From Cyanidioschyzon merolae (taxonomy: Eukaryota): DNA of 64,000 nucleotides. The DNA lies in NCBI GenBank assembly GCA_000091205.1, contig AP006497.2; one strand, 5' to 3'. Within the stretch, counting starts at the first letter, position 1, and each line of letters starts with the position of its first letter. A model generated the notes under the pieces. It had not been told where the DNA came from. It was given only the letters and a program-made list of their open reading frames with translations, and made no database searches. Shown in pieces: positions 1 through 64,000 of the stretch. A program made the translations under genes and the position numbers.

Positions 1-1646
1 GCATTTTGCGCTGCCGTTGCTGCTGCGAGATGACGACGACGACGACGATCCTTCGCTGTTTCCGCACGTCGACGGTGTGGTCGGCTGCGCTCGCGATCTC
101 CCAGGGCCCGCAGCTCGTCCGTATGGGCTGCAGCGTGCGTGCCTGCTTCGATATCTCGGCCCGCGTTCGTTGATTTGCCGTTCATGTGGGCGTCTTGCAT
201 GGAGCGAGTGCGTTCAGCCTCTTTAGTGGCGCTCTTGGGATCACTTTCAGAATGTGCATTCCTGGTGCCGACTGGAACGGCGAGGTCGTCTTCGATCTCA
301 TCATCATCATCATCATCGGCATGGTGGCGCCTAGAAACGCTCTGTTCCGATTCAGAAGAAGCCTCGACGGAGCTTGCAGGACGCACACCGGCTTGTTCGT
401 CTTCTGAACATTGACCCTCGCAGAGCGAGCCGTCCCCGTCAGGCAGCTTTTTTTGTCTCTCGCTGGATGCACGTTGTCGCATCGTCTCGTTGGGGTGCGC
501 GTCTCCATTCACCACGTCGTAGACGTGATCCTCGTCTCCTGTTGCTTCCACCTGACCCATAATCCGGAATACCTGCACTTCTTCGCCTTTGGCAAGACAA
601 AGATCCTTGCGAAAGCGTCGTACGCAATCCCGATGCTTCTTGCTATGCTCATGATTTTCCCACTGGGCAAACGTTTTGAAATACTTCTTACACGCAAGGC
701 ATTGAACACCTTCGATCGTTGGTTGAACCGCATCACTTGCTCCGTGAGGCTGGTTCACATCAGGTGCCTCCTCGCTGATGCCAGCGTACTCCAAATGCTC
801 CAGTAGCTCCTCAAGATTCGGTATATCCTCTTCAAGCTGCGCAGCAAGCCTCGCCGCATGCAGAGACCGAAGGCGTTCCCACTGTTCTCTTTCCTGGACT
901 TGTCGTTCTAGCTTCTCAGCTTCTTTTCGTGCTTCTTCTTCCTTGTGTTTCAATACTCGACGATCCCGCTTTTTCACAAAGGCAACGAGCTCTCGCACGA
1001 GCGCTTGGAACTCTCTGCGAGCACGCTCCCGCTCGCGGCGGTTGTCGCGTTCTATGGCCCGTCGAATCTCCCGGTTCGGCGCCTCGCTCGGGTTCCAGGA
1101 GTCCGCAAACGCGAACGTCTTCGCTGATACAAAGTTCTCCCAGAAGTTATAGAAGCGACGTACACTGGGCCAGTCCGCTGTGGCACTGCCGAACGGGGGC
1201 GGCTGTGCGCCTCCGGCTGCCACCTCTTCTCTCGCAAGCTGCTCGAACGCTGCTCCGTATACGTGATAGAAACCTCGTTCTCCGTCTTCGTAGCCATTAT
1301 AAGCAGAAGATCGGAAATATTCATATATATTGAGTTCTGTCGCCCGGTTCACCGTACGCTCTGTACGAGAAGCGGCACCGGTGTCCGTCCCAGGCGCTTG
1401 AGTCGCCTCCAGCGGATCCCGGCCGCGCAGGATATCCTCTCGGTGGTCATCATACCATTTTCGTTCATGTGGGTCTGAAAGCACTTCGTAGGCTCTCCGA
1501 AGCTCCTTGAAAGCCTCCGCTGCCTCTTCTGGTCGGTCGGGATTCTTGTCAGGGTGCAGGCGAAGCGCTGCTCTGCGAAACGCTCGCGTGATCTCCTCCG
1601 CGGTGGCGTCCCGTGGAACACCAAGAACTTCGTAGTGACAGCGCAT
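1..1646 (-). CDS. DnaJ (J-domain) plus C2H2 zinc-finger protein, DNAJC21/Jjj1-like. The 3' end of the gene runs off the window start.
   Basis: Own translation of the minus frame starting at the ATG at 1646 gives MRCHYEVLGVPRDATAEEITRAFRRAALRLHPDKNPDRPEEAAEAFKELRRAYEVLSDPHERKWYDDHRE (J-domain with HPD motif). This is followed by a C2H2-type finger CLACKKYFKTFAQWENHEHSKKHRDC and an acidic tail. The ORF track shows no ORF here because the frame stays open to position 1 and is therefore partial. Confidence 0.75.
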   Translation of the reverse strand, partial: MRCHYEVLGVPRDATAEEITRAFRRAALRLHPDKNPDRPEEAAEAFKELRRAYEVLSDPHERKWYDDHREDILRGRDPLEATQAPGTDTGAASRTERTVNRATELNIYEYFRSSAYNGYEDGERGFYHVYGAAFEQLAREEVAAGGAQPPPFGSATADWPSVRRFYNFWENFVSAKTFAFADSWNPSEAPNREIRRAIERDNRRERERARREFQALVRELVAFVKKRDRRVLKHKEEEARKEAEKLERQVQEREQWERLRSLHAARLAAQLEEDIPNLEELLEHLEYAGISEEAPDVNQPHGASDAVQPTIEGVQCLACKKYFKTFAQWENHEHSKKHRDCVRRFRKDLCLAKGEEVQVFRIMGQVEATGDEDHVYDVVNGDAHPNETMRQRASSERQKKLPDGDGSLCEGQCSEDEQAGVRPASSVEASSESEQSVSRRHHADDDDDDEIEDDLAVPVGTRNAHSESDPKSATKEAERTRSMQDAHMNGKSTNAGRDIEAGTHAAAHTDELRALGDRERSRPHRRRAETAKDRRRRRHLAAATAAQN

Positions 1647-1722
1647 GACAAATGTTTGTGCCGCTTTTGGGGTCTGCCCCTGATCGTTATTAGAACCCCA
1701 CCAGAAGAAACGCATTTTCCCA

Positions 1723-1794
1723 CGGAAGCGGCAGCGAACGCCGTTCAACAGTCGAAAGTCGCCAGCAGTGTACAGTAGTTGCGAATGACCTGCC
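1723..1794 (-). ncRNA. Candidate omegaRNA scaffold / right-end module of element F0
   Basis: Non-coding stretch downstream of the nuclease stop. It contains block 'ctgtacactgctggcgac' and terminal block 'gaacggcgttcgctg', both shared with the other copies. See the findings. Confidence 0.3.
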
Positions 1795-2235
1795 CTAGAC
1801 GAGACACGTCCGAATGACGTGCAGACGCCTCCCAGTATTTTTGGACCGGCCACCGACTACTGGTTCCATTTTTTTCTCATATAATCTAACCTTGAGATGT
1901 TGCCCTGCAAAAATTTCTCTTGTCATCTCTGGAGGCCTCTTGTCCATCACCGCACGTCTCCTGATATTGATAGTGGCATTAAAGTCTCGATTCACAAACT
2001 CCATGCGTTTCCTGCCATTGGTAGTTGTATTCATTAGTGCGAGTAGTCCGCGAATTTTCGCCTTAGTTTCCATTTGCACTTCCGCCAGCGCTTTGTACTT
2101 TTTTACACCCTCAAGGCTCGGCTGACACTGCTCCATCTTGACCTTCTGGAGCGTACACCACAGCTCGTGGCGTATGTTGGATGTTCGGAACTCATATATC
2201 GGTATTGTGACGAAACATCGTGCGCATTCCTTGTA
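1723..2235 (-). pseudogene. 3' fragment of a TnpB/Fanzor-like RuvC nuclease element (copy F0). C-terminal about 145 aa plus the conserved 3' non-coding module.
   Basis: Minus-frame translation: ...AYKECARCFVTIPIYEFRTSNIRHELWCTLQKVKMEQC...GRKRMEFVNRDFNATINIRRRAVMDKRPPEMTREIFAGQHLKVRLYEKKMEPVVGGRSKNTGRRLHVIRTCLV*. This is homologous to the C-termini of copies at 8.5, 18.3 and 39.1 kb. A stop sits immediately upstream at about 2235, so the copy is 5'-truncated. CxxC..H..C..C zinc-finger residues are retained. Confidence 0.7.
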
Positions 2236-2889
2236 CGCTCATTGCGAGTTGCTGTAAACCGGAAACGAAATTCTCCTCGACAAGCCATAAAAGTGGTGTT
2301 GTGGCTTTCCGCCAGACACGGTGGCTGTTTTTGCCGTGTCCATGGTCCCGCAGGCGTGTCCCGGAGTGCGCTGACTCCATAAAAGCCGCGAGTTCGCGCT
2401 GCTGCCCTGGCATCGGGGTGCTGGCGGCTCCACAGCACAGATACCTCATGATGTGCGGGCGAAGCATGCTGCTTCAGCACCGTAAGAACGATGCGCTCTC
2501 ATGCGCGTTCCCCTATGATCCGAGATGTAATCCACAGAGTGATGCTGGCGGCTATGACCGAGCGTCTTGCATATAGAATGCAAATCTGGGAACTGCGGCC
2601 TAAGGCTCGGAGTTCCAAGTCACGAATGGTCCATATGCTCACGATCGGTACTCGAAGCGAGCGCGCTGGACATTATACACTGCTTTGCTGCACGAGAACA
2701 GTGCTATGCTCGGGGCCGGCTAGAGTACCTTACGAAAAGTCAGCAGGAACGTCGCTTTCAGGTACGGTGCGTGACACGGGCTAGGCGAGAGCGATCCGTT
2801 TGCGAATCATTTCGGAATGCGAATTCGATGTTCATGAGTGTCTTCCCGTAGTAATGCCTCTTTACTTCAGGTTCGAGGCGCGCCTGTTC

Positions 2890-3662
2890 GAGTTGGTTTA
2901 GCGCTTGCGTTCGAGCTTTTTGTCGATTCCATCGGGAAGCAGACCTGCTTTTTATTCTTCCTTGCACTCCGTGATTCAAGCCCATCACAGACGTGTTTTC
3001 TATCGTGAAACGTAATGATCGCTGCACTGGGCGAATCGCTGAAGCGTTCTGCACAATCACGTCGGAGCATATATCGTCGTTTTTCAGCAAGTCTTTCTCC
3101 CTCCGGGCAGGTCGTCGACTACGGGCATTCAGAAGTACGTGCATTTGTCGAAATAGAAAATCCATGCGAAAAGTATGGACATGAAAGTTAGGGATCCCGG
3201 AGGGTCGTCATTGCCAGGCGCCGGAAAAATGGATATATTGCTCTCCTCGTCGACCAGTGAGCGAAGAAGAGCAAGCGAAGATGATGACGAAGAAGAAGAG
3301 AATAGATAGGCGAGAAAAGATGGATGCCCGACGAGACGCTGGCGATTCTTTATTAGCACTGACGGCGCGAGTTCTAGCAATCCTGGCAATCGTGCGTTCA
3401 ACCGTCGACGATGCTCGCATGTAGCTCGTGAACCGAGACTTCACTGTCACCATCAATATCAGACGATGCGCGGTGCAGGAAACGATACCCGAGGAGCTAT
3501 GACGATCCAACTTCGTAGGGCATGCGCTCAGGCTCGACGCGTGCCTGGATACACTGAAGCTGCCAGCAGGTGGCTGGTCAGAAAAAATGGGAGGCTTCTG
3601 CACGCGGGCACCAGTTTAACCTCCATGGGCGCGAAATGCCTATCGTTTTACTGACTACAGAC
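2890..3662 (+). mobile_element. Internally deleted (non-autonomous) derivative of the Fanzor-like element (F0b). 5' leader segment is joined directly to the 3' about 350 bp including the RuvC-III remnant.
   Basis: 2890-3167 is homologous to 16060-16329 (leader of copy FA). 3168-3290 matches the FA start ('atggacatgaaagttagggatcc' vs 'atgcacgtgcaagtcggggatcc') up to 'cgacgagacgctggcga'. It then jumps to the sequence encoding ..LVNRDFTVTINIRRCAVQETIPEEL* and the 3' module ending about 3662. Confidence 0.6.
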
Positions 3663-4541
3663 GTTCATTCTCGAGCTCGCTCGTACGGCCACCAGCAACT
3701 AGTATACTGTGTTAAGAAGCATGCACAGTGAAATTCCGCAAAAGCTGAGCAGTCACCTGCATGCTGTTCTGATCTGGTAGGCTCGTACGCCATTTGGAAC
3801 GTTGGAGTCGTTTGCTTGTGCCTCCTTCGCGAACGAGCGATGCGGCGTCCGGAACCTTGGCCAAAACGCGTTCCAATACATTATTTCGAAAAGCTGGGCG
3901 TGAGACGCGAGTCAGGACGAAACGGCAATGCGCGCTCAAAGTATGGAAGACTCGATAGAGTCGACCTATCGAAAACAGCTGAGAACCCGAGGATACCAGT
4001 CGAACTTCAACGGTCTTGGACGAAGTTCACAGCCTCAGCACTTGAAATGCCATCCAAATCGCATCAAAACTTGAATATTGTTATTCGGGAGCAAATCGCG
4101 TCTCCGCGCTGGCCTGCCAGGGTTACGCCTCCGATGCCGTTCAGGTAGCCTTCATTGGAACTGGTTGTCTCCCAATGAGCCGTCTCGCTCGGCGGACCGC
4201 TCCCGCAGGCAATGTGCGTTTCCATTCAAAGTCAATCACATGCATCAAGCGTTCCAGGCGCTGCTCATTCGCCTGCACGGGACACTCGCAGGGCAACACG
4301 CTCTGCAGGCACAAGACACTAGTACGATATGCGCGTCCTTCGCAGATCAGCTCCATAGATTGTGGAACCCAAACGACGCTCCACATTCACCCAAGGACGA
4401 GAGAGCGCCCGCCCCGCAGAGCGATGGGATCCGCACGCGGCTCCGGTGCGCAGCCGCTGCCACGCGTCGTTATCGGGAGGCCTCTTCCGACTGACGGCAT
4501 CAGGTCATCACACGCTCATACAATGCTCAATCTCCAACCGG

Positions 4542-6167
4542 CTACGGGGAAAAGCTCTGGAAGAAGGAAATCGAAAAACCCTCGTCAAACCGGTCGCCAT
4601 CGCCACGTCGCAGAATACGTGCCCAGTTGACTTCAAACCGACCGAGGCTCGTACAGCAGGCGAGTCCAAGACCCGCTGACATGCGCCAACTCTGGCGCCA
4701 CGCGACAGCGTCCGACCATTCCCGACAGTCACCTATTGCACAGAACGTGTGGAACTGTAAGCCGAGGGAGCGTGCCACTGCACTGGTAACGATCGGGACG
4801 CCTAGATGTAAACCTAGTTTGTAGTAGACATCTCCACCGATGCTGTCTCCATCGGCGCTGGGCCCTAGGCCCCGATTCCGGAAGCCTCGGAATGCATTCG
4901 CACTGCCGCCGACGAAAAATCGATCGCAGATCCTCGTCTGACGCAACGCATGCCGGGGGCCGGCACGGTGCTCGCTTTTCCGGTCTTTCATCGCAGCGAG
5001 CGCTTGGTGGAAGGGAATGATCATTCCCCCCTGGAAGCCAACTGAGAACACGATAGGAGGCATCAGACGCTCGGGTGGTGACGGGGCAGCGTCACCAGCT
5101 GCAAGTGAATCGTCCACATTGCGCACGAGTTCGCTGCCGTCGGCTCCCGTCAGTGGCACATTCCACTGCCACGAGAGCTCGCTTCGAATAAATCTCGTTG
5201 CGGGATCGCCACCGAGTCCCGCTAGTTCACAGTTCCACTGAGCATTCGTACCCTGACGAGGCGCCAGCGGATCGTCGCGACCATCCCGGGTCCAGGTGTA
5301 TTTGAATGAGCTCTTCACTGAGTGCCCAGCTTGTTCACGAACCCTGATGCTTGCGTGCGGTGCGACTTGCCCCAGCTCGCGCCAGCTGCACTCATAAGCG
5401 AAACGTCCGAACCGCGTCTGGAGGCCGGCTTCAAAGCTGCGCTGAAACTCACTATACGAACTTGTGTCCATGCGATTCAGCAGGGCGCTCTCGGCACTTG
5501 CCGTCGCCAATGCGTCCAGTAACCCCCAGGGATGTGGTTTTCGCCAACCGCAAACAAGATGATTCGTGGCTGTTTGTTTTGCAAATAGGTAGCGGTTCGG
5601 GTGCACCAGTGCAGCGAGGCTACTCAAACTCGAGAGCGCGAATCCGGACCCGCCGACGCCCGCACCAAGTTGGCAATGCAAAGCATCTCCCGTCCCAGTA
5701 AAGTTTATGAAGCCTCCATCAAGCTCGAGAGCGGTCTCGCCGGTGCGCGTATCGGTAGAGGTCCCAATACGGAGTGAAAAAGGTGGCGCCTCACGCACAG
5801 TAACGAGTGCATCGCAGGGCACAGACTCTGCAGTTGGCTCACCGTTCGCAGGGACCGCCGATTCATCGATGAGAATGTCCACTGCACGGAAACACTCGGT
5901 CAGACGGAGTCGCTCGGTTGCGAGTGACGCTCGTTCGAGGAGCTCCTCGAGTGTCAACGAGCGGCGGCTAGACTCAGGAGGCAACGAGTCTCGGTTCTGC
6001 TCCTCCGACAAAGATGCATCTAGGAGGCTCTGGACAAAGTCGATGCGAGTTCGTTCGACGCCGCGAATAATGACCCGCCGCAGACGAACTGTTTCACGCA
6101 AGATGTCGCGAACTGGTGCTTCAAGATTTTGCGCTGAGGCAGTAGCTTGCTCAGATCCGGAAACCAT
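4542..6167 (-). CDS. Sam50/Tob55 (Omp85 family) mitochondrial outer-membrane beta-barrel assembly protein
   Basis: 560-aa ORF. It has a POTRA-like N-terminus (RLRRVIIRGVERTRIDFVQSLLD), an Omp85-type 'DRFFVGGSANAFRGFRNRGLGPS' motif and a beta-strand-rich C-terminus. The track start at 6224 is GTG; the first ATG is at 6167. Confidence 0.7.
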   Translation of the reverse strand: MVSGSEQATASAQNLEAPVRDILRETVRLRRVIIRGVERTRIDFVQSLLDASLSEEQNRDSLPPESSRRSLTLEELLERASLATERLRLTECFRAVDILIDESAVPANGEPTAESVPCDALVTVREAPPFSLRIGTSTDTRTGETALELDGGFINFTGTGDALHCQLGAGVGGSGFALSSLSSLAALVHPNRYLFAKQTATNHLVCGWRKPHPWGLLDALATASAESALLNRMDTSSYSEFQRSFEAGLQTRFGRFAYECSWRELGQVAPHASIRVREQAGHSVKSSFKYTWTRDGRDDPLAPRQGTNAQWNCELAGLGGDPATRFIRSELSWQWNVPLTGADGSELVRNVDDSLAAGDAAPSPPERLMPPIVFSVGFQGGMIIPFHQALAAMKDRKSEHRAGPRHALRQTRICDRFFVGGSANAFRGFRNRGLGPSADGDSIGGDVYYKLGLHLGVPIVTSAVARSLGLQFHTFCAIGDCREWSDAVAWRQSWRMSAGLGLACCTSLGRFEVNWARILRRGDGDRFDEGFSISFFQSFSP

Positions 6168-6446
6168 CCGCGGGTGCGTACCAGTGCAGCGCTCCTTGAA
6201 GAAAGCTGCCGATTTCTCCACCACACACTGGAGACGTAGACCTCAGACAGTCGAGGTCGATCGCAGCTGCCGAGCCTTTGCAAAACCTGTCCACGGTGTA
6301 AGCAGACACGTCGTCCCCAAAAGTCTGCACCAGCGCAACGCCACATTGGTTCGGGCGAGCGCTTCCGCTGCCGAGGGCGATCCTGCGGGCCTGCCTGCAC
6401 AGCCGCTCGATGAGTGCATTGTCGCCCGTTCGGCGTTCTGGATCGA

Positions 6447-6650
6447 CTGCGTTGAATGGGACTGCATCTGGCAGTGACGTCGGAGGTGTTATGGTGTCAT
6501 CTGGGTGTGCAACGATGCTCAAATGCGTTGCATGGGACTGCATCTGGCAATAACGATCGACCGCGTTGACAGGGACTGCATTTCGCACTAAAGTCGGAGG
6601 TGTCATCGTATCATCTGGGCCTCAAGTCGTTCGTGCAGTGTTGATGCCGG
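6447..6650. repeat. Complex tandem duplication in the Sam50 5' flank (motif 'gcgttgNNtgggactgcatctggca' three times; 'gtcggaggtgtYatSgtRtcatctggg' twice)
   Basis: Direct inspection of 6440-6650. The overlapping ORFs are repeat artefacts. Confidence 0.7.
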
Positions 6651-6918
6651 GTCGAAGAAAGGGACCGATTGCCCGTGCGCTTTTGTCCATGCGCACAGTC
6701 CCTGGAAGGCGGAGTGCGTTGATGATGGAGGTCCTTTTTGGATGCGTCCCCCAGATATCCCGCTGTTCAGACTCAAAAGGGTGACAGTCCTATTGAAAAG
6801 GTTCTCGTGCATCATGCCGCTCGCTAGTTTCGTCCCGGACAGCAAGGATAACCCCTAAAAGAGCTACAGACCACGGCGACGAGCTCGATGAACAAGAGTC
6901 TGCTCGTTCGGCGGCTGA

Positions 6919-6921
<3 letters not shown>

Positions 6922-6957
<36 letters not shown>
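6922..6957. repeat. (CAG)n microsatellite
   Basis: 12 perfect CAG units. Confidence 0.9.
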
Positions 6958-7085
6958 CGTTGCGCTGTCACGATCGAATTCGTGACATCACCGCCGCGCT
7001 TCACGGACGGCACACATCGCGCACCATCTACGAGCACATCTGTTTTCGCGCTGTACGCTCTTGAAGAGCAAAAACCAGGTGGCAT

Positions 7086-7163
7086 ATGAGGGCCAAGTGG
7101 AAGAAGAAGCGTATGCGCCGCTTAAAGCGAAAGCGACGAAGGATGAGACAACGTAGTAAGTAA
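7086..7163 (+). CDS. RPL41: Ribosomal protein eL41 (25 aa)
   Basis: The sequence atgagggccaagtggaagaagaagcgtatgcgccgcttaaagcgaaagcgacgaaggatgagacaacgtagtaagtaa translates to MRAKWKKKRMRRLKRKRRRMRQRSK. This is essentially invariant eL41. It is too short for the ORF track. Confidence 0.85.
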   Translation: MRAKWKKKRMRRLKRKRRRMRQRSK

Positions 7164-7554
7164 GGCTGCTCTTTTCGTCTCCATAAATGTTGGCAGCTTG
7201 GCTCGCAACGTGCACGACAGGCACTCGGGGCGCCAGTTCATGAACGAGCTCGCGGCTGTGTTGCCGGTTTACGTGTTGGGGCGACTCTTTTTAGCTGAGA
7301 GTCGTCGTTGTCGTTGTCATAAATTGCGACACAAAGTATTTGCCGCCTCTTCTTCTCTAGACGGGTGAGTTGAAGCTACGAACTCGGAGGGCACAACTTT
7401 GACCTCGGAAACGAACCAGTTGGAACGGTAACCACTTTTAGCGGTATTATAAACAGGACGGACAGCCTTTTCCCCCGATCACTTGCAAGATGAGACTCTC
7501 CAGAAAACGAGGCGTTCGCCGGTCTCTACGAACACTGGCCGCGTGCCCGCTGCG

Positions 7555-8547
7555 TTAGTGCGTTTGCTGGATCTCCCGTTGAATCTCAGCAAGCGCCAGG
7601 CGCACGTCCCGCTCTGTTACCACCCTGTTTTCTCGTGCACACTCTTGGAAGAGGCTGTACAACCGCCTTTTGGCGGCGCCCCAGGCATATGCGTACTCCA
7701 GCTCCAGCACCCGCTTGCCCTGAATCGAAGGCGGAAACGGAGACATTTCCACGTCGACGGCACCATCCGCAGCCTGTTCCTCATCAAAAAGCCATTCCAG
7801 ATGCGCAGCGTTTCGTTGTGAGCTGCAGGCGTCACATGGACAGACTACCGCCTCCAGTTCCTCCACAGTCACAAATATCGGAGCCATTTGCTCCGACTGC
7901 GTCGACGTGTCGCTGTCAAGTACCGCTTGCGCAATGCAAAGCGGTTTCGACACGCTGCCCGCTGCCTTGGCAGCGGGCACCCATAGCGCCAAGGGGCTGC
8001 AGCTCCGCCGGCACGCAGTGCACACAAGCAGCCCGTCCGTGGAGCCCGTCGTCGCGTCCAGGCCACCGAGGCACTTGACGTGGAACCAGTCCTCACAACC
8101 AATACACTGGTGCATGGTGTCGTCTTTCTCGCCTTGATACTCGGCGTCACATACACAGAACCTGTTTCGAGCGTTGTGATGCTCTCGCAGCCACCACACC
8201 TGAGAGGTCGGCAACGGCGCAGCGGCAACGTCGCTTAGCGCACAGTGCGGAGGCGCACACTGGCATACGAGTCCGTGCTTGTTTCCCAGCGCAAACGTGT
8301 CGTGGTCTGCGTGGCAGGCATCCGCACACGCCTGGCATACGATGGACGGTAAACTGGGGCCCTCGGGCAGCGCTGCCCGCGTCGTGCACGTCCGACAGAC
8401 ACACACTGCTATTGCACGTTCTGCTTGAGAGCGCTCGCGAGCACACTGCCAGTTGTGCTCTGGACACGCAGCACTGACTAGGTCCTCCAAGGTCACCACA
8501 TCCTCTGAGTCTTCGACTGAACCGAGAGCGTGCTCACTAGACCCCAT
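7555..8547 (-). CDS. Cys-rich UBR-box-like plus PHD-finger protein (UBR7-like)
   Basis: PHD signature CVCDAEYQGEKDDTMHQCIGCEDWFHVKCLGG, preceded by a C/H-rich UBR-box-like N-terminus. The track start at 8574 is TTG. The first ATG (MGSSEHAL...) is at 8547. Confidence 0.55.
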   Translation of the reverse strand: MGSSEHALGSVEDSEDVVTLEDLVSAACPEHNWQCARERSQAERAIAVCVCRTCTTRAALPEGPSLPSIVCQACADACHADHDTFALGNKHGLVCQCAPPHCALSDVAAAPLPTSQVWWLREHHNARNRFCVCDAEYQGEKDDTMHQCIGCEDWFHVKCLGGLDATTGSTDGLLVCTACRRSCSPLALWVPAAKAAGSVSKPLCIAQAVLDSDTSTQSEQMAPIFVTVEELEAVVCPCDACSSQRNAAHLEWLFDEEQAADGAVDVEMSPFPPSIQGKRVLELEYAYAWGAAKRRLYSLFQECARENRVVTERDVRLALAEIQREIQQTH

Positions 8548-10919
8548 GCTTCGGGCGCCGTGGCAAAAGTGCAAACCCCTGGAAACAAACGTCTTTCAAA
8601 AGAAAAACGATGCAGCCTGCGGTATACAGAAATGGCGCGCAGCGCGCCCGAGTCAGAACGTCTCCAGCTGACGTGCAGTCGCCTCCCCGTCTTTTTGGAC
8701 CGGCAACCTACTACTGATTCCAACTTTTTTTCATATAATTCCACTTTGGGAGGTTTTCCAACAACGTTCTCTCTTGTCAACTCTGGAGGTCTTTTCTCGA
8801 GCACCGCACATCTCCTTATATTGATGGCGGCGTTAAAGTCTCGGTTCGCAAACTCCATACGTTTCTTGCCATCATTGGTTGTACTTACTGATGCAAGCAA
8901 TCCTCGAACTTTCGCTCTCCTTTCCATTTGCTCTTCCGTCAGCGCTCCGTACTTTTTCGTATCCTCAGGGCTCCGCTAGCACTTTTCCATCTCCACCCTC
9001 TGAAGTGTACACCCCAGTTCATGGTGTGTATACGATGTTCGAAACTCATCCATTGGTATCGTAACGAAACGCCTCGCGCACTCCTTGTACGTTCTTGTCG
9101 TTGGAGCTGGAGTAGTCCCTTTTTGGGTCTTCCAGCGCCCTGCTCCGTACCCTGCTACGAGCCTCTGACTTTTATCCTCCTTCAGGGCACTCAACTGATT
9201 GAAAAAACTCTCGAACGCACGCTGCTTACCACACTATAGATTCATTCGCAAACGAGCCCACCGGGGCTTGGTATACTCCTCCCACAATGCATTCCAATGA
9301 GCAACGCGAACTTCCATGAATTTCCGAAAAGCTTTAAAGTCCGCTCCTCGGCTCGTCACCTCGCTCACAGCTTCCAGGTGCTCGTTCATTCCTGCATTCC
9401 ATTTCTCGATTTTCTTCCTCGTATTCATGATTCCCGATTCTCGATGGTATCTCGCTCTCGAGAACCTCAAAAGACGCATATCTTTCTGATGCAAGGTACC
9501 GTCAGTACCATCTTCCCCACGCTTCGGTGCTGCGATGGTTATGATACTTGTGTTTCCAGCGTCCGCGCCAACGACAAAGTCGTTCTCGTGCATCTTCTGT
9601 GTCGCAGGACCCGCCTTCTTCTCATCTTCATGGTTCTCCGAGGGCGGAACGGGCCGATCCACACTCAACCGCCGATAGTGTATGCACCTGGCTACTCCAT
9701 CGGTTTCGATCATCCCAGTGAATACCTTTTGTCTGCTTACTTTCAGACGTTTGAAATCGAAGATACTCTTCCGGGGCATCTCCCGGTTTTCGTCGGTGAA
9801 CTCCTCCCTGCGAACATCGAACTCCGGACAGATCTCCTTCAAGATGCCATGAAGGATTCTCGAGTCCATAGTCACAAAATGTGACTTGATATTGCAAATT
9901 GGAACCATGTTGAAGCGCTTCCCCATTAGGGCCGACTTCCGCCTCTCCCACTCTTTATTTGTCTCCTCACTCAGCTTCCTCTCTGCCTGGCGTTCGAGTT
10001 CTCGGTCCAGAACCACAGAATAGCGCAGGACGAGGCGATAGTATCTTTCCTTAACTTTTTTTCAACTCTGATATCTTTTCTGTTGGATTCGCCAGCTCCA
10101 AGACTGCACGGTGCTCTTGTATTACGGCACGGATGACGGAGTCCTCATTCATGCTCTGGTTTGACGCCTTCTTGTCGACGAATTCGATCTCATCTTCATG
10201 CTTACGATCGTTCGTGGTGCCATTGAGGTCCGCCTATACTCCATTGCGAGAGATGCGCGGGTAGCGTGCAAACACGGCACGTATCATGAAACGTTCGAGG
10301 TTCATTGTCAAATGGTTCTTCAGATTCGTGAGGTATTTCATGGCCCCATAGTCCTAAATATCCCGGTCACCCCTATACCGAGTACCCTCGAAGCGGAATT
10401 CCGGGAAGGTTTCGTGGAGGACATGCACTGCTCATTTTCCCTCCGCGCTTTCGCTGTACCAAGCATCAGGTGACGAATAAACGTCGTGTCGAAGAATTCT
10501 TCCGGAATCTCGACTGTTTCCATGTGCGTCACGTCGCGATACATCTCCTTCACCAAATGCATCAGTCCTATAGAGTCCATACGAACCCTCGTGAAGTACG
10601 AATCAACATAATTTCTGATGGCCTCTCGCAGATTTTGCTTGTGCGGATCCTGAATATGGCCTAGATGGCATGATTTCTTTACAATCTTGAAGTAGGGTCG
10701 TCTTTCGAGTTGCATTTGGCGCCGGGCCCCCCCTTGTTTTGCGTCATCGTCGTGTCTTGTTTCTCTTCGGTCGGTATTCTTTTTCGCTTTTTCCGCTAGC
10801 CGGCGACGCTGCCCCTCCAGGATCCTCCACTTCCTTTTCCATAACTTTCCTCTTTTATTTTTTTGTAACGCACTTTGAACGCTTCTGCTATAAACCGCGA
10901 AAAAAACACGAGAATACAC
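8493..10919 (-). pseudogene. TnpB/Fanzor-like RuvC nuclease, disrupted (copy F1)
   Basis: Basic N-terminus (KRGKLWKRKWRILEGQRRRLAEKAKK, NLS-like). 10020-10340 has no open frame. The ancestral stop is lost, so the last piece reads through into the 3' module. The CxxC zinc-finger pairs are degenerate. Confidence 0.65.
8575..8640 (-). ncRNA. Candidate omegaRNA scaffold / right-end module of F1
   Basis: Minus-strand 'ctgtataccgcaggctgcatcgtttttcttttgaaagacgtttgtttccaggggt' shares a 35-nt block with copy FA at 18579-18613. Confidence 0.3.
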
Positions 10920-12450
10920 TTGTTTGAGGTTTGAGACACAAATGAACGGAAAAACTGTACTTTGCTACAACTTTAACGCAAGTACAACTTTTATATTAGA
11001 GCAGCACGCTATTGATCAGGATCGCGTTTCCCTTCAGCTGCGGGATGCGCGTCGTGACTCGAAAACTAACAGATCTCCCTGGTGCGCAAATCGATAGCGC
11101 TATGTAGAACAAAGAACAGAGACTCACGACTAGCGAGCAACGATACAGCAATTTCTCTCCCGTTCTACGATAAACGTTGAAAACGGGGAAAAGGTTCCCA
11201 TATTCTGAAGAGTCCTCCCTCTAGGCGAAAAGTCCCGCGAGCCGGACGAGTCTCCCGGACTCGTGCTTCGTGCTCCACCCAGTAGCGGGCGCTGTGGCGA
11301 GACCTGAGCAGTTCGTCCGCAACGCGGTTCATTCTGGGACTAGATGCGGGATGCTGTGTTTGGTCGTCGCCCTGATCGCAGTAGACTCCTAATATATCGG
11401 TTCGCGCTTTCGCAGGCAGTAGTTCTGTCTGTTTAGCCTACAGGCTCCCAGAATTATTCTGGACTCCAACGCTGTATCAGGTAAAGCGTTCCTCAATCCG
11501 TCGCCCTCAGTGGTATGGCAACGCTGTTCTATCTCCATGATGCATCCGTCCCAGTGGTATAGGCGCTAAGGCGGGTGCCCAAAGCAGGCACTCGGTCGCA
11601 CTACAGAACGCACAAAACGATCTGTACATCCGAAAGGAAGTATAAGGAACGGAGCATGGAGGTAGAGTGCATCATGATGGACACTTTTTCGATCAGCTAT
11701 ACCCATCCATCTCGCTATCTGGAATCCAAGTACAATGTAAACGTTTTGTCATTGGAGAGAAATCAGCGGCAACAGCAAATGCAGCGGATTTTGTTCCATG
11801 TGAAAACTTCTCACACAGGCGAGCGTGCCGCGACTCTGTGTGCTTGCTACCTGCGCGCGGTGAAACTTTCGTCGTTCCACGCTTTACGTCCGAGTTTCAT
11901 AACCCATACTTCTTCTCGGATGTACTGGCGTTTCAGACGTACTATCGGGCGCCGAGTGCCTGCCCGTGAACATCCGCCTCAATAGCGCTTGTAGCGCCGG
12001 TGCTGTCGTAGCACAGAAACAGAACGGCGTTGCCGTACCGCAGACGGCGTCTGCTCGAGGCATGCTTCACCTGACGTAGAACTGGGTCTCGTTGTCAGGT
12101 TGTGCTCGGACAGCCTGCGGATGCAAAACTTGCTTTCGCTGCACAACACATTGGAGAAACTTGGCTGTTACGATGAATCCTGGGAGCCGCCTCTCTCCTG
12201 CGTGATCGTACATGGAAAGCGTCGCCCTCGGTTGGCGACTCGGGTCTGTGCTTGGCACCCACCAGTGAGTAGGTACGCGTAACACTGGTCCCGTGTGCGC
12301 ATCTGGTTTGCTGGACCTTCCACCTAGAAGGTAGAGTATGAGTTCGCTGACCACTGGTGAGTGCTGGAGCTCAGTTACGGGACCATCAGTTGCTAGCACT
12401 ACACTCAAAGTAAGTGGCTGGCCTTCATTTACCACAGTGATTCCCAGATG
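8575..12450 (-). mobile_element. Full-length but decayed Fanzor/TnpB-like element (copy F1): about 1 kb 5' leader with internal inverted repeat, nuclease coding region in four ORF pieces, 3' module
   Basis: ORF pieces 10919-10338, 10016-9234, 9194-8976 and 8927-8493 align in order to the copy FA/FB proteins. RuvC-I is [15 protein letters not shown] and RuvC-III is NRDFNAAINIRR. The leader at 10930-12000 is homologous base-for-base (indel-rich) to 35.9-37.06 kb. Inverted-repeat arms are about 11300-11640 and 11905-12230. The 5' boundary is approximate. Confidence 0.65.
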
Positions 12451-12701
12451 TTAATGTCTCTCAAAGAGATAGCTGCGTTCTTTTTTTCCAGCACAGGCAC
12501 AGAAAGCTTAAGTGTGCTGGCGTCTCTGGCATCCCGATTCCGCTGCACCGAACGCCGCGATCCTTCGAAGCCCTGCATCGCGAGCACGCTGCCGCCCATC
12601 GTCGATGATCACGAAACGATTTTTCCGTTCGTGTTGCATGAACGTTTGCGTTCTTACTTGATTGCAACTCGCAGTTTCATTGTTGTGTATAACGCTGGAT
12701 A

Positions 12702-13424
12702 ATGTTCGTGCTTACAACAAATAGCCTTACGTTTAGAACGGTGCCTCGGTGTTATCCTGGTACGGTCGAACGTCAGCATACAACGCTGGGCAGGAAGCGT
12801 GTGGCACTGCGCATGACGTATGCGCTGCCGAGTACAGTTGATAACGCGCGTGGAGGGAGCGGAAGCGGTGGCGACGGTGGCGGCTCCTCGGGCTCCGATG
12901 ACGACTACATACCAGATATGGGGAAGCGCACGCTGCTGAGCCTCATTCTCTTGGGTTCAGTTGGACTCCCAGCAAGCATCATGCTGAGCACATACGCAAG
13001 CTACTTCATGCCGCCGTCGAAGAACAAGAGTTCAGGCGGCGTGATTGCCAAGGACGCCCTCGGGACGCCTATCAAGAAGGAGGAGTATCTGAAGACGCAT
13101 CCCCCCGGCTCTCGTGATCTTGTGCAAGGCCTGAACGGGGAGCCCACGTATCTTGTTGTGAACGACGCCGGCGAGCTCGAAACCTACGCACTGAATGCTG
13201 TTTGCACGCACCTCGGCTGCGTGGTGCCTTGGTACGCAGCACAGAACAAGTTCATTTGCCCTTGCCATGGCTCGCAGTACGATCGTACAGGGAAGGTGGT
13301 GCGCGGTCCAGCTCCGCTTCCGCTCGCTCTGGCACATACCAAAGTGGATGATGACGGGTTCGTACAGATCAAACCCTGGAAGGAGACCGACTTTCGAACT
13401 GGTGAGAAGCCCTGGTGGAAGTGA
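12702..13424 (+). CDS. petC: Cytochrome b6-f complex Rieske iron-sulfur subunit (PetC), nuclear-encoded with N-terminal targeting extension
   Basis: [19 protein letters not shown] (PetC membrane anchor), and [10 protein letters not shown]...[31 protein letters not shown] (b6f-type Rieske 2Fe-2S boxes). About 70-aa presequence rich in S/T/R/G. Confidence 0.9.
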
Positions 13425-14410
13425 TGTTCTGTAAAATACCTAGTGTGTTGGAGGGCGCGGTCGAACAGACCTCGAGTGGTAAACGACATGCTTTTAGCTT
13501 GACTTGGTCGTAGTGCAATGCGCGATCATACGGCCTGTGGGCCAGCGGAGACGGCCTCGTAACGAGACGTTTTCGGGGTTCCCGTTTCTGCTGCGCACGT
13601 TCGACGTGTCTGTTCATGACCAGACTGTGATGGATGGACCCGAGGAGCAGCGCTAAAGACGCGCCCTTTCCGAATACATGTTGAAACGCGGTGCGAAACA
13701 GTCTCACGAAGGGCACGCACGAAGCGGAAACCCGGCAGTGTCTCCAGGTCACGCTCCACTGCATTGAACGTAGCGCCTTGGATGCACCGGTGGATATCGG
13801 ATTCGAGTACTACACGAGACGCAAAACGACGGAATGGAGAGGCGTCCTTGTTCCCACGACCAACTCTTGGCCAGGTACACCTACATGGCGCGCTTCCATA
13901 AACAGACAGCCCCACGACAGGTTCATCTCAATCACTGCCTGGAGAATATCATCAGACCAGTTGCTGGCCTGATGCAGACGAAGCGTGAACGGACGCATAT
14001 CGGTATCATGCACTGAATGCACAGAGACAAGTCCGTTGTCGACGGCAGCGCTGCAGGCATATTTGCACATGTGCACTTTATCGGGGGCGCGTCTTTGCTA
14101 GCTTGCTTGCTTGCTACTGGATGCTCGTTACCGCTTGTGGCGCCTTGCGCTCCAAAAGAGGTCTTGGAATAACAAAGTTCCGGATACCGCAGAACGCGCT
14201 GTTTGTAGCGAACGCAGCACGTCGCCTGCACCAGGCTGCCCCAGACTCGAGTGCCGACCAGCGAGCAGGCGGCCGCGGGTAACCTCGACGACAACAGCTC
14301 TGATTTGCGAAGACTCCCCAAAAAGCCAACAAAGTCCAAAGGTGCTTTCAACGTGGAAATCATCCCAGTCGGCCGCACAGGTTGCGGACGATTACCACCC
14401 AGAGCGAGGT

Positions 14411-14668
14411 TTAGCTGGTGTCCGGCGTTTGGCCCGTCACCGCCGGGTTCGGAAGTCGCTCTTCACGTCGTGCCTGGCGTATTTCGGCCAGCCAAAGGTC
14501 ACGACAGCGTCGATAGCACTCTTTCTTTTCGCGGCAGGTATCGTGTGCCCCAGGCTGGCGCTTGGCTTCCCCGACGCAGCGTAGCGCCTCCTCCCTGAGC
14601 CTAGCACAGGGGTCCGCCGGCGCTGCCGGACTCACCACGCTCGTCGAAGACGATCGCGCAGCGCTCAT
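14411..14668 (-). CDS. Small twin-Cx9C (CHCH-domain) protein, mitochondrial IMS-type (tentative)
   Basis: CARLREEALRC and CREKKECYRRC form two Cx9C pairs within about 85 aa. The ORF is 14411-14767; the first ATG is at 14668. Confidence 0.4.
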   Translation of the reverse strand: MSAARSSSTSVVSPAAPADPCARLREEALRCVGEAKRQPGAHDTCREKKECYRRCRDLWLAEIRQARREERLPNPAVTGQTPDTS

Positions 14669-16539
14669 GGCAAAAACGCAACTCGTGAACGTCCCCCGGC
14701 TGCTGGGTTTTCCTCTCGCAACAAGCTCGACTCGAAAGGCAGCGAGATGTCTACCGAAACATTCCAAGCGTTTTACGGATCAGTGCGCCCTCAGCAGCGC
14801 CGTGCGGAAAAGCGCTCTGAACGATTGGATGGGATCCAGATGCCTATGCTGCAGGGTATTTCCTGTGAATGCAGAGCACTCGTTTCCGGTTTCTATGTTG
14901 CCGTCGCATGCACAGGTGTAAGCGGACAGTGAATTGACCTCTTGCGCTGCACTCGTGAAATGTCGAGCACGAATTCATCCATGTCAAACTGAAATGGTAT
15001 TTGCCGCAAGCTTCCCATGAAGAGGCATTTGCTGGTCGCATTTGGACTTTGGAAGCGATGCTGAAGACAAGTTCATCGCCGCGAACTCGCGTTGGAGCGG
15101 GATGCTTTGGCATTTCGCGACTGCAAAGCAACGTTCAGTGAGTGCTGGTGAGTGCCAGCACGCACATGCCAGCACCATGCCCTGAACAGACCCAGAAAAC
15201 GAATCGACGCGAATGTTTAGCTGCTTTTTCACCAGATGTGTCATATTGGCATCTATCGGATGCGTGAACGCTACCATCAAAGAGGCCCGAGGTTTCCGTT
15301 CTTGTAGTCTTTGTACTAAATTCTGTTTCACTTCCGCTGCGATGTCTAGAAGGAGATCGAAATCACAATGCAATGCATAGTGTAGATCGTAGATGATTTG
15401 CATGTAGCATATACATTCATTTCTGAACAGTGCAAGGAAGACTGTATTCCTCGTTTAGGACAGTCATACCACCGTACTCAGATGGTTGGCAAACACTGTA
15501 AGAAAAATGTAGATGCACTCCGTGCCAGAGATCGATATTCATTGAGGTCGCTTGCAGTCGATCTTAGAAAACGATCCGTTGATCACCATTTTCGGAAAGC
15601 AACAGCGACGATAATAGCCGCCACAGGCGTCACCGTTTCTCAACAGCTTATTCTTATGATCCCGAAAACATTGGGATACAATCTCAAAAAAAGTCATCGT
15701 TCAAGCAAAGGCATCTTCCATCCAAATCGCAACGACAGAGTCCCTGGAACGTCACGATCGATAGGAACCACTGGATCGTCAGTTTGTTTGTTCAGTTGAT
15801 GAAAATTGCTTCAGAAGGCACGCTCGGAGCGTCAATGGGTATTCGAGGTGAAGGGCGCCCGTTGTACGTTCGATCGAGCTCGAAGAGAACGACGAAATCA
15901 TCATCTATTATAGCTTTAGAAGATTTATTTGGCGGCCTCAGTTTCACTTGTAGAAAAGACACATGCAACAGCACCAACCAATTTGTCCAAGCATTGAAGA
16001 CTTTTACCCGACGTCTGGCGACGTCCTTCTATTGGGCAACGTGGCATATCACCATATCGCTTGCGTTCGAGCTTTTTGCCGATTCTATCGGGGTAGGGGT
16101 GATTTTTGTTCGTCTGTGCGCTCCGTGGTTCAAGCGCATTGTAGGAGTGTTTTCTATCGTGAAACGTGATGATCGCTCCCCCGGGCGAAACGCTGAGCGT
16201 TCATCACTCGGTAACACATCGGGGTACATGCCATTTATCTTGCGAAAGCCACGCTCCCTCCGAGAAAGCCCTCATCTAAGGGCAAAAAACGTGCGGTCGT
16301 TTTGACGAAATAAAACTCCAAAACAAAGCTATGCACGTGCAAGTCGGGGATCCTGAAGGGCCCTTGCCGCCGGCTGGCAGAAAAAAACGAAAAATTCTGC
16401 CAATGGAATAGGAACAAAACAGAACGAAGAAGCAAAAGGGCGAGGCCCGACGTCAAAAGCTGCGCGAAAGACGACTATGCGACGAGACGCTGGCGAAAGC
16501 CTGTCTTGGTAACCATATCAAGGATTCGGACAAGCAAAC

Positions 16540-18528
16540 ATGCAACAAGTCATCCGAGACCGTGTCGAGTCGCACTCCATGAGTATTGTAAAGGATTCTT
16601 CAGGACTAATGCCTTTGACGAAGGAGATGAATCGCGGCGTGACGGGCATCAAAACAGTCGAGGTTCCGGGAGAATTTTTCAACACCATCGTTATGCATCA
16701 CCTGATGCTTGGCACAGGGGAAACGTCGAGGAGAAAGGAGCGAATGCATGCCCTCCACAAAATTACCCCGAATACCCTTTTCATCGGTAATCGATACCGG
16801 CGTGACTCGGATATTTACACGTACGGGGCGAAAAAGTACCTCACGAACCTAAAGAACCATATGAACATGAACCTCACACGTTTCATGATACGTTCCGTCT
16901 TCGCGCTGGACCCGTGCCTCTTTCGCAAAGCGATAGACGGGTTACCATCAATGGCATCTCGAACGATAGTAAGAACGAACAGGAGATCGAACTCGTCGAC
17001 AAGAAGACCTCGCACAGGAGCATGAATGAGGCTTCTGTCATCCGCGCGGCTATTCAAGAGCACCGTGCACTCTTGGGGCTCGTTGACCCAGCAGAACAGG
17101 TATCAGAGATGAAAAAGATGGAAAAAGAAAGATGTTACCCACACTTCCTGCGCTATTTCGTGTATTTGGACCAAGAACTCGAACGCAAGGCTGGGATGGA
17201 GCAGGGTGTGCGGAAAAATGCAGAGTCGGTAGAACGGAAGGCTGCGCTTGCGGGTACGCGCTTCGAAGTCGTTCGGTTATGCGAGATCAAGTCGCACTTT
17301 GTGACAATCGACTCCAGAGTCCTTTACGGAATACTGAAGGAGATAAGTTCGGGGCTCGATGTACGCAACAAGGAGTTCACCGGTGAAAATCGGGACACGT
17401 ACTGGACGCATGTCTTCGACGTCAAGCGTCTCAATACGAGCCAGAAAAGGTATTCAGAGGTGTCATCGAAACTAAATGAGTAGCCATGTGTGCACACGAT
17501 CGGCGCTTGAAGGCAGATCGTCATATCGTGCCTTCGGCTTCGCCCGTGACGAAGCATGAAGATGTGAAGCAGGCGGATCCCGCGACGCAGGAGGTTCAGG
17601 ATACTGGCTTTGGCGGCGGCGCGGACCCTGGGATGACGAATATCATAACGATCGCAGCACCGAAGCGTGCGGGAGATGGTGCTGATGGTAACCTGCGTCA
17701 GATAGAAATGCGTCTCTTGAGGTTCTCGAGACCGAGATACTACCGAGAATCCGGTTCAATGAATGCGAGGAAGAAAATCGAGACATGGAATGCAGGAGTC
17801 AAGGATCAGCTGGAAGCTATGAGCGAGGTGACGATCCGACATGCGGACTTTCAAGATCTGCCAGAGTTCATGGACACTCAAGCTGCTCATGTCGAGGAGC
17901 TGCGGAAAGAGTATCGAAAACAAAGGTGCGCTCGTCAGCGTTTGAATCTGTACAGAGAGAACCAGCGTGCATACGCCAACGATTTCAATCCGTTGAGCGC
18001 CTTGAAGGAGGACGAGAGTCAGAGGCTGGTAGAAGCGTATGGGGCAGCGCGCTAGCTGGCCCGAAAAGGGACTACGCCAGCTCCAACGACAAGAACACTC
18101 AAAGAGCGTACACGGCGTTTTGTTACGATACCAATAGGTGAGTTCCGAACATCGTATACACACCATGAAGTGAGGTGCGTACTTCAGAGGGTCGAGATGG
18201 AAACGTGCCAGCGGAGCCAAGAGGATATAAAAAAGTACAGACCGCTGACGGAGGAGCAAATGGGAAGGAGGGCAAAAGTTCGCGGACTCCTTGCATTCGT
18301 GAGTACAACCAATGATGGCAAGAAACGCATGGAGTTTGTGAACCGAGACTTTAACGCCGCAATCAACATCAGAAGATGTGCGCAGCTGGAGAAAAGACCT
18401 CCAGAGTTGACACGAGAGAGAATTTTGTCAGACGACCTCTCAAGGTCGAAGTATACGAGAAAAAGTTGAAACCAGTAGCAGGTGGCCGGTCGAGAAAGTC
18501 GGGAAGGCGTCTGTACGTCGGCGTATAG
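16540..18528 (+). pseudogene. TnpB/Fanzor-like RuvC nuclease, disrupted (copy FA)
   Basis: Pieces 16540-17025, 16914-17483, 17486-18055 and 18170-18469. RuvC-I is GGGADPGMTNIITIA at about 17618-17656. RuvC-III is NRDFNAAINIRR at 18341-18370. An in-frame TAG follows ..EAYGAAR at 18053. A 1-nt frameshift at about 18425 truncates ..PPELTRE. The N-terminus is frameshifted relative to F1. Confidence 0.65.
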
Positions 18529-18613
18529 GCATCCGATCTGCGGCGCGCCGCTCGCCACTCCTGTACCCCTAGCGACAGCGTTTTTCTTGTGAAAGGCGTT
18601 TGTTTCCAGGGGT
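18529..18613 (+). ncRNA. Candidate omegaRNA scaffold / right-end module of FA
   Basis: 'ctcctgtacccctagcgacagcgtttttcttgtgaaaggcgtttgtttccaggggt'. Similarity to the other copies ends exactly after 'ccaggggt' at 18613. Confidence 0.3.
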
Positions 18614-18652
18614 GCCCAGGGGGTCGCTTTAGCCTAGCTTTTGGTCTCGAAA

Positions 18653-20743
18653 ATGCCTCAATGGGACAAGCGCGCCAGACAGCGAAGAAGCAACCAGTCT
18701 CGTTGGCGTCGGGAACCATGGGAGACGCAGGAAGTCGCTTCACCGTTAAGTTGGCTCTGCTTGCCTGCGCGTGTGCTAGCGTGCTTTGGCTCACCTCCGA
18801 GCGAAGAGCTCGCTGAGTCGGCGCAGCCGCCCGACGACATTGTGCCTTGGGAGGACTCCGAAACCGCCGACTCGTCTTCTCAAAGCAGTTTTGGTGGCTC
18901 TGATGAAGGTGCGCGCCAAGAGCTTGCGTGCCGTACGCGAGCGGAGAAAGTGGACGGCAACGGCGCTGGCACCGAGAACGACCAGGATGAGCAACTATCC
19001 GTCGAGCTGGACGCGCTTCGTCGACGTCGCTCCTTCTCGGCCACGAGCTTCCACTTGCCAGCTGTATCCCGTCCAACAGCGGCAGGTAGCATTGTCGACA
19101 TACCGTCAGAGCGTCCACAGACCGCGCAACGCAGAGAACGTCAACGTATCGTGGGCAAGTTGGCGCTCGTTGGGCTCGGTACTCAGCTTCTGCTGCTCAG
19201 CTTGAAGTTGTACAGATTTGAATCGCTCTCACCAGCGTATCTCGTTTTTTCCGTCGCGTTTTTCGTGTTCAGCGGAGGACTTGCTTTCCTGAGTCTCCAC
19301 TACTTTAAAATGGGGCGCCTGCCACCTTTTCTGGATGTGGCTGCAAAACGGCGAGAAGCGTCGCACAACCGTTCGTGTGGGACAAGCCCGGCCCGCTCCA
19401 ACACCGACTCGACGATGCGTACGCTGAGCGGAGCGGGTTCGGCGTTCAGTACTCCAACGGCGGACAGATCGCCATGCACGCCCAAGTCTCGAATTGCCTC
19501 GCGCTCTCGAGAGTACGCTCAAAGCTTCCAAGAAAAAGGCGATGCGCAGGTCGTCAGAACGTCATTTGACTCGCGATCAAACCGACGAATCTTCTCAGTG
19601 CTGGGTGTCGAGAGCTCGCAGTCATTTTGCGAGCAACAGGGGTGCAGTACAAGAATGCCGAGCAAGAGTCGACCGGCAGCGATACGAATCGACGTTACCA
19701 GCGAGCGTACCGCGGCAACATCAGCGAGCGATGACGCAGTTAGTGCGGACAACATCGCCGTGTCCGTCAGAGAGCCGTCCACGCTCTCTGATGCCGATGC
19801 TGATCATACAGAGCATGGTATCGAGAAGCGTCGCGGCACCTTCCGCGAAAAGCCCGGCCAGCGAGGCACGCCCGGTGTTCGCGCTGCTGTTGCCGAAACC
19901 CAGCGACGACATGTGCAGCGGGCGACAGAAACTCGTAGCGCCGGCGCACCGGCCTTGCCGGTACCAGACGCTTCGGACCAGATGAGAGCTGGCGCATCCT
20001 TAGAGCAACGGCGTCGATCCCGCGAGGCATCCTCTCTGTCAGACGACGGAACGCCTCCCGAAGTGCAAATTGAGTCACTGCGTATTGTAGAGAGTTGGGA
20101 GAAGATGCGTATAACAGCAAAGAAGGAAATCTTAGCGGAAGATTTTTGCGAGGGAATGCTCAGTCTATTGAGCGTCATCGATGCATTGGGTCCCGCTTTT
20201 CGAATCATCAAAATCGACATTCGAAATCATGTGAATGGGATCCACCGCAGCTGCACGAAACACAACTGCCGCACCCTGCAGCGCCTCATTGATGCAGAGT
20301 CGAATCGGGTATCACGCTGGTTGAATCCATCGGGCATTGGCGATGGTACGGAACATGTGCTCTGGATGAAACGGGCCATGCAGTTTGTGTACATGCTGTT
20401 GTACATGTTTTTGGATGGCATCGATTTAGACCGGTGTGTATACCATGCATATCGCATGACGCTGCGAGCCTGTCACCCGTACATTGTCCGGAAAGTAGCG
20501 GAGAACCTGCACCGCTTCGTCCCTACCAGAGCTGGCTTTTTGCGCAGAATCCACGCAGATGAGGACTTTGTTTTAACGCAAATGCGGCGATTCTTGAAGG
20601 CAATCGAACCGCGTCTTGATATTATCGTTGAGGTATTCAACGCAAACCAGCTGGAACCGCACTGTCGATTCTCATGCGCAGAATTGCGCCGGCTGGCACA
20701 GCACTGTGCAAAATATGATATCGACGAGGATATGACGCAGTGA
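18653..20743 (+). CDS. Glycolipid transfer protein (GLTP)-domain protein with a disordered N-terminus and a TM segment
   Basis: C-terminal LGPAFRIIKIDIRNHVNGI...RTLQRLIDAESN...HVLWMKRAMQFVYMLLYMFLDG matches the GLTP/ACD11 fold signature. Hydrophobic stretch LALVGLGTQLLLLSL..FFVFSGGLAFLSL. The track start at 18641 is TTG; the ATG is at 18653. Confidence 0.6.
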   Translation: MPQWDKRARQRRSNQSRWRREPWETQEVASPLSWLCLPARVLACFGSPPSEELAESAQPPDDIVPWEDSETADSSSQSSFGGSDEGARQELACRTRAEKVDGNGAGTENDQDEQLSVELDALRRRRSFSATSFHLPAVSRPTAAGSIVDIPSERPQTAQRRERQRIVGKLALVGLGTQLLLLSLKLYRFESLSPAYLVFSVAFFVFSGGLAFLSLHYFKMGRLPPFLDVAAKRREASHNRSCGTSPARSNTDSTMRTLSGAGSAFSTPTADRSPCTPKSRIASRSREYAQSFQEKGDAQVVRTSFDSRSNRRIFSVLGVESSQSFCEQQGCSTRMPSKSRPAAIRIDVTSERTAATSASDDAVSADNIAVSVREPSTLSDADADHTEHGIEKRRGTFREKPGQRGTPGVRAAVAETQRRHVQRATETRSAGAPALPVPDASDQMRAGASLEQRRRSREASSLSDDGTPPEVQIESLRIVESWEKMRITAKKEILAEDFCEGMLSLLSVIDALGPAFRIIKIDIRNHVNGIHRSCTKHNCRTLQRLIDAESNRVSRWLNPSGIGDGTEHVLWMKRAMQFVYMLLYMFLDGIDLDRCVYHAYRMTLRACHPYIVRKVAENLHRFVPTRAGFLRRIHADEDFVLTQMRRFLKAIEPRLDIIVEVFNANQLEPHCRFSCAELRRLAQHCAKYDIDEDMTQ

Positions 20744-21173
20744 ATGTAGATTTCAGTTGAGTCCAGCGAAACTCCTGTTTTGATCGGCGGTTTCCGCACG
20801 CGTCGCGTTCGCTGGCCTTTAGGTGCTCGCGGCATGACGAATGCGGATAAACGATCTCGTATCTTCAGAAAGCTCCTGAGCCATGGATGGATCGCGACCT
20901 ACCCTGGTTCGTCATGCGACCTTGTCCTGCGGTTGCGCGCACTCATTCATCGATATCGCCACAAAAATGCCGGTATCGGACACGGGGTGGTGTGTTCGCG
21001 AGGGTGATAGGGGGTTTTCTGTAATCATGCTGCTTGCATATCACGTAAGTGACATGCCGTAGAGTCGTGGTCAATCCAGGCTCTCGAAAAGCAACCTTCG
21101 TGGACTCGTTTCATAAACCCATCATAAGCTTCGTTTGGATGCTGTCGCGTGCAGACTGCCGCGTTTCTCCGAG

Positions 21174-21683
21174 TCAGCTTTGTTCATGGTCCTTGACCCA
21201 TTTCAAAAAGAGGATGCTAGCGTCCAGTGGGTCCACTTTTGGCGAAAAGCCCCAGTAGTAGACCGAGGCAGCGTGACCGCCCATCAGTGCTGCCGCTGCA
21301 AAGCCTGCAGTTGCAGCGAGTGTTGCCCCGAGCCCCGAGCGCCCATACTTGTACGCAAACGCACCCGACCCAACCGCACCAGCAAGTCCAGTGGCGATTG
21401 CGAAGTTACCTGCCCTTCGACTCTGCCTGAGACAGTTTGCCTCCGCGGGGTGCTCCCTGGCAAACTCGCGAAAAGCTCCGCGCTTCCAGGACTTTACCTC
21501 ACCAACAGCGGCATACTCTTTCAGTTGTCGAAACGTTCGGAACTGATCCCAAAAGGAATCTCCCTCTCTTGACATAGAGTCTCGGTAGCCTAAACTGTGA
21601 AAGCGACAGCAAATGCGCCCACGCAGAGCCAGGTGTCGATCATCGGAGAATGTCCGAGCGACTGCGAGCGTGCCTGTTTGCAT
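21174..21683 (-). CDS. Small glycine-zipper two-TM protein, Mic10/MICOS-like (tentative)
   Basis: ..ANCLRQSRRAGNFAIATGLAGAVGSGAFAYKYGRSGLGATLAATAGFAAAALMGGHAAS.. shows GxGxGxG glycine motifs in two TM helices, as in Mic10. Confidence 0.3.
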   Translation of the reverse strand: MQTGTLAVARTFSDDRHLALRGRICCRFHSLGYRDSMSREGDSFWDQFRTFRQLKEYAAVGEVKSWKRGAFREFAREHPAEANCLRQSRRAGNFAIATGLAGAVGSGAFAYKYGRSGLGATLAATAGFAAAALMGGHAASVYYWGFSPKVDPLDASILFLKWVKDHEQS

Positions 21684-21959
21684 CGCTGCGCGCCTCCGCG
21701 CGTAACCGCTATGTTTTTCGTGGAATACGACGTCTGCGATGAACCTGAATATCTCGAGTACGTGATTGTTGTCGGCAACGAGAAAACAGGCGACAATTCC
21801 TTTTCAGATGGTTTGATGCTTCACGCCTGCCAGCACAGTCTCTCGATTCGAACATAGGATTCGACTCAACGACTTTTGGGCTACAGTGCTCACTCGACGG
21901 TAAGCTCGCCACGACATCCGATTCTTTTCATGGACAAAACGTTTCCATCGGCCAGCGTT

Positions 21960-22340
21960 CTCCGATTACGCGCATTTTTCTTTTCTTACTTTTTTTGTGT
22001 TTTTTTTTCAGTGCGCGGTGAGGTATCCACCAAATCCCCTACTTCCATGTTACATTACCTGCACTTCGTCTCGGATATTCTGGTCGTTTCATACGTCCTA
22101 TCGTGTGTGCCTAGTACCTGCCGAAAGCGACAGCAATAGCGCCTACAGCGCCAGTGCGGTCGCTGCACGGAGACAGAGCGGCGTTGCCGTAACACAAAGG
22201 GCGGCGGCTCGAGGCGTGGCTCACCCGACGTAGAATCGGGTCTCGTCGTCAGTTTGTGCTCGGAGAGTCTGCGGATGCAGGCTTGTCTTCGCAGCACGAC
22301 ACGCTGGAGAAACTTGGCTGTTAGGATATATCCTGGGAAC
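21960..22340 (+). repeat. Solo fragment of the Fanzor-element 5' leader (one inverted-repeat arm plus simple-sequence spacer)
   Basis: 22040-22340 is homologous to 11890-12220 and to 36285-36600. A T-rich tract at 21975-22010 sits where the other copies carry CAG/CAA repeats. Confidence 0.55.
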
Positions 22341-22618
22341 ACGACATCCGATGCACCGCCGCAGTCGCTATACGCGCGCTCCGAGCGGCGTCGACATACC
22401 AAAGCAGGCGTCGGATCGACATAAAGATACAGGGGGCGACACCTAAATTTCCGGTGTAGTGGGATCGATGCATCCAACCAGAATCCCGGTAAGCACGAAT
22501 TGGAGCAGCAATTAGGGAAGCATTCCACGCTTCTCTCCGAAAACTACGCAACACTGGCATCCACAGAGGCCCTTCTGCACGAAGAGCAGATGCAACCTCA
22601 GGCATTTTCGATCCGGCA

Positions 22619-22668
22619 CTGCAGCAGCAGCAGCAGCAGCCGATCGGCGGCAGCAGCGGCCGATCGCA
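22619..22668. repeat. (CAG)n microsatellite (imperfect) in the kinesin 5' region
   Basis: gcagcagcagcagcagcagccgatcggcggcagcagcggc. Confidence 0.8.
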
Positions 22669-22723
22669 GAATTTGAAATTGCCGTGCTTTTCCGGCTCGC
22701 TTGCCCCTTCACGGCTTGCCGCC

Positions 22724-25700
22724 ATGGCGGATGACAAGGAGAATCAACCGCGCCGGACACTTTATCCGAACGAGAGCACAAAGCTGTTCGGAGAGGGTCA
22801 TGATGTGAGAGAATGTCAATCCAACGGAGACGCCTCGTCAGAAACTTGGGTAGACGGCTGCAGTGACGCTATTCGGGTCGTGCTGCGTGTGCGCCCGCTG
22901 ACGCCGGCGGAGCATGAGCGCTCCCAGAGAACCTGCCTCGAACTGGACTCGGCAACAAACTCAGTTTTAATAGGAACGAATAACGACCTACGTCGATTCA
23001 CCTATGATCATGTGGCGTCGCCCGAAGTTGACCAGGCACAGATGTTCTATCTTGTCGGTCGGCCGATCGCCGACAGCGCTCTTGACGGCTATAACGGTAC
23101 AGTTTTCGCTTATGGTCAGACAGGGAGCGGCAAAACGTATACAATGCAAGGAGATGTCTACACGAACAAGGAATCCGAAGAAAAGGACAACCGGGGGCTC
23201 ATGCCACGGCTGTTCGAATACATTTTTGCGCAGATCGCCCGCCGGGAACGAGAGCACTCTGCAACGCGGTACCTCGTCAGGTGCTCCTACCTCGAAGTAT
23301 ATAACGAGGTTGTCACAGACTTGCTGGATCCTCTGTCTACAAATCTGGCCATTAGGGAGGACTTTCGCAACGGCGTCTCTGTGGAAGGCCTCTCCGAGGA
23401 ACTCGTGTCCAACGCGGACGACTGCTTGCACGTTCTCGAGCGAGGTCTCTCCAACCGCCATATTGGAAGCACGTCGATGAATAGGGAGTCCTCACGCTCG
23501 CATTCGGTGTTCATCATGGTTATCGAGAGCGAGACGACGAATGAAACACGTGTAACGACTCGGCGCCGATCCCGTCTGAATCTTGTTGACCTTGCAGGCA
23601 GTGAGCGTCAAAAGCTTGCCAGAACCTCTGGACAAACGCTCCGGGAAGCCGGCAATATCAACAAGTCTCTCTCTGCGCTGGGAAACGTTATTAATGCACT
23701 CGTCGATATCGCGAACGGCAAGGAGCGCCACATTCATTATCGCGACTCGAAGCTTACGTTTCTGCTCAAAGATTCTCTGGGCGGCAACACGAAAACGACC
23801 ATGATCGCAACGGTCTCTCCTAGTGAGCAGAATTTCGCGGAAACACTGAGCACGCTCAAGTTCGCGCAGCGCGCGAAATACATCAAGAACAAAGTTGTGG
23901 TGAATGAGCACCTCTCCAGCAACAACATTGCTGCCCTGCAGGCAGAGATCACTCGACTTCGGCAACTAGTTACTTCCGCTGGCATTCCAGTAGACGCAGA
24001 CGTCTCCAAAGTTGGCTGGATTGTTGCACGGCAAAGCGTGCCAGGCATAGACTGTGAGAAAATGCACCTACAGAGAATCGGCGATCTCGAGCGTCTCCTC
24101 CTTGAGGCCCTCGATCGTGCTCGCTATCACCAGGAGCAATACCAGGCACTAGAGCGACAGAACGAAGCTCTCAACACAGCGTGCCGCAAGCGAGACAAAG
24201 TTTTGCAGCAAAACAAGATGATCCTTCGATTGCGAGATGCCGCACTGGAACGTGTACGCAGTAGCGGCGAGGTCTATCCAACGTCAGAGGAGCTCCTGAA
24301 AGAAATTGAGATTCTCCGCGAACAGATTGAGCACCACCCTCAAGTAACGAGCTATGCTGTGGAAAATATGCGTCTGCAGGAGCGAATTCGCGTGCTAGAG
24401 AGCCTGGTGCCCGCAGATCAAGATCAAAGTGCTTTCGTCAAGCTGGAGCGCTTCGTGGAGCAGCTACGAATAGCATATCAGGCGTGCTGCGAAGAAAAGA
24501 ATTCACTGCACAAGAAATTGCACGAGCTCGTGTACGCTGAACTGGAGCCTCTTGATCAAGCGGAGAAAACACACAATCGCTTTATCGCCTTGGAACTGTA
24601 CAAATGGCGGGAGAAGGAACGTTTCGAACAGCAAGTCGAGGAAGCTCGTTCGGAATGCCGTCAGGCGATGCTCAAGTACGAGCACGCACAACGTGAGTTG
24701 GAGACGCTTCGAACGAAATTCAAACAGGTAGAACAAGCATACGAGGAGAAGAGAGCAGCATGCGTGGAGATGGAAACGGCGCTCTCCACGCTCCGTCTTC
24801 AACACGACAAACAAACGGACATCGAGCAGAAAATACTCATTTTAAGTGATGAGTTGCGGGAATCCCGTGAGCGGTGCCAGAGTCTAGAGACGGATGCCGC
24901 GGCGCTCGAGCAAGAGTGCGATCGCCTGCGTGCAGTGTTGAATGACACCAAGGACCGTCTGCAGCACACTGAGACGGAGAAAGAAGCTCTGGAGCAGCAG
25001 CGAAATCAGCTCGAGAAGCGCCTTGAGCAACTTGAAAAAGATGGCCAGCACATGCGTCAGGAAGCTGCGGAACGCGCGCAAGCCATGGAGGCTGCACATA
25101 ACGCCGCGCTCACCGATCTGGAGAGCCGTCTCGCGAACGTCCAGATGGAGCTCGAGTCGCAACTGGAACGGAACTGTGCGCTCCAAGATCAAATCGACCA
25201 ACTGCAGTCCGAGACAGATTATCACCGAGGTCGATATCAGGAAGCCCAGCGAGAGCTCGCCAACGCGCAAGAACAAGTCAAGGGTCTGGAGAGCAAATTG
25301 GCTCAAAGCAACGCCACCGTTGAGGAGTTGCGCGCCTCCCAATGCCAACAGGCGGCGAGCCACGACGAGCAATTGCGGAGCGCTTTGCGTCAACAGAGGA
25401 GTGCTGAAACCGCGCTGCAGCAAGAGCGCGAAACGCTTCACCGATTACAGAGCGATCATGAACAACTCCTTGCGCGACACGAAACCATTCAACAGGAACT
25501 TCGTGAGAGTAGAGACATGATCCAGCGACTGCGCGTGGGCATGCAAGCTGCACAGCACGAGGCGCACGCTCAGCAGGAAGCGCGGCTCGCACTCGAACGT
25601 CGCGTGACAGACTTGGAGCAGGAGCGAGCCCAGGGCTGCGAGCGCGTGGCGACGCTCGAGCAGGACCTCACCAGTGTGCGTCAACGTGCTGATGAAGCTT

Positions 25701-26596
25701 CCACAGAGGCTGCGGCTCGCATCAGCGAGCTCATTCAGGAACTCGAGCGCAAGCACTCGGCGCTGACCCGCGCCCAGCTCGCTCTAGCAGAAACCGTCGC
25801 CAAAGCCGACCTCGAGCGCAAGCAGCTAGCTGACGAGCATGCGGAACGCCTCAGGGCTCGCGATCGACTGCTAGCCCAGTCTGAGGTAGAGACTGCAAAG
25901 TTGCGCCAGGGAATTGAGAACTTACAGGCTTCTGTTGCCGAATATCGCAACGAACAACGTGAACTGCATCGCCTTGCAGCCCAGGAGCGGCAGCAGCGCA
26001 AAATGCTCGAAGATGACTGGGAGAAACAACGGCGTCAGTACGCGAGAGATATGGATGCACTCCGGAAGCGCCTCGAGGCGGCCGAAAGCGAAACGCGAAT
26101 GCGCTGCGATGCCCAAGCTGACGCTCAGCGAGAGATCGCTTGCATTCGTCAACAAGCGGAAGCCTACCAACAGAAATTGGCGCATGCCGAAAAGCATCGC
26201 GCTCAACTCGAAAATCGACTCGTCATGCTCGAGCGAGATAAGCAGCGACTTGTCGCCGAGAACCGCCACGCCAATGAGGCTTTGATTCGCGCACAAGCCC
26301 AGTTCGAAGCACTCGAGCGCGAGCACAGGCAGACCAGTGAAGCGCTCGAAAAGGAACGAGTAGCGCTCGCGAGCCTTCAGACCGAATTCGAACAGCTCCA
26401 GATCATGTGCGAACGCCTGGAGGAGGAGAATACCAAGCTTGGTGGACACCACAATTTGCGTCAGCGCATTCATCATCATATTCGAGTCAAGGAGGAGAAC
26501 GCGGTGCTTCGCAAAGAGCGCGACCGCATCGCTGCTGAGCTCGATGCCTGCAGAGCTCGTCTTGCCGAACTAGAGAACGCACCCGGCACCAGCTAG
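22724..26596 (+). CDS. Kinesin-like protein: N-terminal motor domain plus about 850-aa coiled-coil stalk (kinesin-12/KIF15-like architecture)
   Basis: FAYGQTGSGKTYTM (P-loop), SSRSHSVF (switch I), LVDLAGSER (switch II), and a long heptad E/Q/R/L-rich tail. The track start at 22673 is TTG. The ATG in gccATGg context is at 22724. Single exon. Confidence 0.9.
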   Translation: MADDKENQPRRTLYPNESTKLFGEGHDVRECQSNGDASSETWVDGCSDAIRVVLRVRPLTPAEHERSQRTCLELDSATNSVLIGTNNDLRRFTYDHVASPEVDQAQMFYLVGRPIADSALDGYNGTVFAYGQTGSGKTYTMQGDVYTNKESEEKDNRGLMPRLFEYIFAQIARREREHSATRYLVRCSYLEVYNEVVTDLLDPLSTNLAIREDFRNGVSVEGLSEELVSNADDCLHVLERGLSNRHIGSTSMNRESSRSHSVFIMVIESETTNETRVTTRRRSRLNLVDLAGSERQKLARTSGQTLREAGNINKSLSALGNVINALVDIANGKERHIHYRDSKLTFLLKDSLGGNTKTTMIATVSPSEQNFAETLSTLKFAQRAKYIKNKVVVNEHLSSNNIAALQAEITRLRQLVTSAGIPVDADVSKVGWIVARQSVPGIDCEKMHLQRIGDLERLLLEALDRARYHQEQYQALERQNEALNTACRKRDKVLQQNKMILRLRDAALERVRSSGEVYPTSEELLKEIEILREQIEHHPQVTSYAVENMRLQERIRVLESLVPADQDQSAFVKLERFVEQLRIAYQACCEEKNSLHKKLHELVYAELEPLDQAEKTHNRFIALELYKWREKERFEQQVEEARSECRQAMLKYEHAQRELETLRTKFKQVEQAYEEKRAACVEMETALSTLRLQHDKQTDIEQKILILSDELRESRERCQSLETDAAALEQECDRLRAVLNDTKDRLQHTETEKEALEQQRNQLEKRLEQLEKDGQHMRQEAAERAQAMEAAHNAALTDLESRLANVQMELESQLERNCALQDQIDQLQSETDYHRGRYQEAQRELANAQEQVKGLESKLAQSNATVEELRASQCQQAASHDEQLRSALRQQRSAETALQQERETLHRLQSDHEQLLARHETIQQELRESRDMIQRLRVGMQAAQHEAHAQQEARLALERRVTDLEQERAQGCERVATLEQDLTSVRQRADEASTEAAARISELIQELERKHSALTRAQLALAETVAKADLERKQLADEHAERLRARDRLLAQSEVETAKLRQGIENLQASVAEYRNEQRELHRLAAQERQQRKMLEDDWEKQRRQYARDMDALRKRLEAAESETRMRCDAQADAQREIACIRQQAEAYQQKLAHAEKHRAQLENRLVMLERDKQRLVAENRHANEALIRAQAQFEALEREHRQTSEALEKERVALASLQTEFEQLQIMCERLEEENTKLGGHHNLRQRIHHHIRVKEENAVLRKERDRIAAELDACRARLAELENAPGTS

Positions 26597-26689
26597 CACC
26601 CCGTCACATCCGCACACTGTCGTCGACCGCCGACCGCGCCTAGAGCCGTCCTCCGAATGACGCGGGAGTTGCGACTCGGACACCACGTG

Positions 26690-27418
26690 CTACGTCGTTG
26701 GTGCGCTCGACGCTGCACCCGACACCGCTCCCGTGAGCTGGTCCTCTATCGCTCGAACGATGGTGTCGACGCTGGCCATTGCCCCCACTCCGGTGTCACC
26801 ACAGGCAAGCATTTTCACCGTCGGCTCAATGATGTGCGTCCCTCGCTTGACCAGTAATTGTAAATGTTCCGTTGTTACCGGATGATGCCACATGGCCGTG
26901 TTCATTGCGGGCGCAACCAGAACGGGTTTGGAGCCAAGTTCCCACGCTCGCGCAACGCACAACAGCAAGTTGTCACAGATGCCGTACGCCAGTTTCGCAA
27001 GCGCGTTTGCGGATGCTGGCGCAACAACCAAGATATCCGCCTGACGTCGAATCTCAATATGAAGCACGGGGTCCCCGATTTTCGCCCAGCTGCGCCACTC
27101 GTCCTCGTCCGTGAAAAGCGAAACGCCTCGCTCGCGAAAGAACGCTACTAGATCAGCAGGTGCTAGCGCTGACGCAGCACCAGAATACTCGGCTGCCGCC
27201 TGGCCGAGAAAGCGCAGTCCGTTGGCGGTTGCGACAACCAGCGCGTTTGCCCTGCGAGCCCGCAACGCTTCCACAAGCTCCAAAGAGCGTAGCGCGGCAA
27301 CGGAACCGGTTACGCCCACGACGACACAGCGTCCTTGCAGGGTGGTTGCAACCGCTGAACGTGGTGCACTCGGAGTGCTGTCACTGTTCTGGTTGGCTTC
27401 ACGAGCCTGTGCACGCAT
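26690..27418 (-). CDS. Phosphopantothenoylcysteine decarboxylase (HAL3/CoaC flavoprotein family)
   Basis: VVVGVTGSVAA, ILVVAPASANALAKLAYGICDNLL and PVLVAPAMNTAMWHHPVT...LACGDTGVGAMA are PPCDC flavoprotein signatures. The track start is GTG; the first ATG is at 27418. Confidence 0.75.
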   Translation of the reverse strand: MRAQAREANQNSDSTPSAPRSAVATTLQGRCVVVGVTGSVAALRSLELVEALRARRANALVVATANGLRFLGQAAAEYSGAASALAPADLVAFFRERGVSLFTDEDEWRSWAKIGDPVLHIEIRRQADILVVAPASANALAKLAYGICDNLLLCVARAWELGSKPVLVAPAMNTAMWHHPVTTEHLQLLVKRGTHIIEPTVKMLACGDTGVGAMASVDTIVRAIEDQLTGAVSGAASSAPTT

Positions 27419-29244
27419 GAGGCCAGTCTTGTGTACGGTGCGCCGCGCTGTGCTCCGCGTGAGCTGCACCGTGCGCGCACTGCCGAGAAACAGCGGTGTT
27501 CGGGTTCTGGAGCTTCCGACGCTCTCGGGATCTTTTCAAGTTAATGTTTTAAGTGCGTAGCATGACGACCCTCGGAACGCGTCTCCCTGTAGCGAGGTAC
27601 GGACGGTTGCAGGCAGCTGTGCGCTCAGCTGACAACTGGCGTGCCTAAAGGCATATTTGACGCAAAAGTATCAATCCTGAGATACGTTCTCCATGATTCG
27701 CGTATGGACGTATCGAATTCATCTCTTATGAGTCATATTTATATTTATCTGGAAGAGTTGCACTTCGCAACGGGCAGTTTGCGGCGGCGTTGCGTTGCTG
27801 GTGGATGGGCGCTCGTCCAGGTGAGGGCTTGCCTGTTCATTCGTGCGCAACTTCGAGCCTGCGATATCGCTTGGCTCCAGATTCCGTACCAGAGATGGTA
27901 TGCGCTTCCAGGCGCATCGACATACAAAACAGATGCCCGATCTCCTGGTTATTCTCGACGAGGCGTTCGTACTGGATATGTGGATCGGAACGGGCCCTGC
28001 TTACCGCAGTCTGCGACTGTGCAGTGCAGAGGCACGACCGTGCATCGCTTGTCGTCTTTTCCAAACAAGGTTCGTCTCTGCGTATCGTGGTTATTGAGCG
28101 TCACATCGCCGTATGCTCATTCAGAAACATAACGTCCCAAAATGTTCAGGTTCCACGCATCGCCACATGTGCTTCCGCATTGCAGTCCAGGGAATCCGAG
28201 CCGAGTGCCCGGAGAGATTCCCATCACGACGTTTTCCTTCGTGCTGAATAATAGCTGGCGTTGCCGCAGCCATCAGCGTCATTGACGCGTCCGCCGGAAA
28301 GCCGAACTCCCGATTCGAAGCCCGCCTCCCCGGCCGCTTCCACAAGTATCATCATCCGGTCTGCTACGAGAGCCGAGATACCAGCATCAAGGGCGAGCTA
28401 CGCGTCGGGTGCCACCAAACGTACATATGCGGGCCAGGTTTTCATCCAGAATGACATTTCAGGGCGCTTGCCCGAGCTTTCTTACTGCCGCATCCAGGAG
28501 CGTCCGAGGAACAGTCGCACCGTTCACGCGTTCAAGGTTTGCATGGCATCACATCAGTGTATCTGACAGGTTTCCGCGAAGAGGTACGTGCTGCCGGAGG
28601 CAACGCAGCGGCCTTACCAGACGCTTCAACGTGTCCGACGCTGGAGCGCGCTCCCCGGGCCAAGTAACGCACCCACATCCAGTGCGTGACACGCCCGGCG
28701 GGTGCTGCGAGCCCGCCACCACCATCGAGCAATATCGCGCCGCCACGTGTCGGCACCAGATGCGACACCGGCGAGGCACCCCGGGATACGCTGCTGCACG
28801 CAGCACGCGGGAACGCCTCCGGGGTGACCCCGCGCGCTGCCTACAGAGCGGCGCCTGTTCCGTAGGCGCGCATCTGGATACGGAGCATCCGACGGCGCGG
28901 TTGGAGTCTCGGCGTCAAGCGTGGCACCAGAGCTCGCGAAAGCCGCTGGCGAGCTTGCGCCCGTCGATTGCGGTCCAATGAGGCATGCGGGCGCACGCTT
29001 TGGATTGCTGCCCGCGCCCGGCCGCACACGGCAGCGATCGACGGGCGCTAGCACCGAATTCGAATGCGCGCAGCAGTGCCGCGCTGTGGTGTCTGCTGGT
29101 GTTGGTGGTACCGGGTGTGCCTCGGATCGCGGCAGCCGATCAGGGCCGTGCGCGGCGGCTGGGCGTTTATTTCCTATCCCGTAAGTGTTCTGACGTTTTT
29201 GTTTTGCGCGCAGCCTTGACTTTCCTTGCTAACAAGACCTTCAG

Positions 29245-30413
29245 GTATGAGCGAAGCAGCAATCCTCGCGGAGGCGATTGAGAAGGGCTCGACCTTCGAT
29301 GAAAAGCTTGTCACACAGCACGCGAATTGGGTCCAGAGCATGTCGTTCTCGCCCACAGCGCGGTCGCTGCTCACAGGCTCGAACGACGGCTCCGTTCGAG
29401 TGAGTGACCCTCGAACGGGTGAGAATCGGCTTGAGCTTCGGGGCGACTTTGGTGGTCAGGTGTACGCGTCGCTCGTAACGCCGACTTCAGACGCAGTGGT
29501 CGTGGCCTGTGGTGACGGCAAGATTTACGTCTACGACACCGAGACGGTCAAGGGCCCCCAGAAAGAGGTGCGTCTGGCGGCGCGCCTGCGTCGGACGATG
29601 GAGGCGCACGGATCGAATGCGGTGCTCTCGCTGGCGATAACGAAAGACGGAAGCACCCTCGTATCGGGGTCGGTCGGTCGCGATATCGTGAAACATGACA
29701 TGAAGAGCGGCGAGGAGCTCGGACGGTTTGTAGGACACGAGGGCTACGTGTATTCTCTCGCGATTTCAAGGGATAATACGCTGCTTGCTTCTGGATCTGG
29801 TGATGAAACCGTGCGGGTATGGAATATGAAGGAATGCACCTGTATCCACACGCTTACGGAGCATATTGGTTGGGTATGGGGCGTTGATTTCCACCCCAAG
29901 CGAGATATTTTGGCCTCTGGTTCGAATGACCGGACGATTTGTCTGTGGAATCCTCAGACTGGAGAGCTGCTCCAAAAGATCGAAACGTTCGAACACGTTT
30001 ACTGCTTGCAGTTCGCACCAATCACGGGCCGGTTTCTGCTCTGCGGAACCAGCGGAGAGAAACCACTACGTATTTATGATATGGAGAAAAACTATGCCGA
30101 GTATTTGATCAACAACACGAAGCAAGGGGGTCGAGTGTTCGCTGTCGCATTCGCCGCCTCTGAATCTGCATTCGCAGCCGGCTCCGAGGACGGCAACGTC
30201 GTGCTCTACCAACCCAAAATGCCGAGCGACAGCGCCAGTACGACGCGTCGCAGCGCGGCCGCTGCACGCCCGGCGGCCGAGCCCAGCCCAGTGGAAGATG
30301 CCGGTGCTGCTCGTGCGCCAAGCACGAAACGCACTGGCGGACGTCGCTCAAACTTTTGTAGCTGTTTTGGTGGTGGTGGTGGTGGTGGTGATGGTGGTTC
30401 CAGCCGCCGCTAA
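29245..30413 (+). CDS. WD40-repeat protein (about 7 repeats) with Gly-rich C-terminus
   Basis: Repeated xSGSxDxTVRVWN / LASGSNDRTICLWN units and GH..WD dipeptides. C-terminal CSCFGGGGGGGDGGSS. Confidence 0.8.
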
Positions 30414-31093
30414 GGCGAGCGCGCTACCGAGCAGGCCGCAGCACGCAGTACTTTTCGGTGGCAGCGAGCGCACACGCTATACTGCAATTTGGCGGCTAGA
30501 GAAGCGCCCCCGTAACCCATTGATATGCTCGCTTTGAGAGAGCCCGTCGTATCGAGGGCGGCTGTGGGTCGTTGTCGGTAGAGTATTAAGCAATAAAAGA
30601 TCTTGGTCGATATCGTGAACGTGTATCGGATTGATCCTCAGTCATCGTCGAGTTTGGTGTCGTTGCGGCAGTGCGAGTCTTCATCGAACGGCACCGTCTA
30701 TGCTGCCGACACGCGAGAATACCCGTCGAGCACACTCCTGATCCCGGGCTTGGTGCCGGCACCAAACCCGTATGCCAGACATCCAATGAGCATCCTAGCT
30801 GGAAACGGGATGCTGCCAGGGACCCGCTCAGGGCCATGCGGCAGCGACACTCCTAGATGTCATGGTGGCGGTACCCGCTGGGCTACGTGACTCGCCCGGC
30901 TACACGACAGATCCGCGCCATCGCGGTGGCATCGATAACGACTGTTTGTTCACATATTATGCATATAATTTCATATTTTTCTATTTCTGGACAATGTGCG
31001 CGGTGAGACACGCAGGACACCGCTCGTGTCACACGGACCGAAGGTCACGTTCCCAGCGACTGGCGTGCGCGCCGCGGAGCGAGACGCATTTGA

Positions 31094-33643
31094 ATGCCCG
31101 TACGCGCTCGGTGCTGTTCTGCGAGAACTACCAGGCTTGGTATGACAGGAGCAACCTGGAACCAGGGCCCGTATGCAACAAGATACACACCAAGGACTAG
31201 AGATAGGCTCTCAGCACTCGGTCGCCAGCTTTTGGATGCCAGATATGGCCGCTCACGAGAGTCACACGCCACAGTTCCGACAGCTTCATCTGTAGCCGGT
31301 GGTAACTTTGAGCACAGCGCGGCGTATACTGGGCGCTTTTATGACAGAACCGGAGTGGCTGTAGAGGGTAGCGTATTGAAATCCTCAACGACGGCGAATG
31401 ACCTGGATGCGGAAGGCTTCTTGCGAGCGCACACTTCTCGAATGTCGCTCTGTAACGATGGTGCGCAGCGCTCGCTTCTCGCTGACCAGAGCTCGATGGA
31501 CACGAGCTCCCCGGTGTACCATGGTATAGCGGCCGCCAACGTAGGTGAACGAGACACAGAGCCGTTTATAAAAGAGCCGAATTTCTGGATCACAACCGGC
31601 TCCAAGCCAGCGGTCACGCGGGCGGGGCGCGGCTCCCGAGCCGCTTTGGAGCCGAGGCCGCAGCCAGTGCTGCATCGACTGCACACCACGGATAGGGTCC
31701 TGGACAGTGCTACGATCACATCGCCAGCAACCGGTAGTGACCTGTCTCCACAACGCTTCCAGAGTTCGCTCCAAGCCTGTGTTGCAGGCAGCGCACCTGC
31801 AGATACGTCGCCTCGTGCATCCGCCACGATGCCGCAGGCGATCGATGCGAACCGTCGGATGCTCTACGCAAACGCTTCCCCCGCATGGAATCGTGCGGTA
31901 CCCGAAGATAACAGCGAGAACAACGACCTCGATTCCATAGACGCAGCATCCAGTTTGGATCCTGCTTCAGAGCGAGATTTCTATGACGAGATTGCGACGG
32001 GGAGGCGTCACGACATGAGTGCTAGACTTGAGGCTCTTTCCCCCGATCGAGCGCCGAGTGTCTCGGCGTGCAGCTCAAAGAGCTCCCCGCGTTCCCCAGT
32101 GGCGTCCAAGAGCTTTGCGCAGTTGCCTGATCCAGTCGCAGGACAAGCATTCGAATGGACAGAGGCGTGCGATCCGTTCACCGATGACGGCAGTGTAGAG
32201 GATACGTCCTCGAGATTTTCCACAGGTGAAATAACCCAGAGGCTGGAGCTTTTGCAACAGTTGCAAGAGCGCCTCGAACGGATCCGTGAAGACCTGAGGC
32301 ATCAATTCGAATCAGATTCCCCGCCACGAGCGCACACTCGTGATCAAAATCAGTCGTTCGAACACGATCCGAAATGGAGGCTTATCTCAGAACATATTCG
32401 GTGTCTGCGTGAGTTGTGGCGGCACGAGTCAAACCAGGCCAGCGAACTGCGTTCGGTACTCGCAAAGCAGCAGCAACAGCAGCAGCGACAAGAGAAGCAT
32501 GCAGGCCAGTGCTCAAGATATGGAGCTGCAGGGGTACCCGCGCCAGCCCGCTCACCCCGTCTCCAAGCTAGACAATCATCACCGTTGACAAGTCGCATGT
32601 CTGCCTCTTTTGAGCGGTCTCTACTGCCCGAAAATGAAAACATGGACCCCAGTTCCAGCTGCGCCATGCAAAACTGCGAGGGCTCACATCACCAGCACCG
32701 TTTGACGGGCGGAAACTTCGCGTCGTCAGTCAACTCAAGAACACTCGTAGAGCGTGCTGCGTGCACCCACAAGTCCAAAGAGGCGGCGAAAAAGCACCTA
32801 GCCGGCGGCAAACGCGTTTGCTCGACTCGTGACGCAAAGATGCCCGTTCGCGAAGCAGGTCGAGCAGCTCGCCAAGAAAACCGAGCGCGTGCAGTGGTTG
32901 TGTCTGCTTCGTGTAACCAGAAACCCGGTGCACACAATGATGAAGTGAGCTCGCAAACGGTTTCAGCGGCAGCACCGATGCACCTTCTGGCTAACGAGGC
33001 CGCAGCGAGGCATGCACACGTGTCGAAGGGAGCCACCGACACGTCACTGAGCAAAATCCCTGCTCGACGCTGTGAGCGCTGCGCGTCACGGCTCAGTCGC
33101 ACTCGCCAAAAGTTGCGAGTTGCGGTTCACGCTTTGGTTGCAATGCTGCGGTTGACAAAGCGCGTCCATCGAAGCAAATCTTCGCCCGAGCCGAAAGCTC
33201 CAAACTTCGCCTCTCCTGGGCGGCGAGAACAAACGCCCTCGCACCGAACAAGAGCAGCGAGCGCTTGTTTGTCAGTTGCCCAGGCTGCGGAAAACGAGTA
33301 CGAGCCGACGTTTCCAAGCCACCGAGCGACACGTTTCTCTGCACCGTTATCAGCGCAGCCGACTACTCAGTTACTCGAGTCCTCGTCCGAGCAAGCCGAC
33401 CCAGTGCAGGCACGAGCCAGGCGTCGAGGCAACGAAAGCTGTGACGGTCGTAGAGCGCGGGCGCTATTCCAGGCGCCGCCTTGCGGCAGAGACCCCCGAC
33501 GTGCCGACGTTCGAACAGTCTGTGTATACCGCCAGGCACTGCGGCGGGTTCTTCGCCGACTCATAAGCCTCACCGCAAGCTCGACTGCAACTGCGTCCAG
33601 TCCCGCACAACCAGCGGAGAACGCTGTAGCATCTGAGCGTTGA
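31094..33643 (+). CDS. Hypothetical low-complexity (S/A/R/Q-rich) protein with poly-Q tract
   Basis: 849-aa uninterrupted ORF from an ATG. No recognisable domain. Contains QQQQQQRQ encoded by the CAG repeat at 32466-32487. The coding call rests on length alone in GC-rich DNA. Confidence 0.4.
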   Translation: MPVRARCCSARTTRLGMTGATWNQGPYATRYTPRTRDRLSALGRQLLDARYGRSRESHATVPTASSVAGGNFEHSAAYTGRFYDRTGVAVEGSVLKSSTTANDLDAEGFLRAHTSRMSLCNDGAQRSLLADQSSMDTSSPVYHGIAAANVGERDTEPFIKEPNFWITTGSKPAVTRAGRGSRAALEPRPQPVLHRLHTTDRVLDSATITSPATGSDLSPQRFQSSLQACVAGSAPADTSPRASATMPQAIDANRRMLYANASPAWNRAVPEDNSENNDLDSIDAASSLDPASERDFYDEIATGRRHDMSARLEALSPDRAPSVSACSSKSSPRSPVASKSFAQLPDPVAGQAFEWTEACDPFTDDGSVEDTSSRFSTGEITQRLELLQQLQERLERIREDLRHQFESDSPPRAHTRDQNQSFEHDPKWRLISEHIRCLRELWRHESNQASELRSVLAKQQQQQQRQEKHAGQCSRYGAAGVPAPARSPRLQARQSSPLTSRMSASFERSLLPENENMDPSSSCAMQNCEGSHHQHRLTGGNFASSVNSRTLVERAACTHKSKEAAKKHLAGGKRVCSTRDAKMPVREAGRAARQENRARAVVVSASCNQKPGAHNDEVSSQTVSAAAPMHLLANEAAARHAHVSKGATDTSLSKIPARRCERCASRLSRTRQKLRVAVHALVAMLRLTKRVHRSKSSPEPKAPNFASPGRREQTPSHRTRAASACLSVAQAAENEYEPTFPSHRATRFSAPLSAQPTTQLLESSSEQADPVQARARRRGNESCDGRRARALFQAPPCGRDPRRADVRTVCVYRQALRRVLRRLISLTASSTATASSPAQPAENAVASER

Positions 33644-33781
33644 ACGCTGTGGTCGGTAGTCGCAGGCCTCGTTCGTTGAGATCGCCGGGTCTGTCTTCGC
33701 GGTCATCGAAGCACCGACGGACACTGATCCAGCGTTTTTCTTGTACCACACATGCCTGTGCGATAAACCAAGGCGACGCGT

Positions 33782-34540
33782 ATGTTCCGCAGTGTGCTCG
33801 TTGAAGCCGCTGTTCGAGTCGAGTCGCCGCTACTCGCTCATCGTCTCGAGGATGCGCTGTTGCACGCTTGCAAACAGCGCTTTTGCAGCCGCATTCTGCC
33901 GTCGCTGGGCGTTTGCCTCACGGCTTTGCGGATCTGTAAGCTGGTAGACGGGGCGGGAAAACAGTTGGCTTTGGAGATATGGCCTGTGGAGGTCTCCGGC
34001 GGTGGCCTACGAGCTCGAGTTCACGTGGAGCTCTTGCTGTGGAGCCCGCTTCCGCACGAGCTCGCTTTCGCTCAGGTCCGTTCCTGTAGCCGGTTTGGGA
34101 TACGTTTATCCATATTGAACGGATTCGATTATGCGTTCGTACCACCGGGGAGCATGCCGGAGCCATGCACCTATCACGAGGAGCAACGTTGTTGGAGCTG
34201 GCGTTTCAACGAGGACGATTTTGTCATCGGTGAGGGTGACTGGGTTCGTGTTCTCATTGAGCGTGTGGAGTATGCCACGGACAGCGCAATGGCCACTTTC
34301 GACAGTCCGGGTACTGTCGGTAGCGGTCCGCCGCTGCATATTCTGCCGCCGCCTGTACCCGTAGGAAGAACTGTTATGGAAACGGATCAAGCGAACGCAA
34401 CACCCGGAGCGCATCCCGAACATGCACCGCCGCTGGAAACGGAACCGCCAGAATTCTGGGAAACGCCCAGCATTCTACCACTGCGTGTTTGGGCACGCTT
34501 GGACGCACCCGGTCTGGGACCGATCGACTGGTGGTCGTAG
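33782..34540 (+). CDS. Rpb7/Rpa43-like RNA polymerase subunit fold (SHS2 plus S1-like), tentative
   Basis: N-terminal MFRSVLVEAAVRVESPLL...ICKLVDGAGKQLA and later GDWVRVLIERVEY resemble the Rpb7/Rpc25/Rpa43 pattern. Confidence 0.3.
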   Translation: MFRSVLVEAAVRVESPLLAHRLEDALLHACKQRFCSRILPSLGVCLTALRICKLVDGAGKQLALEIWPVEVSGGGLRARVHVELLLWSPLPHELAFAQVRSCSRFGIRLSILNGFDYAFVPPGSMPEPCTYHEEQRCWSWRFNEDDFVIGEGDWVRVLIERVEYATDSAMATFDSPGTVGSGPPLHILPPPVPVGRTVMETDQANATPGAHPEHAPPLETEPPEFWETPSILPLRVWARLDAPGLGPIDWWS

Positions 34541-34928
34541 AGTGCGCTGCGTCAAGCACCGAGGACACGAGCTCGTTACCCGACTCAACCGGTTGCAAAC
34601 GGTACCCTTGGACGCTCGACGAGGGCGATGGCGAGGTGTGCGCCTCCGTGTACCGCCCGCAAGTTCATGGAGCACAGCTGCAACGGGTCAAGTTTCGGTA
34701 TCACGTTGCTGGAACAGAAGCTCGTTTCACGCGCGTCAGGCGTGCGTATGTGCATGCTCGGGTATCGTATCTGGGAAGAGCAGGAGGAGGCGCGGCGGCT
34801 CACCCGGACTTGTTGTTGGGGCCGGTTTGCGGCTGCGTTTGCTGTCCGTAGCATCGACGCGCGGGCTGTTGACGAAGGCATACAATGTTGCTGATCGAAT
34901 GCGCGCATGCGGTGGTGACTTTCAATGC

Positions 34929-34953
34929 AACAGCAGCAGCAGCAGCAGCAGCG
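34929..34953. repeat. (CAG)n microsatellite
   Basis: Eight CAG units. Confidence 0.85.
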
Positions 34954-35299
34954 AGCGGTAGCCAGCATCGGGAACCTCCATCAAACAGGATCACGATGTC
35001 TCTGAAGCGCACGCTGCTAAGGCGCCTCGATGAGCGCATTAGGAACGTGTGTGAGTGCATGTGGTGGCGATGGTGGTGGCGGTGTGTAGGTACACGGCGT
35101 CGCGTGTTTTCCTACACATCCGGTGCGAGTGTGCGCTTGCGCACAAGGACCACGAGCGCTGTTGCAAGGCACATTCTAGTCGATTGAAAATGGGACACGA
35201 AACGACGCGCTCTGATTCTGTGTTGAGATGTTGTCAGAGCTAGTGTTTCATTGGACAGCCTGGACATCAGAAATGTAGCGTGCTTGGATTACGGATGCT

Positions 35300-38200
35300 T
35301 AGATTTTTTTAGGATTGTCGATCGTGGTTTCGGAGTGGCTCCTGCGACGCCATGCCGCTGGTTTTCGTGATGCCGCTACGATCCGCATGATTCGTGACGC
35401 TTTTGCGGACGATTCCGGAAATAAATGATACCATGATTCCAGTTCACATGCACAAGCTTCTATGCTCCTCCGTTCCTTGCATATAGCATGCTTGGATCAT
35501 GCATTGTTTACGTTTTTGATCTCTCCGTTTCAACGCAACTCGCGCCGCTGAATCGACGACGAAAAGAGCTCGACGAAACCCCGTGAAGACCGCGTCACAA
35601 GATCGTACCACAAATTCACTAAACTTTTCATTCCAAATAATAAGTTCAATTCAAAAGATAAATCCTCCTCTAATTGCGGTCATCAACGAAGCTGCATTCG
35701 ACAACAGCGGCGGCATGATGCCTGTCACAGGAGGTGCTCCCCGAGGCTTCCGCTTTCTCTGTGAGGAAAATGGTAATGGACCCGGCCATGGGTCATCACA
35801 GGGATCGCTACTGATAGAGCGCGCGTCGACATATAAAGCGCGAAGCGAGCGTAGACGGATCGAAAGTTTTGGAGTTGATCTCCAGCCTGGGTTGCCGTCT
35901 TGGTGCCTGATTCATCATGGACGGTAACATCGCGTCCCAAACAGCCTCGATCTTGGAAAGCAGCGTGCGCTTGCACGACCAGCGGACAGGGTACTCACCG
36001 AGGATCTCGCGCAGAGGAAACCCGTAATCGTCGGGTACAGCACAACGCGCTGCATCAAAGGGAGGCATCTTGCAGCGCCCTGCGTACCGGTCAAGCGGTT
36101 GTACTGAGCGGTGAAGCGAGCGCTGACGAGCGATAAGCGGCGGTTCCTCAGCAGCAGCAGCAGCGATACTGACTTTTTCGATGACAAAACGTTTACATGG
36201 GCTATGGATCTCAGATTGCGGGATGGATATCGGTAATTGAACATGCGCCCATCATGAAGCATCTACATGAAAGATCCATCACCTGTACTTGCTCTCGGAT
36301 ATACTGGTCGTTTCGTGCGTTCTAGCGTGTGCCGAGTGCCTGTTTGGAGCACCCGCCATGCGCTTAGACCGGTGGGGCTGATGCATCACAGCGGCAAAAC
36401 AGCTTTGCCCTGCCAGCGAGGGCGTCGACTCGAGGTGTGATTCACTATTCACAGGATCGGAATTGGTGATCATTTTGGGAGCCTGCAAGCTGCGCAGACA
36501 GACGTACTTTATGCAGCGGCGCCAAGCGATATTCGAGAAGTCCACGACGACCAGGGCGACGCCTAGACGCAGGCTATGCGCTCCTAGTCCCAGAATAAAC
36601 TGCGATGCGGACGAGCTGCTCAGGTCTCACGAAACCACCTGCAACTGGGGCGAGCACGAAGCGCGAGCCCGAGACACTCGTCCGGCTCTCAGGACCTTCC
36701 GCCTAGAGGATAAACTTTAGACAGTACGGAAACCTCTCCCGCTTTTAACTTTATATCGTTGCTAGTTAGGAGTGAGCCTCCGTTCTTTGTTCCGTATTGC
36801 GCGCTCGACACGCCCACCTCCATACTTGGCTGGCTGGCATGAAACACGACGTGCATCTCGCCGATGAAGAGAAACGCGATCGCGATCATTCGTTGACTTG
36901 GTGCTCTAACAGACAAGTTGCGTTTGCGCAAAAGTCCTAGAAAAGTATAGTTTTCATTTCAATCGCGTTTCAACCCTCAGTTTAGTGTACGCAGGTGATT
37001 TTTCGCGGTTTACACCAGAAGCGTTCAAAATGGGTTCATGTTCAAGAAAATATAGGAAAGTGATGCACGTGCAAGTCGGGGATCCTGAAGGGCCCTTGCC
37101 GCCGGCTGGCGGAAAAAAACGAAAAACTTTGCCAATGGAATAGGAACAAAACAGAACGAAGAAGCAAAAGGGCGAGGCCCGACGTCAAAAGCTGCGCGAA
37201 AGACGACTATGCGACGAGACGCTGGCGAAAGCCTGTCTTGGTAACCATATCAAGGATTCGGACGAGCAAACATGCAACAAGTCATCCGAGACCGTGTCGA
37301 GTCGTACTCCATGAGTATTGTAAAGGATTCTTCAGGACTAATGCACTTGACGAAGGAGATGAATCGCGGCGTGACGGGCATCAAAACAGTCGAGGTTCCG
37401 GGAGAATTTTTCAACATCATCGTTATGCATCACCTGATGCTCGGCACAGGGGAAACGTCGAGGAGAAAGGAGCGAATGCATGCCCTCCACAAAATTACCC
37501 CGAATACCCTTTTCATCGGTACTCGATACCGGCGTGACTCGGATATTTACACGTACGGGGCGAAAAAGTACCTCACGAACCTAAAGAACCATATGAACAT
37601 GAACCTCACACGTTTCATGATACGTTCCGTCTTTGCGCTGGACCCGTGCCTCTTTCGCAAAGCGATAGACGGGTCACCATCAATGGCATCTCGAACGATA
37701 GTAAGAACGAACAGGAGATCGAACTCGTCGACAAGAAGACCTCGCACAGGAGCATGAATGAGGCTTCTGTCATCCGCGCGGCTATTCAAGAGCACCGTGC
37801 ACTCTTGGGGCTCGTTGACCCAGCAGAACAGGTATCAGAGGTGGAAAAAGATGGAAAAAGAAAGATGTTACCCACACGTCCTGCGCTATTTCGTGTATTT
37901 GGACCAAGAACTCGAACGCAAGGCTGGGATGGAGCAGGGTGTGGGGAAAAATGCAGAGTCGGTAGAACGGAAGGCTGCGCTTGCGGGTACGCGCTTCGAA
38001 GTCGTTCGGTTATGCGAGATCAAGTCGCACTTTGTGACAATCGACTCCAGAGTCCTTTACGGAATACTGAAGGAGATAAGTTCGGGGCTCGATGTACGCA
38101 ACAAGGAGTTCACCGGTGAAAATCGGGACACGTACTGGACGCATGTCTTCGACGGCAAGCGTCTCAATACGAGCCAGAAAAGGTATTCAGAGGTGTCATC

Positions 38201-39349
38201 GAAACTGAATGAGTAGCCATGTGTGTACACGATCGGCGCTTGAAGGCAGATCGTCATATCGTGCCTTCGGCTTCGCCCGTGACGAAGCATGAAGATGAGA
38301 AGCAGGCGGATCCCGCGACGCAGGAGGTTCAGGATACTGGCTTTGGCGGCGGCGCGGACCCTGCGATAACGAAGATCATAACGATCGCAGCACCGAAGCG
38401 TGCGGGAGATGGTGCTGATGGTAACCTGCGTCAGATAGACATGCGTCTCTTGAGGTTCTCGAGACCGAGATACTACCGAGAATCCGGTACAATGAATGCG
38501 AGGAAGAAAATCGAGACATGGAATGCAGGAGTCAAGGATCAGCTGGAAGCTATGAGCAAGGTGACGATCCGACATGCGGACTTTCAAGATCTGCCAGAGT
38601 TCATGGACACTCAAGCTGCTCATGTCGAGGAGCTGCGGAAAGAGTATCGAAAACAAAGGTGCGCTCGTCAGCGTTTGAATCTGTACAGAGAGAACCAGCG
38701 TGCATACGCCAACGATTTCAATCCGTTGAGCGCCTTGAAGGAGGACGAGCGTCAGAGGCTGGTAGAAGCGTATGGGGCAGGGCGCTAGCTGGCCCGAAAA
38801 GGGACTACGCCAGCTCCAACGACAAGAACACTCAAAGAGTGTACACGGCGTTTTGTTACGATACCAATAGGTGAGTTCCGAACATCGTATACACACCATG
38901 AAGTGAGGTGCGTACTTCAGAGGGTCGAGATGGAAACGTGCCAGCGGAGCCAAGAGGATATAAAAAAGTACAGACCGCTGACGGAGGAGCAAATGGGAAG
39001 GAGGGCAAAAGTTCGCGGACTCCTTGCATTCGTGAGTACAACCAGTGATGGCAAGAAACGCATGGAGTTTGTGAACCGAGACTTTAACGCCGCAATCAAC
39101 ATCAGAAGATGTGCGCAGCTGGAGAAAAGACCTCCAGAGTTGACACGAGAGAGAATTTTGTCAGACGACCTCTCAAGGTCGAAGTATACAAGAAAAAGTT
39201 GAAACCAGTAGCAGGTGGCCGGTCCGAAGAAAACTGGGACGCGTCTGCACCTCAGTTCGGGACGTCTTGTCAAGGGCGCTGTCGTCGCCACGTCTGTATA
39301 CTGGCGGCGGCGACGTTTGTTTTTCGAGAAGCGTTCGCTGGTATCAGCC
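35300..39349 (+). mobile_element. Fanzor/TnpB-like element copy FB: leader with about 300-bp inverted-repeat arms (about 35590-36020 and 36285-36720) and a CAG spacer, nuclease region, 3' module
   Basis: The leader at 35.9-37.06 kb aligns along its length with the F1 leader. The core 37064-39232 is about 98% identical to FA. The 3' module ends in 'gcgttcgctggtatcagcc' (39331-39349), a variant shared with F0. The 5' boundary is approximate. Confidence 0.65.
37272..39203 (+). pseudogene. TnpB/Fanzor-like RuvC nuclease, disrupted (copy FB)
   Basis: Same ORF pieces and same lesions as FA: stop after ..EAYGAGR at about 38786, and a frameshift near 39160. RuvC-I is GGGADPAITKIITIA. RuvC-III is NRDFNAAINIRR. 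Confidence 0.65.
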
Positions 39350-39388
39350 GTGGTCGCGCGTGTTTATTCGGTCTTCGACAGGCGCGAC

Positions 39389-40345
39389 ATGTTCCTAACC
39401 CCAGTTGGCACGTCCTGCACTGGAACGCTTCGACGTCCGATAATTGGGAGGCAGCGTTTACAAACCGCCAAGCTCGGGCGTCTGGTGGCTCGCACCGCGG
39501 TCCCCGACTCCCTTGAAGTTGCGGTAGCGCAGGCGCAGGAGGCTACTCGGCGTGCCCTGGCAAACTCCTTGCGTCAGCTGCGACTCGAACTCGATACGTC
39601 TCTCGGGGACGAGACCTACTCTCGATTGAAGCAAACGTTGCCGTTCTTGCGGCTGCTTTGTTTGGCCCTGCTTCAAAGTGACGAGTCGTTGAGGTCGAGT
39701 CTACGAGTCCTTCTTCCAGACGAGGGTGCGGCGGCAGCTCTGCGTAACGACTGGAAGTCCGAAGATCAACTATCTTCAGTTCCGGTATTTTCAATAGAGA
39801 GTAGAGTGCGGCGACGTGAGCTGGTCGCCGAAGCACGTGAACATACCGTGACCTGTCTGGCGGTGACGCCGCGCGCTACCGAAGTCGACGCGCTCCAGGA
39901 ACTGGCTCGTGCTGCGAACGAGCACGATTCACTGCGTTTGATTGTACTCAATCCAGAGTTGATCGATATGGGTGCAACTGGGCTGGGACTCGCAGCGCGT
40001 CGCCTGCGCGATCGCCTCCTGAACGGTCTCGAGCCTGTCTATTATCTGCGCACAGCGCCGTGGGGTCTCGTGCTACGTGTTTATCCCGACGCGTGGAGCG
40101 TCTGGATTGATCGTGAGCGGTACCTGGCCGTGAAAGGAGAGCATGAAGCAGAAAATGCTGCCAATGACGACGACGCCTTCGTTTGCATTGCAGACGACTG
40201 GCAGGAGCAGCCCACTGGTGATGCGCTCGCAGACCTGGTGGAGTCATTCATGAATCCAGAGCAGGCGTTAAGTGGTCCGTTGGCAGGGCTTATGCAGTCG
40301 TGGCGGAGTCTACAACGTTTTCTTCGGGCGCTTCGCCAAACTTAG
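39389..40345 (+). CDS. DUF1995-domain protein (chloroplast LPA3-like family), tentative
   Basis: VAQAQEATRRALANSLRQLRLELD.. and LIVLNPELIDMGATGLGLAARRLRDRLLNGLEPVYYLRTAPWGLVLRVYPDAWSVW resemble DUF1995 conserved blocks. The track ORF starts at 39215 inside the element; the first ATG after the element end is at 39389. Confidence 0.45.
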   Translation: MFLTPVGTSCTGTLRRPIIGRQRLQTAKLGRLVARTAVPDSLEVAVAQAQEATRRALANSLRQLRLELDTSLGDETYSRLKQTLPFLRLLCLALLQSDESLRSSLRVLLPDEGAAAALRNDWKSEDQLSSVPVFSIESRVRRRELVAEAREHTVTCLAVTPRATEVDALQELARAANEHDSLRLIVLNPELIDMGATGLGLAARRLRDRLLNGLEPVYYLRTAPWGLVLRVYPDAWSVWIDRERYLAVKGEHEAENAANDDDAFVCIADDWQEQPTGDALADLVESFMNPEQALSGPLAGLMQSWRSLQRFLRALRQT

Positions 40346-41044
40346 TATAGTGGAGTGCCGTAAAGGCTTCCCTTGAAGAGCGCGCGTTCGCGAGCCCCGA
40401 ATGTGCTCTTGGTATCGGCAATGAGCGGTGGTCGATCACTGCACGTACCGCAAGTGCGAGTAGATGCAAGCCAAGGCATTACGGAATCGGAGACGGAATG
40501 CTCCTTGTAGACGCAAGCCCCGAGCACACGCTCAGGCGTGCTCTGTCGTCGAAATGGACAGCGCAAAGCACATCCACTCGCGGTTCGCAGCGACGAGAAG
40601 CGCGATCACCGGTGTGATGCGACTTCGGGCTAGGTTTCTGTGATTTGCTCGTTTTAGAGGCAAGACGGGTACGCTCGTTCGATATCAGTACCAGAGGCGT
40701 CGGTGTCCGCTTGTCATCGTGTCTTTGATTATCGCCGAGGCCCCGCGTTCATCGCTCGCTCAAGCAGTCTCACTGAATGGGATACATACGAGCATACCCG
40801 CTCATTTGAGCAGGCCGCATCAAACTGCCACGGATGTCGCTAGCATGCTCTCTGGTTCAGGCCTGATGAAAGCCAGCTTCCAGAAGGTACGTTCCTTCAG
40901 GAAATTCTCGTTCACGAGGCGCGCGCGTGCATACTCCCGCTTCCCCGAGCAGCAATGCCCCGGGAAGCTGCGGCTACGAACGCGGTGCGCACGCTACGGA
41001 AACACTCAACCATTCGACGCAAGCGGTTCAGCGCTACCAAACAC

Positions 41045-42576
41045 TCATGGCCCCAATGCGTTGCATGAGCTTGACCGCTGCCGCGGATCAGCGGGATCGC
41101 CGCTCACACGCTGCGGTATGCGCAAGGCTTGCAGTTCGGCGCGACGCTTGCGAGCGGCTTCCAGCAGTGCTTGTGCCAGCTGCTGCAGTCGATCCAGCTC
41201 TTCGGCGGACATCTCGGAAACCGAGTCTAAGAGCACCTTTTCGAATACCGCTGAATCGAGCGCAGCATTGCCGACTCGCTCGAGCAGTGTGCGAATCGTG
41301 TCCCGGAGCACGTCGGAGGAGTTCAGCGGCTCGGCATGCGTTTGAGATTCCGTCTGGAGCAAGAGGTGCCGCTTCCTCATTGAGACATCTTTGTCCTTAC
41401 GATAGTAATACCTGCCACCGTGCACTGTCGCACCAGCAGCTGCCAGTCGTCGGGTGATCTCAGCCAGGCCCGTTGGATCAAGCAGAAACGAGGTTCCCAG
41501 TTCAATGGCGTCATCGTTCATACAAGTCACTTGAGAGCGATAATAAAGGTCCGCAGCGCGTTCAAAACTGCGCACAAGTCGCAAGCGTGCGGCCTCGAGC
41601 TCGCCAGTCGGCACCAGGCCTGTGGCCCGCTGTCGAGGATCGACCGCGGGCGTCGCAGCGCCTGCAGTGCACCCGTGCAGTCCGGCTGCGACATGTTCCC
41701 GTTCGAAATAGGACAAAACAGCCTGAATAAAGGTATGGTAAACCTTCGGGCACCCCCGGTACTCGTATTCCATACGACCTTCGCGTAATGCAAGCTCCAC
41801 ATTTACCATCCGTTCGGGATGGAACTGAAGACCCACCAGAAAGCGTCCCTGTGTTGGATCGAAACAGTTTGGGTCGTAGAAGGCCTCCACGAGGCCGTCA
41901 TCGGCGTGCGCCATCGGCTTCAGACGCGGTGCCAGCTTCTTCACGCCCTGGTGATGATACGAATTGACCCAGAGCTCATCTTCCTCGAACCATTGATAGA
42001 GCGGTGTATCGCGCACGATTCGAATCCGATGACGGTGGCCGTCGTAGTTGTTATAGTCGATGTGCTTGACGGTGTCACCGAGCTCGGCTTCGATATCGGC
42101 GTAGAGGGTACCACCGCAGGCGACGTTCATGACCTGGCTTCCTCGACAGATGCCCAAATAGGGAATGCCGCGCTGGAGGCAGCGGCGAGCCAACTCGAAC
42201 TCGATCGAGTCCTTCGCTGTATCGTAGGTGGTGTCTTCAGCGTGCCGTTCCCGAATTCGACGCAGCGTTTCCTGATCGGCAAGCACACCGCCCTGATTTT
42301 CGTAGTGCTTGTAGAATTTGGGGTCAATGTCTTCACCCTCACAAAGCAAGAGACCGTGGAACGGTTCATACGAGTCCAAGCAGTCGATCATGCGCGGAAC
42401 TCGCGGCACGATGACCGGCACGGCTCCCCCGCCGAGGACGAGTTCCAGATGAAACTCGCCAACAAAATCAACGAACTTTTGTTTTCGCACGTGGCGACGA
42501 GAGACGATGAGCACACGCGGTAGCTTCTTGGCCAACGCCTCCAGAGCGACGCGGTCTTCGAGGCCCACCGTTTCCA
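41045..42576 (-). CDS. Class I glutamine amidotransferase-like / peptidase C26 (gamma-glutamyl hydrolase-type) with about 250-aa C-terminal extension
   Basis: [22 protein letters not shown] (catalytic Cys), [13 protein letters not shown] and GLQFHPERM (His) form the C26 GATase1 triad layout. The ATG is at 42576. Confidence 0.75.
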
Positions 42577-42810
42577 TCCTCGCCGCAGAAAGTGAGTTTC
42601 CCCAGTTGGGACCTGTGAAGAAAATAAGCAGGTTTCTGAAAAACCTGATAAGAAAGCAGTCTCCAGTAACGAAGAGCAACTATGTTTCTGTGTTTTTGTC
42701 AAGGGAAGTGGTGTTGTGAACACGCCGGCGTCTCCATGGTACGGCGTGGCACGGCATTTTTCGACTGACTTGACCCCTCTTGCAGGGCGGTTGCGCTGTT
42801 CACAGCCGTC

Positions 42811-43953
42811 ATGTCGTTGAGCGTTAGAGTGGTGCTCCCCGGTGGGGACTTTATCTTCATTCGAGGACTTACATCGAATAGTCTGGTGAAGGACGTGTTG
42901 GATCGATTACAGAGCCAAATGCCGACGCTTCCGCCTGGACTGCTCTGGTATCAAGGTCGTGCACTTGCCGAAGCGCATACCCTCGCTGAAGAAGGCATCA
43001 CAAGCGGCGTCTCGTTGAACTGGACAACCGCGTCATCTAAACCTAAAGAGACTTGGAAAGGAGAACACATATCAGAGGGCTTTGTTCCCGGGGAGGCGCT
43101 CAAAGCACTGGTGCCGTTCAGCGAGCAGTTAAACGCCTGGACGCTTGGAGACCTACGAGCTGGAAAGCTGCGAGCGTTCTGGAGGCTCCGTCAACTACAG
43201 ACTCTAGGAACGATAGACGGAGACACAGCCCGGGTTCCAGGTTCCGTCGAAAACGCTCAAGATACTGAGCAGGCGTTGCGAGCCGGACTAGAGTTGGCGC
43301 AACGCACGCTAGCTTCAGTGTCCAATACTTCGTTGAGCACACTTGAGAACGAGACAGAGGCCCGCTGGCGTCTTGAGCAGCTAGCTCTGGCACTTCGCTG
43401 GCTTAGTGACGGGCTGTTCTGTGTCAGTGCCATCGCGTCGGCGGGTGCCTATTCCGGCCGAGGCGACGCAGAAGAAGCCTTGGGTTGCACCGCTGCACTC
43501 CGAGAACTGCTAGGGCGGATCCAGTCGAGCGAGTCCCCCGGGTTCCAAACTGAGCAAGCGGAATCCCAAGCAAATGTCTCCACTTGGCAACCGGAGATTT
43601 CATCAAAGTCGACATCGGCTTCCAGGTCGGGTACATTGTCTTCAAGGGCGACTGGCGCAGGCTCCGTGCTTGCAACGTCGCTTGGTGGCATCGCAGGCGC
43701 AGCGACGGCTAAGAAAACGACATTTCGAACACAGGCAGTCCCTGCTGCGTCGGTACCCAAGCGCTCGGCAGCTTTTGCGACAACTCGAAGCGCGCCGGTC
43801 ATAGATTCTCGACTGGAGTCGCTCATTGACGAGTCGGAGCTGCAGCGATGGAAGGCTTTACTCGCAAGGGATGCGCGATATCAGCCGTCAGCAGGAATGC
43901 GGACACTGAGTGTGCTCTATCGCTCTACAGGCCGTCATAGTGTTGGGCTCTGA
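42811..43953 (+). CDS. Hypothetical protein with N-terminal ubiquitin-like fold (tentative) and S/T/A-rich tail
   Basis: 380-aa ORF from an ATG. VRVVLPGGDFIFIRGLTSNSLVKDVLDRL..GITSGVSL is a Ubl-like pattern. Confidence 0.4.
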   Translation: MSLSVRVVLPGGDFIFIRGLTSNSLVKDVLDRLQSQMPTLPPGLLWYQGRALAEAHTLAEEGITSGVSLNWTTASSKPKETWKGEHISEGFVPGEALKALVPFSEQLNAWTLGDLRAGKLRAFWRLRQLQTLGTIDGDTARVPGSVENAQDTEQALRAGLELAQRTLASVSNTSLSTLENETEARWRLEQLALALRWLSDGLFCVSAIASAGAYSGRGDAEEALGCTAALRELLGRIQSSESPGFQTEQAESQANVSTWQPEISSKSTSASRSGTLSSRATGAGSVLATSLGGIAGAATAKKTTFRTQAVPAASVPKRSAAFATTRSAPVIDSRLESLIDESELQRWKALLARDARYQPSAGMRTLSVLYRSTGRHSVGL

Positions 43954-44426
43954 GAAGCATTATTCGCAGCAGCTGATGCAGCAACAGCATAACCGATTGG
44001 ACTAGCCTACCATCATCCTCAGTGCACCGGAACCCGGCACTGGATGCTCCGGCAGTGCTTTTACCTCAAATCACTTGACGGCGTATAGCAGCATTCTAAG
44101 AAAATTCAAGAGAAGCAGTACCAAACAGGAACGATGCTCGCTGATCCCTTCTGATCATAGGAGGACGCGATGTCCAGCGTTTCACGGCGAGCGAATCCGC
44201 CTCTTGTAATGAGTTCTCTAGTGCGACGCGCTTGTGAAACGTGGAATCGCACCACCAACATCATCAACACCAATACCGTTACGATCGCCATGACTATCGC
44301 CAGAGGCTAACATGCCTCTGCGCGGCTTGCACCATGCGCTTTCACGGAGCGCATATGTTCCAAATCCCACAGAGCAACGAGACTCGCGTCTGGTGATGGT
44401 CCTCAAGGCAGCGGCGGCCTGGATTC

Positions 44427-44966
44427 TCAGGGCTTGTTTGAAGGCGAATGTTGCGAAGAGCATTCGGTCTCCTCGGTAGGCTCGTTCCACGTACTGTAGC
44501 GGGGTATGCCCTCGTGGCGCCAATGGTGCACCATAGAACGAGTAAAGGGCGCTATTTTGCGTTCGTGAAGCGGTTCCTCGTGTGGATCATAGACGACGTA
44601 CTGAAAACCATATTTTTCAGCGTACTGAATAGCTGCCTCTTTCGAGGAAAAAGTGAGCGTTGTTTGCGAGAGCGGATCACCGCTGCTGTACCAACCCATG
44701 AGCGGGTTTGTCCAGCGCCCGAAACCGTCCTGAACCTCGAACTCTGCTTTCCAGAGCTGCGTCCGGGATCCTCGCCCTTGCTGCGTTGCGGAACGAGCAG
44801 GTCGGTAGATGCGCAACCGCCGAGACCGGTGCTCGTCGGGAGTGCCGCTAACGCGCCCGAGGGCACCACGGGTGTCCTCAAAAAGCCTTCGCTGACCACT
44901 GAGTGGGTTCTGCCTTTGGAGTATATGTTTCCACAGCCCACTAGCTCTGTGGAGAACGTAAGCCAT
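44427..44966 (-). CDS. NDUFS4: NADH dehydrogenase (complex I) iron-sulfur protein 4, NDUFS4 / AQDQ subunit
   Basis: RLRIYRPARSATQQG...WKAEFEVQ..WTNPLMGWYSSGDPLSQTTLTFSSKEAAIQYAEKYGFQYVV is the NDUFS4 signature. The first ATG is at 44966. Confidence 0.85.
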   Translation of the reverse strand: MAYVLHRASGLWKHILQRQNPLSGQRRLFEDTRGALGRVSGTPDEHRSRRLRIYRPARSATQQGRGSRTQLWKAEFEVQDGFGRWTNPLMGWYSSGDPLSQTTLTFSSKEAAIQYAEKYGFQYVVYDPHEEPLHERKIAPFTRSMVHHWRHEGIPRYSTWNEPTEETECSSQHSPSNKP

Positions 44967-47754
44967 GGACACGGAACTCGCAGACGCGCCTGGAGCAAAC
45001 CGCTGTTCGTTTGTTGAGCGTGCCACAGCGGCGTGCAGTCAGCGGCGCAATGCCGACCTTCATGTCTGTGCCTGCGGGAAGGCGGCCTGCTTGGGTGCTT
45101 CTTTTTCTCTTGGGTGCAGCATCGTTCACGGGGGCTAGGGAACCCCGATTGCATGCAATTGCTATCGATATCCGGAGAAGAGTCCATCGTACCACACCAG
45201 ACCTTCGAGTGCCACCATTAACCACCATTATCACTGTCTGCAATTACCTCCAGAGATTCTGGTTATATTGTGTGATTCTCCGGTTGCCAAGCACGCTACG
45301 AGTGCCTGTAGCAGCGGTGCCCGTATGGACGTCGACTCGACAAGTCGATGATACTCCCTTGTCATGCCGTGTCGCCATGTAAAGGTATTTCGCACCCGCG
45401 TGCATCACCACGCGATCCGGTGTGTCGTCCGGGTCGCGAATCGGAGACGCTTTCGCTAGTGCGCGCTCATCGACTGTGTTTTTACCACCATTCCTAGACT
45501 GCTCTCTATCAAACGCTATCGTGACAGTGCAGCGGTCTCAGGATACTGCAGGAGTGCGACGCTTCCTCGGGCGCCGCATCGACATGGCTGCGTAGCAGCG
45601 GGCGATTGTTCAACGATACAACATACGTATGCAGAAACGCAACACCTCGCTTTGCTTCACACTGATGTATCCTGTGGGCGCACACTGTATCCTCTGCAAG
45701 GATACGCACACTTCATCGAGTGAAGTAGATGACTGGAAGAGGCCTCGCAGCCACCGATACGATGCTTGCTGCAGATAAATCTGTGCATCTCTCGTGCAAT
45801 AGCGCTTCAGAGTCACATACACGCTCCGTTCGCCCCAGATGCGTCTTCATAAGCGTCTTTGGTCCAACAAGAGCCAGGAACCCAGCACTGAAGCATATAC
45901 GCAGAGGCGATTGTGCGGAAAGCAGGGTTTCTTCCGCCGAGGCGGCGCAACATTTGTCCGTGCGAATCGTACCACGAATACTGAGAGAATACAGCTGTTT
46001 CCCGGAAACCGTTGTTATCACCTTGATCCAGATGCCACCGGTGTTCTGCTCAGAGTTTGCAGTTGGATACCTTAACACGATTTATATCGACATGATGGAG
46101 ACAAGTCCGGGAATCGGAGCCAACAGCCAGCGTGCAGGCAACTGCGCTGCGCTAGCGCTGGGCGTCTTCGCGTCGTTTTCGCCAAACACATGCACACACA
46201 GAGGCATACAATCACTCCAATCTGCAACCGTGGCACGTTCAACTGGAACACAGAACAGCTCGCTCTGACCATTCCCTGCGATTTTTTCCAAGAAAGTTAG
46301 TAACTGTACGGTCTCGGCACTCGAAATGCAGCAAGACCGGCCTACGTATTCAAACGTGGATTCAGGATTCTTGGGCGTGTTCTTTTCGGAGTGGCGCGTT
46401 CGACCGTTGCCGCGGCAAGTCGCTACGCTACCGGAATCAAGATGATTCGCAACACCCTCGAAAAGCCTCCGTATAATCATCGATATTATCATCCAAGTTA
46501 TACGTGCAAGCCTCCATTCGTCTCCATTCCTAACGTAGAACACATGCAACGCACGCTTGCTTCAGGTTCTCAGTCAGTCTTTCTGTTTCAAGGAAACTGG
46601 AGGGTGCAGCGAAATGCGCTGCTGGATTGACGAGGAGAAAACCTCGACGTTGTTCCTCTTGATACGCTCACGAGCGCATGCCGGAAGCTCGCTGAACTTT
46701 TCACCTCAAATAGTCGATCTCGTTCCAATAACAAAGCGTCCTCCCTTGATGGCATTCGACAGCAACATGATACCTCTCACGAGACATGCTCCCAGAGGCG
46801 CGTGCATCCTCTGGTTGCACCATTCAGGGTCTTTGCCTCGTTATTGAGTCGTCGCAGCGATTGCTTCCAGTGGAAAGGGCGCGACCGCTTTGCAACAGGA
46901 ATATGTTGACATATCGAATATCGATACGACTGTTCCTCAGGTTTGGATCTTGATTCGATTACCTATTTCATCACAGACAACATCGCGTTCAACAAACCCC
47001 GACCAAATGGAACAGCGCGCGCGTGCTGTTCCAGCAGACAGTGTACTCAAGGAGAGGATCGCCCAGAACAGATCCGTCATACGACGCTGTGATATGGAGT
47101 GCGGAAACGGAGCAGCGTATCGAAGGGAACCTCCTCGGCCCGGTCAAGTGCCTGTACCGAGCGATGAAGAAAACGTTCACGCGCCACCGCGTGGCCCTTG
47201 CCGGAGAACGAGGAGTCCGTCTGACGGACTTGCGTCCACACCTGACCACAGTCAAGTGTCAGCGCTACGCAGGGCGCACCGATGCAGCACACAAAAGAAT
47301 GTATACTGCAAGCGTCTTCGAAAGACGGAAGCGGTGTACCCGGGCCTTGAACGCTTCCAACAGCATCCCTCGATTGCTTACAGCGGAGCTGGGTCGACAC
47401 GGACGACCGACCGATTATGCAGCCCGAGATAAGAGCGGAAAAGAAAGCAGTCACACAAAAAGCCCGCAAAGGCTGATATTGACGACACTGGGAAGAAACC
47501 GAAACTTTAGAGTGTACGCTCGTATCCTTGGATCTGTTCCACGGTATTATTCTGACGTGAGCGTCGTACTACAGAACGAAACTCCAAACTCCTCGACAGG
47601 TCTCCAATGACCCTATTCCAGTTTATAGCAGCAACGGTGGCTAGCACTCGGCTCAGCGCAACTGCAAAGCGTGCCCGGCACTCCGGGAGACACCCCGCGT
47701 GCGCGCAGCCGCATCCGGTGTGCGTGCATCTCGCCCGCCGCTGCTGGGCCACCA

Positions 47755-47815
47755 CAGCAGCACAGCAGCAGCACAGCAGCAGCGGCAGCAGCAGCAGCAG
47801 CAGCAGCAACAGTAG
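47755..47815. repeat. (CAG)n imperfect microsatellite
   Basis: cagcagcagcacagcagcagcggcagcagcagcagcagcagcaacag. Confidence 0.85.
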
Positions 47816-47911
47816 CAGTGGACGTCCACACGAACGGCACCTGGGATCGTACCCGAGGCATCGCCCGGTGGACAAGCCGGTGGTGCAACGCGTCCCTGCT
47901 GCTCTGTGGAT

Positions 47912-49618
47912 ATGGCGGGGGTTCGGGAGCGTGATTCTCTCGAACCTTCGAGAGAGCCTGCTCCACGGGTGCAGCGAAAGAGCTCTCGTGACGGGAGCGA
48001 AAGCAACCCGAACCGCAAAGCGAATCGTTGGTCCTTCTCCGGCATCGAAGAGGCACTCGAGTTGCCGAGCGCCCGAACGAATTCCCTGTCAGCACTTGAT
48101 GTAGACAACACGAGAGCAGATTCAAGCCGGAGACGACGTCGTGACGCGACCTCGACAACTTCCTCCAGTTCTACGGCAAGGTCGCGCAGCCGCACCCCGG
48201 AACGGTTCGCTTGTCGACAGCTGGCGTATCGTGCACCCCCTGGAGTCGAGACATTGGCGTACCATAGCTATGGGCTATTCCTTGGAAAGCTCGAAACGCT
48301 GCGTTTAGGTGTGCGTAGCTTCTTTCGAAAAACGGTTCCACGCTTTCTGAGTGCTTGCTGGTGTCTGCTGCAGTTGCTTCTGCTCCGTGCCAGGTTCAAT
48401 CCGACAGCATTCGTCAAAATGGAGCAGCTTCTGGGCGGGTCCTGCTGGATTCGACGCCCAAGGAGTCGAGATGGCTCTGCTTCGCAACCATTAGATGCGA
48501 AAGCGAATGACAAACGTGCTTCAAAACAGGTGAAAATGGGCCGTGATGCCGAGCGCAGCCGCTCTGCCCAGAACTCGACCGAGCCGCAGGCGAAGGGGTT
48601 CTCTTCTCGATTGGCTGCAGCTGGCGACCGCTTTCTTTCCTATATCGCTGCATTTGGATTGCTTGGCATTTCGCCATCATCGATCTTGGGTGGCATCCGC
48701 AAGCGCCTCGTTCAGTATCACAGTATGTTCTCGTGGGAGGGCGTCGTCGGCCGAGCATCACGCTGCGCAGCCGCGCGAGGCCGGACGACGCTCTACTGGT
48801 GTCGCGACACGGTGTTGCGACCCGGCTCAAAGCCAGTGCTACTAGGTCTGGCGTCGGCGCAAGTACTCGGTGCGGTCTCATGTGATATTGCCGAATGGGT
48901 AGCGCGAATAGTTCTGGAAACGTTTGCGCGATGCTTTACTCGAGTTCGCGTCGATAGCACCACCCTGATCGACAGTATCCAGTTTGGCGGCTTGTTGCCG
49001 CGCTTCGCTCGAGTGTCGTGCGGCCCGTTTCTTGCGTACGCCTCGACGCCGACGGAACGGAAGATTCTTGTGCTCGATCTGGACGAGACTCTGGTTCACA
49101 GCAGCTTCAAAGAACGCAATGGCTGTGACATCACCGTCGAGGTTGAGGTCGATGATGTTCCGACGGTATTCTTCGTTCGAAAACGACCGCATTTGGAGCT
49201 ATTCATTCGAGTCGCTCGCCAGTGGTACGATCTGGTCATCTTTACTGCTAGCCTGCGCCGTTACGCAGACCCCCTGGTAGACGCACTCGATCCAACGCGC
49301 ACGCTCTTCAGAGCGCGATACTTTCGGGAGGACTGTGTGCGCCTGCCTCCCTATAATTTCGTGAAAAACTTGAATATCATCAGCCCGAATTTGGGAAAAG
49401 TCATTATTGTGGACAATTCACCGGCGAGCTATGCTCTCCAGGCAGCCAACGCTCTGCCAATCGACGCTTGGTACGATGACCCATTCGATGAGGAGCTGCT
49501 TAACCTTTTACCGGTGCTTCGTAGCCTGAGTATTCTGGAAGATGTCCGCAGTGTACTTGGTTTACGCTTAACGCGAGGTTCATTGATCAGTCGATATAAA
49601 CCGCTCGTTGCGATGTAG
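47912..49618 (+). CDS. FCP1-homology (NIF/CTD small phosphatase-like) phosphatase with N-terminal TM segments (Dullard/Nem1- or Tim50-like)
   Basis: KILVLDLDETLVHSSF (DxDxT motif), LVIFTASLRRYADPLVDALDP and KVIIVDNSPASYA. Hydrophobic segments lie upstream. Confidence 0.75.
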   Translation: MAGVRERDSLEPSREPAPRVQRKSSRDGSESNPNRKANRWSFSGIEEALELPSARTNSLSALDVDNTRADSSRRRRRDATSTTSSSSTARSRSRTPERFACRQLAYRAPPGVETLAYHSYGLFLGKLETLRLGVRSFFRKTVPRFLSACWCLLQLLLLRARFNPTAFVKMEQLLGGSCWIRRPRSRDGSASQPLDAKANDKRASKQVKMGRDAERSRSAQNSTEPQAKGFSSRLAAAGDRFLSYIAAFGLLGISPSSILGGIRKRLVQYHSMFSWEGVVGRASRCAAARGRTTLYWCRDTVLRPGSKPVLLGLASAQVLGAVSCDIAEWVARIVLETFARCFTRVRVDSTTLIDSIQFGGLLPRFARVSCGPFLAYASTPTERKILVLDLDETLVHSSFKERNGCDITVEVEVDDVPTVFFVRKRPHLELFIRVARQWYDLVIFTASLRRYADPLVDALDPTRTLFRARYFREDCVRLPPYNFVKNLNIISPNLGKVIIVDNSPASYALQAANALPIDAWYDDPFDEELLNLLPVLRSLSILEDVRSVLGLRLTRGSLISRYKPLVAM

Positions 49619-52176
49619 TTAGACCGCTAGAAAATCGGCTCCTTGCGCAACAGCAGCGAAGACACTCCCGCCCGACCCAGAAGCACCTAGTCGACTCCGG
49701 CCGCGGAGAGAGAATGTCGCTTTATCCACTTGGTTTCGGAGCGAGCGTCTGCATTGGTGTTCGCAGTGGCACCACAGACAATCGTGACACGAGTCGTCGT
49801 TTTACGTAAACGAGCGCACCCTGGGATATCTGTAGCCGCAGGTCCTTTTTGCGTGTTTCTCTCGTTGGTACTCAACAAAATAGTGTTTTACATGAACTGG
49901 AGAAAGGTCGAGAACCGACTTTATAGTGTGAATACTAGGTGACGAAAAACGACTTGGCTTGTAAAGGTCAGTGATTCTAAGGTCAGCAGCTGGACGAACC
50001 ATCCTTGAGGTCGTCCGTATCAAGCAAGTCGTGCGCCCAGCACAGAACTTGGCGAAACCCGTACCCACCCAACTGTCTCCAGGTCAATCGGTTCAGCTCC
50101 ATACCTTATTTGATACTAACTATCAATGAAGCCACCGGATGTGAATCTTCCCTTTTGTTAACACAAACATGAGTAAAGACACAAGGACGAGCAAGAAAGA
50201 GACAGGCTTCTTTCAACGAGCGTCGCGCGTTGTGCGACCCATGCTCGGTTTCGCCGCAAAACGCATACACATCGGATACGAGTGATATTCGCCTTACTCC
50301 ATGAGACCTCTTTCCGCGGAAATGATAAAGCGCTTCATGGGTTCTCCAAAAACGGCAAACTACTGATTACAAAGCAGAAATACGAGAGAGGGAGGCCGTT
50401 GTCAGCCCAGCGGCGACTCAATGACACGGACGTTGACAAGTCGCAAAGCACGGAGGACCGTTCACCACCTCATTCCTCGTCGCAGTACTTTAGGACTGTT
50501 GCGTGCCACATTCACCTGCCCTGGTGTATGAGACTGCATCGCTTTCCAACAATCTAAAGCGTTCAAAGAGTACGCAGGTGAGACTGGCAATGAGCTGCTC
50601 TCCATGGAAGCCCGTTCTCTCTGATTCGATCCATTCGAGCGGTTTTCTTGTATTGTGAAATGCCTGTTAAACGCTCAAGGAGCACTAGACGAGTCCTTCG
50701 CATCTATGACAACGTTCTTCGAAAACTCGGTCTCTACCTTTACCAGACTTGCACAGTTGAGTCGGTTTTCTGCTCGTATGCAGGAGGCAGCGGAGAGGTG
50801 CGTTTCGGCATTTTTTGCGCGCTGACGGCGGTCAAGGTGGCGAGCGGGCACCCCACGACTAACACATACAAACATAGAAAAGGTAAACTTAAGTGCCGCC
50901 GCCCATTCAGTGCGTCTAAATCCCAAAGAAGAAACACGGATGTGGAGTAGAGCGATCAATTGAATGCAAAACCTCCGATGATCGTAAAGCCGGAAAACCC
51001 AGCAGACAAAGAAGCGAGCGATCCTCCCAGATAGGGGATCAGGAGCGGCACGAAAAAAGCCTGTTCAAGCGGAAAGATCCATCCGGAATCCTTGTCGACA
51101 CCTCACTACCAGAACATACGGACGGGGAAATGCCCCTAAAACGCAAGATCTCGGACTGCATTCGGGATCACGTAGCGTCTCTTCCCGGGGCAAGGCACGC
51201 TGAGCTTCGCCCGTCTTGCCGCACCTCATCAAGCAACTGTTCGTGTGAGTTTCGGACGCCGGGCCGACCCAGAATGTCCAACCAGCACACGTATGCATGT
51301 TGTAGGGTTTCCATCCAAGGCGATCTCGATGACATCGACGCTTCACGAGCAAAGATGGATGCTGGAACAGGTGGAGCAGAAACGTGTGAGATCGCGCTGA
51401 ACGCATAAATCGGTGTGAATCAGTTCTCTGAAGCTCACTTGACGAGGCAATCGAAAATGAGAGGCTTGCCACCGCATGATTCCATCAGCAACCGAGCATG
51501 CAAGCACTTGTCGCACCAGGACATGAAGGCCTCGTTCAAAATCCGGAAATGACTCTTACTGGCGGACTATCCAGCGGATTCGTATCCAGCGACTTTACGA
51601 GGAAATCCCAAAGCGTCTAGTCTAGGCAGAGTATTAGAATGCTGAACATTTTCAACGAAAAAATCAACAGTTCGGAGAGAGGGCATTGGATTACCGCCCG
51701 CAGCGAGGCACTGGTATGATACGTTAGGCAATCCGAGTATGCTGGAGCGCCCTGCATTTGTTCCGATACGAATTTCCTGTGCAAATGTTTGAGGATCATC
51801 GTGTTTCATGATTCCATGTAACTGAGCATACAATGACACAGCACCGCAGAGGGCAACTTCTCCGGCCCCAGAGAGAAATCTTTCCCGAAAGTGCTGCCGT
51901 CTCGCAGCAGCGCTTGGTACAGCGTTCCTGGACTTGAGAATGATTTGGATGCGCAGAGGCCACGCTAGAGCATATGATTGAGGGTGCGGCACCAGCCAAC
52001 GGACCGCGCAATGACGAGGATGCTTGCAAGCCTGCACCTCATTGCTGCGTGCAGGATGTACACCAGCACACGACATTTTGGTGCACGCGTGTGACTTGAC
52101 TGTGTTCGTAGAGCCTGGAGCAAGCGACCTGCACCACGTACAATAGAGCGTCTAGTACAGATCATGCTGTACGTCA

Positions 52177-54087
52177 TCACTTGGTCGGAGGGAGGACGCG
52201 CACCCGCTCCTGCCCAAAATGCGCCCGCAAAATGGGTTCCAGCTTGTTGCGATCGCCGAGAACCAAGGTTATTAAGGCATCATCATCGATGCGGTCTCGA
52301 GCCGCTTGTTGCAGGGAGCGCGCATCCACTCGTTCAATGCCTGCTCGTAATTGTTGCAGAAAGTCGTCGGGGTACCGATGGAACCGGTACAACACAAGAC
52401 GACGGAGCATTTCGCTCTTATTCGGAGCAAGCTGAAATACCATGCTATTCAAGACATAGTCTTTCGCATAGTTCAACGCGTCTGGCGAAACCAGCTCGTT
52501 ATCGAGTCGTCGGAACTCGGCCTGGATGCCCTCAACGAGCGCAGGCACCTGAGCGGTCTCGGTCTCGCCACCAGCGATGAATACCCCGGGATAGTTGTAC
52601 TTTGGCGACCACACGCCATATACCGAGTAAGCGAGACCTTTTCGTGAGCGTAGCTCATCGAACAGGCGTCCGCCGAGTCCATTCATGAGGGCGTTCATGA
52701 CATCCAGCGCAGGATAGAGTGGATCTCGTAGCGTGCCGCCGAGTTCGCCCATCGCCACCTGAGCCTGAGTGAGTCCCGGCTTCTCCACCAGCAGAACCAG
52801 CGACGCATTCGGGTTCGGCCGGGGCGCCGGTGCCAACGCCATTCTGGGCGGGTCGACGAGTCGCGACCAGTCACCAAACGTCTCTTCCGCAAGCCGACGA
52901 ACAGACGCTCGATCCAAATCGCCATACAGCACCAGAAAAGTATTGAAATCCGGTCCGAAATGATCCGCATGAAAACGAAACAAATCATCTCGTTCAATGC
53001 GATCGATGGACTCGTCGCTCGATTCGCGAGCAAACGGCGAGACGCTTCCGTAGACGAGCTTTGCAAACGTACGCCGGAGCACAGAGCTGGGTTCATCGTT
53101 ACGACGCGCGATGTTAGCGTGCTGGTGCTGCTTCACGAGCTCCAGTCTGGGTGCAGAGAAAAGAGGCGCTCGAACGAGTGAGCTGGCTGCCCGCAACACC
53201 TCACCTAGGTCCGATGGTTCGCACTGGAAAGCGATTTGAAATGACTTGACCCCCAGTGACGTTTCGATACTTGCGGCGCGATTCTCCAGGAAATCATCGA
53301 GCTCCTCGGGGCTATATGCTGCGCTACCGCCCTCTCGAATAAGAGCGGTAACCGTCTCCGCGAGCCCTACCTTGTTCGGCGGGTCCAGCCACGAGCCCGC
53401 CTCAGTGAGCAGAAAACCGCTGGTGAGCGGGACTTCATGGTCTTCGAGGATCAGAAGATGAAGGCCGTTCTTAAACGTCTCTTCGTAGATCGACTCTAGG
53501 GTTGGTAGAGCAGGTAGCGTCGGAAACGACAACGTTTCCCAAGGTGCGGGACCCGGTTCTGAACGCTCTGCGCTCACCTCAGTACACGGTTCCACCAGAG
53601 CGACAGCCTGATCAATGTCGTGGGAAAAATACGGGCTGAATCCAAGAAGGACAGAAAAGCCTATGACTGCGAGCTTGGCCAGCCTCTGCAAGGACGCCAC
53701 ATTAGGTCCAAGCTGCTTCCGTTCGGGCGTCGCGCAAGCTCGCCCCAGCCTCAATCTCGTTGCCGCAAGTTCATGTCGCCTTGTGAAGGGCGAAAAGGCC
53801 TCTGCTCGTACGAGCTTGCCACGGCCGAGTCGCTCTCTGCCTGGCGGGATCGCAACGAAAGCAGATTGCACGCACGCTCGCATAGCACTCCCTGCTACAA
53901 GTGTGCCCTTTGCACCACTCCAGCGACCACAAACAGTAATAGGTCTAGGGAGGCCGCGTTTTCCGACAAAAGATCCTTGTCCTGGCGAGATATTTAGCCC
54001 CGAGTACCTGACCTCACCAAATGATCGTGCCAGGTGCGCAAGCATGCGGCGACCCGTGCACGAGCGAGCATGTTGCTTGATGCGCAT
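52177..54087 (-). CDS. Peptidase M16 (insulinase/pitrilysin) family protein; HxxEH zinc motif not evident (inactive-type or divergent)
   Basis: 636-aa ORF. GLHLLILEDHEVPLTSGFLLTEAGSWLDPPNKVGLAETVTALIREGG is the M16 N-terminal domain. The C-terminal M16_C-like half has R/Y motifs. N-terminal signal-anchor (LAKLAVIGFSVLLGF). Confidence 0.7.
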   Translation of the reverse strand: MRIKQHARSCTGRRMLAHLARSFGEVRYSGLNISPGQGSFVGKRGLPRPITVCGRWSGAKGTLVAGSAMRACVQSAFVAIPPGRERLGRGKLVRAEAFSPFTRRHELAATRLRLGRACATPERKQLGPNVASLQRLAKLAVIGFSVLLGFSPYFSHDIDQAVALVEPCTEVSAERSEPGPAPWETLSFPTLPALPTLESIYEETFKNGLHLLILEDHEVPLTSGFLLTEAGSWLDPPNKVGLAETVTALIREGGSAAYSPEELDDFLENRAASIETSLGVKSFQIAFQCEPSDLGEVLRAASSLVRAPLFSAPRLELVKQHQHANIARRNDEPSSVLRRTFAKLVYGSVSPFARESSDESIDRIERDDLFRFHADHFGPDFNTFLVLYGDLDRASVRRLAEETFGDWSRLVDPPRMALAPAPRPNPNASLVLLVEKPGLTQAQVAMGELGGTLRDPLYPALDVMNALMNGLGGRLFDELRSRKGLAYSVYGVWSPKYNYPGVFIAGGETETAQVPALVEGIQAEFRRLDNELVSPDALNYAKDYVLNSMVFQLAPNKSEMLRRLVLYRFHRYPDDFLQQLRAGIERVDARSLQQAARDRIDDDALITLVLGDRNKLEPILRAHFGQERVRVLPPTK

Positions 54088-55562
54088 GGTGTACGCCTTG
54101 ACAAGACATGTCCAGTAATGGGTAGCTTACCGCTCAGCGCTTTGATCCGCGCACAGGCCATCGGATGGACGTTCAGGCAGCGATCGCGTACGCACATAGG
54201 ATTCTAGAAATTTGGCGACAATGCTGGAACTGACAGACAAGTGCGCAGGGCGCCTCCTGCAGTTGACCCTTACATGGCGCTTCTTGAGTCGTCGGGGTAA
54301 TGCAGTCTTTTAGGATTCGCTGATTACCGCCTGTAGGCCTGTTGGCTCACAATGGACGTCAGAGCGGCGTTAGACAAAAGGTCAGATTCGGGGCCTCATC
54401 GGCATGGAGGCACCTTGACCGATTGTCGCAGATGCCCAGCTCGCCTGCGCCTTTTGATTGCTAGCTGGTCAGCGTTTGCGTGCGCAGCACTGGTTCGTGA
54501 GCAGACCAACGCGTGCGCGCACTTTACACGAAAACATCACCGAATTGCATTTCGTGGCGAAGCAGCGGTGGCCCGTGGAAGCAAGAACTGCGGATGCTCG
54601 AATCGCATCGTCTTTTAGAGAGCTGCAGAATTTGGTCTGAATGCCCACGTTTGGGAGACACCCGGGCGTCGGCACTGCGGATGCACAACTGCTATCGTCA
54701 GGTACGGGCTGCCTTGGTCATTCACGGAATGCTTGGCCTTGAGGTCGGCACAGGAGCTGTCCGGAGCTCCATAGTATCGGCGAAAACCATCAGCAACCAA
54801 GTATCGCATGCACCCGCTTATTCGGGAATCGCGAACGCCACGGAATTGCTCCATCTCAGAATACCCGTGAATTCCTCGGACAGACGCAGACGCCAGCCGG
54901 CATGATGCCGCCGAGCTCGTAACGTACCGCCCGCATCGCGTAAACACCGTCGATTCGAAGCGGCTGTGGGGTTCGCACGCGTGTGCAGCGCACCGTCAAA
55001 AAGCCTAGCAAGCATGAGCATGGTGATGAGATACCCAAGTTGGCCGCATCAGGTCTCTCGGTATCAAGCCCGGAGCTGCCTGCATCAGGTGCAACAGGGC
55101 CACGGCAGGCTCCGCAGCGCTCGAACGACTCGAATAGCCGTTAGAGTGCCCCGGTGGTCGCAAACAGCACCCGCCGCATCACCAGAGATTTCATTCAATT
55201 CGATCCGCTGAAATGTCAGTGCGCAACACTGTCTGACCGCTGCGGTACCTGGCAGAGAAACCCTGCTCCGGGTACGTCGATACCCACCCTGGAGCCGGGA
55301 ATTCCCATACAGTACCATCGATCCTGTCCTGAAAAACAGCAGCCTCGCCTGCAAGTCGCCATTGCATTCGCAGCTGATTTCCATTCTTCTGATGGTGTCT
55401 GGTCGATGCATCAAGCCTTGGACCCTAGGAATGCGCGACGAGGATCAACAGCGGTAAAAGTATCAGTGATGCTGTTCATCTGGTGTCAGAAATGGCGATG
55501 ACCCCGTTGCCACTGCCACTGGTGTCATCCAAAGCACCGGGCGAACGTTGCGCGCTACCAGC

Positions 55563-56648
55563 ATGGGCGCATTCGTTCGTGCGAACGCTTCAGCGCTGTG
55601 CAGCTGCGCTCCATGTCGAAGTATGTTCCTATCATCTATATATGGAACAAACGATAAACCATCTTTCTTGGAACTTGTTTCACAGGAGCAGCTGCTGTTG
55701 GGCTTGCGACCGGCACTGGACCGAGTGCTCCACGGCCTGTGCGAACGGTTCTCCGGTCAGCACTGGTTACGGGCCCTGCACCGTCGCACTGACGAGCTCT
55801 GGTTGCTGATTCTGCTCGTCGTTGAAGGCCGCTCGCTTTATTCGAACGGAGCCACTGTTGCAGAGAGTTTTTACGGACTCCGAAGACGCACGAATGAAAC
55901 GTCCACACTGGCCTCGCGACCAAAAGAGGAGCACGGGCCAGCGCCTGGTCTGCCAGCGGCAGCGGTATGGAAAAGCGTTTTGGAAAGCGCAATATTGCCG
56001 TATTTGAGAACAAAACTTGACGCGTTGTATCAGGAATTTTATATCCAGGCTAGCCTTGGCTTAGACGGCTTCTGGAGCTGTTTTTGGAAGCGACTATTCC
56101 TCCGCCTCTACCCTTTCTTGCGAACGTTGGACCACTGCTTCGTGTTTCTCTTTCGTCTTCTCTATCTGTTCGGTCGAACCGAGTACTACAGCTGGCCTTT
56201 ACGACTTGAACGAATCGTTGTCGTGCGAGCGCCCTATGCCGCTGGGCTAGTCCAGGGGCGACCTGCGGCTACACTGCTGCAGCGGTTCCTGGACCGCGCG
56301 TTCTCTGGCGGCAAGCTCGCTCTTATAGTAGGACTTTACACGCTTCGTTTCGTGGACTGGTTTCGATCCAATTTAGAGCGCGAGCGCCGTGAGCAGGTTC
56401 GGTCCTTGCCTTTACCACCACCGCCAGAGCCTCTGGGTCCGCCGCAGACCCACGCGTGGACACCAGGCGCTTGCGCTCTTTGTCACAGAGCGGACTGCTG
56501 CGAGCCCTCTGTTTGTCTGGTCAGCGGCTTTGTTTTCTGTGACGCTTGCTTACGCGAGCATATTAAGATTCATCGGCGTTGCCCGATAACAAAGTTTCCC
56601 GCATCCGAGTTGGACATACGTCGGCTCTACTTCTCAGACGCTCTATGA
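55563..56648 (+). CDS. PEX12: Peroxin-12 (Pex2/Pex12 N-domain plus degenerate C-terminal RING)
   Basis: PSFLELVSQEQLL N-terminal motif. C-terminal CALCHRADCCEPSVCLVSGFVFCDACLREHIKIHRRCPIT matches the PEX12 zinc-RING pattern (SGYVFCY.C....CP.T). Confidence 0.7.
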   Translation: MGAFVRANASALCSCAPCRSMFLSSIYGTNDKPSFLELVSQEQLLLGLRPALDRVLHGLCERFSGQHWLRALHRRTDELWLLILLVVEGRSLYSNGATVAESFYGLRRRTNETSTLASRPKEEHGPAPGLPAAAVWKSVLESAILPYLRTKLDALYQEFYIQASLGLDGFWSCFWKRLFLRLYPFLRTLDHCFVFLFRLLYLFGRTEYYSWPLRLERIVVVRAPYAAGLVQGRPAATLLQRFLDRAFSGGKLALIVGLYTLRFVDWFRSNLERERREQVRSLPLPPPPEPLGPPQTHAWTPGACALCHRADCCEPSVCLVSGFVFCDACLREHIKIHRRCPITKFPASELDIRRLYFSDAL

Positions 56649-56949
56649 CGCGGTGATGCGCAGCGGTCTCTCGAGCGATGTTCCAACATCGTGCCCTCCA
56701 GACGTAATGCTCACTGACTAGCCATTATCGATAACCCAAGGCATGTTCCTGCCGTCGAGTTCCAGCTAGGGCCTCACATGCCTGCACAGAGGGTGTTCTT
56801 CGCGTGCCACAGCAGCACACCGCGGGTGCGCGGTTTGTCTCCGCACCAGCGAATGCAGACACCACAAGCGCTTGCGCAGAGCTCGTTTTCGGGCCTATCC
56901 AACGGCCTCGAAGAACGGTTGCCTCCGCATCTGCTCAGCAGGTACTCGC

Positions 56950-57444
56950 TTACGGTTCCGTGCTGCAGCGTTCAATAAAGTTCCTGGTTCGTTCTTGCAG
57001 CATTCGGAGCATGAACCGCTCACGCCGTAAGTGCTCGTGCGCGGAGCGGTTGGCCCCCGGCTCAAGCGTTTGTTGCTCGACAGCGTGAACGTCCATCTCC
57101 GAGATGTTTACCTCAAAGTTTGCCAGGTTCGCACGTTCCCGTGCTCTCTGCATGCGCTCTTTGGACAGTTCGAGGCGCTTCCGCAAAAGTTCTTCCAAGT
57201 TCGTTTTGTCCAGCTTGGCTGGCCAGTAGAAACCGTCCTGTGGTCCCACGAGGATCGGCTCTAGTCTACGCTCCTCCGGCGGATCAAGCTTCATCTTCCG
57301 TAACTTGAACCGGAACGCCCCACCCTCGTTGACAGTCCAGTTCACGAGCCGGAAAAAAGCCAAGGAACTCAAAGACCCCACGAGAAAGTATACAAGCGGT
57401 GCTCTCCAGGTCGATAGTCGCGAAGCCTCAGAAAACGCTCGCAT
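56950..57444 (-). CDS. Hypothetical small single-TM protein with K/R/E-rich coiled tail
   Basis: 164-aa ORF from an ATG. N-terminal TM LVYFLVGSLSSLAFFRLV. Confidence 0.35.
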   Translation of the reverse strand: MRAFSEASRLSTWRAPLVYFLVGSLSSLAFFRLVNWTVNEGGAFRFKLRKMKLDPPEERRLEPILVGPQDGFYWPAKLDKTNLEELLRKRLELSKERMQRARERANLANFEVNISEMDVHAVEQQTLEPGANRSAHEHLRRERFMLRMLQERTRNFIERCSTEP

Positions 57445-58504
57445 TTTCCAAAGAGTATACCTTTCGTTTATAGCTCATTCAGAGATGTACAGTAGAACAC
57501 AAGGTGCAACTGAAACAGGCATAGTGCGCCTTTACCTGAAACGAAAGCGAAACAAAATCGTTAGGCCGACGCAGGCACCTGCGGCGTGAAGCGCTGCAGC
57601 TGGAGTGGCGAAACGTTGCGGCTGTGGTACTGCCGCTGGACCCCGCAGGTGTGCGGGTGCGCTCCACCCACGATCACAATCATTCCAGTAGGAAACAGTG
57701 CGGATGAACCGTATAGTTCGCAGCGCATAGCTCGTTGGTAAGGACCAAGTTGGATACAAAAGCGCGTGCAGCATCGAGCATTAGTGTCAAAATCCAGCTC
57801 CGAAAGTCACCTGCTCCAGAGGAGTCCCTTGCACCAGGTGCCGGTCATACGAATTGCATTCAGAAGCAACACAAGCACCGTGCCAATGACACACACACAT
57901 GATGCACCAATGTAGGCATTGCGAGACCGTTACATTCTGATGCTGAGCCTTCTTGCCGCGTGCTCTGAAAAGCCAGGTCATTGGCGGTGGCTCTCGCGAT
58001 GAGGTTCTGCATGAAGCACCGCTCAGCGCTTTAAATGTACGGACAATGCGGTAATGGGATCCACTAAGGTTCCGCTGCAATGCATGTATTTCCAAGCCCA
58101 GTGCTCGGTGGTGTCATCCATGCAGTTGCTCTCCTGCACGGAAACGGAGACGCTGCGGCGCACAGCCACAAACGCTCTGGTACGACCTCGAGCGAAAGCG
58201 GCGATTGCATCATTCTACAGAAATCGGGCCAAAGCTGCTGCTCAACTTCAAACGCAGATGCAGCGATGTGCATACACAAGTATAAGCGGCACGAAAGACC
58301 TCGCTACTGGAGCGATCGCGTAACGAGGAACCCTACTGATCCGAGTACGAACCTTCGAGCACTCGACGTCCACGATACAGACCGACGGGGTCCCTGCTCC
58401 CGTGGCTAGTCAGTCCCCAGCAGCCAATATCCGCTGATATTGCTGGTAGCCAGCGAGACATCATCGGCAGAGACGCCGTCGCTCCGAGCTCAGACTGCTA
58501 AGCG

Positions 58505-59029
58505 TCAAGTGCTCGCGTTTTCATGGAACGTCAGGTCCGCCGATCCAAGAGCGACTCGTCTCTGGTATAGCCCGACGTATGGCATCACCATATAATGAAG
58601 ACGCATCGTGATGGAGTTGCCGCGAAGTGTTTCGTTCGGAAACGCACGCAACGGATATTTGGCTCTCTCACCTATGAGTCGGATAACTCGGCTGTCCCTG
58701 GATCCGACTACTTTATCCCACAGAGTAACTTGGCTCGACGCGTTTTTACTCTCTGCAACAATGAAGACATAGAGCTGCCGGTACGTACCTCTCCAGACGG
58801 GTTGGAAGTCAGCTTCCATATCTATGGAGAGAAACGCAGTTTCCGAGGCACGCGGTAAGTTACCGTGGAACCCCAGGATGCGCCCTCCAAAGTTCTTGAC
58901 TGTGATCTGTGGACATCGCGCCGTGCGCACTGCGTCTAACGCAACCTGCAGAGCCAGCAAGATCAAGAACCAGAAAAAGCAAGTAGCAGCGTAGGAAGTG
59001 AGGCGCTGCCTCCAGGTAGACGCAACCAT
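58505..59029 (-). CDS. SPCS3: Signal peptidase complex subunit 3 (SPC22/23, Spc3)
   Basis: N-terminal TM, then ..SIDMEADFQPVWRGTYRQLYVFIVAESKNASSQVTLWDKVV. matches the Spc3 conserved 'ADL..LFNWNTKQLFVY..AEY...NQVVLWDKII' block. Confidence 0.75.
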   Translation of the reverse strand: MVASTWRQRLTSYAATCFFWFLILLALQVALDAVRTARCPQITVKNFGGRILGFHGNLPRASETAFLSIDMEADFQPVWRGTYRQLYVFIVAESKNASSQVTLWDKVVGSRDSRVIRLIGERAKYPLRAFPNETLRGNSITMRLHYMVMPYVGLYQRRVALGSADLTFHENAST

Positions 59030-60963
59030 ACTGGACGCTACCAAAAACAACTGCGAATGAATTGCCGAACGATCACACGTTCCTCCTTGTGCGAATACGC
59101 TCGAGATCTCCGTTCAATAACGTCTGCACTGAGAGCAAAAAACGAATGACGCTGCTGGGCCCTGGTCGACCTGCGCCCAGCATTGACCAATCCTAGTTTC
59201 GCGGAGACGACTGCTGATGATTCGCGTTCGCGCCGCTGCCACGGCAACGCAGGGTCACAAGCTGCATCACCGATGCTGGAAAGGCACGTCCCATGCAAGG
59301 TCCAGCACATCATGTTCTCCAAGGGACGGCGCTGTACGAACCAGTTCCTCAGACGCAGTTTGTAGCTGCGTATCTGCATCGAGATGGATCGCTGGTTAGA
59401 ACTGGGGGACGCACTACACAACGCTGCCTGGCGTACGCTGGAACGCTTCACCTCGATGTGTGCAAAGAGGCGCGCAAATACCGGTGCAGTTCAGCCGGAT
59501 GGAGCTCGACGAATCGCTCGGTGGAAGCAGGTATCAGCATCTGCGATTCGAACGCATGTCAATGTCGAATGGAACGGGGTCTCCGACTCGAGCGTATACA
59601 CGAAAATTCGGGTCTCTTTCTCTGGTCTTCAGCACTAGCGTTTGCGGAACTGTTCTGTGACTGCTTCCTTTTCCTCTGTGTGGCCGTCGGCTTTCCGTAC
59701 GGTGTCCTGCTCTTTCCCTACAATGTCCTTCGTTCGCAGTGGAAGGGTTTCGGTGGCAGCGTTGAATTCCTGAATGCGCTGCTTCCGCCTGTTACCGATG
59801 CATTTCATCCGCAGGCGAAAGCGGCGACGTATGCCTCGCTTGCCATTTTCATCTGCATCGTATACAGCTGAAGTGCGCCTTACATAGCGGTGGCACGCAA
59901 AACTGGTCAGCTGCTCCCAGAGGTCCGCCATACATCCACATCTAAAGGCCACAGCGCGGCGCGTGGACGCTTGCTTTATCGCGTCATACGAGCGCTTGAC
60001 GAGCCCATGAAGATCCCCTGGATGCTCCCCGCCGTTTCTTCGCCCGGGGTCGTACACTGCGATCGCGGGCCTCTTCGGGGTGACGTTCTCGGTCAGTACT
60101 CTGTGCAGTGGAGACGCAAGCGTACAGTGTCCCATTCGATAGAGGATATCTGGAACGCAAGGTTGTCTATGATGGAAAGAGTACAGGAAGCAAAATCCAG
60201 CATGGAGAACAAATCGAGAAATTTCGATTCATCTATGCTACCCTCGCGCAAAGCGATGGTGCATTCTCGACTAGAGGCGATCGCAGCGACGACAGAAAGT
60301 CTCAGTCCAGGGCCCCCTTCCATGGAATCAGAATCGAGGAGAGCCTCTGGGGGCATATCCAGTGGGCGCGATGATGCTGTTGCGAAGTGTTGCCTCGCCG
60401 ATGCCCGCAAAGGGCGGATTGTATGCCTTTTAAAGGGATTCAATCATTTGAAGAGCCAAGTCCAGTGAACTTTCGACGTGCGCTTGTGAAAAAAGTCATC
60501 GGGAAACGACGCGGATTTTTTTCCGCATCCATCCTGCGGCGCGAATCGTTGTGCCGCAGAGGAGCCTCCAAACAGAGCGAGGGAAAAGTTGAAGAATACG
60601 TGATCTGACTCTTCCACATACGTACGGAAAGGAGAAGGGTGAATGCATGGAAGTATGCATTGGAGAGTGATATCGGTTATGTTATGAACTCAAGGGGCAC
60701 TGCCTCGGAGATGCCAATGGGAAATGACGACCAGGAATCCTAAACCTATGTATTACACCATGAGCGCTTATTCCTTCATTGAAATATTGGGGCGCTATCC
60801 CTAAAGAAAAGCTCGTGAAAAAACCAAGGCACGAACAGAGAAAGCAGTTCTCTTTCCGTTTCCATCCGACATGGGTGCAGGCAGCGGGTCCGTCGAGGTG
60901 GATAACCACGAGGATCCAGCGCTTCGTGCAACTCCACACGCTTGGGTCCTGGTCAAAGGCCCA

Positions 60964-61280
60964 CGTCGCAAAACGGCGCCAGAGTCCGCATCCAATAGCG
61001 GAACGGAGTCAATGTACTCTGGAATCGTTCAAGCTGCTAAGTTTCTCCATCGCTTGGTGCCCGTCGCAAAACGGCGCCAGAGTCCGCATCCAATAGCGGA
61101 ACGGAGTCAATGTACTCTGGAATCGTTCAAGCTGCTAAGTTTCTCCATCGCTTGGTGCCCGTCGCAAAACGGCGCCAGAGTCCGCATCCAATAGCGGAAC
61201 GGAGTCAAGGTACTCTGGAATCGTTCAAGCTGCTAAGTTTCTCCATCGCTTGGTGCCGCGCCGGCGAGTCCGCATGCACA
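60964..61280. repeat. 98-bp minisatellite, about 3.2 tandem copies
   Basis: The unit 'cgtcgcaaaacggcgccagagtccgcatccaatagcggaacggagtcaatgtactctggaatcgttcaagctgctaagtttctccatcgcttggtgcc' starts at 60964, 61062 and 61160, with a partial fourth copy. The overlapping ORFs are artefacts. Confidence 0.85.
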
Positions 61281-61686
61281 GCGCGTCGGAGCACAACCTG
61301 AAGACGACATACGACCGCTCGTTATGCGAAAAACTGCTTGAACGAACGTCCTTATGGGAGTCGATAATCGGTTGTATCTCTGAGCTGCATACGTACCAGC
61401 GCTACGGGCATCCATTGAATGCTCGGCACCCAAATGATCATAGGAAATTATCAGTATTCCCAAAGAGACCAATAGATTATAACCTGTAGAATTTTTTGCC
61501 GTATCTTGTGGAATAACGGATTCTTTCTTACGTGCTGGTAACAATCGCCGTCCGAGCGATGCCCTGGTGGTCGTGCACACGATCCTCCACTTTCGGCGCT
61601 CTGCGATGCAGCCGAAAATGTAGTGGCGGCGCGCTCCGTCTGGGCCTTTAAAGCACGTTTCGAACGAACAAAACCCGCTTACCAGG

Positions 61687-62574
61687 ATGCAGCGCCCAGA
61701 GGGCCCAGGGACGCACACGATTCCTATGCCGAAACTAAACTCAGCAGAGGATGTTTTCACTTTTTGGTTTGGGGTAGAGCCGTCTCTTGAAAAACGCCGA
61801 AAGTGTCTTTCCTCCTTCAGCTACTTCGAGTCGCGCGTTGCAACGTGGTTTCTCGGGAAGAACAAGGAGTTCGAGCTAGTTCAGCTGGAAAGCGTTGACC
61901 TCGTGCATCGAGCCGGGCGAGGCGAGCTGCACGGCGGCGAGTGGGACCAACCTCTTGGGTTGCTTGCTCGGATCTTGCTGACGGATCAGTTTCCACGGTG
62001 CATCTGGCGCGGACGCGCGGAAGCCTTTCAGTACGACAACGTAGCGCGCGGCATATGTCGTGCAATCCTCGAGAAGGGCTGGGACAAGAGCGAGTTTTTT
62101 TTCGCAGAGCGTATATTCATATATCTACCTCTAGAGCATAGTGAATCCCTCGCAGATCAGCGCGAATGTGTTCGTCTGATGCGCACCGCAGCAGCGGGCT
62201 CGCCATGGCTCACACGCTGGAAACACGCGCGCAGCGTCAACGTGAAAATGGCTGAGGATCATCTCCGCGTAATCGAAAGGTTTGGACGATTCCCATATCG
62301 CAACGAGTCCTTGGGTCGGGCTTCATCGCCCGACGAAATAGCATGGTTGAGATCAGGGAACTTGCCGGTATTTGCAAAGAGCCAACTCGCATCATCGCAG
62401 CACAACGAGGCCGCGAGCACCGAGCCAGCTTCTGCGGGCGGGAATGCATCCACAGAACGTGCTTTTGGCAGAGTGTCCCGGTCACCGTGGACTGCGCTAT
62501 CGGCTGCGGTGCTGGCCATTGGAACTGCAGCTGCCATCAGCTATCGCATCTACCAAAGGCGCCATGAAGTCTGA
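61687..62574 (+). CDS. DUF924-family protein with C-terminal TM anchor
   Basis: FWFG...W.....D......F....E.LLARILLTDQFPRCIWRGRAEAFQYD...IYLPLEHSESL...ERFGRFPYRNESLGRASSPDEIAWL is the DUF924 pattern. C-terminal hydrophobic LSAAVLAIGTAAAISY. Confidence 0.65.
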   Translation: MQRPEGPGTHTIPMPKLNSAEDVFTFWFGVEPSLEKRRKCLSSFSYFESRVATWFLGKNKEFELVQLESVDLVHRAGRGELHGGEWDQPLGLLARILLTDQFPRCIWRGRAEAFQYDNVARGICRAILEKGWDKSEFFFAERIFIYLPLEHSESLADQRECVRLMRTAAAGSPWLTRWKHARSVNVKMAEDHLRVIERFGRFPYRNESLGRASSPDEIAWLRSGNLPVFAKSQLASSQHNEAASTEPASAGGNASTERAFGRVSRSPWTALSAAVLAIGTAAAISYRIYQRRHEV

Positions 62575-64000
62575 CGTCTGATGGGACTCATTGACCATCT
62601 GGTTTGCTTTTCCGCGATGCGCAACGCCAACGCAAACTGGTGCGCCAGGATCACATTTGGTGACAACGCCTCCCCGCGAAGCTCAGCGGTCATTGCTGGG
62701 TAGCCAAATTACCGATTTCATCGGATACCGCAAGGCACCATCATCAGCAGTGGCAGGTCTTCTGTTATGGCTCTGGGATAAATGGTGCATTCGTTGGAAT
62801 CTGTACCGACTCTGGGACGCAGTCTGGAACGGAGGGATCTGATGGCGTGCCGCCTTCTCAATCTGTATCAGACGAGAATGGAATGGTGAACTGCTCGCGC
62901 TGTTCCTGCATTTCGGTTTTTTTCGAACATTTCTGGAGTTGGTGGCGAGCTTCGACATTCAACGTGAAGCAACGAGGGACGATGGATTCATGAATATTTT
63001 AAGGATTTTTGGTCGTCTTTTCCGTATGTCGTCTCTGATTCTATGTCGCGGGAATTCGTTACATCAACGCAATCAAGATGTTTCGGGACGCCGCCGAATA
63101 AGAGTTCGTAAAATATCTGACAGAATCATCCAATGCATGCATACAAGTCTGGATGCTTCTCGTTTCCTGAAGTGCGGTCTGCTCCAATCTTGCATTCTCC
63201 AAATGTTCGGTCTTTCTGTTCTCGACGACGTCGTGGCCCGTCGACTTGCTTATTTGCTCATGGCATACGTTGACTGAACTTTTCGCTTCAGCGAATGATC
63301 GATTCGGTTTAGGAGACGAACCCTCCTATCTCACTGGTCATCGACGAGGCGGCATTCGACAGCAGCCTGCTGCCTCTCACATGACACGCCCGCAGACAGA
63401 CCCGTCTCTTCTGTTTCCATGGAGAGAGGCCTCGTTCTCGGACCTGAATCATCCCAGCGATCGCCCGCGGTGGAGCGTACGTCAACGCTTTCCACGCAGG
63501 TAGGGTAGACGAAACGAAATTTCTCGCCCAGGTTTCCCGCCTGAGTTTTATTGCGATTTCTGATGCCATCATGATGAACATCGCGTTCCACAAACCTCGA
63601 TCGAACCGAGGAGCGTGCCCGTGCTTGTGCAGCGGACTGAGCGCCTACCGAGGACTCTCGCCCGGCGGGTGCTCGATAGTGTAGGGTACGGTGCCGGGCG
63701 TGGAAACGGAGGATTGCAACACCGACAAGCATCCGTACCCGTCAAGCGCACAGCCCAAGCGAAGAAGCAAGCCCGTGCGTGGGCGCCACGCCCACCCGCA
63801 AGCTCCGTCGCGCTCCGGGGATGTCTGGTGGTGGATGCCCCGGAACACTCCACCACAGGATGCAGTCCTGCATCGCTTCAAGAGGTCTCGCGCCGGCAGT
63901 GCCGGATCGCAGCCACACCCAAAAAACCCCATTTGTGACAACTGTCTATCGTGACATTCGTGCGCGTGTCAGAACTGCCGGTGATTTGGCGGCAACGCGC

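Follow-up and report, generated by a model that had tools for sequence, protein, structure and literature searches.

Right ends of the Fanzor1 family CMe-1A often stop just upstream of conserved host start codons, on the same strand, in Cyanidioschyzon merolae

We analysed a stretch of 64,000 nucleotides of chromosome 15 of Cyanidioschyzon merolae 10D (the window), an assignment based on identical protein sequences. Its repeats are old copies, mostly pseudogenes, of the Fanzor1 family CMe-1A, which has TE-N2_CMe as its 5′ leader. In the part of the published description available to us (Bao & Jurka 2013; PMC3627910), CMe-1A is ~3 kb long, encodes Fanzor1 and lacks TIRs or recognisable TSDs; its copies are roughly 80% identical to the consensus, and its 5′ ~635 bp also occurs as a solo element (TE-N2_CMe). 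The window copies fit this account in organism, element size, absence of TIRs and TSDs and presence of solo leaders, the comparison being with the published description. The two full-length copies measure ~3.2 kb each, mutual identity between copies is ~75–85%, and a repeat scan of the window detected no terminal inverted repeats. The same part of PMC3627910 says nothing about copy position relative to host genes; sense orientation, start-codon adjacency and divergent-spacer preference are what we add to a family already described.

At the left edge of the window, a DnaJ/ZUO1-like (DNAJC21-like) gene (positions 1–1715, minus strand) runs off the sequence. Just upstream of it lies F0 (1719–2240, minus), a 5′-truncated CMe-1A copy of which the 3′ ~520 nt is left, with the 3′ end ...GTTCGCTGCCGCTTCCGTGGG. 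A preliminary description of this DNA had measured 76 nt from F0 to an ATG at 1646, while pointing to an in-frame upstream ATG at 1715. Cross-species alignment showed that the N-terminus read from the latter, MRFFWW(R/G)S.., is kept in Cyanidiococcus and a second lineage, which identifies 1715 as the true start and the J-domain Met at 1646 as internal. The F0 3′ end (about 1719–1723) therefore lies 3–7 nt from the start codon.

The full-length copy F1 (8575–11765, minus) carries a Fanzor1 ORF with stops and frameshifts; its termini read GATTTCTCTCCAA|TGACAAAACGTTTAC at the 5′ side and ...CCAGGGGT at the 3′ side. Its 3′ end at 8575 (...GTTTGTTTCCAGGGGT) is 27 nt from the ATG (8547) of an MLO2-like/PHD gene (7555–8547, minus; BAM81446.1, 330 aa), a start codon that alignment to two further Cyanidiales lineages upheld. 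The leader that had been assigned to F1 beside petC proved to be a separate TE-N2-type fragment (11885–12185, plus), inverted and head-to-head with F1 and directed toward petC (ATG 12702); the 5′ end of F1 itself lies near 11765. FA (15301–18613, plus) is a chimeric copy: 15301–16325 belongs to a second subfamily, 16325–18519 is 98% identical to FB and is a gene-conversion tract linking the two copies, and 18520–18613 is FA's own older 3′ end, closing with a 16-mer identical to that of F1. From this end to the ATG (18653) of a GLTP-domain gene (18653–20743, plus; 696 aa), whose start Met aligned to the first Met in both outgroup orthologues, there are 39 nt. FB (36170–39353, plus) is full-length, with a stop-interrupted ORF, an Asp to Gly change beside the RuvC-II Glu and the 3′ end ...GTTCGCTGGTATCAGCCGTGG. 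It ends at 39349–39353, 35–39 nt from the ATG of a DUF1995 gene (39389–40345, plus; BAM81455.1, 318 aa), and this junction was unchanged in every metagenome contig containing the DUF1995 gene. All four copies are pseudogenes because each carries stops or frameshifts.

A solo TE-N2_CMe-type leader (~21920–22340, plus) lies in sense orientation 385 nt upstream of the kinesin ATG (22724), as the preliminary description had noted, with its start now placed at about 21920 instead of 21960. A possible divergent ORF (21174–21683; weak coding score of 10.5) lies ~236 nt from the 5′ end of this leader. The preliminary description had counted four placements out of four close to an ATG. We found a fifth copy (2899–3668, plus), decayed, internally deleted and of the second subfamily, whose 3′ end faces the stop codon of an Omp85-like gene (4542–6167, minus) ~870 nt off. 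It is the most decayed copy of the window (64 bits in nhmmer versus about 300 for the others) and the one non-adjacent case. Thus, four of the five element 3′ ends in the window lie 3–39 nt upstream of a host start codon, in sense orientation.

The coding region of the family points to Fanzor1, the eukaryotic TnpB-like RNA-guided nuclease. While single-sequence and shallow-profile searches gave no match, a profile of 38 family members matched the Fanzor1 of Parasitella (9cf0, E = 1.2e-20), Spizellomyces (8gkh, 3.5e-13) and Guillardia (9cer, 1.2e-8). The split RuvC triad (D421, E592 and D659 in P0120 numbering) is invariant in the 38 sequences, and F1 has the corresponding motifs GADAGN, MDEFRTS and NRDFNAAINI; Pfam gave only a sub-threshold match to PF07282, at the RuvC-III motif. 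A subterminal hairpin at the right end resembles that of IS200/IS605-type elements (TnpA Y1 transposase plus TnpB), an assignment we rejected: among the ORFs searched in F1 and FB, the Fanzor ORF alone was recognised as coding, and no fixed motif was seen beyond the left end. Distant intact relatives (P0120, 43% identical) are found immediately 3′ of PF13358 DDE_3 (Tc1/mariner-type) genes, whereas the C. merolae copies have no recognised transposase ORF and no TIRs, and a Tc1/mariner-borne Fanzor1 was likewise rejected; such neighbours would by themselves not predict strand-specific insertion. The hairpin 15–20 nt before the end and the absence of TIRs and TSDs would suit a non-autonomous Helitron-like element; the CMe-1A ends read (G)ATTTTT...CCAGGGGT as opposed to TC...CTRR.

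The 3′ part of the element is a putative omega-RNA module. In F1 (8575–8860, minus), it contains the RuvC-III coding motif, a long-range helix (CAGTAGTAGGT../..CCATTTCTG, the 'box'), two inner hairpins, a terminal hairpin (CGTTTTTCTTTTGAAAGACG) and a 16-nt tail. RNAalifold on 48 copies predicted a long-range helix of 12 bp (CAGTAGTAGGTGG with CCGCCACTACTG) together with inner hairpins and a terminal hairpin that occurs in two compensating versions, with covariation that is thin because the copies are about 85% alike; Rfam gave no match for the module. Only ~95 nt separate the Fanzor stop codon from the element end, too few to house a terminator and a promoter as distinct units. Across the family, the last ~125 nt contain 3 ATGs per kb, as compared with 21–25 per kb just upstream and 6–8 per kb in ordinary host upstream regions; this depletion did not differ significantly between copies adjacent and non-adjacent to a start codon. 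Within the element, conservation is lowest over the terminal 50 nt (0.6 versus 0.85–0.9), and no extra conservation was found in adjacent copies.

Beyond the window, we tabulated distance and orientation at 49 non-redundant insertion sites from related metagenome contigs; copies were selected for fairly intact ORFs, and gene calls beyond the checked cases came from a simple in-house ORF and codon-score caller. The next gene was in sense orientation at 40 of the 49 sites (null 0.49, p = 3e-6). Its ATG lay within 60 nt of the element end at 23 sites (null 0.047, p = 5e-18) and within 100 nt at 26 (null for sense plus ATG within 100 nt 0.076, p = 9e-17); with the latter null, the four of five in the window correspond to about 1.5e-4. 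That the arrangement was unlikely to arise by chance, as had been supposed from the window, is thus borne out. The caller takes the first in-frame ATG past the element end and could have shortened some distances (L050, for example), which is the one point in favour of chance or an artefact of taking the first ATG of any open frame. However, the null, built from random intergenic positions and orientations in identical sequences under the identical first-ATG rule, still gave p values of 1e-16 to 1e-18. Moreover, alignment or orthologue length upheld the starts of the MLO2-like, GLTP, DnaJ, RPL37A and Smt3 genes (the last two proteins match Cyanidiococcus in length), and nine of ten predicted host proteins, on nine different chromosomes, agree in length with the 10D annotation. 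Chance or artefact is effectively refuted. The adjacency is real and reaches well beyond the window: about half of the right ends are followed, within 0–100 nt and in the same strand sense, by a conserved host start codon.

On the 5′ side, the gene to the left of the element was divergent at about 20 of 24 unique 5′ ends, or 12 of 14 after restriction to well-supported calls and the copies of the window itself, and spacers carrying elements were enriched for the divergent type. The elements usually lie between genes arranged head to head, and ~40–700 nt separate the element 5′ end from the ATG of the other gene. In Cyanidiococcus, the MLO2-like and GLTP genes are direct divergent neighbours, 0.87–1.15 kb apart, and no Fanzor remnant was found between them. 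Because these orthologous spacers are element-free, insertion of the copies most likely took place in the C. merolae lineage. The divergent 5′ neighbour, the identity with CMe-1A, the FA/FB gene conversion and the DnaJ start at 1715 go beyond the preliminary description.

It had listed insertion at a motif typical of start-codon-proximal DNA among its explanations. In nearly all copies, the terminal hairpin is followed by TT(T/C)G and a G/T-rich stretch of 10–20 nt, and the identical 16-mer GTTTGTTTCCAGGGGT occurs at six independent loci, as integration beside a short motif common just upstream of start codons might produce. These semi-conserved tails of 16–20 nt were, however, never free-standing in 847 kb, occurring only attached to an element hairpin. 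By eye, no common motif was seen in the right flanks beyond the tails, and, measured from the exact end ...CCAGGGGT, the ATG is anywhere from 27 to about 250 nt away, depending on the locus. We consider motif targeting highly improbable.

The bias could instead have arisen after insertion, if copies had landed throughout intergenic DNA and those driving a host gene had become undeletable while the others were purged from a streamlined genome. The age of the family (about 75–85% identity between copies) accords with this, as do F0, reduced to its 3′ ~520 nt right at the DnaJ start, the comparable 3′ fragment of 511 nt in L020/L021, which stops 29 nt from an ATG, and the advanced decay of the window's single non-adjacent copy. 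On the other hand, adjacent copies have 3′ modules that score like those of non-adjacent ones (median 230 versus 235 bits, p = 0.6), which speaks for a bias present from insertion rather than one due to differential decay, and full-length dead copies persist in both classes. Reaching 53% from 7.6% at random would require losing roughly 90% of non-adjacent copies and almost no adjacent ones. At several loci, intact tails lie only 4–20 nt from the ATG, which argues for precise placement and not later deletion; survivorship alone also leaves the divergent-spacer preference unexplained. As the sole cause, we judge it rather unlikely.

Homing offers another route. TnpB homing operates in IS200/IS605 elements, and from Fanzor and omega-RNA anatomy it follows, as had been proposed, that the guide position is the gene's own 5′UTR or start region. 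The guide would then be the DNA past the right end, a constrained and often essential start-codon site, so that empty alleles cleaved after excision or in a cross and then sloppily repaired would be lethal, and homology-directed re-copying of the element would be favoured. The ATG is no more than 30 nt from the nominal end (box + 38) at 11 of the 49 sites, and no more than 13 nt from the homology-defined end at seven loci; a guide of 16–20 nt would cover the start and first codons, such as MRFFWW of DnaJ. The hosts include RPL37A, TFB5, Smt3, SEC11 and a DnaJ, gene conversion between copies occurs (FA/FB), and the catalytic triad is retained in the family consensus. Against homing stand the four window pseudogenes, the unexplained divergent left neighbour and the left junction, where no TAM was definable and no conserved TAM-like motif was found beyond the T-rich element terminus. 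Homing also leaves host expression behind a 3.2-kb insert unexplained, so that a promoter-donation step would be needed in addition. We think it decidedly doubtful.

The best explanation as a whole, to which we give an even chance, is an integration bias combined with donation of the promoter and 5′UTR by the CMe-1A 3′ end. Donation, already among the earlier suggestions, is supported as far as geometry goes: conserved starts lie 3–60 nt from the element end, and the former upstream DNA is now ~3.2 kb away. In one published C. merolae example, the TSS is about 165 nt upstream of the ATG (PMC12989068). From this geometry, the last 100–200 nt of the element would hold the TSS and core promoter of the host gene and all or most of its 5′UTR. 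The omega-RNA module would have to be transcribed outward over the junction to acquire its guide; this read-out would carry the host ORF along, and the guide position would fall on the gene's own 5′UTR or start codon. The bias itself may reflect strand-specific integration at gene 5′ edges or survival of only such copies. Less certainly, integration would be its main source: the element would enter open and mostly divergent promoter regions in a strand-specific way, at the very 5′ edge of transcription units; site preference via chromatin or single-stranded DNA is possible, and entry into the displaced non-template strand would yield the observed co-orientation. Afterwards, only insertions leaving the host gene expressed would survive. 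Counting against this account are the low conservation of the terminal 50 nt, the lack of added conservation in adjacent copies, the non-significant difference in ATG depletion and the selection of the sampled copies for fairly intact ORFs.

Promoter- and TSS-targeting transposons include Tf1 of S. pombe, Ty3 (Pol III start sites), P elements and Mutator, and Helitrons supply promoters and 5′UTRs in bats. CMe-1A would resemble them in inserting at gene 5′ ends, in open promoter DNA of compact genomes, and in sometimes supplying a promoter or 5′UTR. However, Tf1, P and Mu insert 100–400 bp upstream without a strong orientation rule and Ty3 is specific to Pol III genes, whereas the CMe-1A right end lies 0–100 nt from Pol II gene start codons, about 4:1 in sense. 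Bacterial IS elements with outward-facing promoters drive or replace the promoter of an adjacent gene in sporadic, usually selected events; in CMe-1A, promoter takeover would be what most members of a whole eukaryotic transposon family show. In OMEGA/TnpB and Fanzor systems, a structured RNA module lies at the right end, behind the RuvC nuclease gene (Saito et al. 2023; PMC10432273). As in those systems, the guide position of CMe-1A would be in flanking DNA and outward transcription over the junction would be intrinsic. The flank there is an arbitrary target beside a TAM, whereas in half of the CMe-1A copies it is a host 5′UTR or start codon in sense; in CMe-1A, moreover, no TnpA-type transposase was recognised and no TAM was definable.

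A further-reaching proposal, which we regard as improbable, is that roughly 1–2% of C. merolae genes (an extrapolation, about 80 of 4,775) have come to use the omega-RNA module as their standard 5′ leader and core promoter; their primary transcripts would start with the scaffold and then the 'guide', formed by the 5′UTR or start codon of the gene itself. If so, the housekeeping genes RPL37A, TFB5, Smt3 and SEC11 would be among those with an omega-RNA leader, and host mRNAs and guide-RNA precursors would be the same molecules. The Fanzor protein could then bind or process such mRNAs, or home onto start-codon sites where sloppy repair would be lethal.

Self-comparison of the window, which is intron-poor with about 55% G+C, revealed a repeat family with about 70–80% identity between copies. 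It comprises F0 (about 1719–2240, minus strand), F1 (8575 to about 11765, minus), FA (15301–18613, plus), FB (about 36170–39353, plus) and a decayed fifth copy (2899–3668, plus), together with two plus-strand leader fragments (11885–12185 and about 21920–22340). Conceptual translation of the element yields a single long protein carrying GADAGN, DEFRTS and NRDFNAAINI as its split RuvC motifs; stops and frameshifts interrupt the ORF in F0, F1, FA and FB alike. The protein had no match in Pfam, in NCBIfam or in single-sequence and shallow-profile searches of the PDB. A deep 38-member profile matched Fanzor1 proteins of known structure from Parasitella (9cf0, 1e-20), Spizellomyces (8gkh, 3.5e-13) and Guillardia (9cer, 1e-8), and all 38 aligned sequences keep the catalytic Asp, Glu and Asp. 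Fanzor proteins are the eukaryotic counterparts of TnpB and Cas12. Relatives of the element protein number in the hundreds in hot-spring-type metagenomes and amount to 2,201 representatives at the 50% identity level; an AlphaFold model of P0120, an intact distant relative, had a pLDDT of 38 (10-sequence alignment) and was unusable for fold search.

The window repeats are exactly the C. merolae Fanzor1 family CMe-1A of Bao and Jurka (PMC3627910): about 150 copies of about 3 kb, about 80% identical to the consensus and without TIRs or recognisable TSDs. The 5′ 635 bp also stand alone as a solo element, TE-N2_CMe, for which about 70 copies are given. It is TE-N2 that the preliminary description called the leader. 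FA and FB are 98% identical solely across a 2.2-kb internal tract (16325–18519 and 37057–39253); outside it, identity drops to about 75% in the terminal about 95 nt, and the 5′ parts bear no relation to each other. This pattern marks ectopic gene conversion between two old copies separated by 20 kb, not a new transposition. A second, more divergent subfamily occurs at window 2899–3668 and 15301–16325 and in metagenome loci L028 (8180–9480), L049 (about 11534–12899), L063 (6857–8154) and L076 (about 12331–13258). Its 3′ terminus differs (...GGCGTCTGC, then ..AATTTACCC..), and where the flank is long enough (4–5 unique loci) the following gene again lies in sense, about 260–340 nt beyond the limit of the 3′-module alignment, which may not coincide with the true end of the element. 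Elsewhere in the window, a 98-nt unit is repeated three times in tandem, perfectly or nearly so (60964–61257), and there are a dispersed 69-nt repeat with 61–71% identity (35699–35767, 46751–46819 and 63351–63419) and an inverted pair of about 340 nt with 65% identity (60135–60470 and 63269–63605). The last two may represent low-copy repeats of other kinds, with no relation to the Fanzor elements.

The element 5′ end reads about GATTTTTTTCGA|TGACAAAACGTTTAC. At the other end, the 3′ about 215 nt of the element overlap the end of the ORF, with about 95 nt separating the Fanzor stop codon from the element end. The predicted consensus structure of this 3′ module has a 12-bp long-range helix, pairing CAGTAGTAGGTGG with the box GCCACTACTGTACAC, that encloses two hairpins; a predicted terminal hairpin exists in two mutually compensating versions, CGTTCGACTTTCGAACG and CGTTTTTCTTTTGAAAGRCG, and is followed by TT(T/C)G and a G/T-rich tail of 10–20 nt. 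No Rfam family matched anywhere in the window, including the 3′ module. As a hairpin-finder proved too noisy for defining ends, the conserved box served as the anchor, and the nominal element end was placed at box + 38. In six independent loci the element stops at exactly GTTTGTTTCCAGGGGT and the flanks beyond are unrelated, so that the right end of this group is precisely defined. In the 847 kb scanned, element tails were found only attached to elements and never free-standing, and thus belong to the element. Sequence-motif targeting next to start codons, one of the explanations offered in the preliminary description, therefore has no support, and we rejected it.

All four right ends had been reported to lie upstream of a host start codon in sense orientation. 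For F1, FA and FB this was confirmed: the element ends at 8575, 18613 and 39349–39353 are 27, 39 and 35–39 nt from the ATGs of the MLO2-like (8547), GLTP (18653) and DUF1995 (39389) genes, respectively. Five predicted window proteins, including DUF1995 (BAM81455.1), MLO2-like (BAM81446.1) and petC (BAM81447.1), exactly match annotated proteins of C. merolae strain 10D with CMO-series locus tags on a 902,900-bp chromosome. As references for the host starts we used Cyanidiococcus yangmingshanensis (L093) and a second Cyanidiales lineage (L094–L096), both of which keep the gene order kinesin, GLTP, MLO2-like, Omp85, DnaJ. The MLO2-like proteins have their start Met at the same place, 20 residues ahead of a conserved DVVTL, and the three GLTP proteins align from the first Met onward. 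F0 was correctly placed in sense beside the DnaJ gene, but not at about 76 nt from an ATG at 1646: the orthologues start with MRFFWWRS.., which fits the C. merolae reading from ATG 1715, so that the F0 end (about 1719–1723) is only 3–7 nt from the start codon. The decayed fifth copy is the exception: what it faces, at about 870 nt, is the stop codon of the Omp85-like gene.

The tabulation of distance and orientation proposed earlier was carried out on metagenome-derived copies. A scan of JGI metagenome contigs gave 80 loci from 380 matches, a sample biased to copies with a fairly intact ORF, and an nhmmer profile of the 3′ module identified 91 strong right ends in these loci and the window. 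Clustering of the downstream flanks at ≥90% identity left 50 non-redundant sites, 49 of which were scored for the first downstream gene. Genes were called from ORFs by a codon score that had been trained on the long ORFs in these data, and apart from the checked cases the calls are our own; the minimum was lowered to 60 aa because an earlier 100-aa threshold had missed RPL37A, TFB5 and SUMO. For the null, positions and orientations were drawn at random from the intergenic parts of these sequences after excision of the elements, and the gene caller was the same. The next gene was in sense at 40 of the 49 sites (null 0.49; p = 3e-6), and a sense ATG lay within 60 nt at 23 (null 0.047; p = 5e-18), within 100 nt at 26 (null 0.076; p = 9e-17) and within 150 nt at 31 (null 0.11; p = 5e-18). 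Nine of ten predicted host proteins, encoded on nine different chromosomes, had the same length as the annotated 10D proteins (an anion transporter, TFB5, a PPT-like translocator, SEC11, CMM332C, a macro-domain protein, RPL37A, Smt3 and ProA), and the lengths of RPL37A and Smt3 are also equal in Cyanidiococcus. Thus, the start-codon adjacency rule holds genome-wide, independent of start-codon choice. Solo TE-N2 leaders were too few and too mixed to be informative on this rule. For the "probable anion transporter" downstream of the element in L055, two paralogues of at least 90% identity are present, located on different chromosomes (BAM83046.1 and BAM79923.1). A literature search, with subscription journals outside its coverage, found no report of the positional bias.

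On the 5′ side, the gene nearest to unique element 5′ ends was divergent in about 20 of 24 cases, its ATG facing the element at 40–700 nt, typically 150–400 nt; well-supported calls plus the window copies, tallied by hand, gave 12 divergent against 2 tandem neighbours. Element-bearing spacers were mostly head-to-head, as against about 22% of element-free spacers (counts not de-duplicated). The non-element DNA left in element spacers is about the size of an ordinary divergent spacer (median 345 nt), which indicates that elements sit at one extreme edge of spacers. Head-to-head leaders are frequent, with a second element or TE-N2 fragment inverted at the element 5′ end (window 11765–12185; L035 and L082); element 5′ ends may attract more insertions, or a palindromic layout may be favoured.

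In C. merolae, both the MLO2-like and the GLTP gene have a Fanzor right end against the ATG (F1 and FA), and in Cyanidiococcus the two are direct divergent neighbours, 0.87–1.15 kb apart, with no Fanzor remnant. Only this synteny with a distant relative was informative on the element-free state, and at the DNA level the Cyanidiococcus spacers do not align. In C. merolae petC (12702–13424) lies between the two genes, which are direct head-to-head neighbours without it in L093 (6855–8001) and L094 (7132–8001); petC either moved into this element-rich spacer or was lost from it elsewhere. Among close relatives we found no empty alleles, and a search for such relatives with the exact GLTP protein found no record. 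Since every contig bearing the DUF1995 gene, from several metagenomes, also carries FB, the insertions are fixed in the sampled populations.

Differential loss of copies could by itself enrich for those at gene starts, and F0 and the L020/L021 copy indeed keep only the 3′ about 0.5 kb, exactly at a gene start. Survivorship alone is weakened, however, by the equal conservation of the 3′ modules of adjacent and non-adjacent copies, by full-length dead copies remaining in both classes and by intact tails only 4–20 nt from ATGs. With this explanation weakened and motif targeting without support, we favour a bias that arises at integration, followed by a filter that retains copies leaving the host gene expressed. 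Insertion would be specific for one strand and would occur in open divergent promoter DNA, where it would take the 5′ edge of a transcription unit; as one possible route, passage of the element sense strand into the displaced non-template strand near a TSS would account for the co-orientation. Against this route, no HUH enzyme is linked to the CMe-1A family, and distant intact relatives are found beside DDE_3 transposase genes. Guides placed on start codons may in addition bring a drive benefit, which would be compatible with an integration bias. Intact 699-aa Fanzor1 relatives of another organism (L086–L089; 43% identical) lie directly 3′ of a DDE_3 gene (PF13358, Tc1/mariner-type), as in L087 (485–1690 and 2094–4193), which suggests that the transposase-less CMe-1A lineage descends from DDE transposon cargo.

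The one published C. merolae TSS that we found is about 165 nt upstream of the ATG (PMC12989068). Judged from the sequence, a conserved start codon 3–60 nt from the element end would leave no room for the old promoter, which has been displaced by about 3.2 kb; the last 100–200 nt of the element would thus have to contain the core promoter and TSS of the host gene, unless translation follows a 3-kb ATG-rich leader. The last about 125 nt are ATG-poor (3/kb, versus 21–25/kb just upstream and 6–8/kb in ordinary host upstream regions), a trait inherited from the family consensus, so that the copies do not count as separate pieces of evidence. A conserved CTATATGAG is found about 25 nt ahead of the long-range helix start, in coding sequence, so that its conservation is ambiguous, and a separate terminator would not fit between the stop codon of the Fanzor ORF and the host ATG. 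These features fit a promoter in the element without proving it. Upstream-ATG depletion was stronger in adjacent than in non-adjacent copies only as a trend, and a test for extra 3′-module conservation in gene-adjacent copies was negative. The donation of a promoter or 5′UTR to the host gene, as proposed in the preliminary description, would agree with the geometry.

In CMe-1A, a whole Fanzor family keeps its guide-bearing end in a constant arrangement with host genes, and its host, a model alga whose genome measures 16.5 Mb, can be transformed. For half of the copies, a host 5′UTR or start codon would occupy the guide position, and the element would have to supply the promoter or leader. The case bears on the source of omega-RNA transcription in eukaryotes, on genome-scale replacement of host promoters by transposon read-out transcription and on site choice by transposase-less Fanzor elements. 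If integration is strand-specific at transcription start sites, this would point to a new targeting mechanism.

Follow-up and report, generated by a model that had tools for sequence, protein, structure and literature searches.

The window, a stretch of DNA of 64,000 nucleotides, contains four to five copies of one element, as seen in a self-comparison. The four main copies are called FA, FB, F1 and F0, and a fragmentary fifth is called F0b (Table 1). FB matches FA over 37057 to ~39350 (+) with 96.6% identity, and F1 over 10848-8575 (-) with 75% identity. An earlier note had flagged 85 bases at the 3′ end of FA (18529-18613) as a conserved non-coding module, a candidate omegaRNA scaffold and the right end of an element. 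What was flagged is the right-end module of a Fanzor1 transposon in a decayed state.

The nuclease of the element was identified with a profile of 11 homologues, which matched the Parasitella parasitica Fanzor1 PpFz1 (9CF0; E 2.6e-9) and the Spizellomyces punctatus Fanzor1 SpuFz1 (8GKH; E 9.7e-9) in alignments spanning the three RuvC D/E/D motifs. As these two were the only significant matches of the profile, the nuclease was assigned to Fanzor1. The stitched nuclease gave nothing significant in Pfam or in single-sequence searches (phmmer, PDB); its 49 homologues are all metagenomic. Both the homologues and the stitched window copies show the RuvC motifs GADPG, DEFRTS and NRDFNAAINI, which can still be recognized in the FA pseudogene, where DEF is changed to GEF and the second motif reads (G)EFRTS. 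Three-frame translation of FA, FB, F1 and F0 required several frame changes in each copy, so that no intact ORF is left, and the frameshifts are identical between FA and FB. The homologous proteins examined look truncated or fragmentary as well, P0001 ending before the consensus C-terminus. The four window copies, FA especially, are decayed relics of the system.

Judged by sequence, this is a Fanzor1 in a eukaryotic host, a Cyanidiales red alga. The host ORF at 4542-6224 (-) encodes a protein of the Omp85 family, which is 67% identical to a protein of Cyanidiococcus yangmingshanensis and 40% identical to that of Cyanidium caldarium, and GRAM/VASt genes adjoin one Fanzor copy. Long uninterrupted host ORFs, for example 18641-20743 and 4542-6224, suggest an intron-poor eukaryote with a GC content of ~55%. 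CAG/GCA trinucleotide runs lie inside long ORFs (6902-6966, 47756-47820 and others), and a 98-bp unit is present in three head-to-tail copies of 99-100% identity at window positions 60964-61257.

Table 1. Positions of the Fanzor1 element copies, their 3′ modules and an associated repeat in the window.
Feature	Position	Strand	Basis or remark
FA, Fanzor1 element copy (part common to FB and F1)	16325..18613	+	self-BLAST, repeats, upstream comparison
FA Fanzor1 pseudogene, multiple frame breaks, premature TAG 18526-18528	16540..18528	+	three-frame translation, profile
FA 3′ module, candidate omegaRNA scaffold, degenerate	18504..18613	+	alignment with 52 copies; MFE -45.8 kcal/mol, z -2.37
FA S1, 5′ strand	18504-18512	+	3′ partner decayed
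FA S2 core, GGCG..loop..CGCC	18542..18556	+	alignment, folds
Linker box, consensus CTACTGTAC, FA CTCCTGTAC	18558..18566	+	columns at least 90% conserved
FA S3, terminal hairpin	18565..18613	+	fold; window z -3.28
FA S3, 5′ strand	18565-18586	+	
FA S3, loop TTGT	18587-18590	+	
FA S3, 3′ strand	18591-18613	+	
3′ flank next to the right end, putative guide segment by analogy	18614..18630	+	similarity to other copies ends at 18613
F1 pseudogene copy	8575..11102	-	left end ~11102, right end 8575; self-BLAST, R1 48.4 bits
F1 3′ module	8575-8685	-	
F1 S3	8575-8624	-	
FB pseudogene copy	36797..39353	+	left end ~36797; self-BLAST, R1 57 bits
FB 3′ module	39238-39353	+	right end somewhere from 39338 to 39353
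F0, only the 3′ part survives	1720..2233	-	self-BLAST, R1 82.3 bits
F0 3′ module	1720-1831	-	consensus stop TAG intact in GTCTAGGGCAGG (1789-1800)
F0b, fragmentary fifth copy, FA-like 5′ region and RuvC-III fragment	2899..3609	+	repeats, self-BLAST
~660-bp repeat	~11110-11780	-	fits the description of TE-N2_CMe
~660-bp repeat	~36181-36796	+	fits the description of TE-N2_CMe
~660-bp repeat	22039-22338		fits the description of TE-N2_CMe

One metagenome scan with the C-terminal protein alignment as query yielded 80 loci, the window's own loci included (L003 and L004 correspond to FA, L002 to FB, L017 and L036 to F1). After identical loci had been merged, 57 distinct copies from hot-spring metagenomes were left. 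Alignment of the 3′ regions of all copies revealed a module common to all, followed by unrelated sequence. Pairwise similarity stopped at extract positions 180-195 in most of the 57 copies, at 189 in FA, and in nearly all of them it was lost within ~15 nt of the same point. Since similarity ends near one point and the flanks beyond are unrelated, the site marks a genuine end of the element. As the right end of a Fanzor-type element, which the earlier note had placed here, it is well established.

The 35-nt terminal block that had been described as shared by FA and F1 was found in exactly two places in the window, FA 18579-18613 (+) and F1 8575-8609 (-), and in none of 100 shuffles of the window. 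Both occurrences are identical in 33 of 35 positions, the mismatches being the two ambiguous positions only. Identity between FA and F1 amounts to 83.6% in the last 180 coding nucleotides, drops to 68.9% in the next ~100 nt and rises to 94.3% in the terminal 35 nt, so the patchy conservation is real. Similarity between the two copies breaks off after CCAGGGGT, in agreement with the previous statement that it ends after 'ccaggggt'. The terminus ..TTCCAGGGGT occurs in four independent copies with differing flanks, namely FA, F1 and the metagenome copies L067 and L081:709-808, the latter two likewise with unrelated flanks. Most copies terminate in ...GGTG. A second variant of the terminal block had been noticed in FB and F0, where it is indeed present as ..GAGAAGCGTTCGCTGG and ..GAACGGCGTTCGCTGCC.

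The full module measures ~105 nt and is made up of the last ~37 nt of the ORF, whose consensus end is ...GRRLHVSWRRLV followed by the stop, and of ~70 nt of non-coding sequence. It thereby reaches from the last 12 codons up to the boundary that recurs in 57 copies, and it consists of three stems. In S1, which lies within the last 12 codons, GAGGCGTCT pairs with AGACGTCTY. S2 has the form TAG-GGCG...CGCC-A-CTA and holds the consensus stop codon inside the stem, where TAG pairs with the CTA of CCACTAC. S3 is a long hairpin that follows a conserved CTGTA linker, starts with CAC(C) and ends with (G)GTG, the last bases of the element. S1, S2 and S3 were recovered by single-sequence MFE folding in most copies and by RNAalifold on the model-based alignment.

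The closure of S3 in FA is formed by ACCCCT (18565-18570) pairing with AGGGGT (18608-18613). The upstream block and the terminal block, previously taken for separate elements of conservation, therefore belong together as the 5′ and 3′ strands of a single long hairpin at the terminus. Likewise, the two variants of the terminal block both exist, but they represent alternative versions of the S3 inner stem, CGTTCGA-CTT-TCGAACG and CGTTTTTC-TTKT-GAAAGRCG. These are at least six substitutions and a register shift apart, and each forms a stem of 7-10 bp. Further paired versions of the inner stem are CTAC/TAG (L024 and L018) and GCCGGCGAG/CTCGCCGGC (L013). The divergence between L024 and L018 beyond the inner hairpin had prompted the idea that the tail following this hairpin is flank and not element. 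The idea was rejected: L080, L066 and L070 have a tail of which that of L018 is a variant, and tails pair with the S3 5′ strand, which makes them part of the element.

FA is the most degenerate member of the family. Its orthologues L003 and L004 score 21.6 bits (E=0.01) with the covariance model R1, as compared to 90-117 bits for good copies, and both the S1 partner and the stop-codon stem are decayed. Comparison with the other copies also corrected three details of the previous description. Instead of starting at 18529, the conserved module begins at ~18504. Its location downstream of the nuclease stop applies to FA only, and there because of the premature TAG; in the family the stop sits within the module. 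The consensus stop is the TAG of GTCTAGGGCG, and TAG or TAA is found at this position in 35 of 53 copies, while it is mutated to TGC in FA. The block 'ctgtaYacYg', when taken alone, occurs no more often than by chance (nine matches with at most one mismatch against 7.9 expected), but in its context it is at least 90% conserved in 52 copies. FA reads CTGTACCCCT, which does not match 'ctgtaYacYg'.

The earlier note had proposed to look for compensatory base changes. Model R1 was used to align 53 copies, and the alignment is thus fitted to the model; in it, 82.6% of the cells were paired, compared to 78.9% after shuffling. Both sides were changed in 66 cells as opposed to 28.7 in shuffles, a value reached in none of 500 shuffles, and controls in which the partners were slid by 1-3 columns gave 27-44 such cells. 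Nearly all of this covariation is located in S3. In S1 and S2 of the 53 copies, changes affect a single side of the stem if they occur at all, and coding also constrains S1. Among the 21 most similar 'short-form' copies, which represent the commonest hairpin class, covariation was not above shuffles. For this reason covariation is not claimed for S1 and S2, and the signal stems largely from a few class-level replacements. The proposal that conservation reflects constraint on RNA structure is supported for S3 with its compensatory and register-shifting changes, whereas S1 and S2 are conserved and show no covariation.

Since the alignment of the 53 copies is fitted to the model, alignment-free tests were added. 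The mean z of the S3 window was -1.77, while the flank gave -0.06 and coding sequence +0.66. Whole-module z was about -5 in well-preserved copies (L068 -5.12, L060 -4.96) and only -0.6 to -2.4 in the four window copies. The best-preserved copies include L068:3885-3986 and L060:2352-2459. Pairing of cognate S3 halves was stronger than that of non-cognate halves (-17.1 versus -14.6 kcal/mol), a result reached by 0 of 5000 permutations; the cognate advantage against dissimilar copies was -4.1 kcal/mol (p 9e-4) and the sense strand folded with -19.1 versus -14.8 kcal/mol for the antisense strand (p 5e-7), p-values which overstate independence because the copies are related. G.U cells far outnumbered A.C cells, by 105:10 in S1 and 150:24 in S3; these counts do not separate an RNA from a DNA reading, because G.T wobbles can form in top-strand ssDNA. 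The excess of G.U cells and the better folding of the sense strand indicate that the structure is sense-strand specific. Folding of S3 persists even between copies with no more than 50-70% identity in this hairpin. An RNA-type structural constraint is supported for the terminal hairpin S3.

RNAalifold on a plain MAFFT alignment of 52 copies returned three invariant pairs only. Such an alignment is unfit for a structure test, since the two hairpin classes set three columns out of register. The 3′ region of the distant homologue P0046 (L082, ~30% identity) is unrelated, gave no R1 match and added no deeper covariation. Rfam produced no gathering-level matches in the window and only chance-level matches on the module, a neutral result, as there was no Fanzor omegaRNA family among the matches.

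At its left end the element opens with the hairpin GCGCTC-GGT-GAGCGC, followed by a second one, CCTG..CAGG or CCTCC..GGAGG. The left-end hairpins were found at 36797-36840 (+), at 11060-11102 (-) and at ~40 loci, both with compensatory variants between subfamilies. The ATG follows only ~260 nt after the left end. Neither TIRs nor recognizable TSDs were detected in the element, and no conserved TAM or target-site motif could be recognized in the sequence 5′ of the left end, where the junction is fuzzy and most copies abut other repeats. A separate repeat of ~660 bp, which contains an inverted repeat, is placed directly 5′ of the left ends of F1, FB and ~15 other copies and also occurs alone. 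An alternative 5′ region that does not resemble the usual left end is common to FA, F0b and L059 (window 16055-16325 and 2899-3345); in FA it reaches at least as far upstream as 16055. Hence the element is modular in its 5′ part, too.

Model R1 also matched two solo modules without a Fanzor ORF (L028:259-365 and L065:395-500). They resemble all Fanzor copies from GGAAGCGTCTGCAC onwards, which is exactly where S1 starts, and up to the usual tail. As the solo copies start exactly at S1, the 105-nt S1-S3 unit is a module of its own. The solo modules sit inside a ~1.1-kb repeat common to L028 and L065. At L063, a divergent Fanzor copy ends at the solo-module junction (.../AGGTTAGGCTCTTGAAAC). A divergent Fanzor subfamily, 64-70% identical in RuvC-III, was found at L063:295-650, L013:~4930-5250(-), L064:5957-6275 and L081:~3890-4203(-). 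Its 3′ region differs, contains ..GGTCGTGA.. and does not match model R1; these copies adjoin standard copies in transposable-element clusters.

Several copies are mosaics. FA 16325-18480 and FB 37057-39213 are 96.6-99% identical, and outside this internal tract the 5′ regions and the terminal ~135 nt show either no relation or not more than 55-64% identity. The pattern points to an internal gene-conversion tract between two elements rather than to transposition or segmental duplication. Two recent pairs, whose members sit at different loci, show swapped 3′ ends. L051:3670-3929 and L070:786-1045 are 97% identical over 700 nt, 97-98.5% through S1-S2 and 50% in S3. L024 and L018 agree completely as far as the inner hairpin, beyond which they carry different tails, each of them typical of the family. 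In addition, hairpin and tail types are interspersed across the coding tree. By this comparison, 3′ ends have clearly been exchanged between copies by recombination. One speculative explanation, to which we give little credence, is that Fanzor triggered double-strand breaks at right-end flanks, which were repaired from non-allelic copies. This would be RNA-guided ectopic homing or gene conversion in a eukaryotic genome, and what is exchanged with the S3/tail cassettes would be the specificity-proximal portion of the guide RNA gene.

Position, size (~105 nt), overlap with 12 codons and architecture of the module fit published Fanzor1 omegaRNAs. We propose that it is probably the omegaRNA scaffold plus the right end of a Fanzor1 transposon. 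In intact copies, the ~37 nt at the end of the ORF and the ~70 nt of non-coding sequence behind them would be transcribed in the sense direction and fold into S1, S2 and S3, the 3′ strand of S3 ending at the element boundary with ...GGTG or ...GGGGT. The resulting ~105-nt fold would be the scaffold bound by the Fanzor1 nuclease, and by analogy with known systems transcription would run ~15-20 nt into the flank, which would then provide the guide. Transcription, processing, protein binding and guide use are what we infer for intact copies. The element itself appears to be of the CMe-1A type, from the same or a sister family, as matched by descriptive features.

It is rather unlikely, in our view, that the module instead serves as a DNA-level transposition signal, in which S3 would be a subterminal top-strand ssDNA hairpin that marks the end of the element and is read by a transposase acting in trans. 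This transposase would be either a rolling-circle enzyme (Helitron2-like) or a 'peel and paste' enzyme acting on ssDNA (IS200/IS605-like). Such a signal would agree with the presence of hairpins at both ends, the left one varying in a compensatory manner, with the distance of ~12-20 nt between the inner 3′ hairpin and the end, as in Helitrons, and with the G.T wobbles open to top-strand ssDNA. Moreover, Fanzor1 genes are known as passengers of Helitron2, which has hairpins at both ends (PMC3627910). However, the ends read ..GGTG or ..GGGGT and not 5′-TC...CTRR-3′, a consistent A|T insertion context is missing, and no gene for RepHel, Y1 or a serine recombinase was seen in any copy. Judged by eye, the left-end terminus and the S3 5′ strand have no more than a weak ATIR-like match. 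A DNA signal leaves the conservation of S1-S2 and the whole 105-nt solo module beginning with S1 unexplained. Because the left end has covarying hairpins and no TIRs, part of the 3′ structure may nevertheless act as a DNA end signal. In IS605 and SpuFz1, end signal and omegaRNA overlap, and the two readings are thus not mutually exclusive.

Improbable is a role of the module as an element in the 3′-UTR of the Fanzor mRNA, acting for example in 3′-end formation, in stability or, at the stop codon, in translation termination, without guide function. Sense-strand specificity, the stop codon in a stem and the location at the 3′ end of the transcript would suit it. On the other hand, the structure stops exactly at the transposon boundary in 57 copies with the last bases in the closing helix, the module persists without the ORF, and homologous nucleases use exactly this region as guide-RNA scaffold (PMC10432273).

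Least of all, and with hardly any likelihood, conservation might come from a read-through coding frame or from mere recent ancestry or gene conversion without function: 12 of 53 copies, F1 and FB included, have the Fanzor frame without a stop in the module, and 3′ ends were exchanged by recombination, but the TAG or TAA at the consensus position in 35 of 53 copies, the S3 length changes that ignore the reading frame, the stops in the other two frames in 16-19 copies, the folding of S3 in copies of 50-70% identity and the 94% identity of FA and F1 in the terminal 35 nt versus 69% in the neighbouring 100 nt all speak against it. A conserved read-through frame had already been named in the earlier note as the competing possibility. 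This coding version is largely refuted and was rejected on account of the consensus-position stop and the frame-breaking changes in S3 length.

Few natural omegaRNAs have been defined. The family offers a predicted scaffold of ~105 nt in a Fanzor1 lineage of thermo-acidophilic red algae. Provided that an intact copy or a reconstructed consensus proves active, the lineage may be a source of heat- and acid-tolerant compact editors. With dozens of diverged copies at hand, a comparative structure test is feasible, and the solo modules and recombinant 3′ ends could show how Fanzor1 elements spread. As for the window itself, the outcome amounts to routine annotation: a transposon type already known is present in four decayed copies, whose right ends are now placed.

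CMe-1A is a Fanzor1-encoding element of Cyanidioschyzon merolae with ~150 copies of ~3 kb and ~80% identity to the consensus (Bao & Jurka 2013, PMC3627910). It has neither TIRs nor TSDs, and its 5′ 635 bp are the separate repeat TE-N2_CMe; the description of 2013 predates omegaRNAs and does not mention a 3′ module (PMC3627910). Compared by description, the element in the window resembles CMe-1A as a Fanzor1 element of ~2.5-3 kb without TIRs or TSDs from a Cyanidioschyzon-type red alga, with an independent repeat of ~635-660 bp directly upstream of many copies. The copies studied here are 68-80% identical to one another, whereas those of CMe-1A are ~80% identical to their consensus (PMC3627910).

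The termini resemble those of Helitron2, known carriers of Fanzor1 genes (PMC3627910), in the lack of TIRs, the hairpins near both ends and the short distance between the 3′ hairpin and the end. In contrast to Helitron2, there is no CTRR 3′ end and no RepHel gene was seen on non-systematic inspection of the loci; in place of a single short hairpin the conserved unit comprises ~105 nt and three stems. As in the TnpB omegaRNA of IS200/IS605 (ISDra2), the scaffold proposed here extends over both the 3′ end of the nuclease gene and the right-end signal, and by analogy the guide would be the flank 3′ of the right end. ISDra2 differs as a prokaryotic element with a TnpA-recognized ssDNA hairpin and a defined TAM/target site, while the protein of the red algal element belongs to the Fanzor1 clade and is not accompanied by TnpA.

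Published Fanzor1 omegaRNAs have lengths of 90 nt (SpuFz1), 75 nt (PpFz1) and 150 nt (GtFz1), and lie between, or extend over, the ORF end and the right end (PMC10432273, PMC11423790). That of GtFz1 overlaps 17 ORF codons, and in the three solved structures a stem-loop SL1 is followed by one to three variable stem-loops (PMC10432273, PMC11423790). The guide of SpuFz1 covers 14-15 nt past the right end (PMC10432273). The module described here has no sequence similarity to the known omegaRNAs, all of its copies look inactive, and the RNA is a prediction from DNA. The S1 stem has 9 bp and SL1 has 7 bp, and the SpuFz1 scaffold spans the 3′ IR, unlike the element in the window, which has no inverted repeats at its ends. 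The shared features are the location at the 3′ end of the nuclease gene up to the right end, the overlap with C-terminal codons (17 in GtFz1, ~12 here), a first stem-loop followed by a variable number of others, and a size of ~105 nt, which falls within the published range. SpuFz1 'ghost loci' carry the omegaRNA region (PMC10432273), and the solo modules found in the metagenomes are comparable to them in that the RNA region is present at non-autonomous loci.
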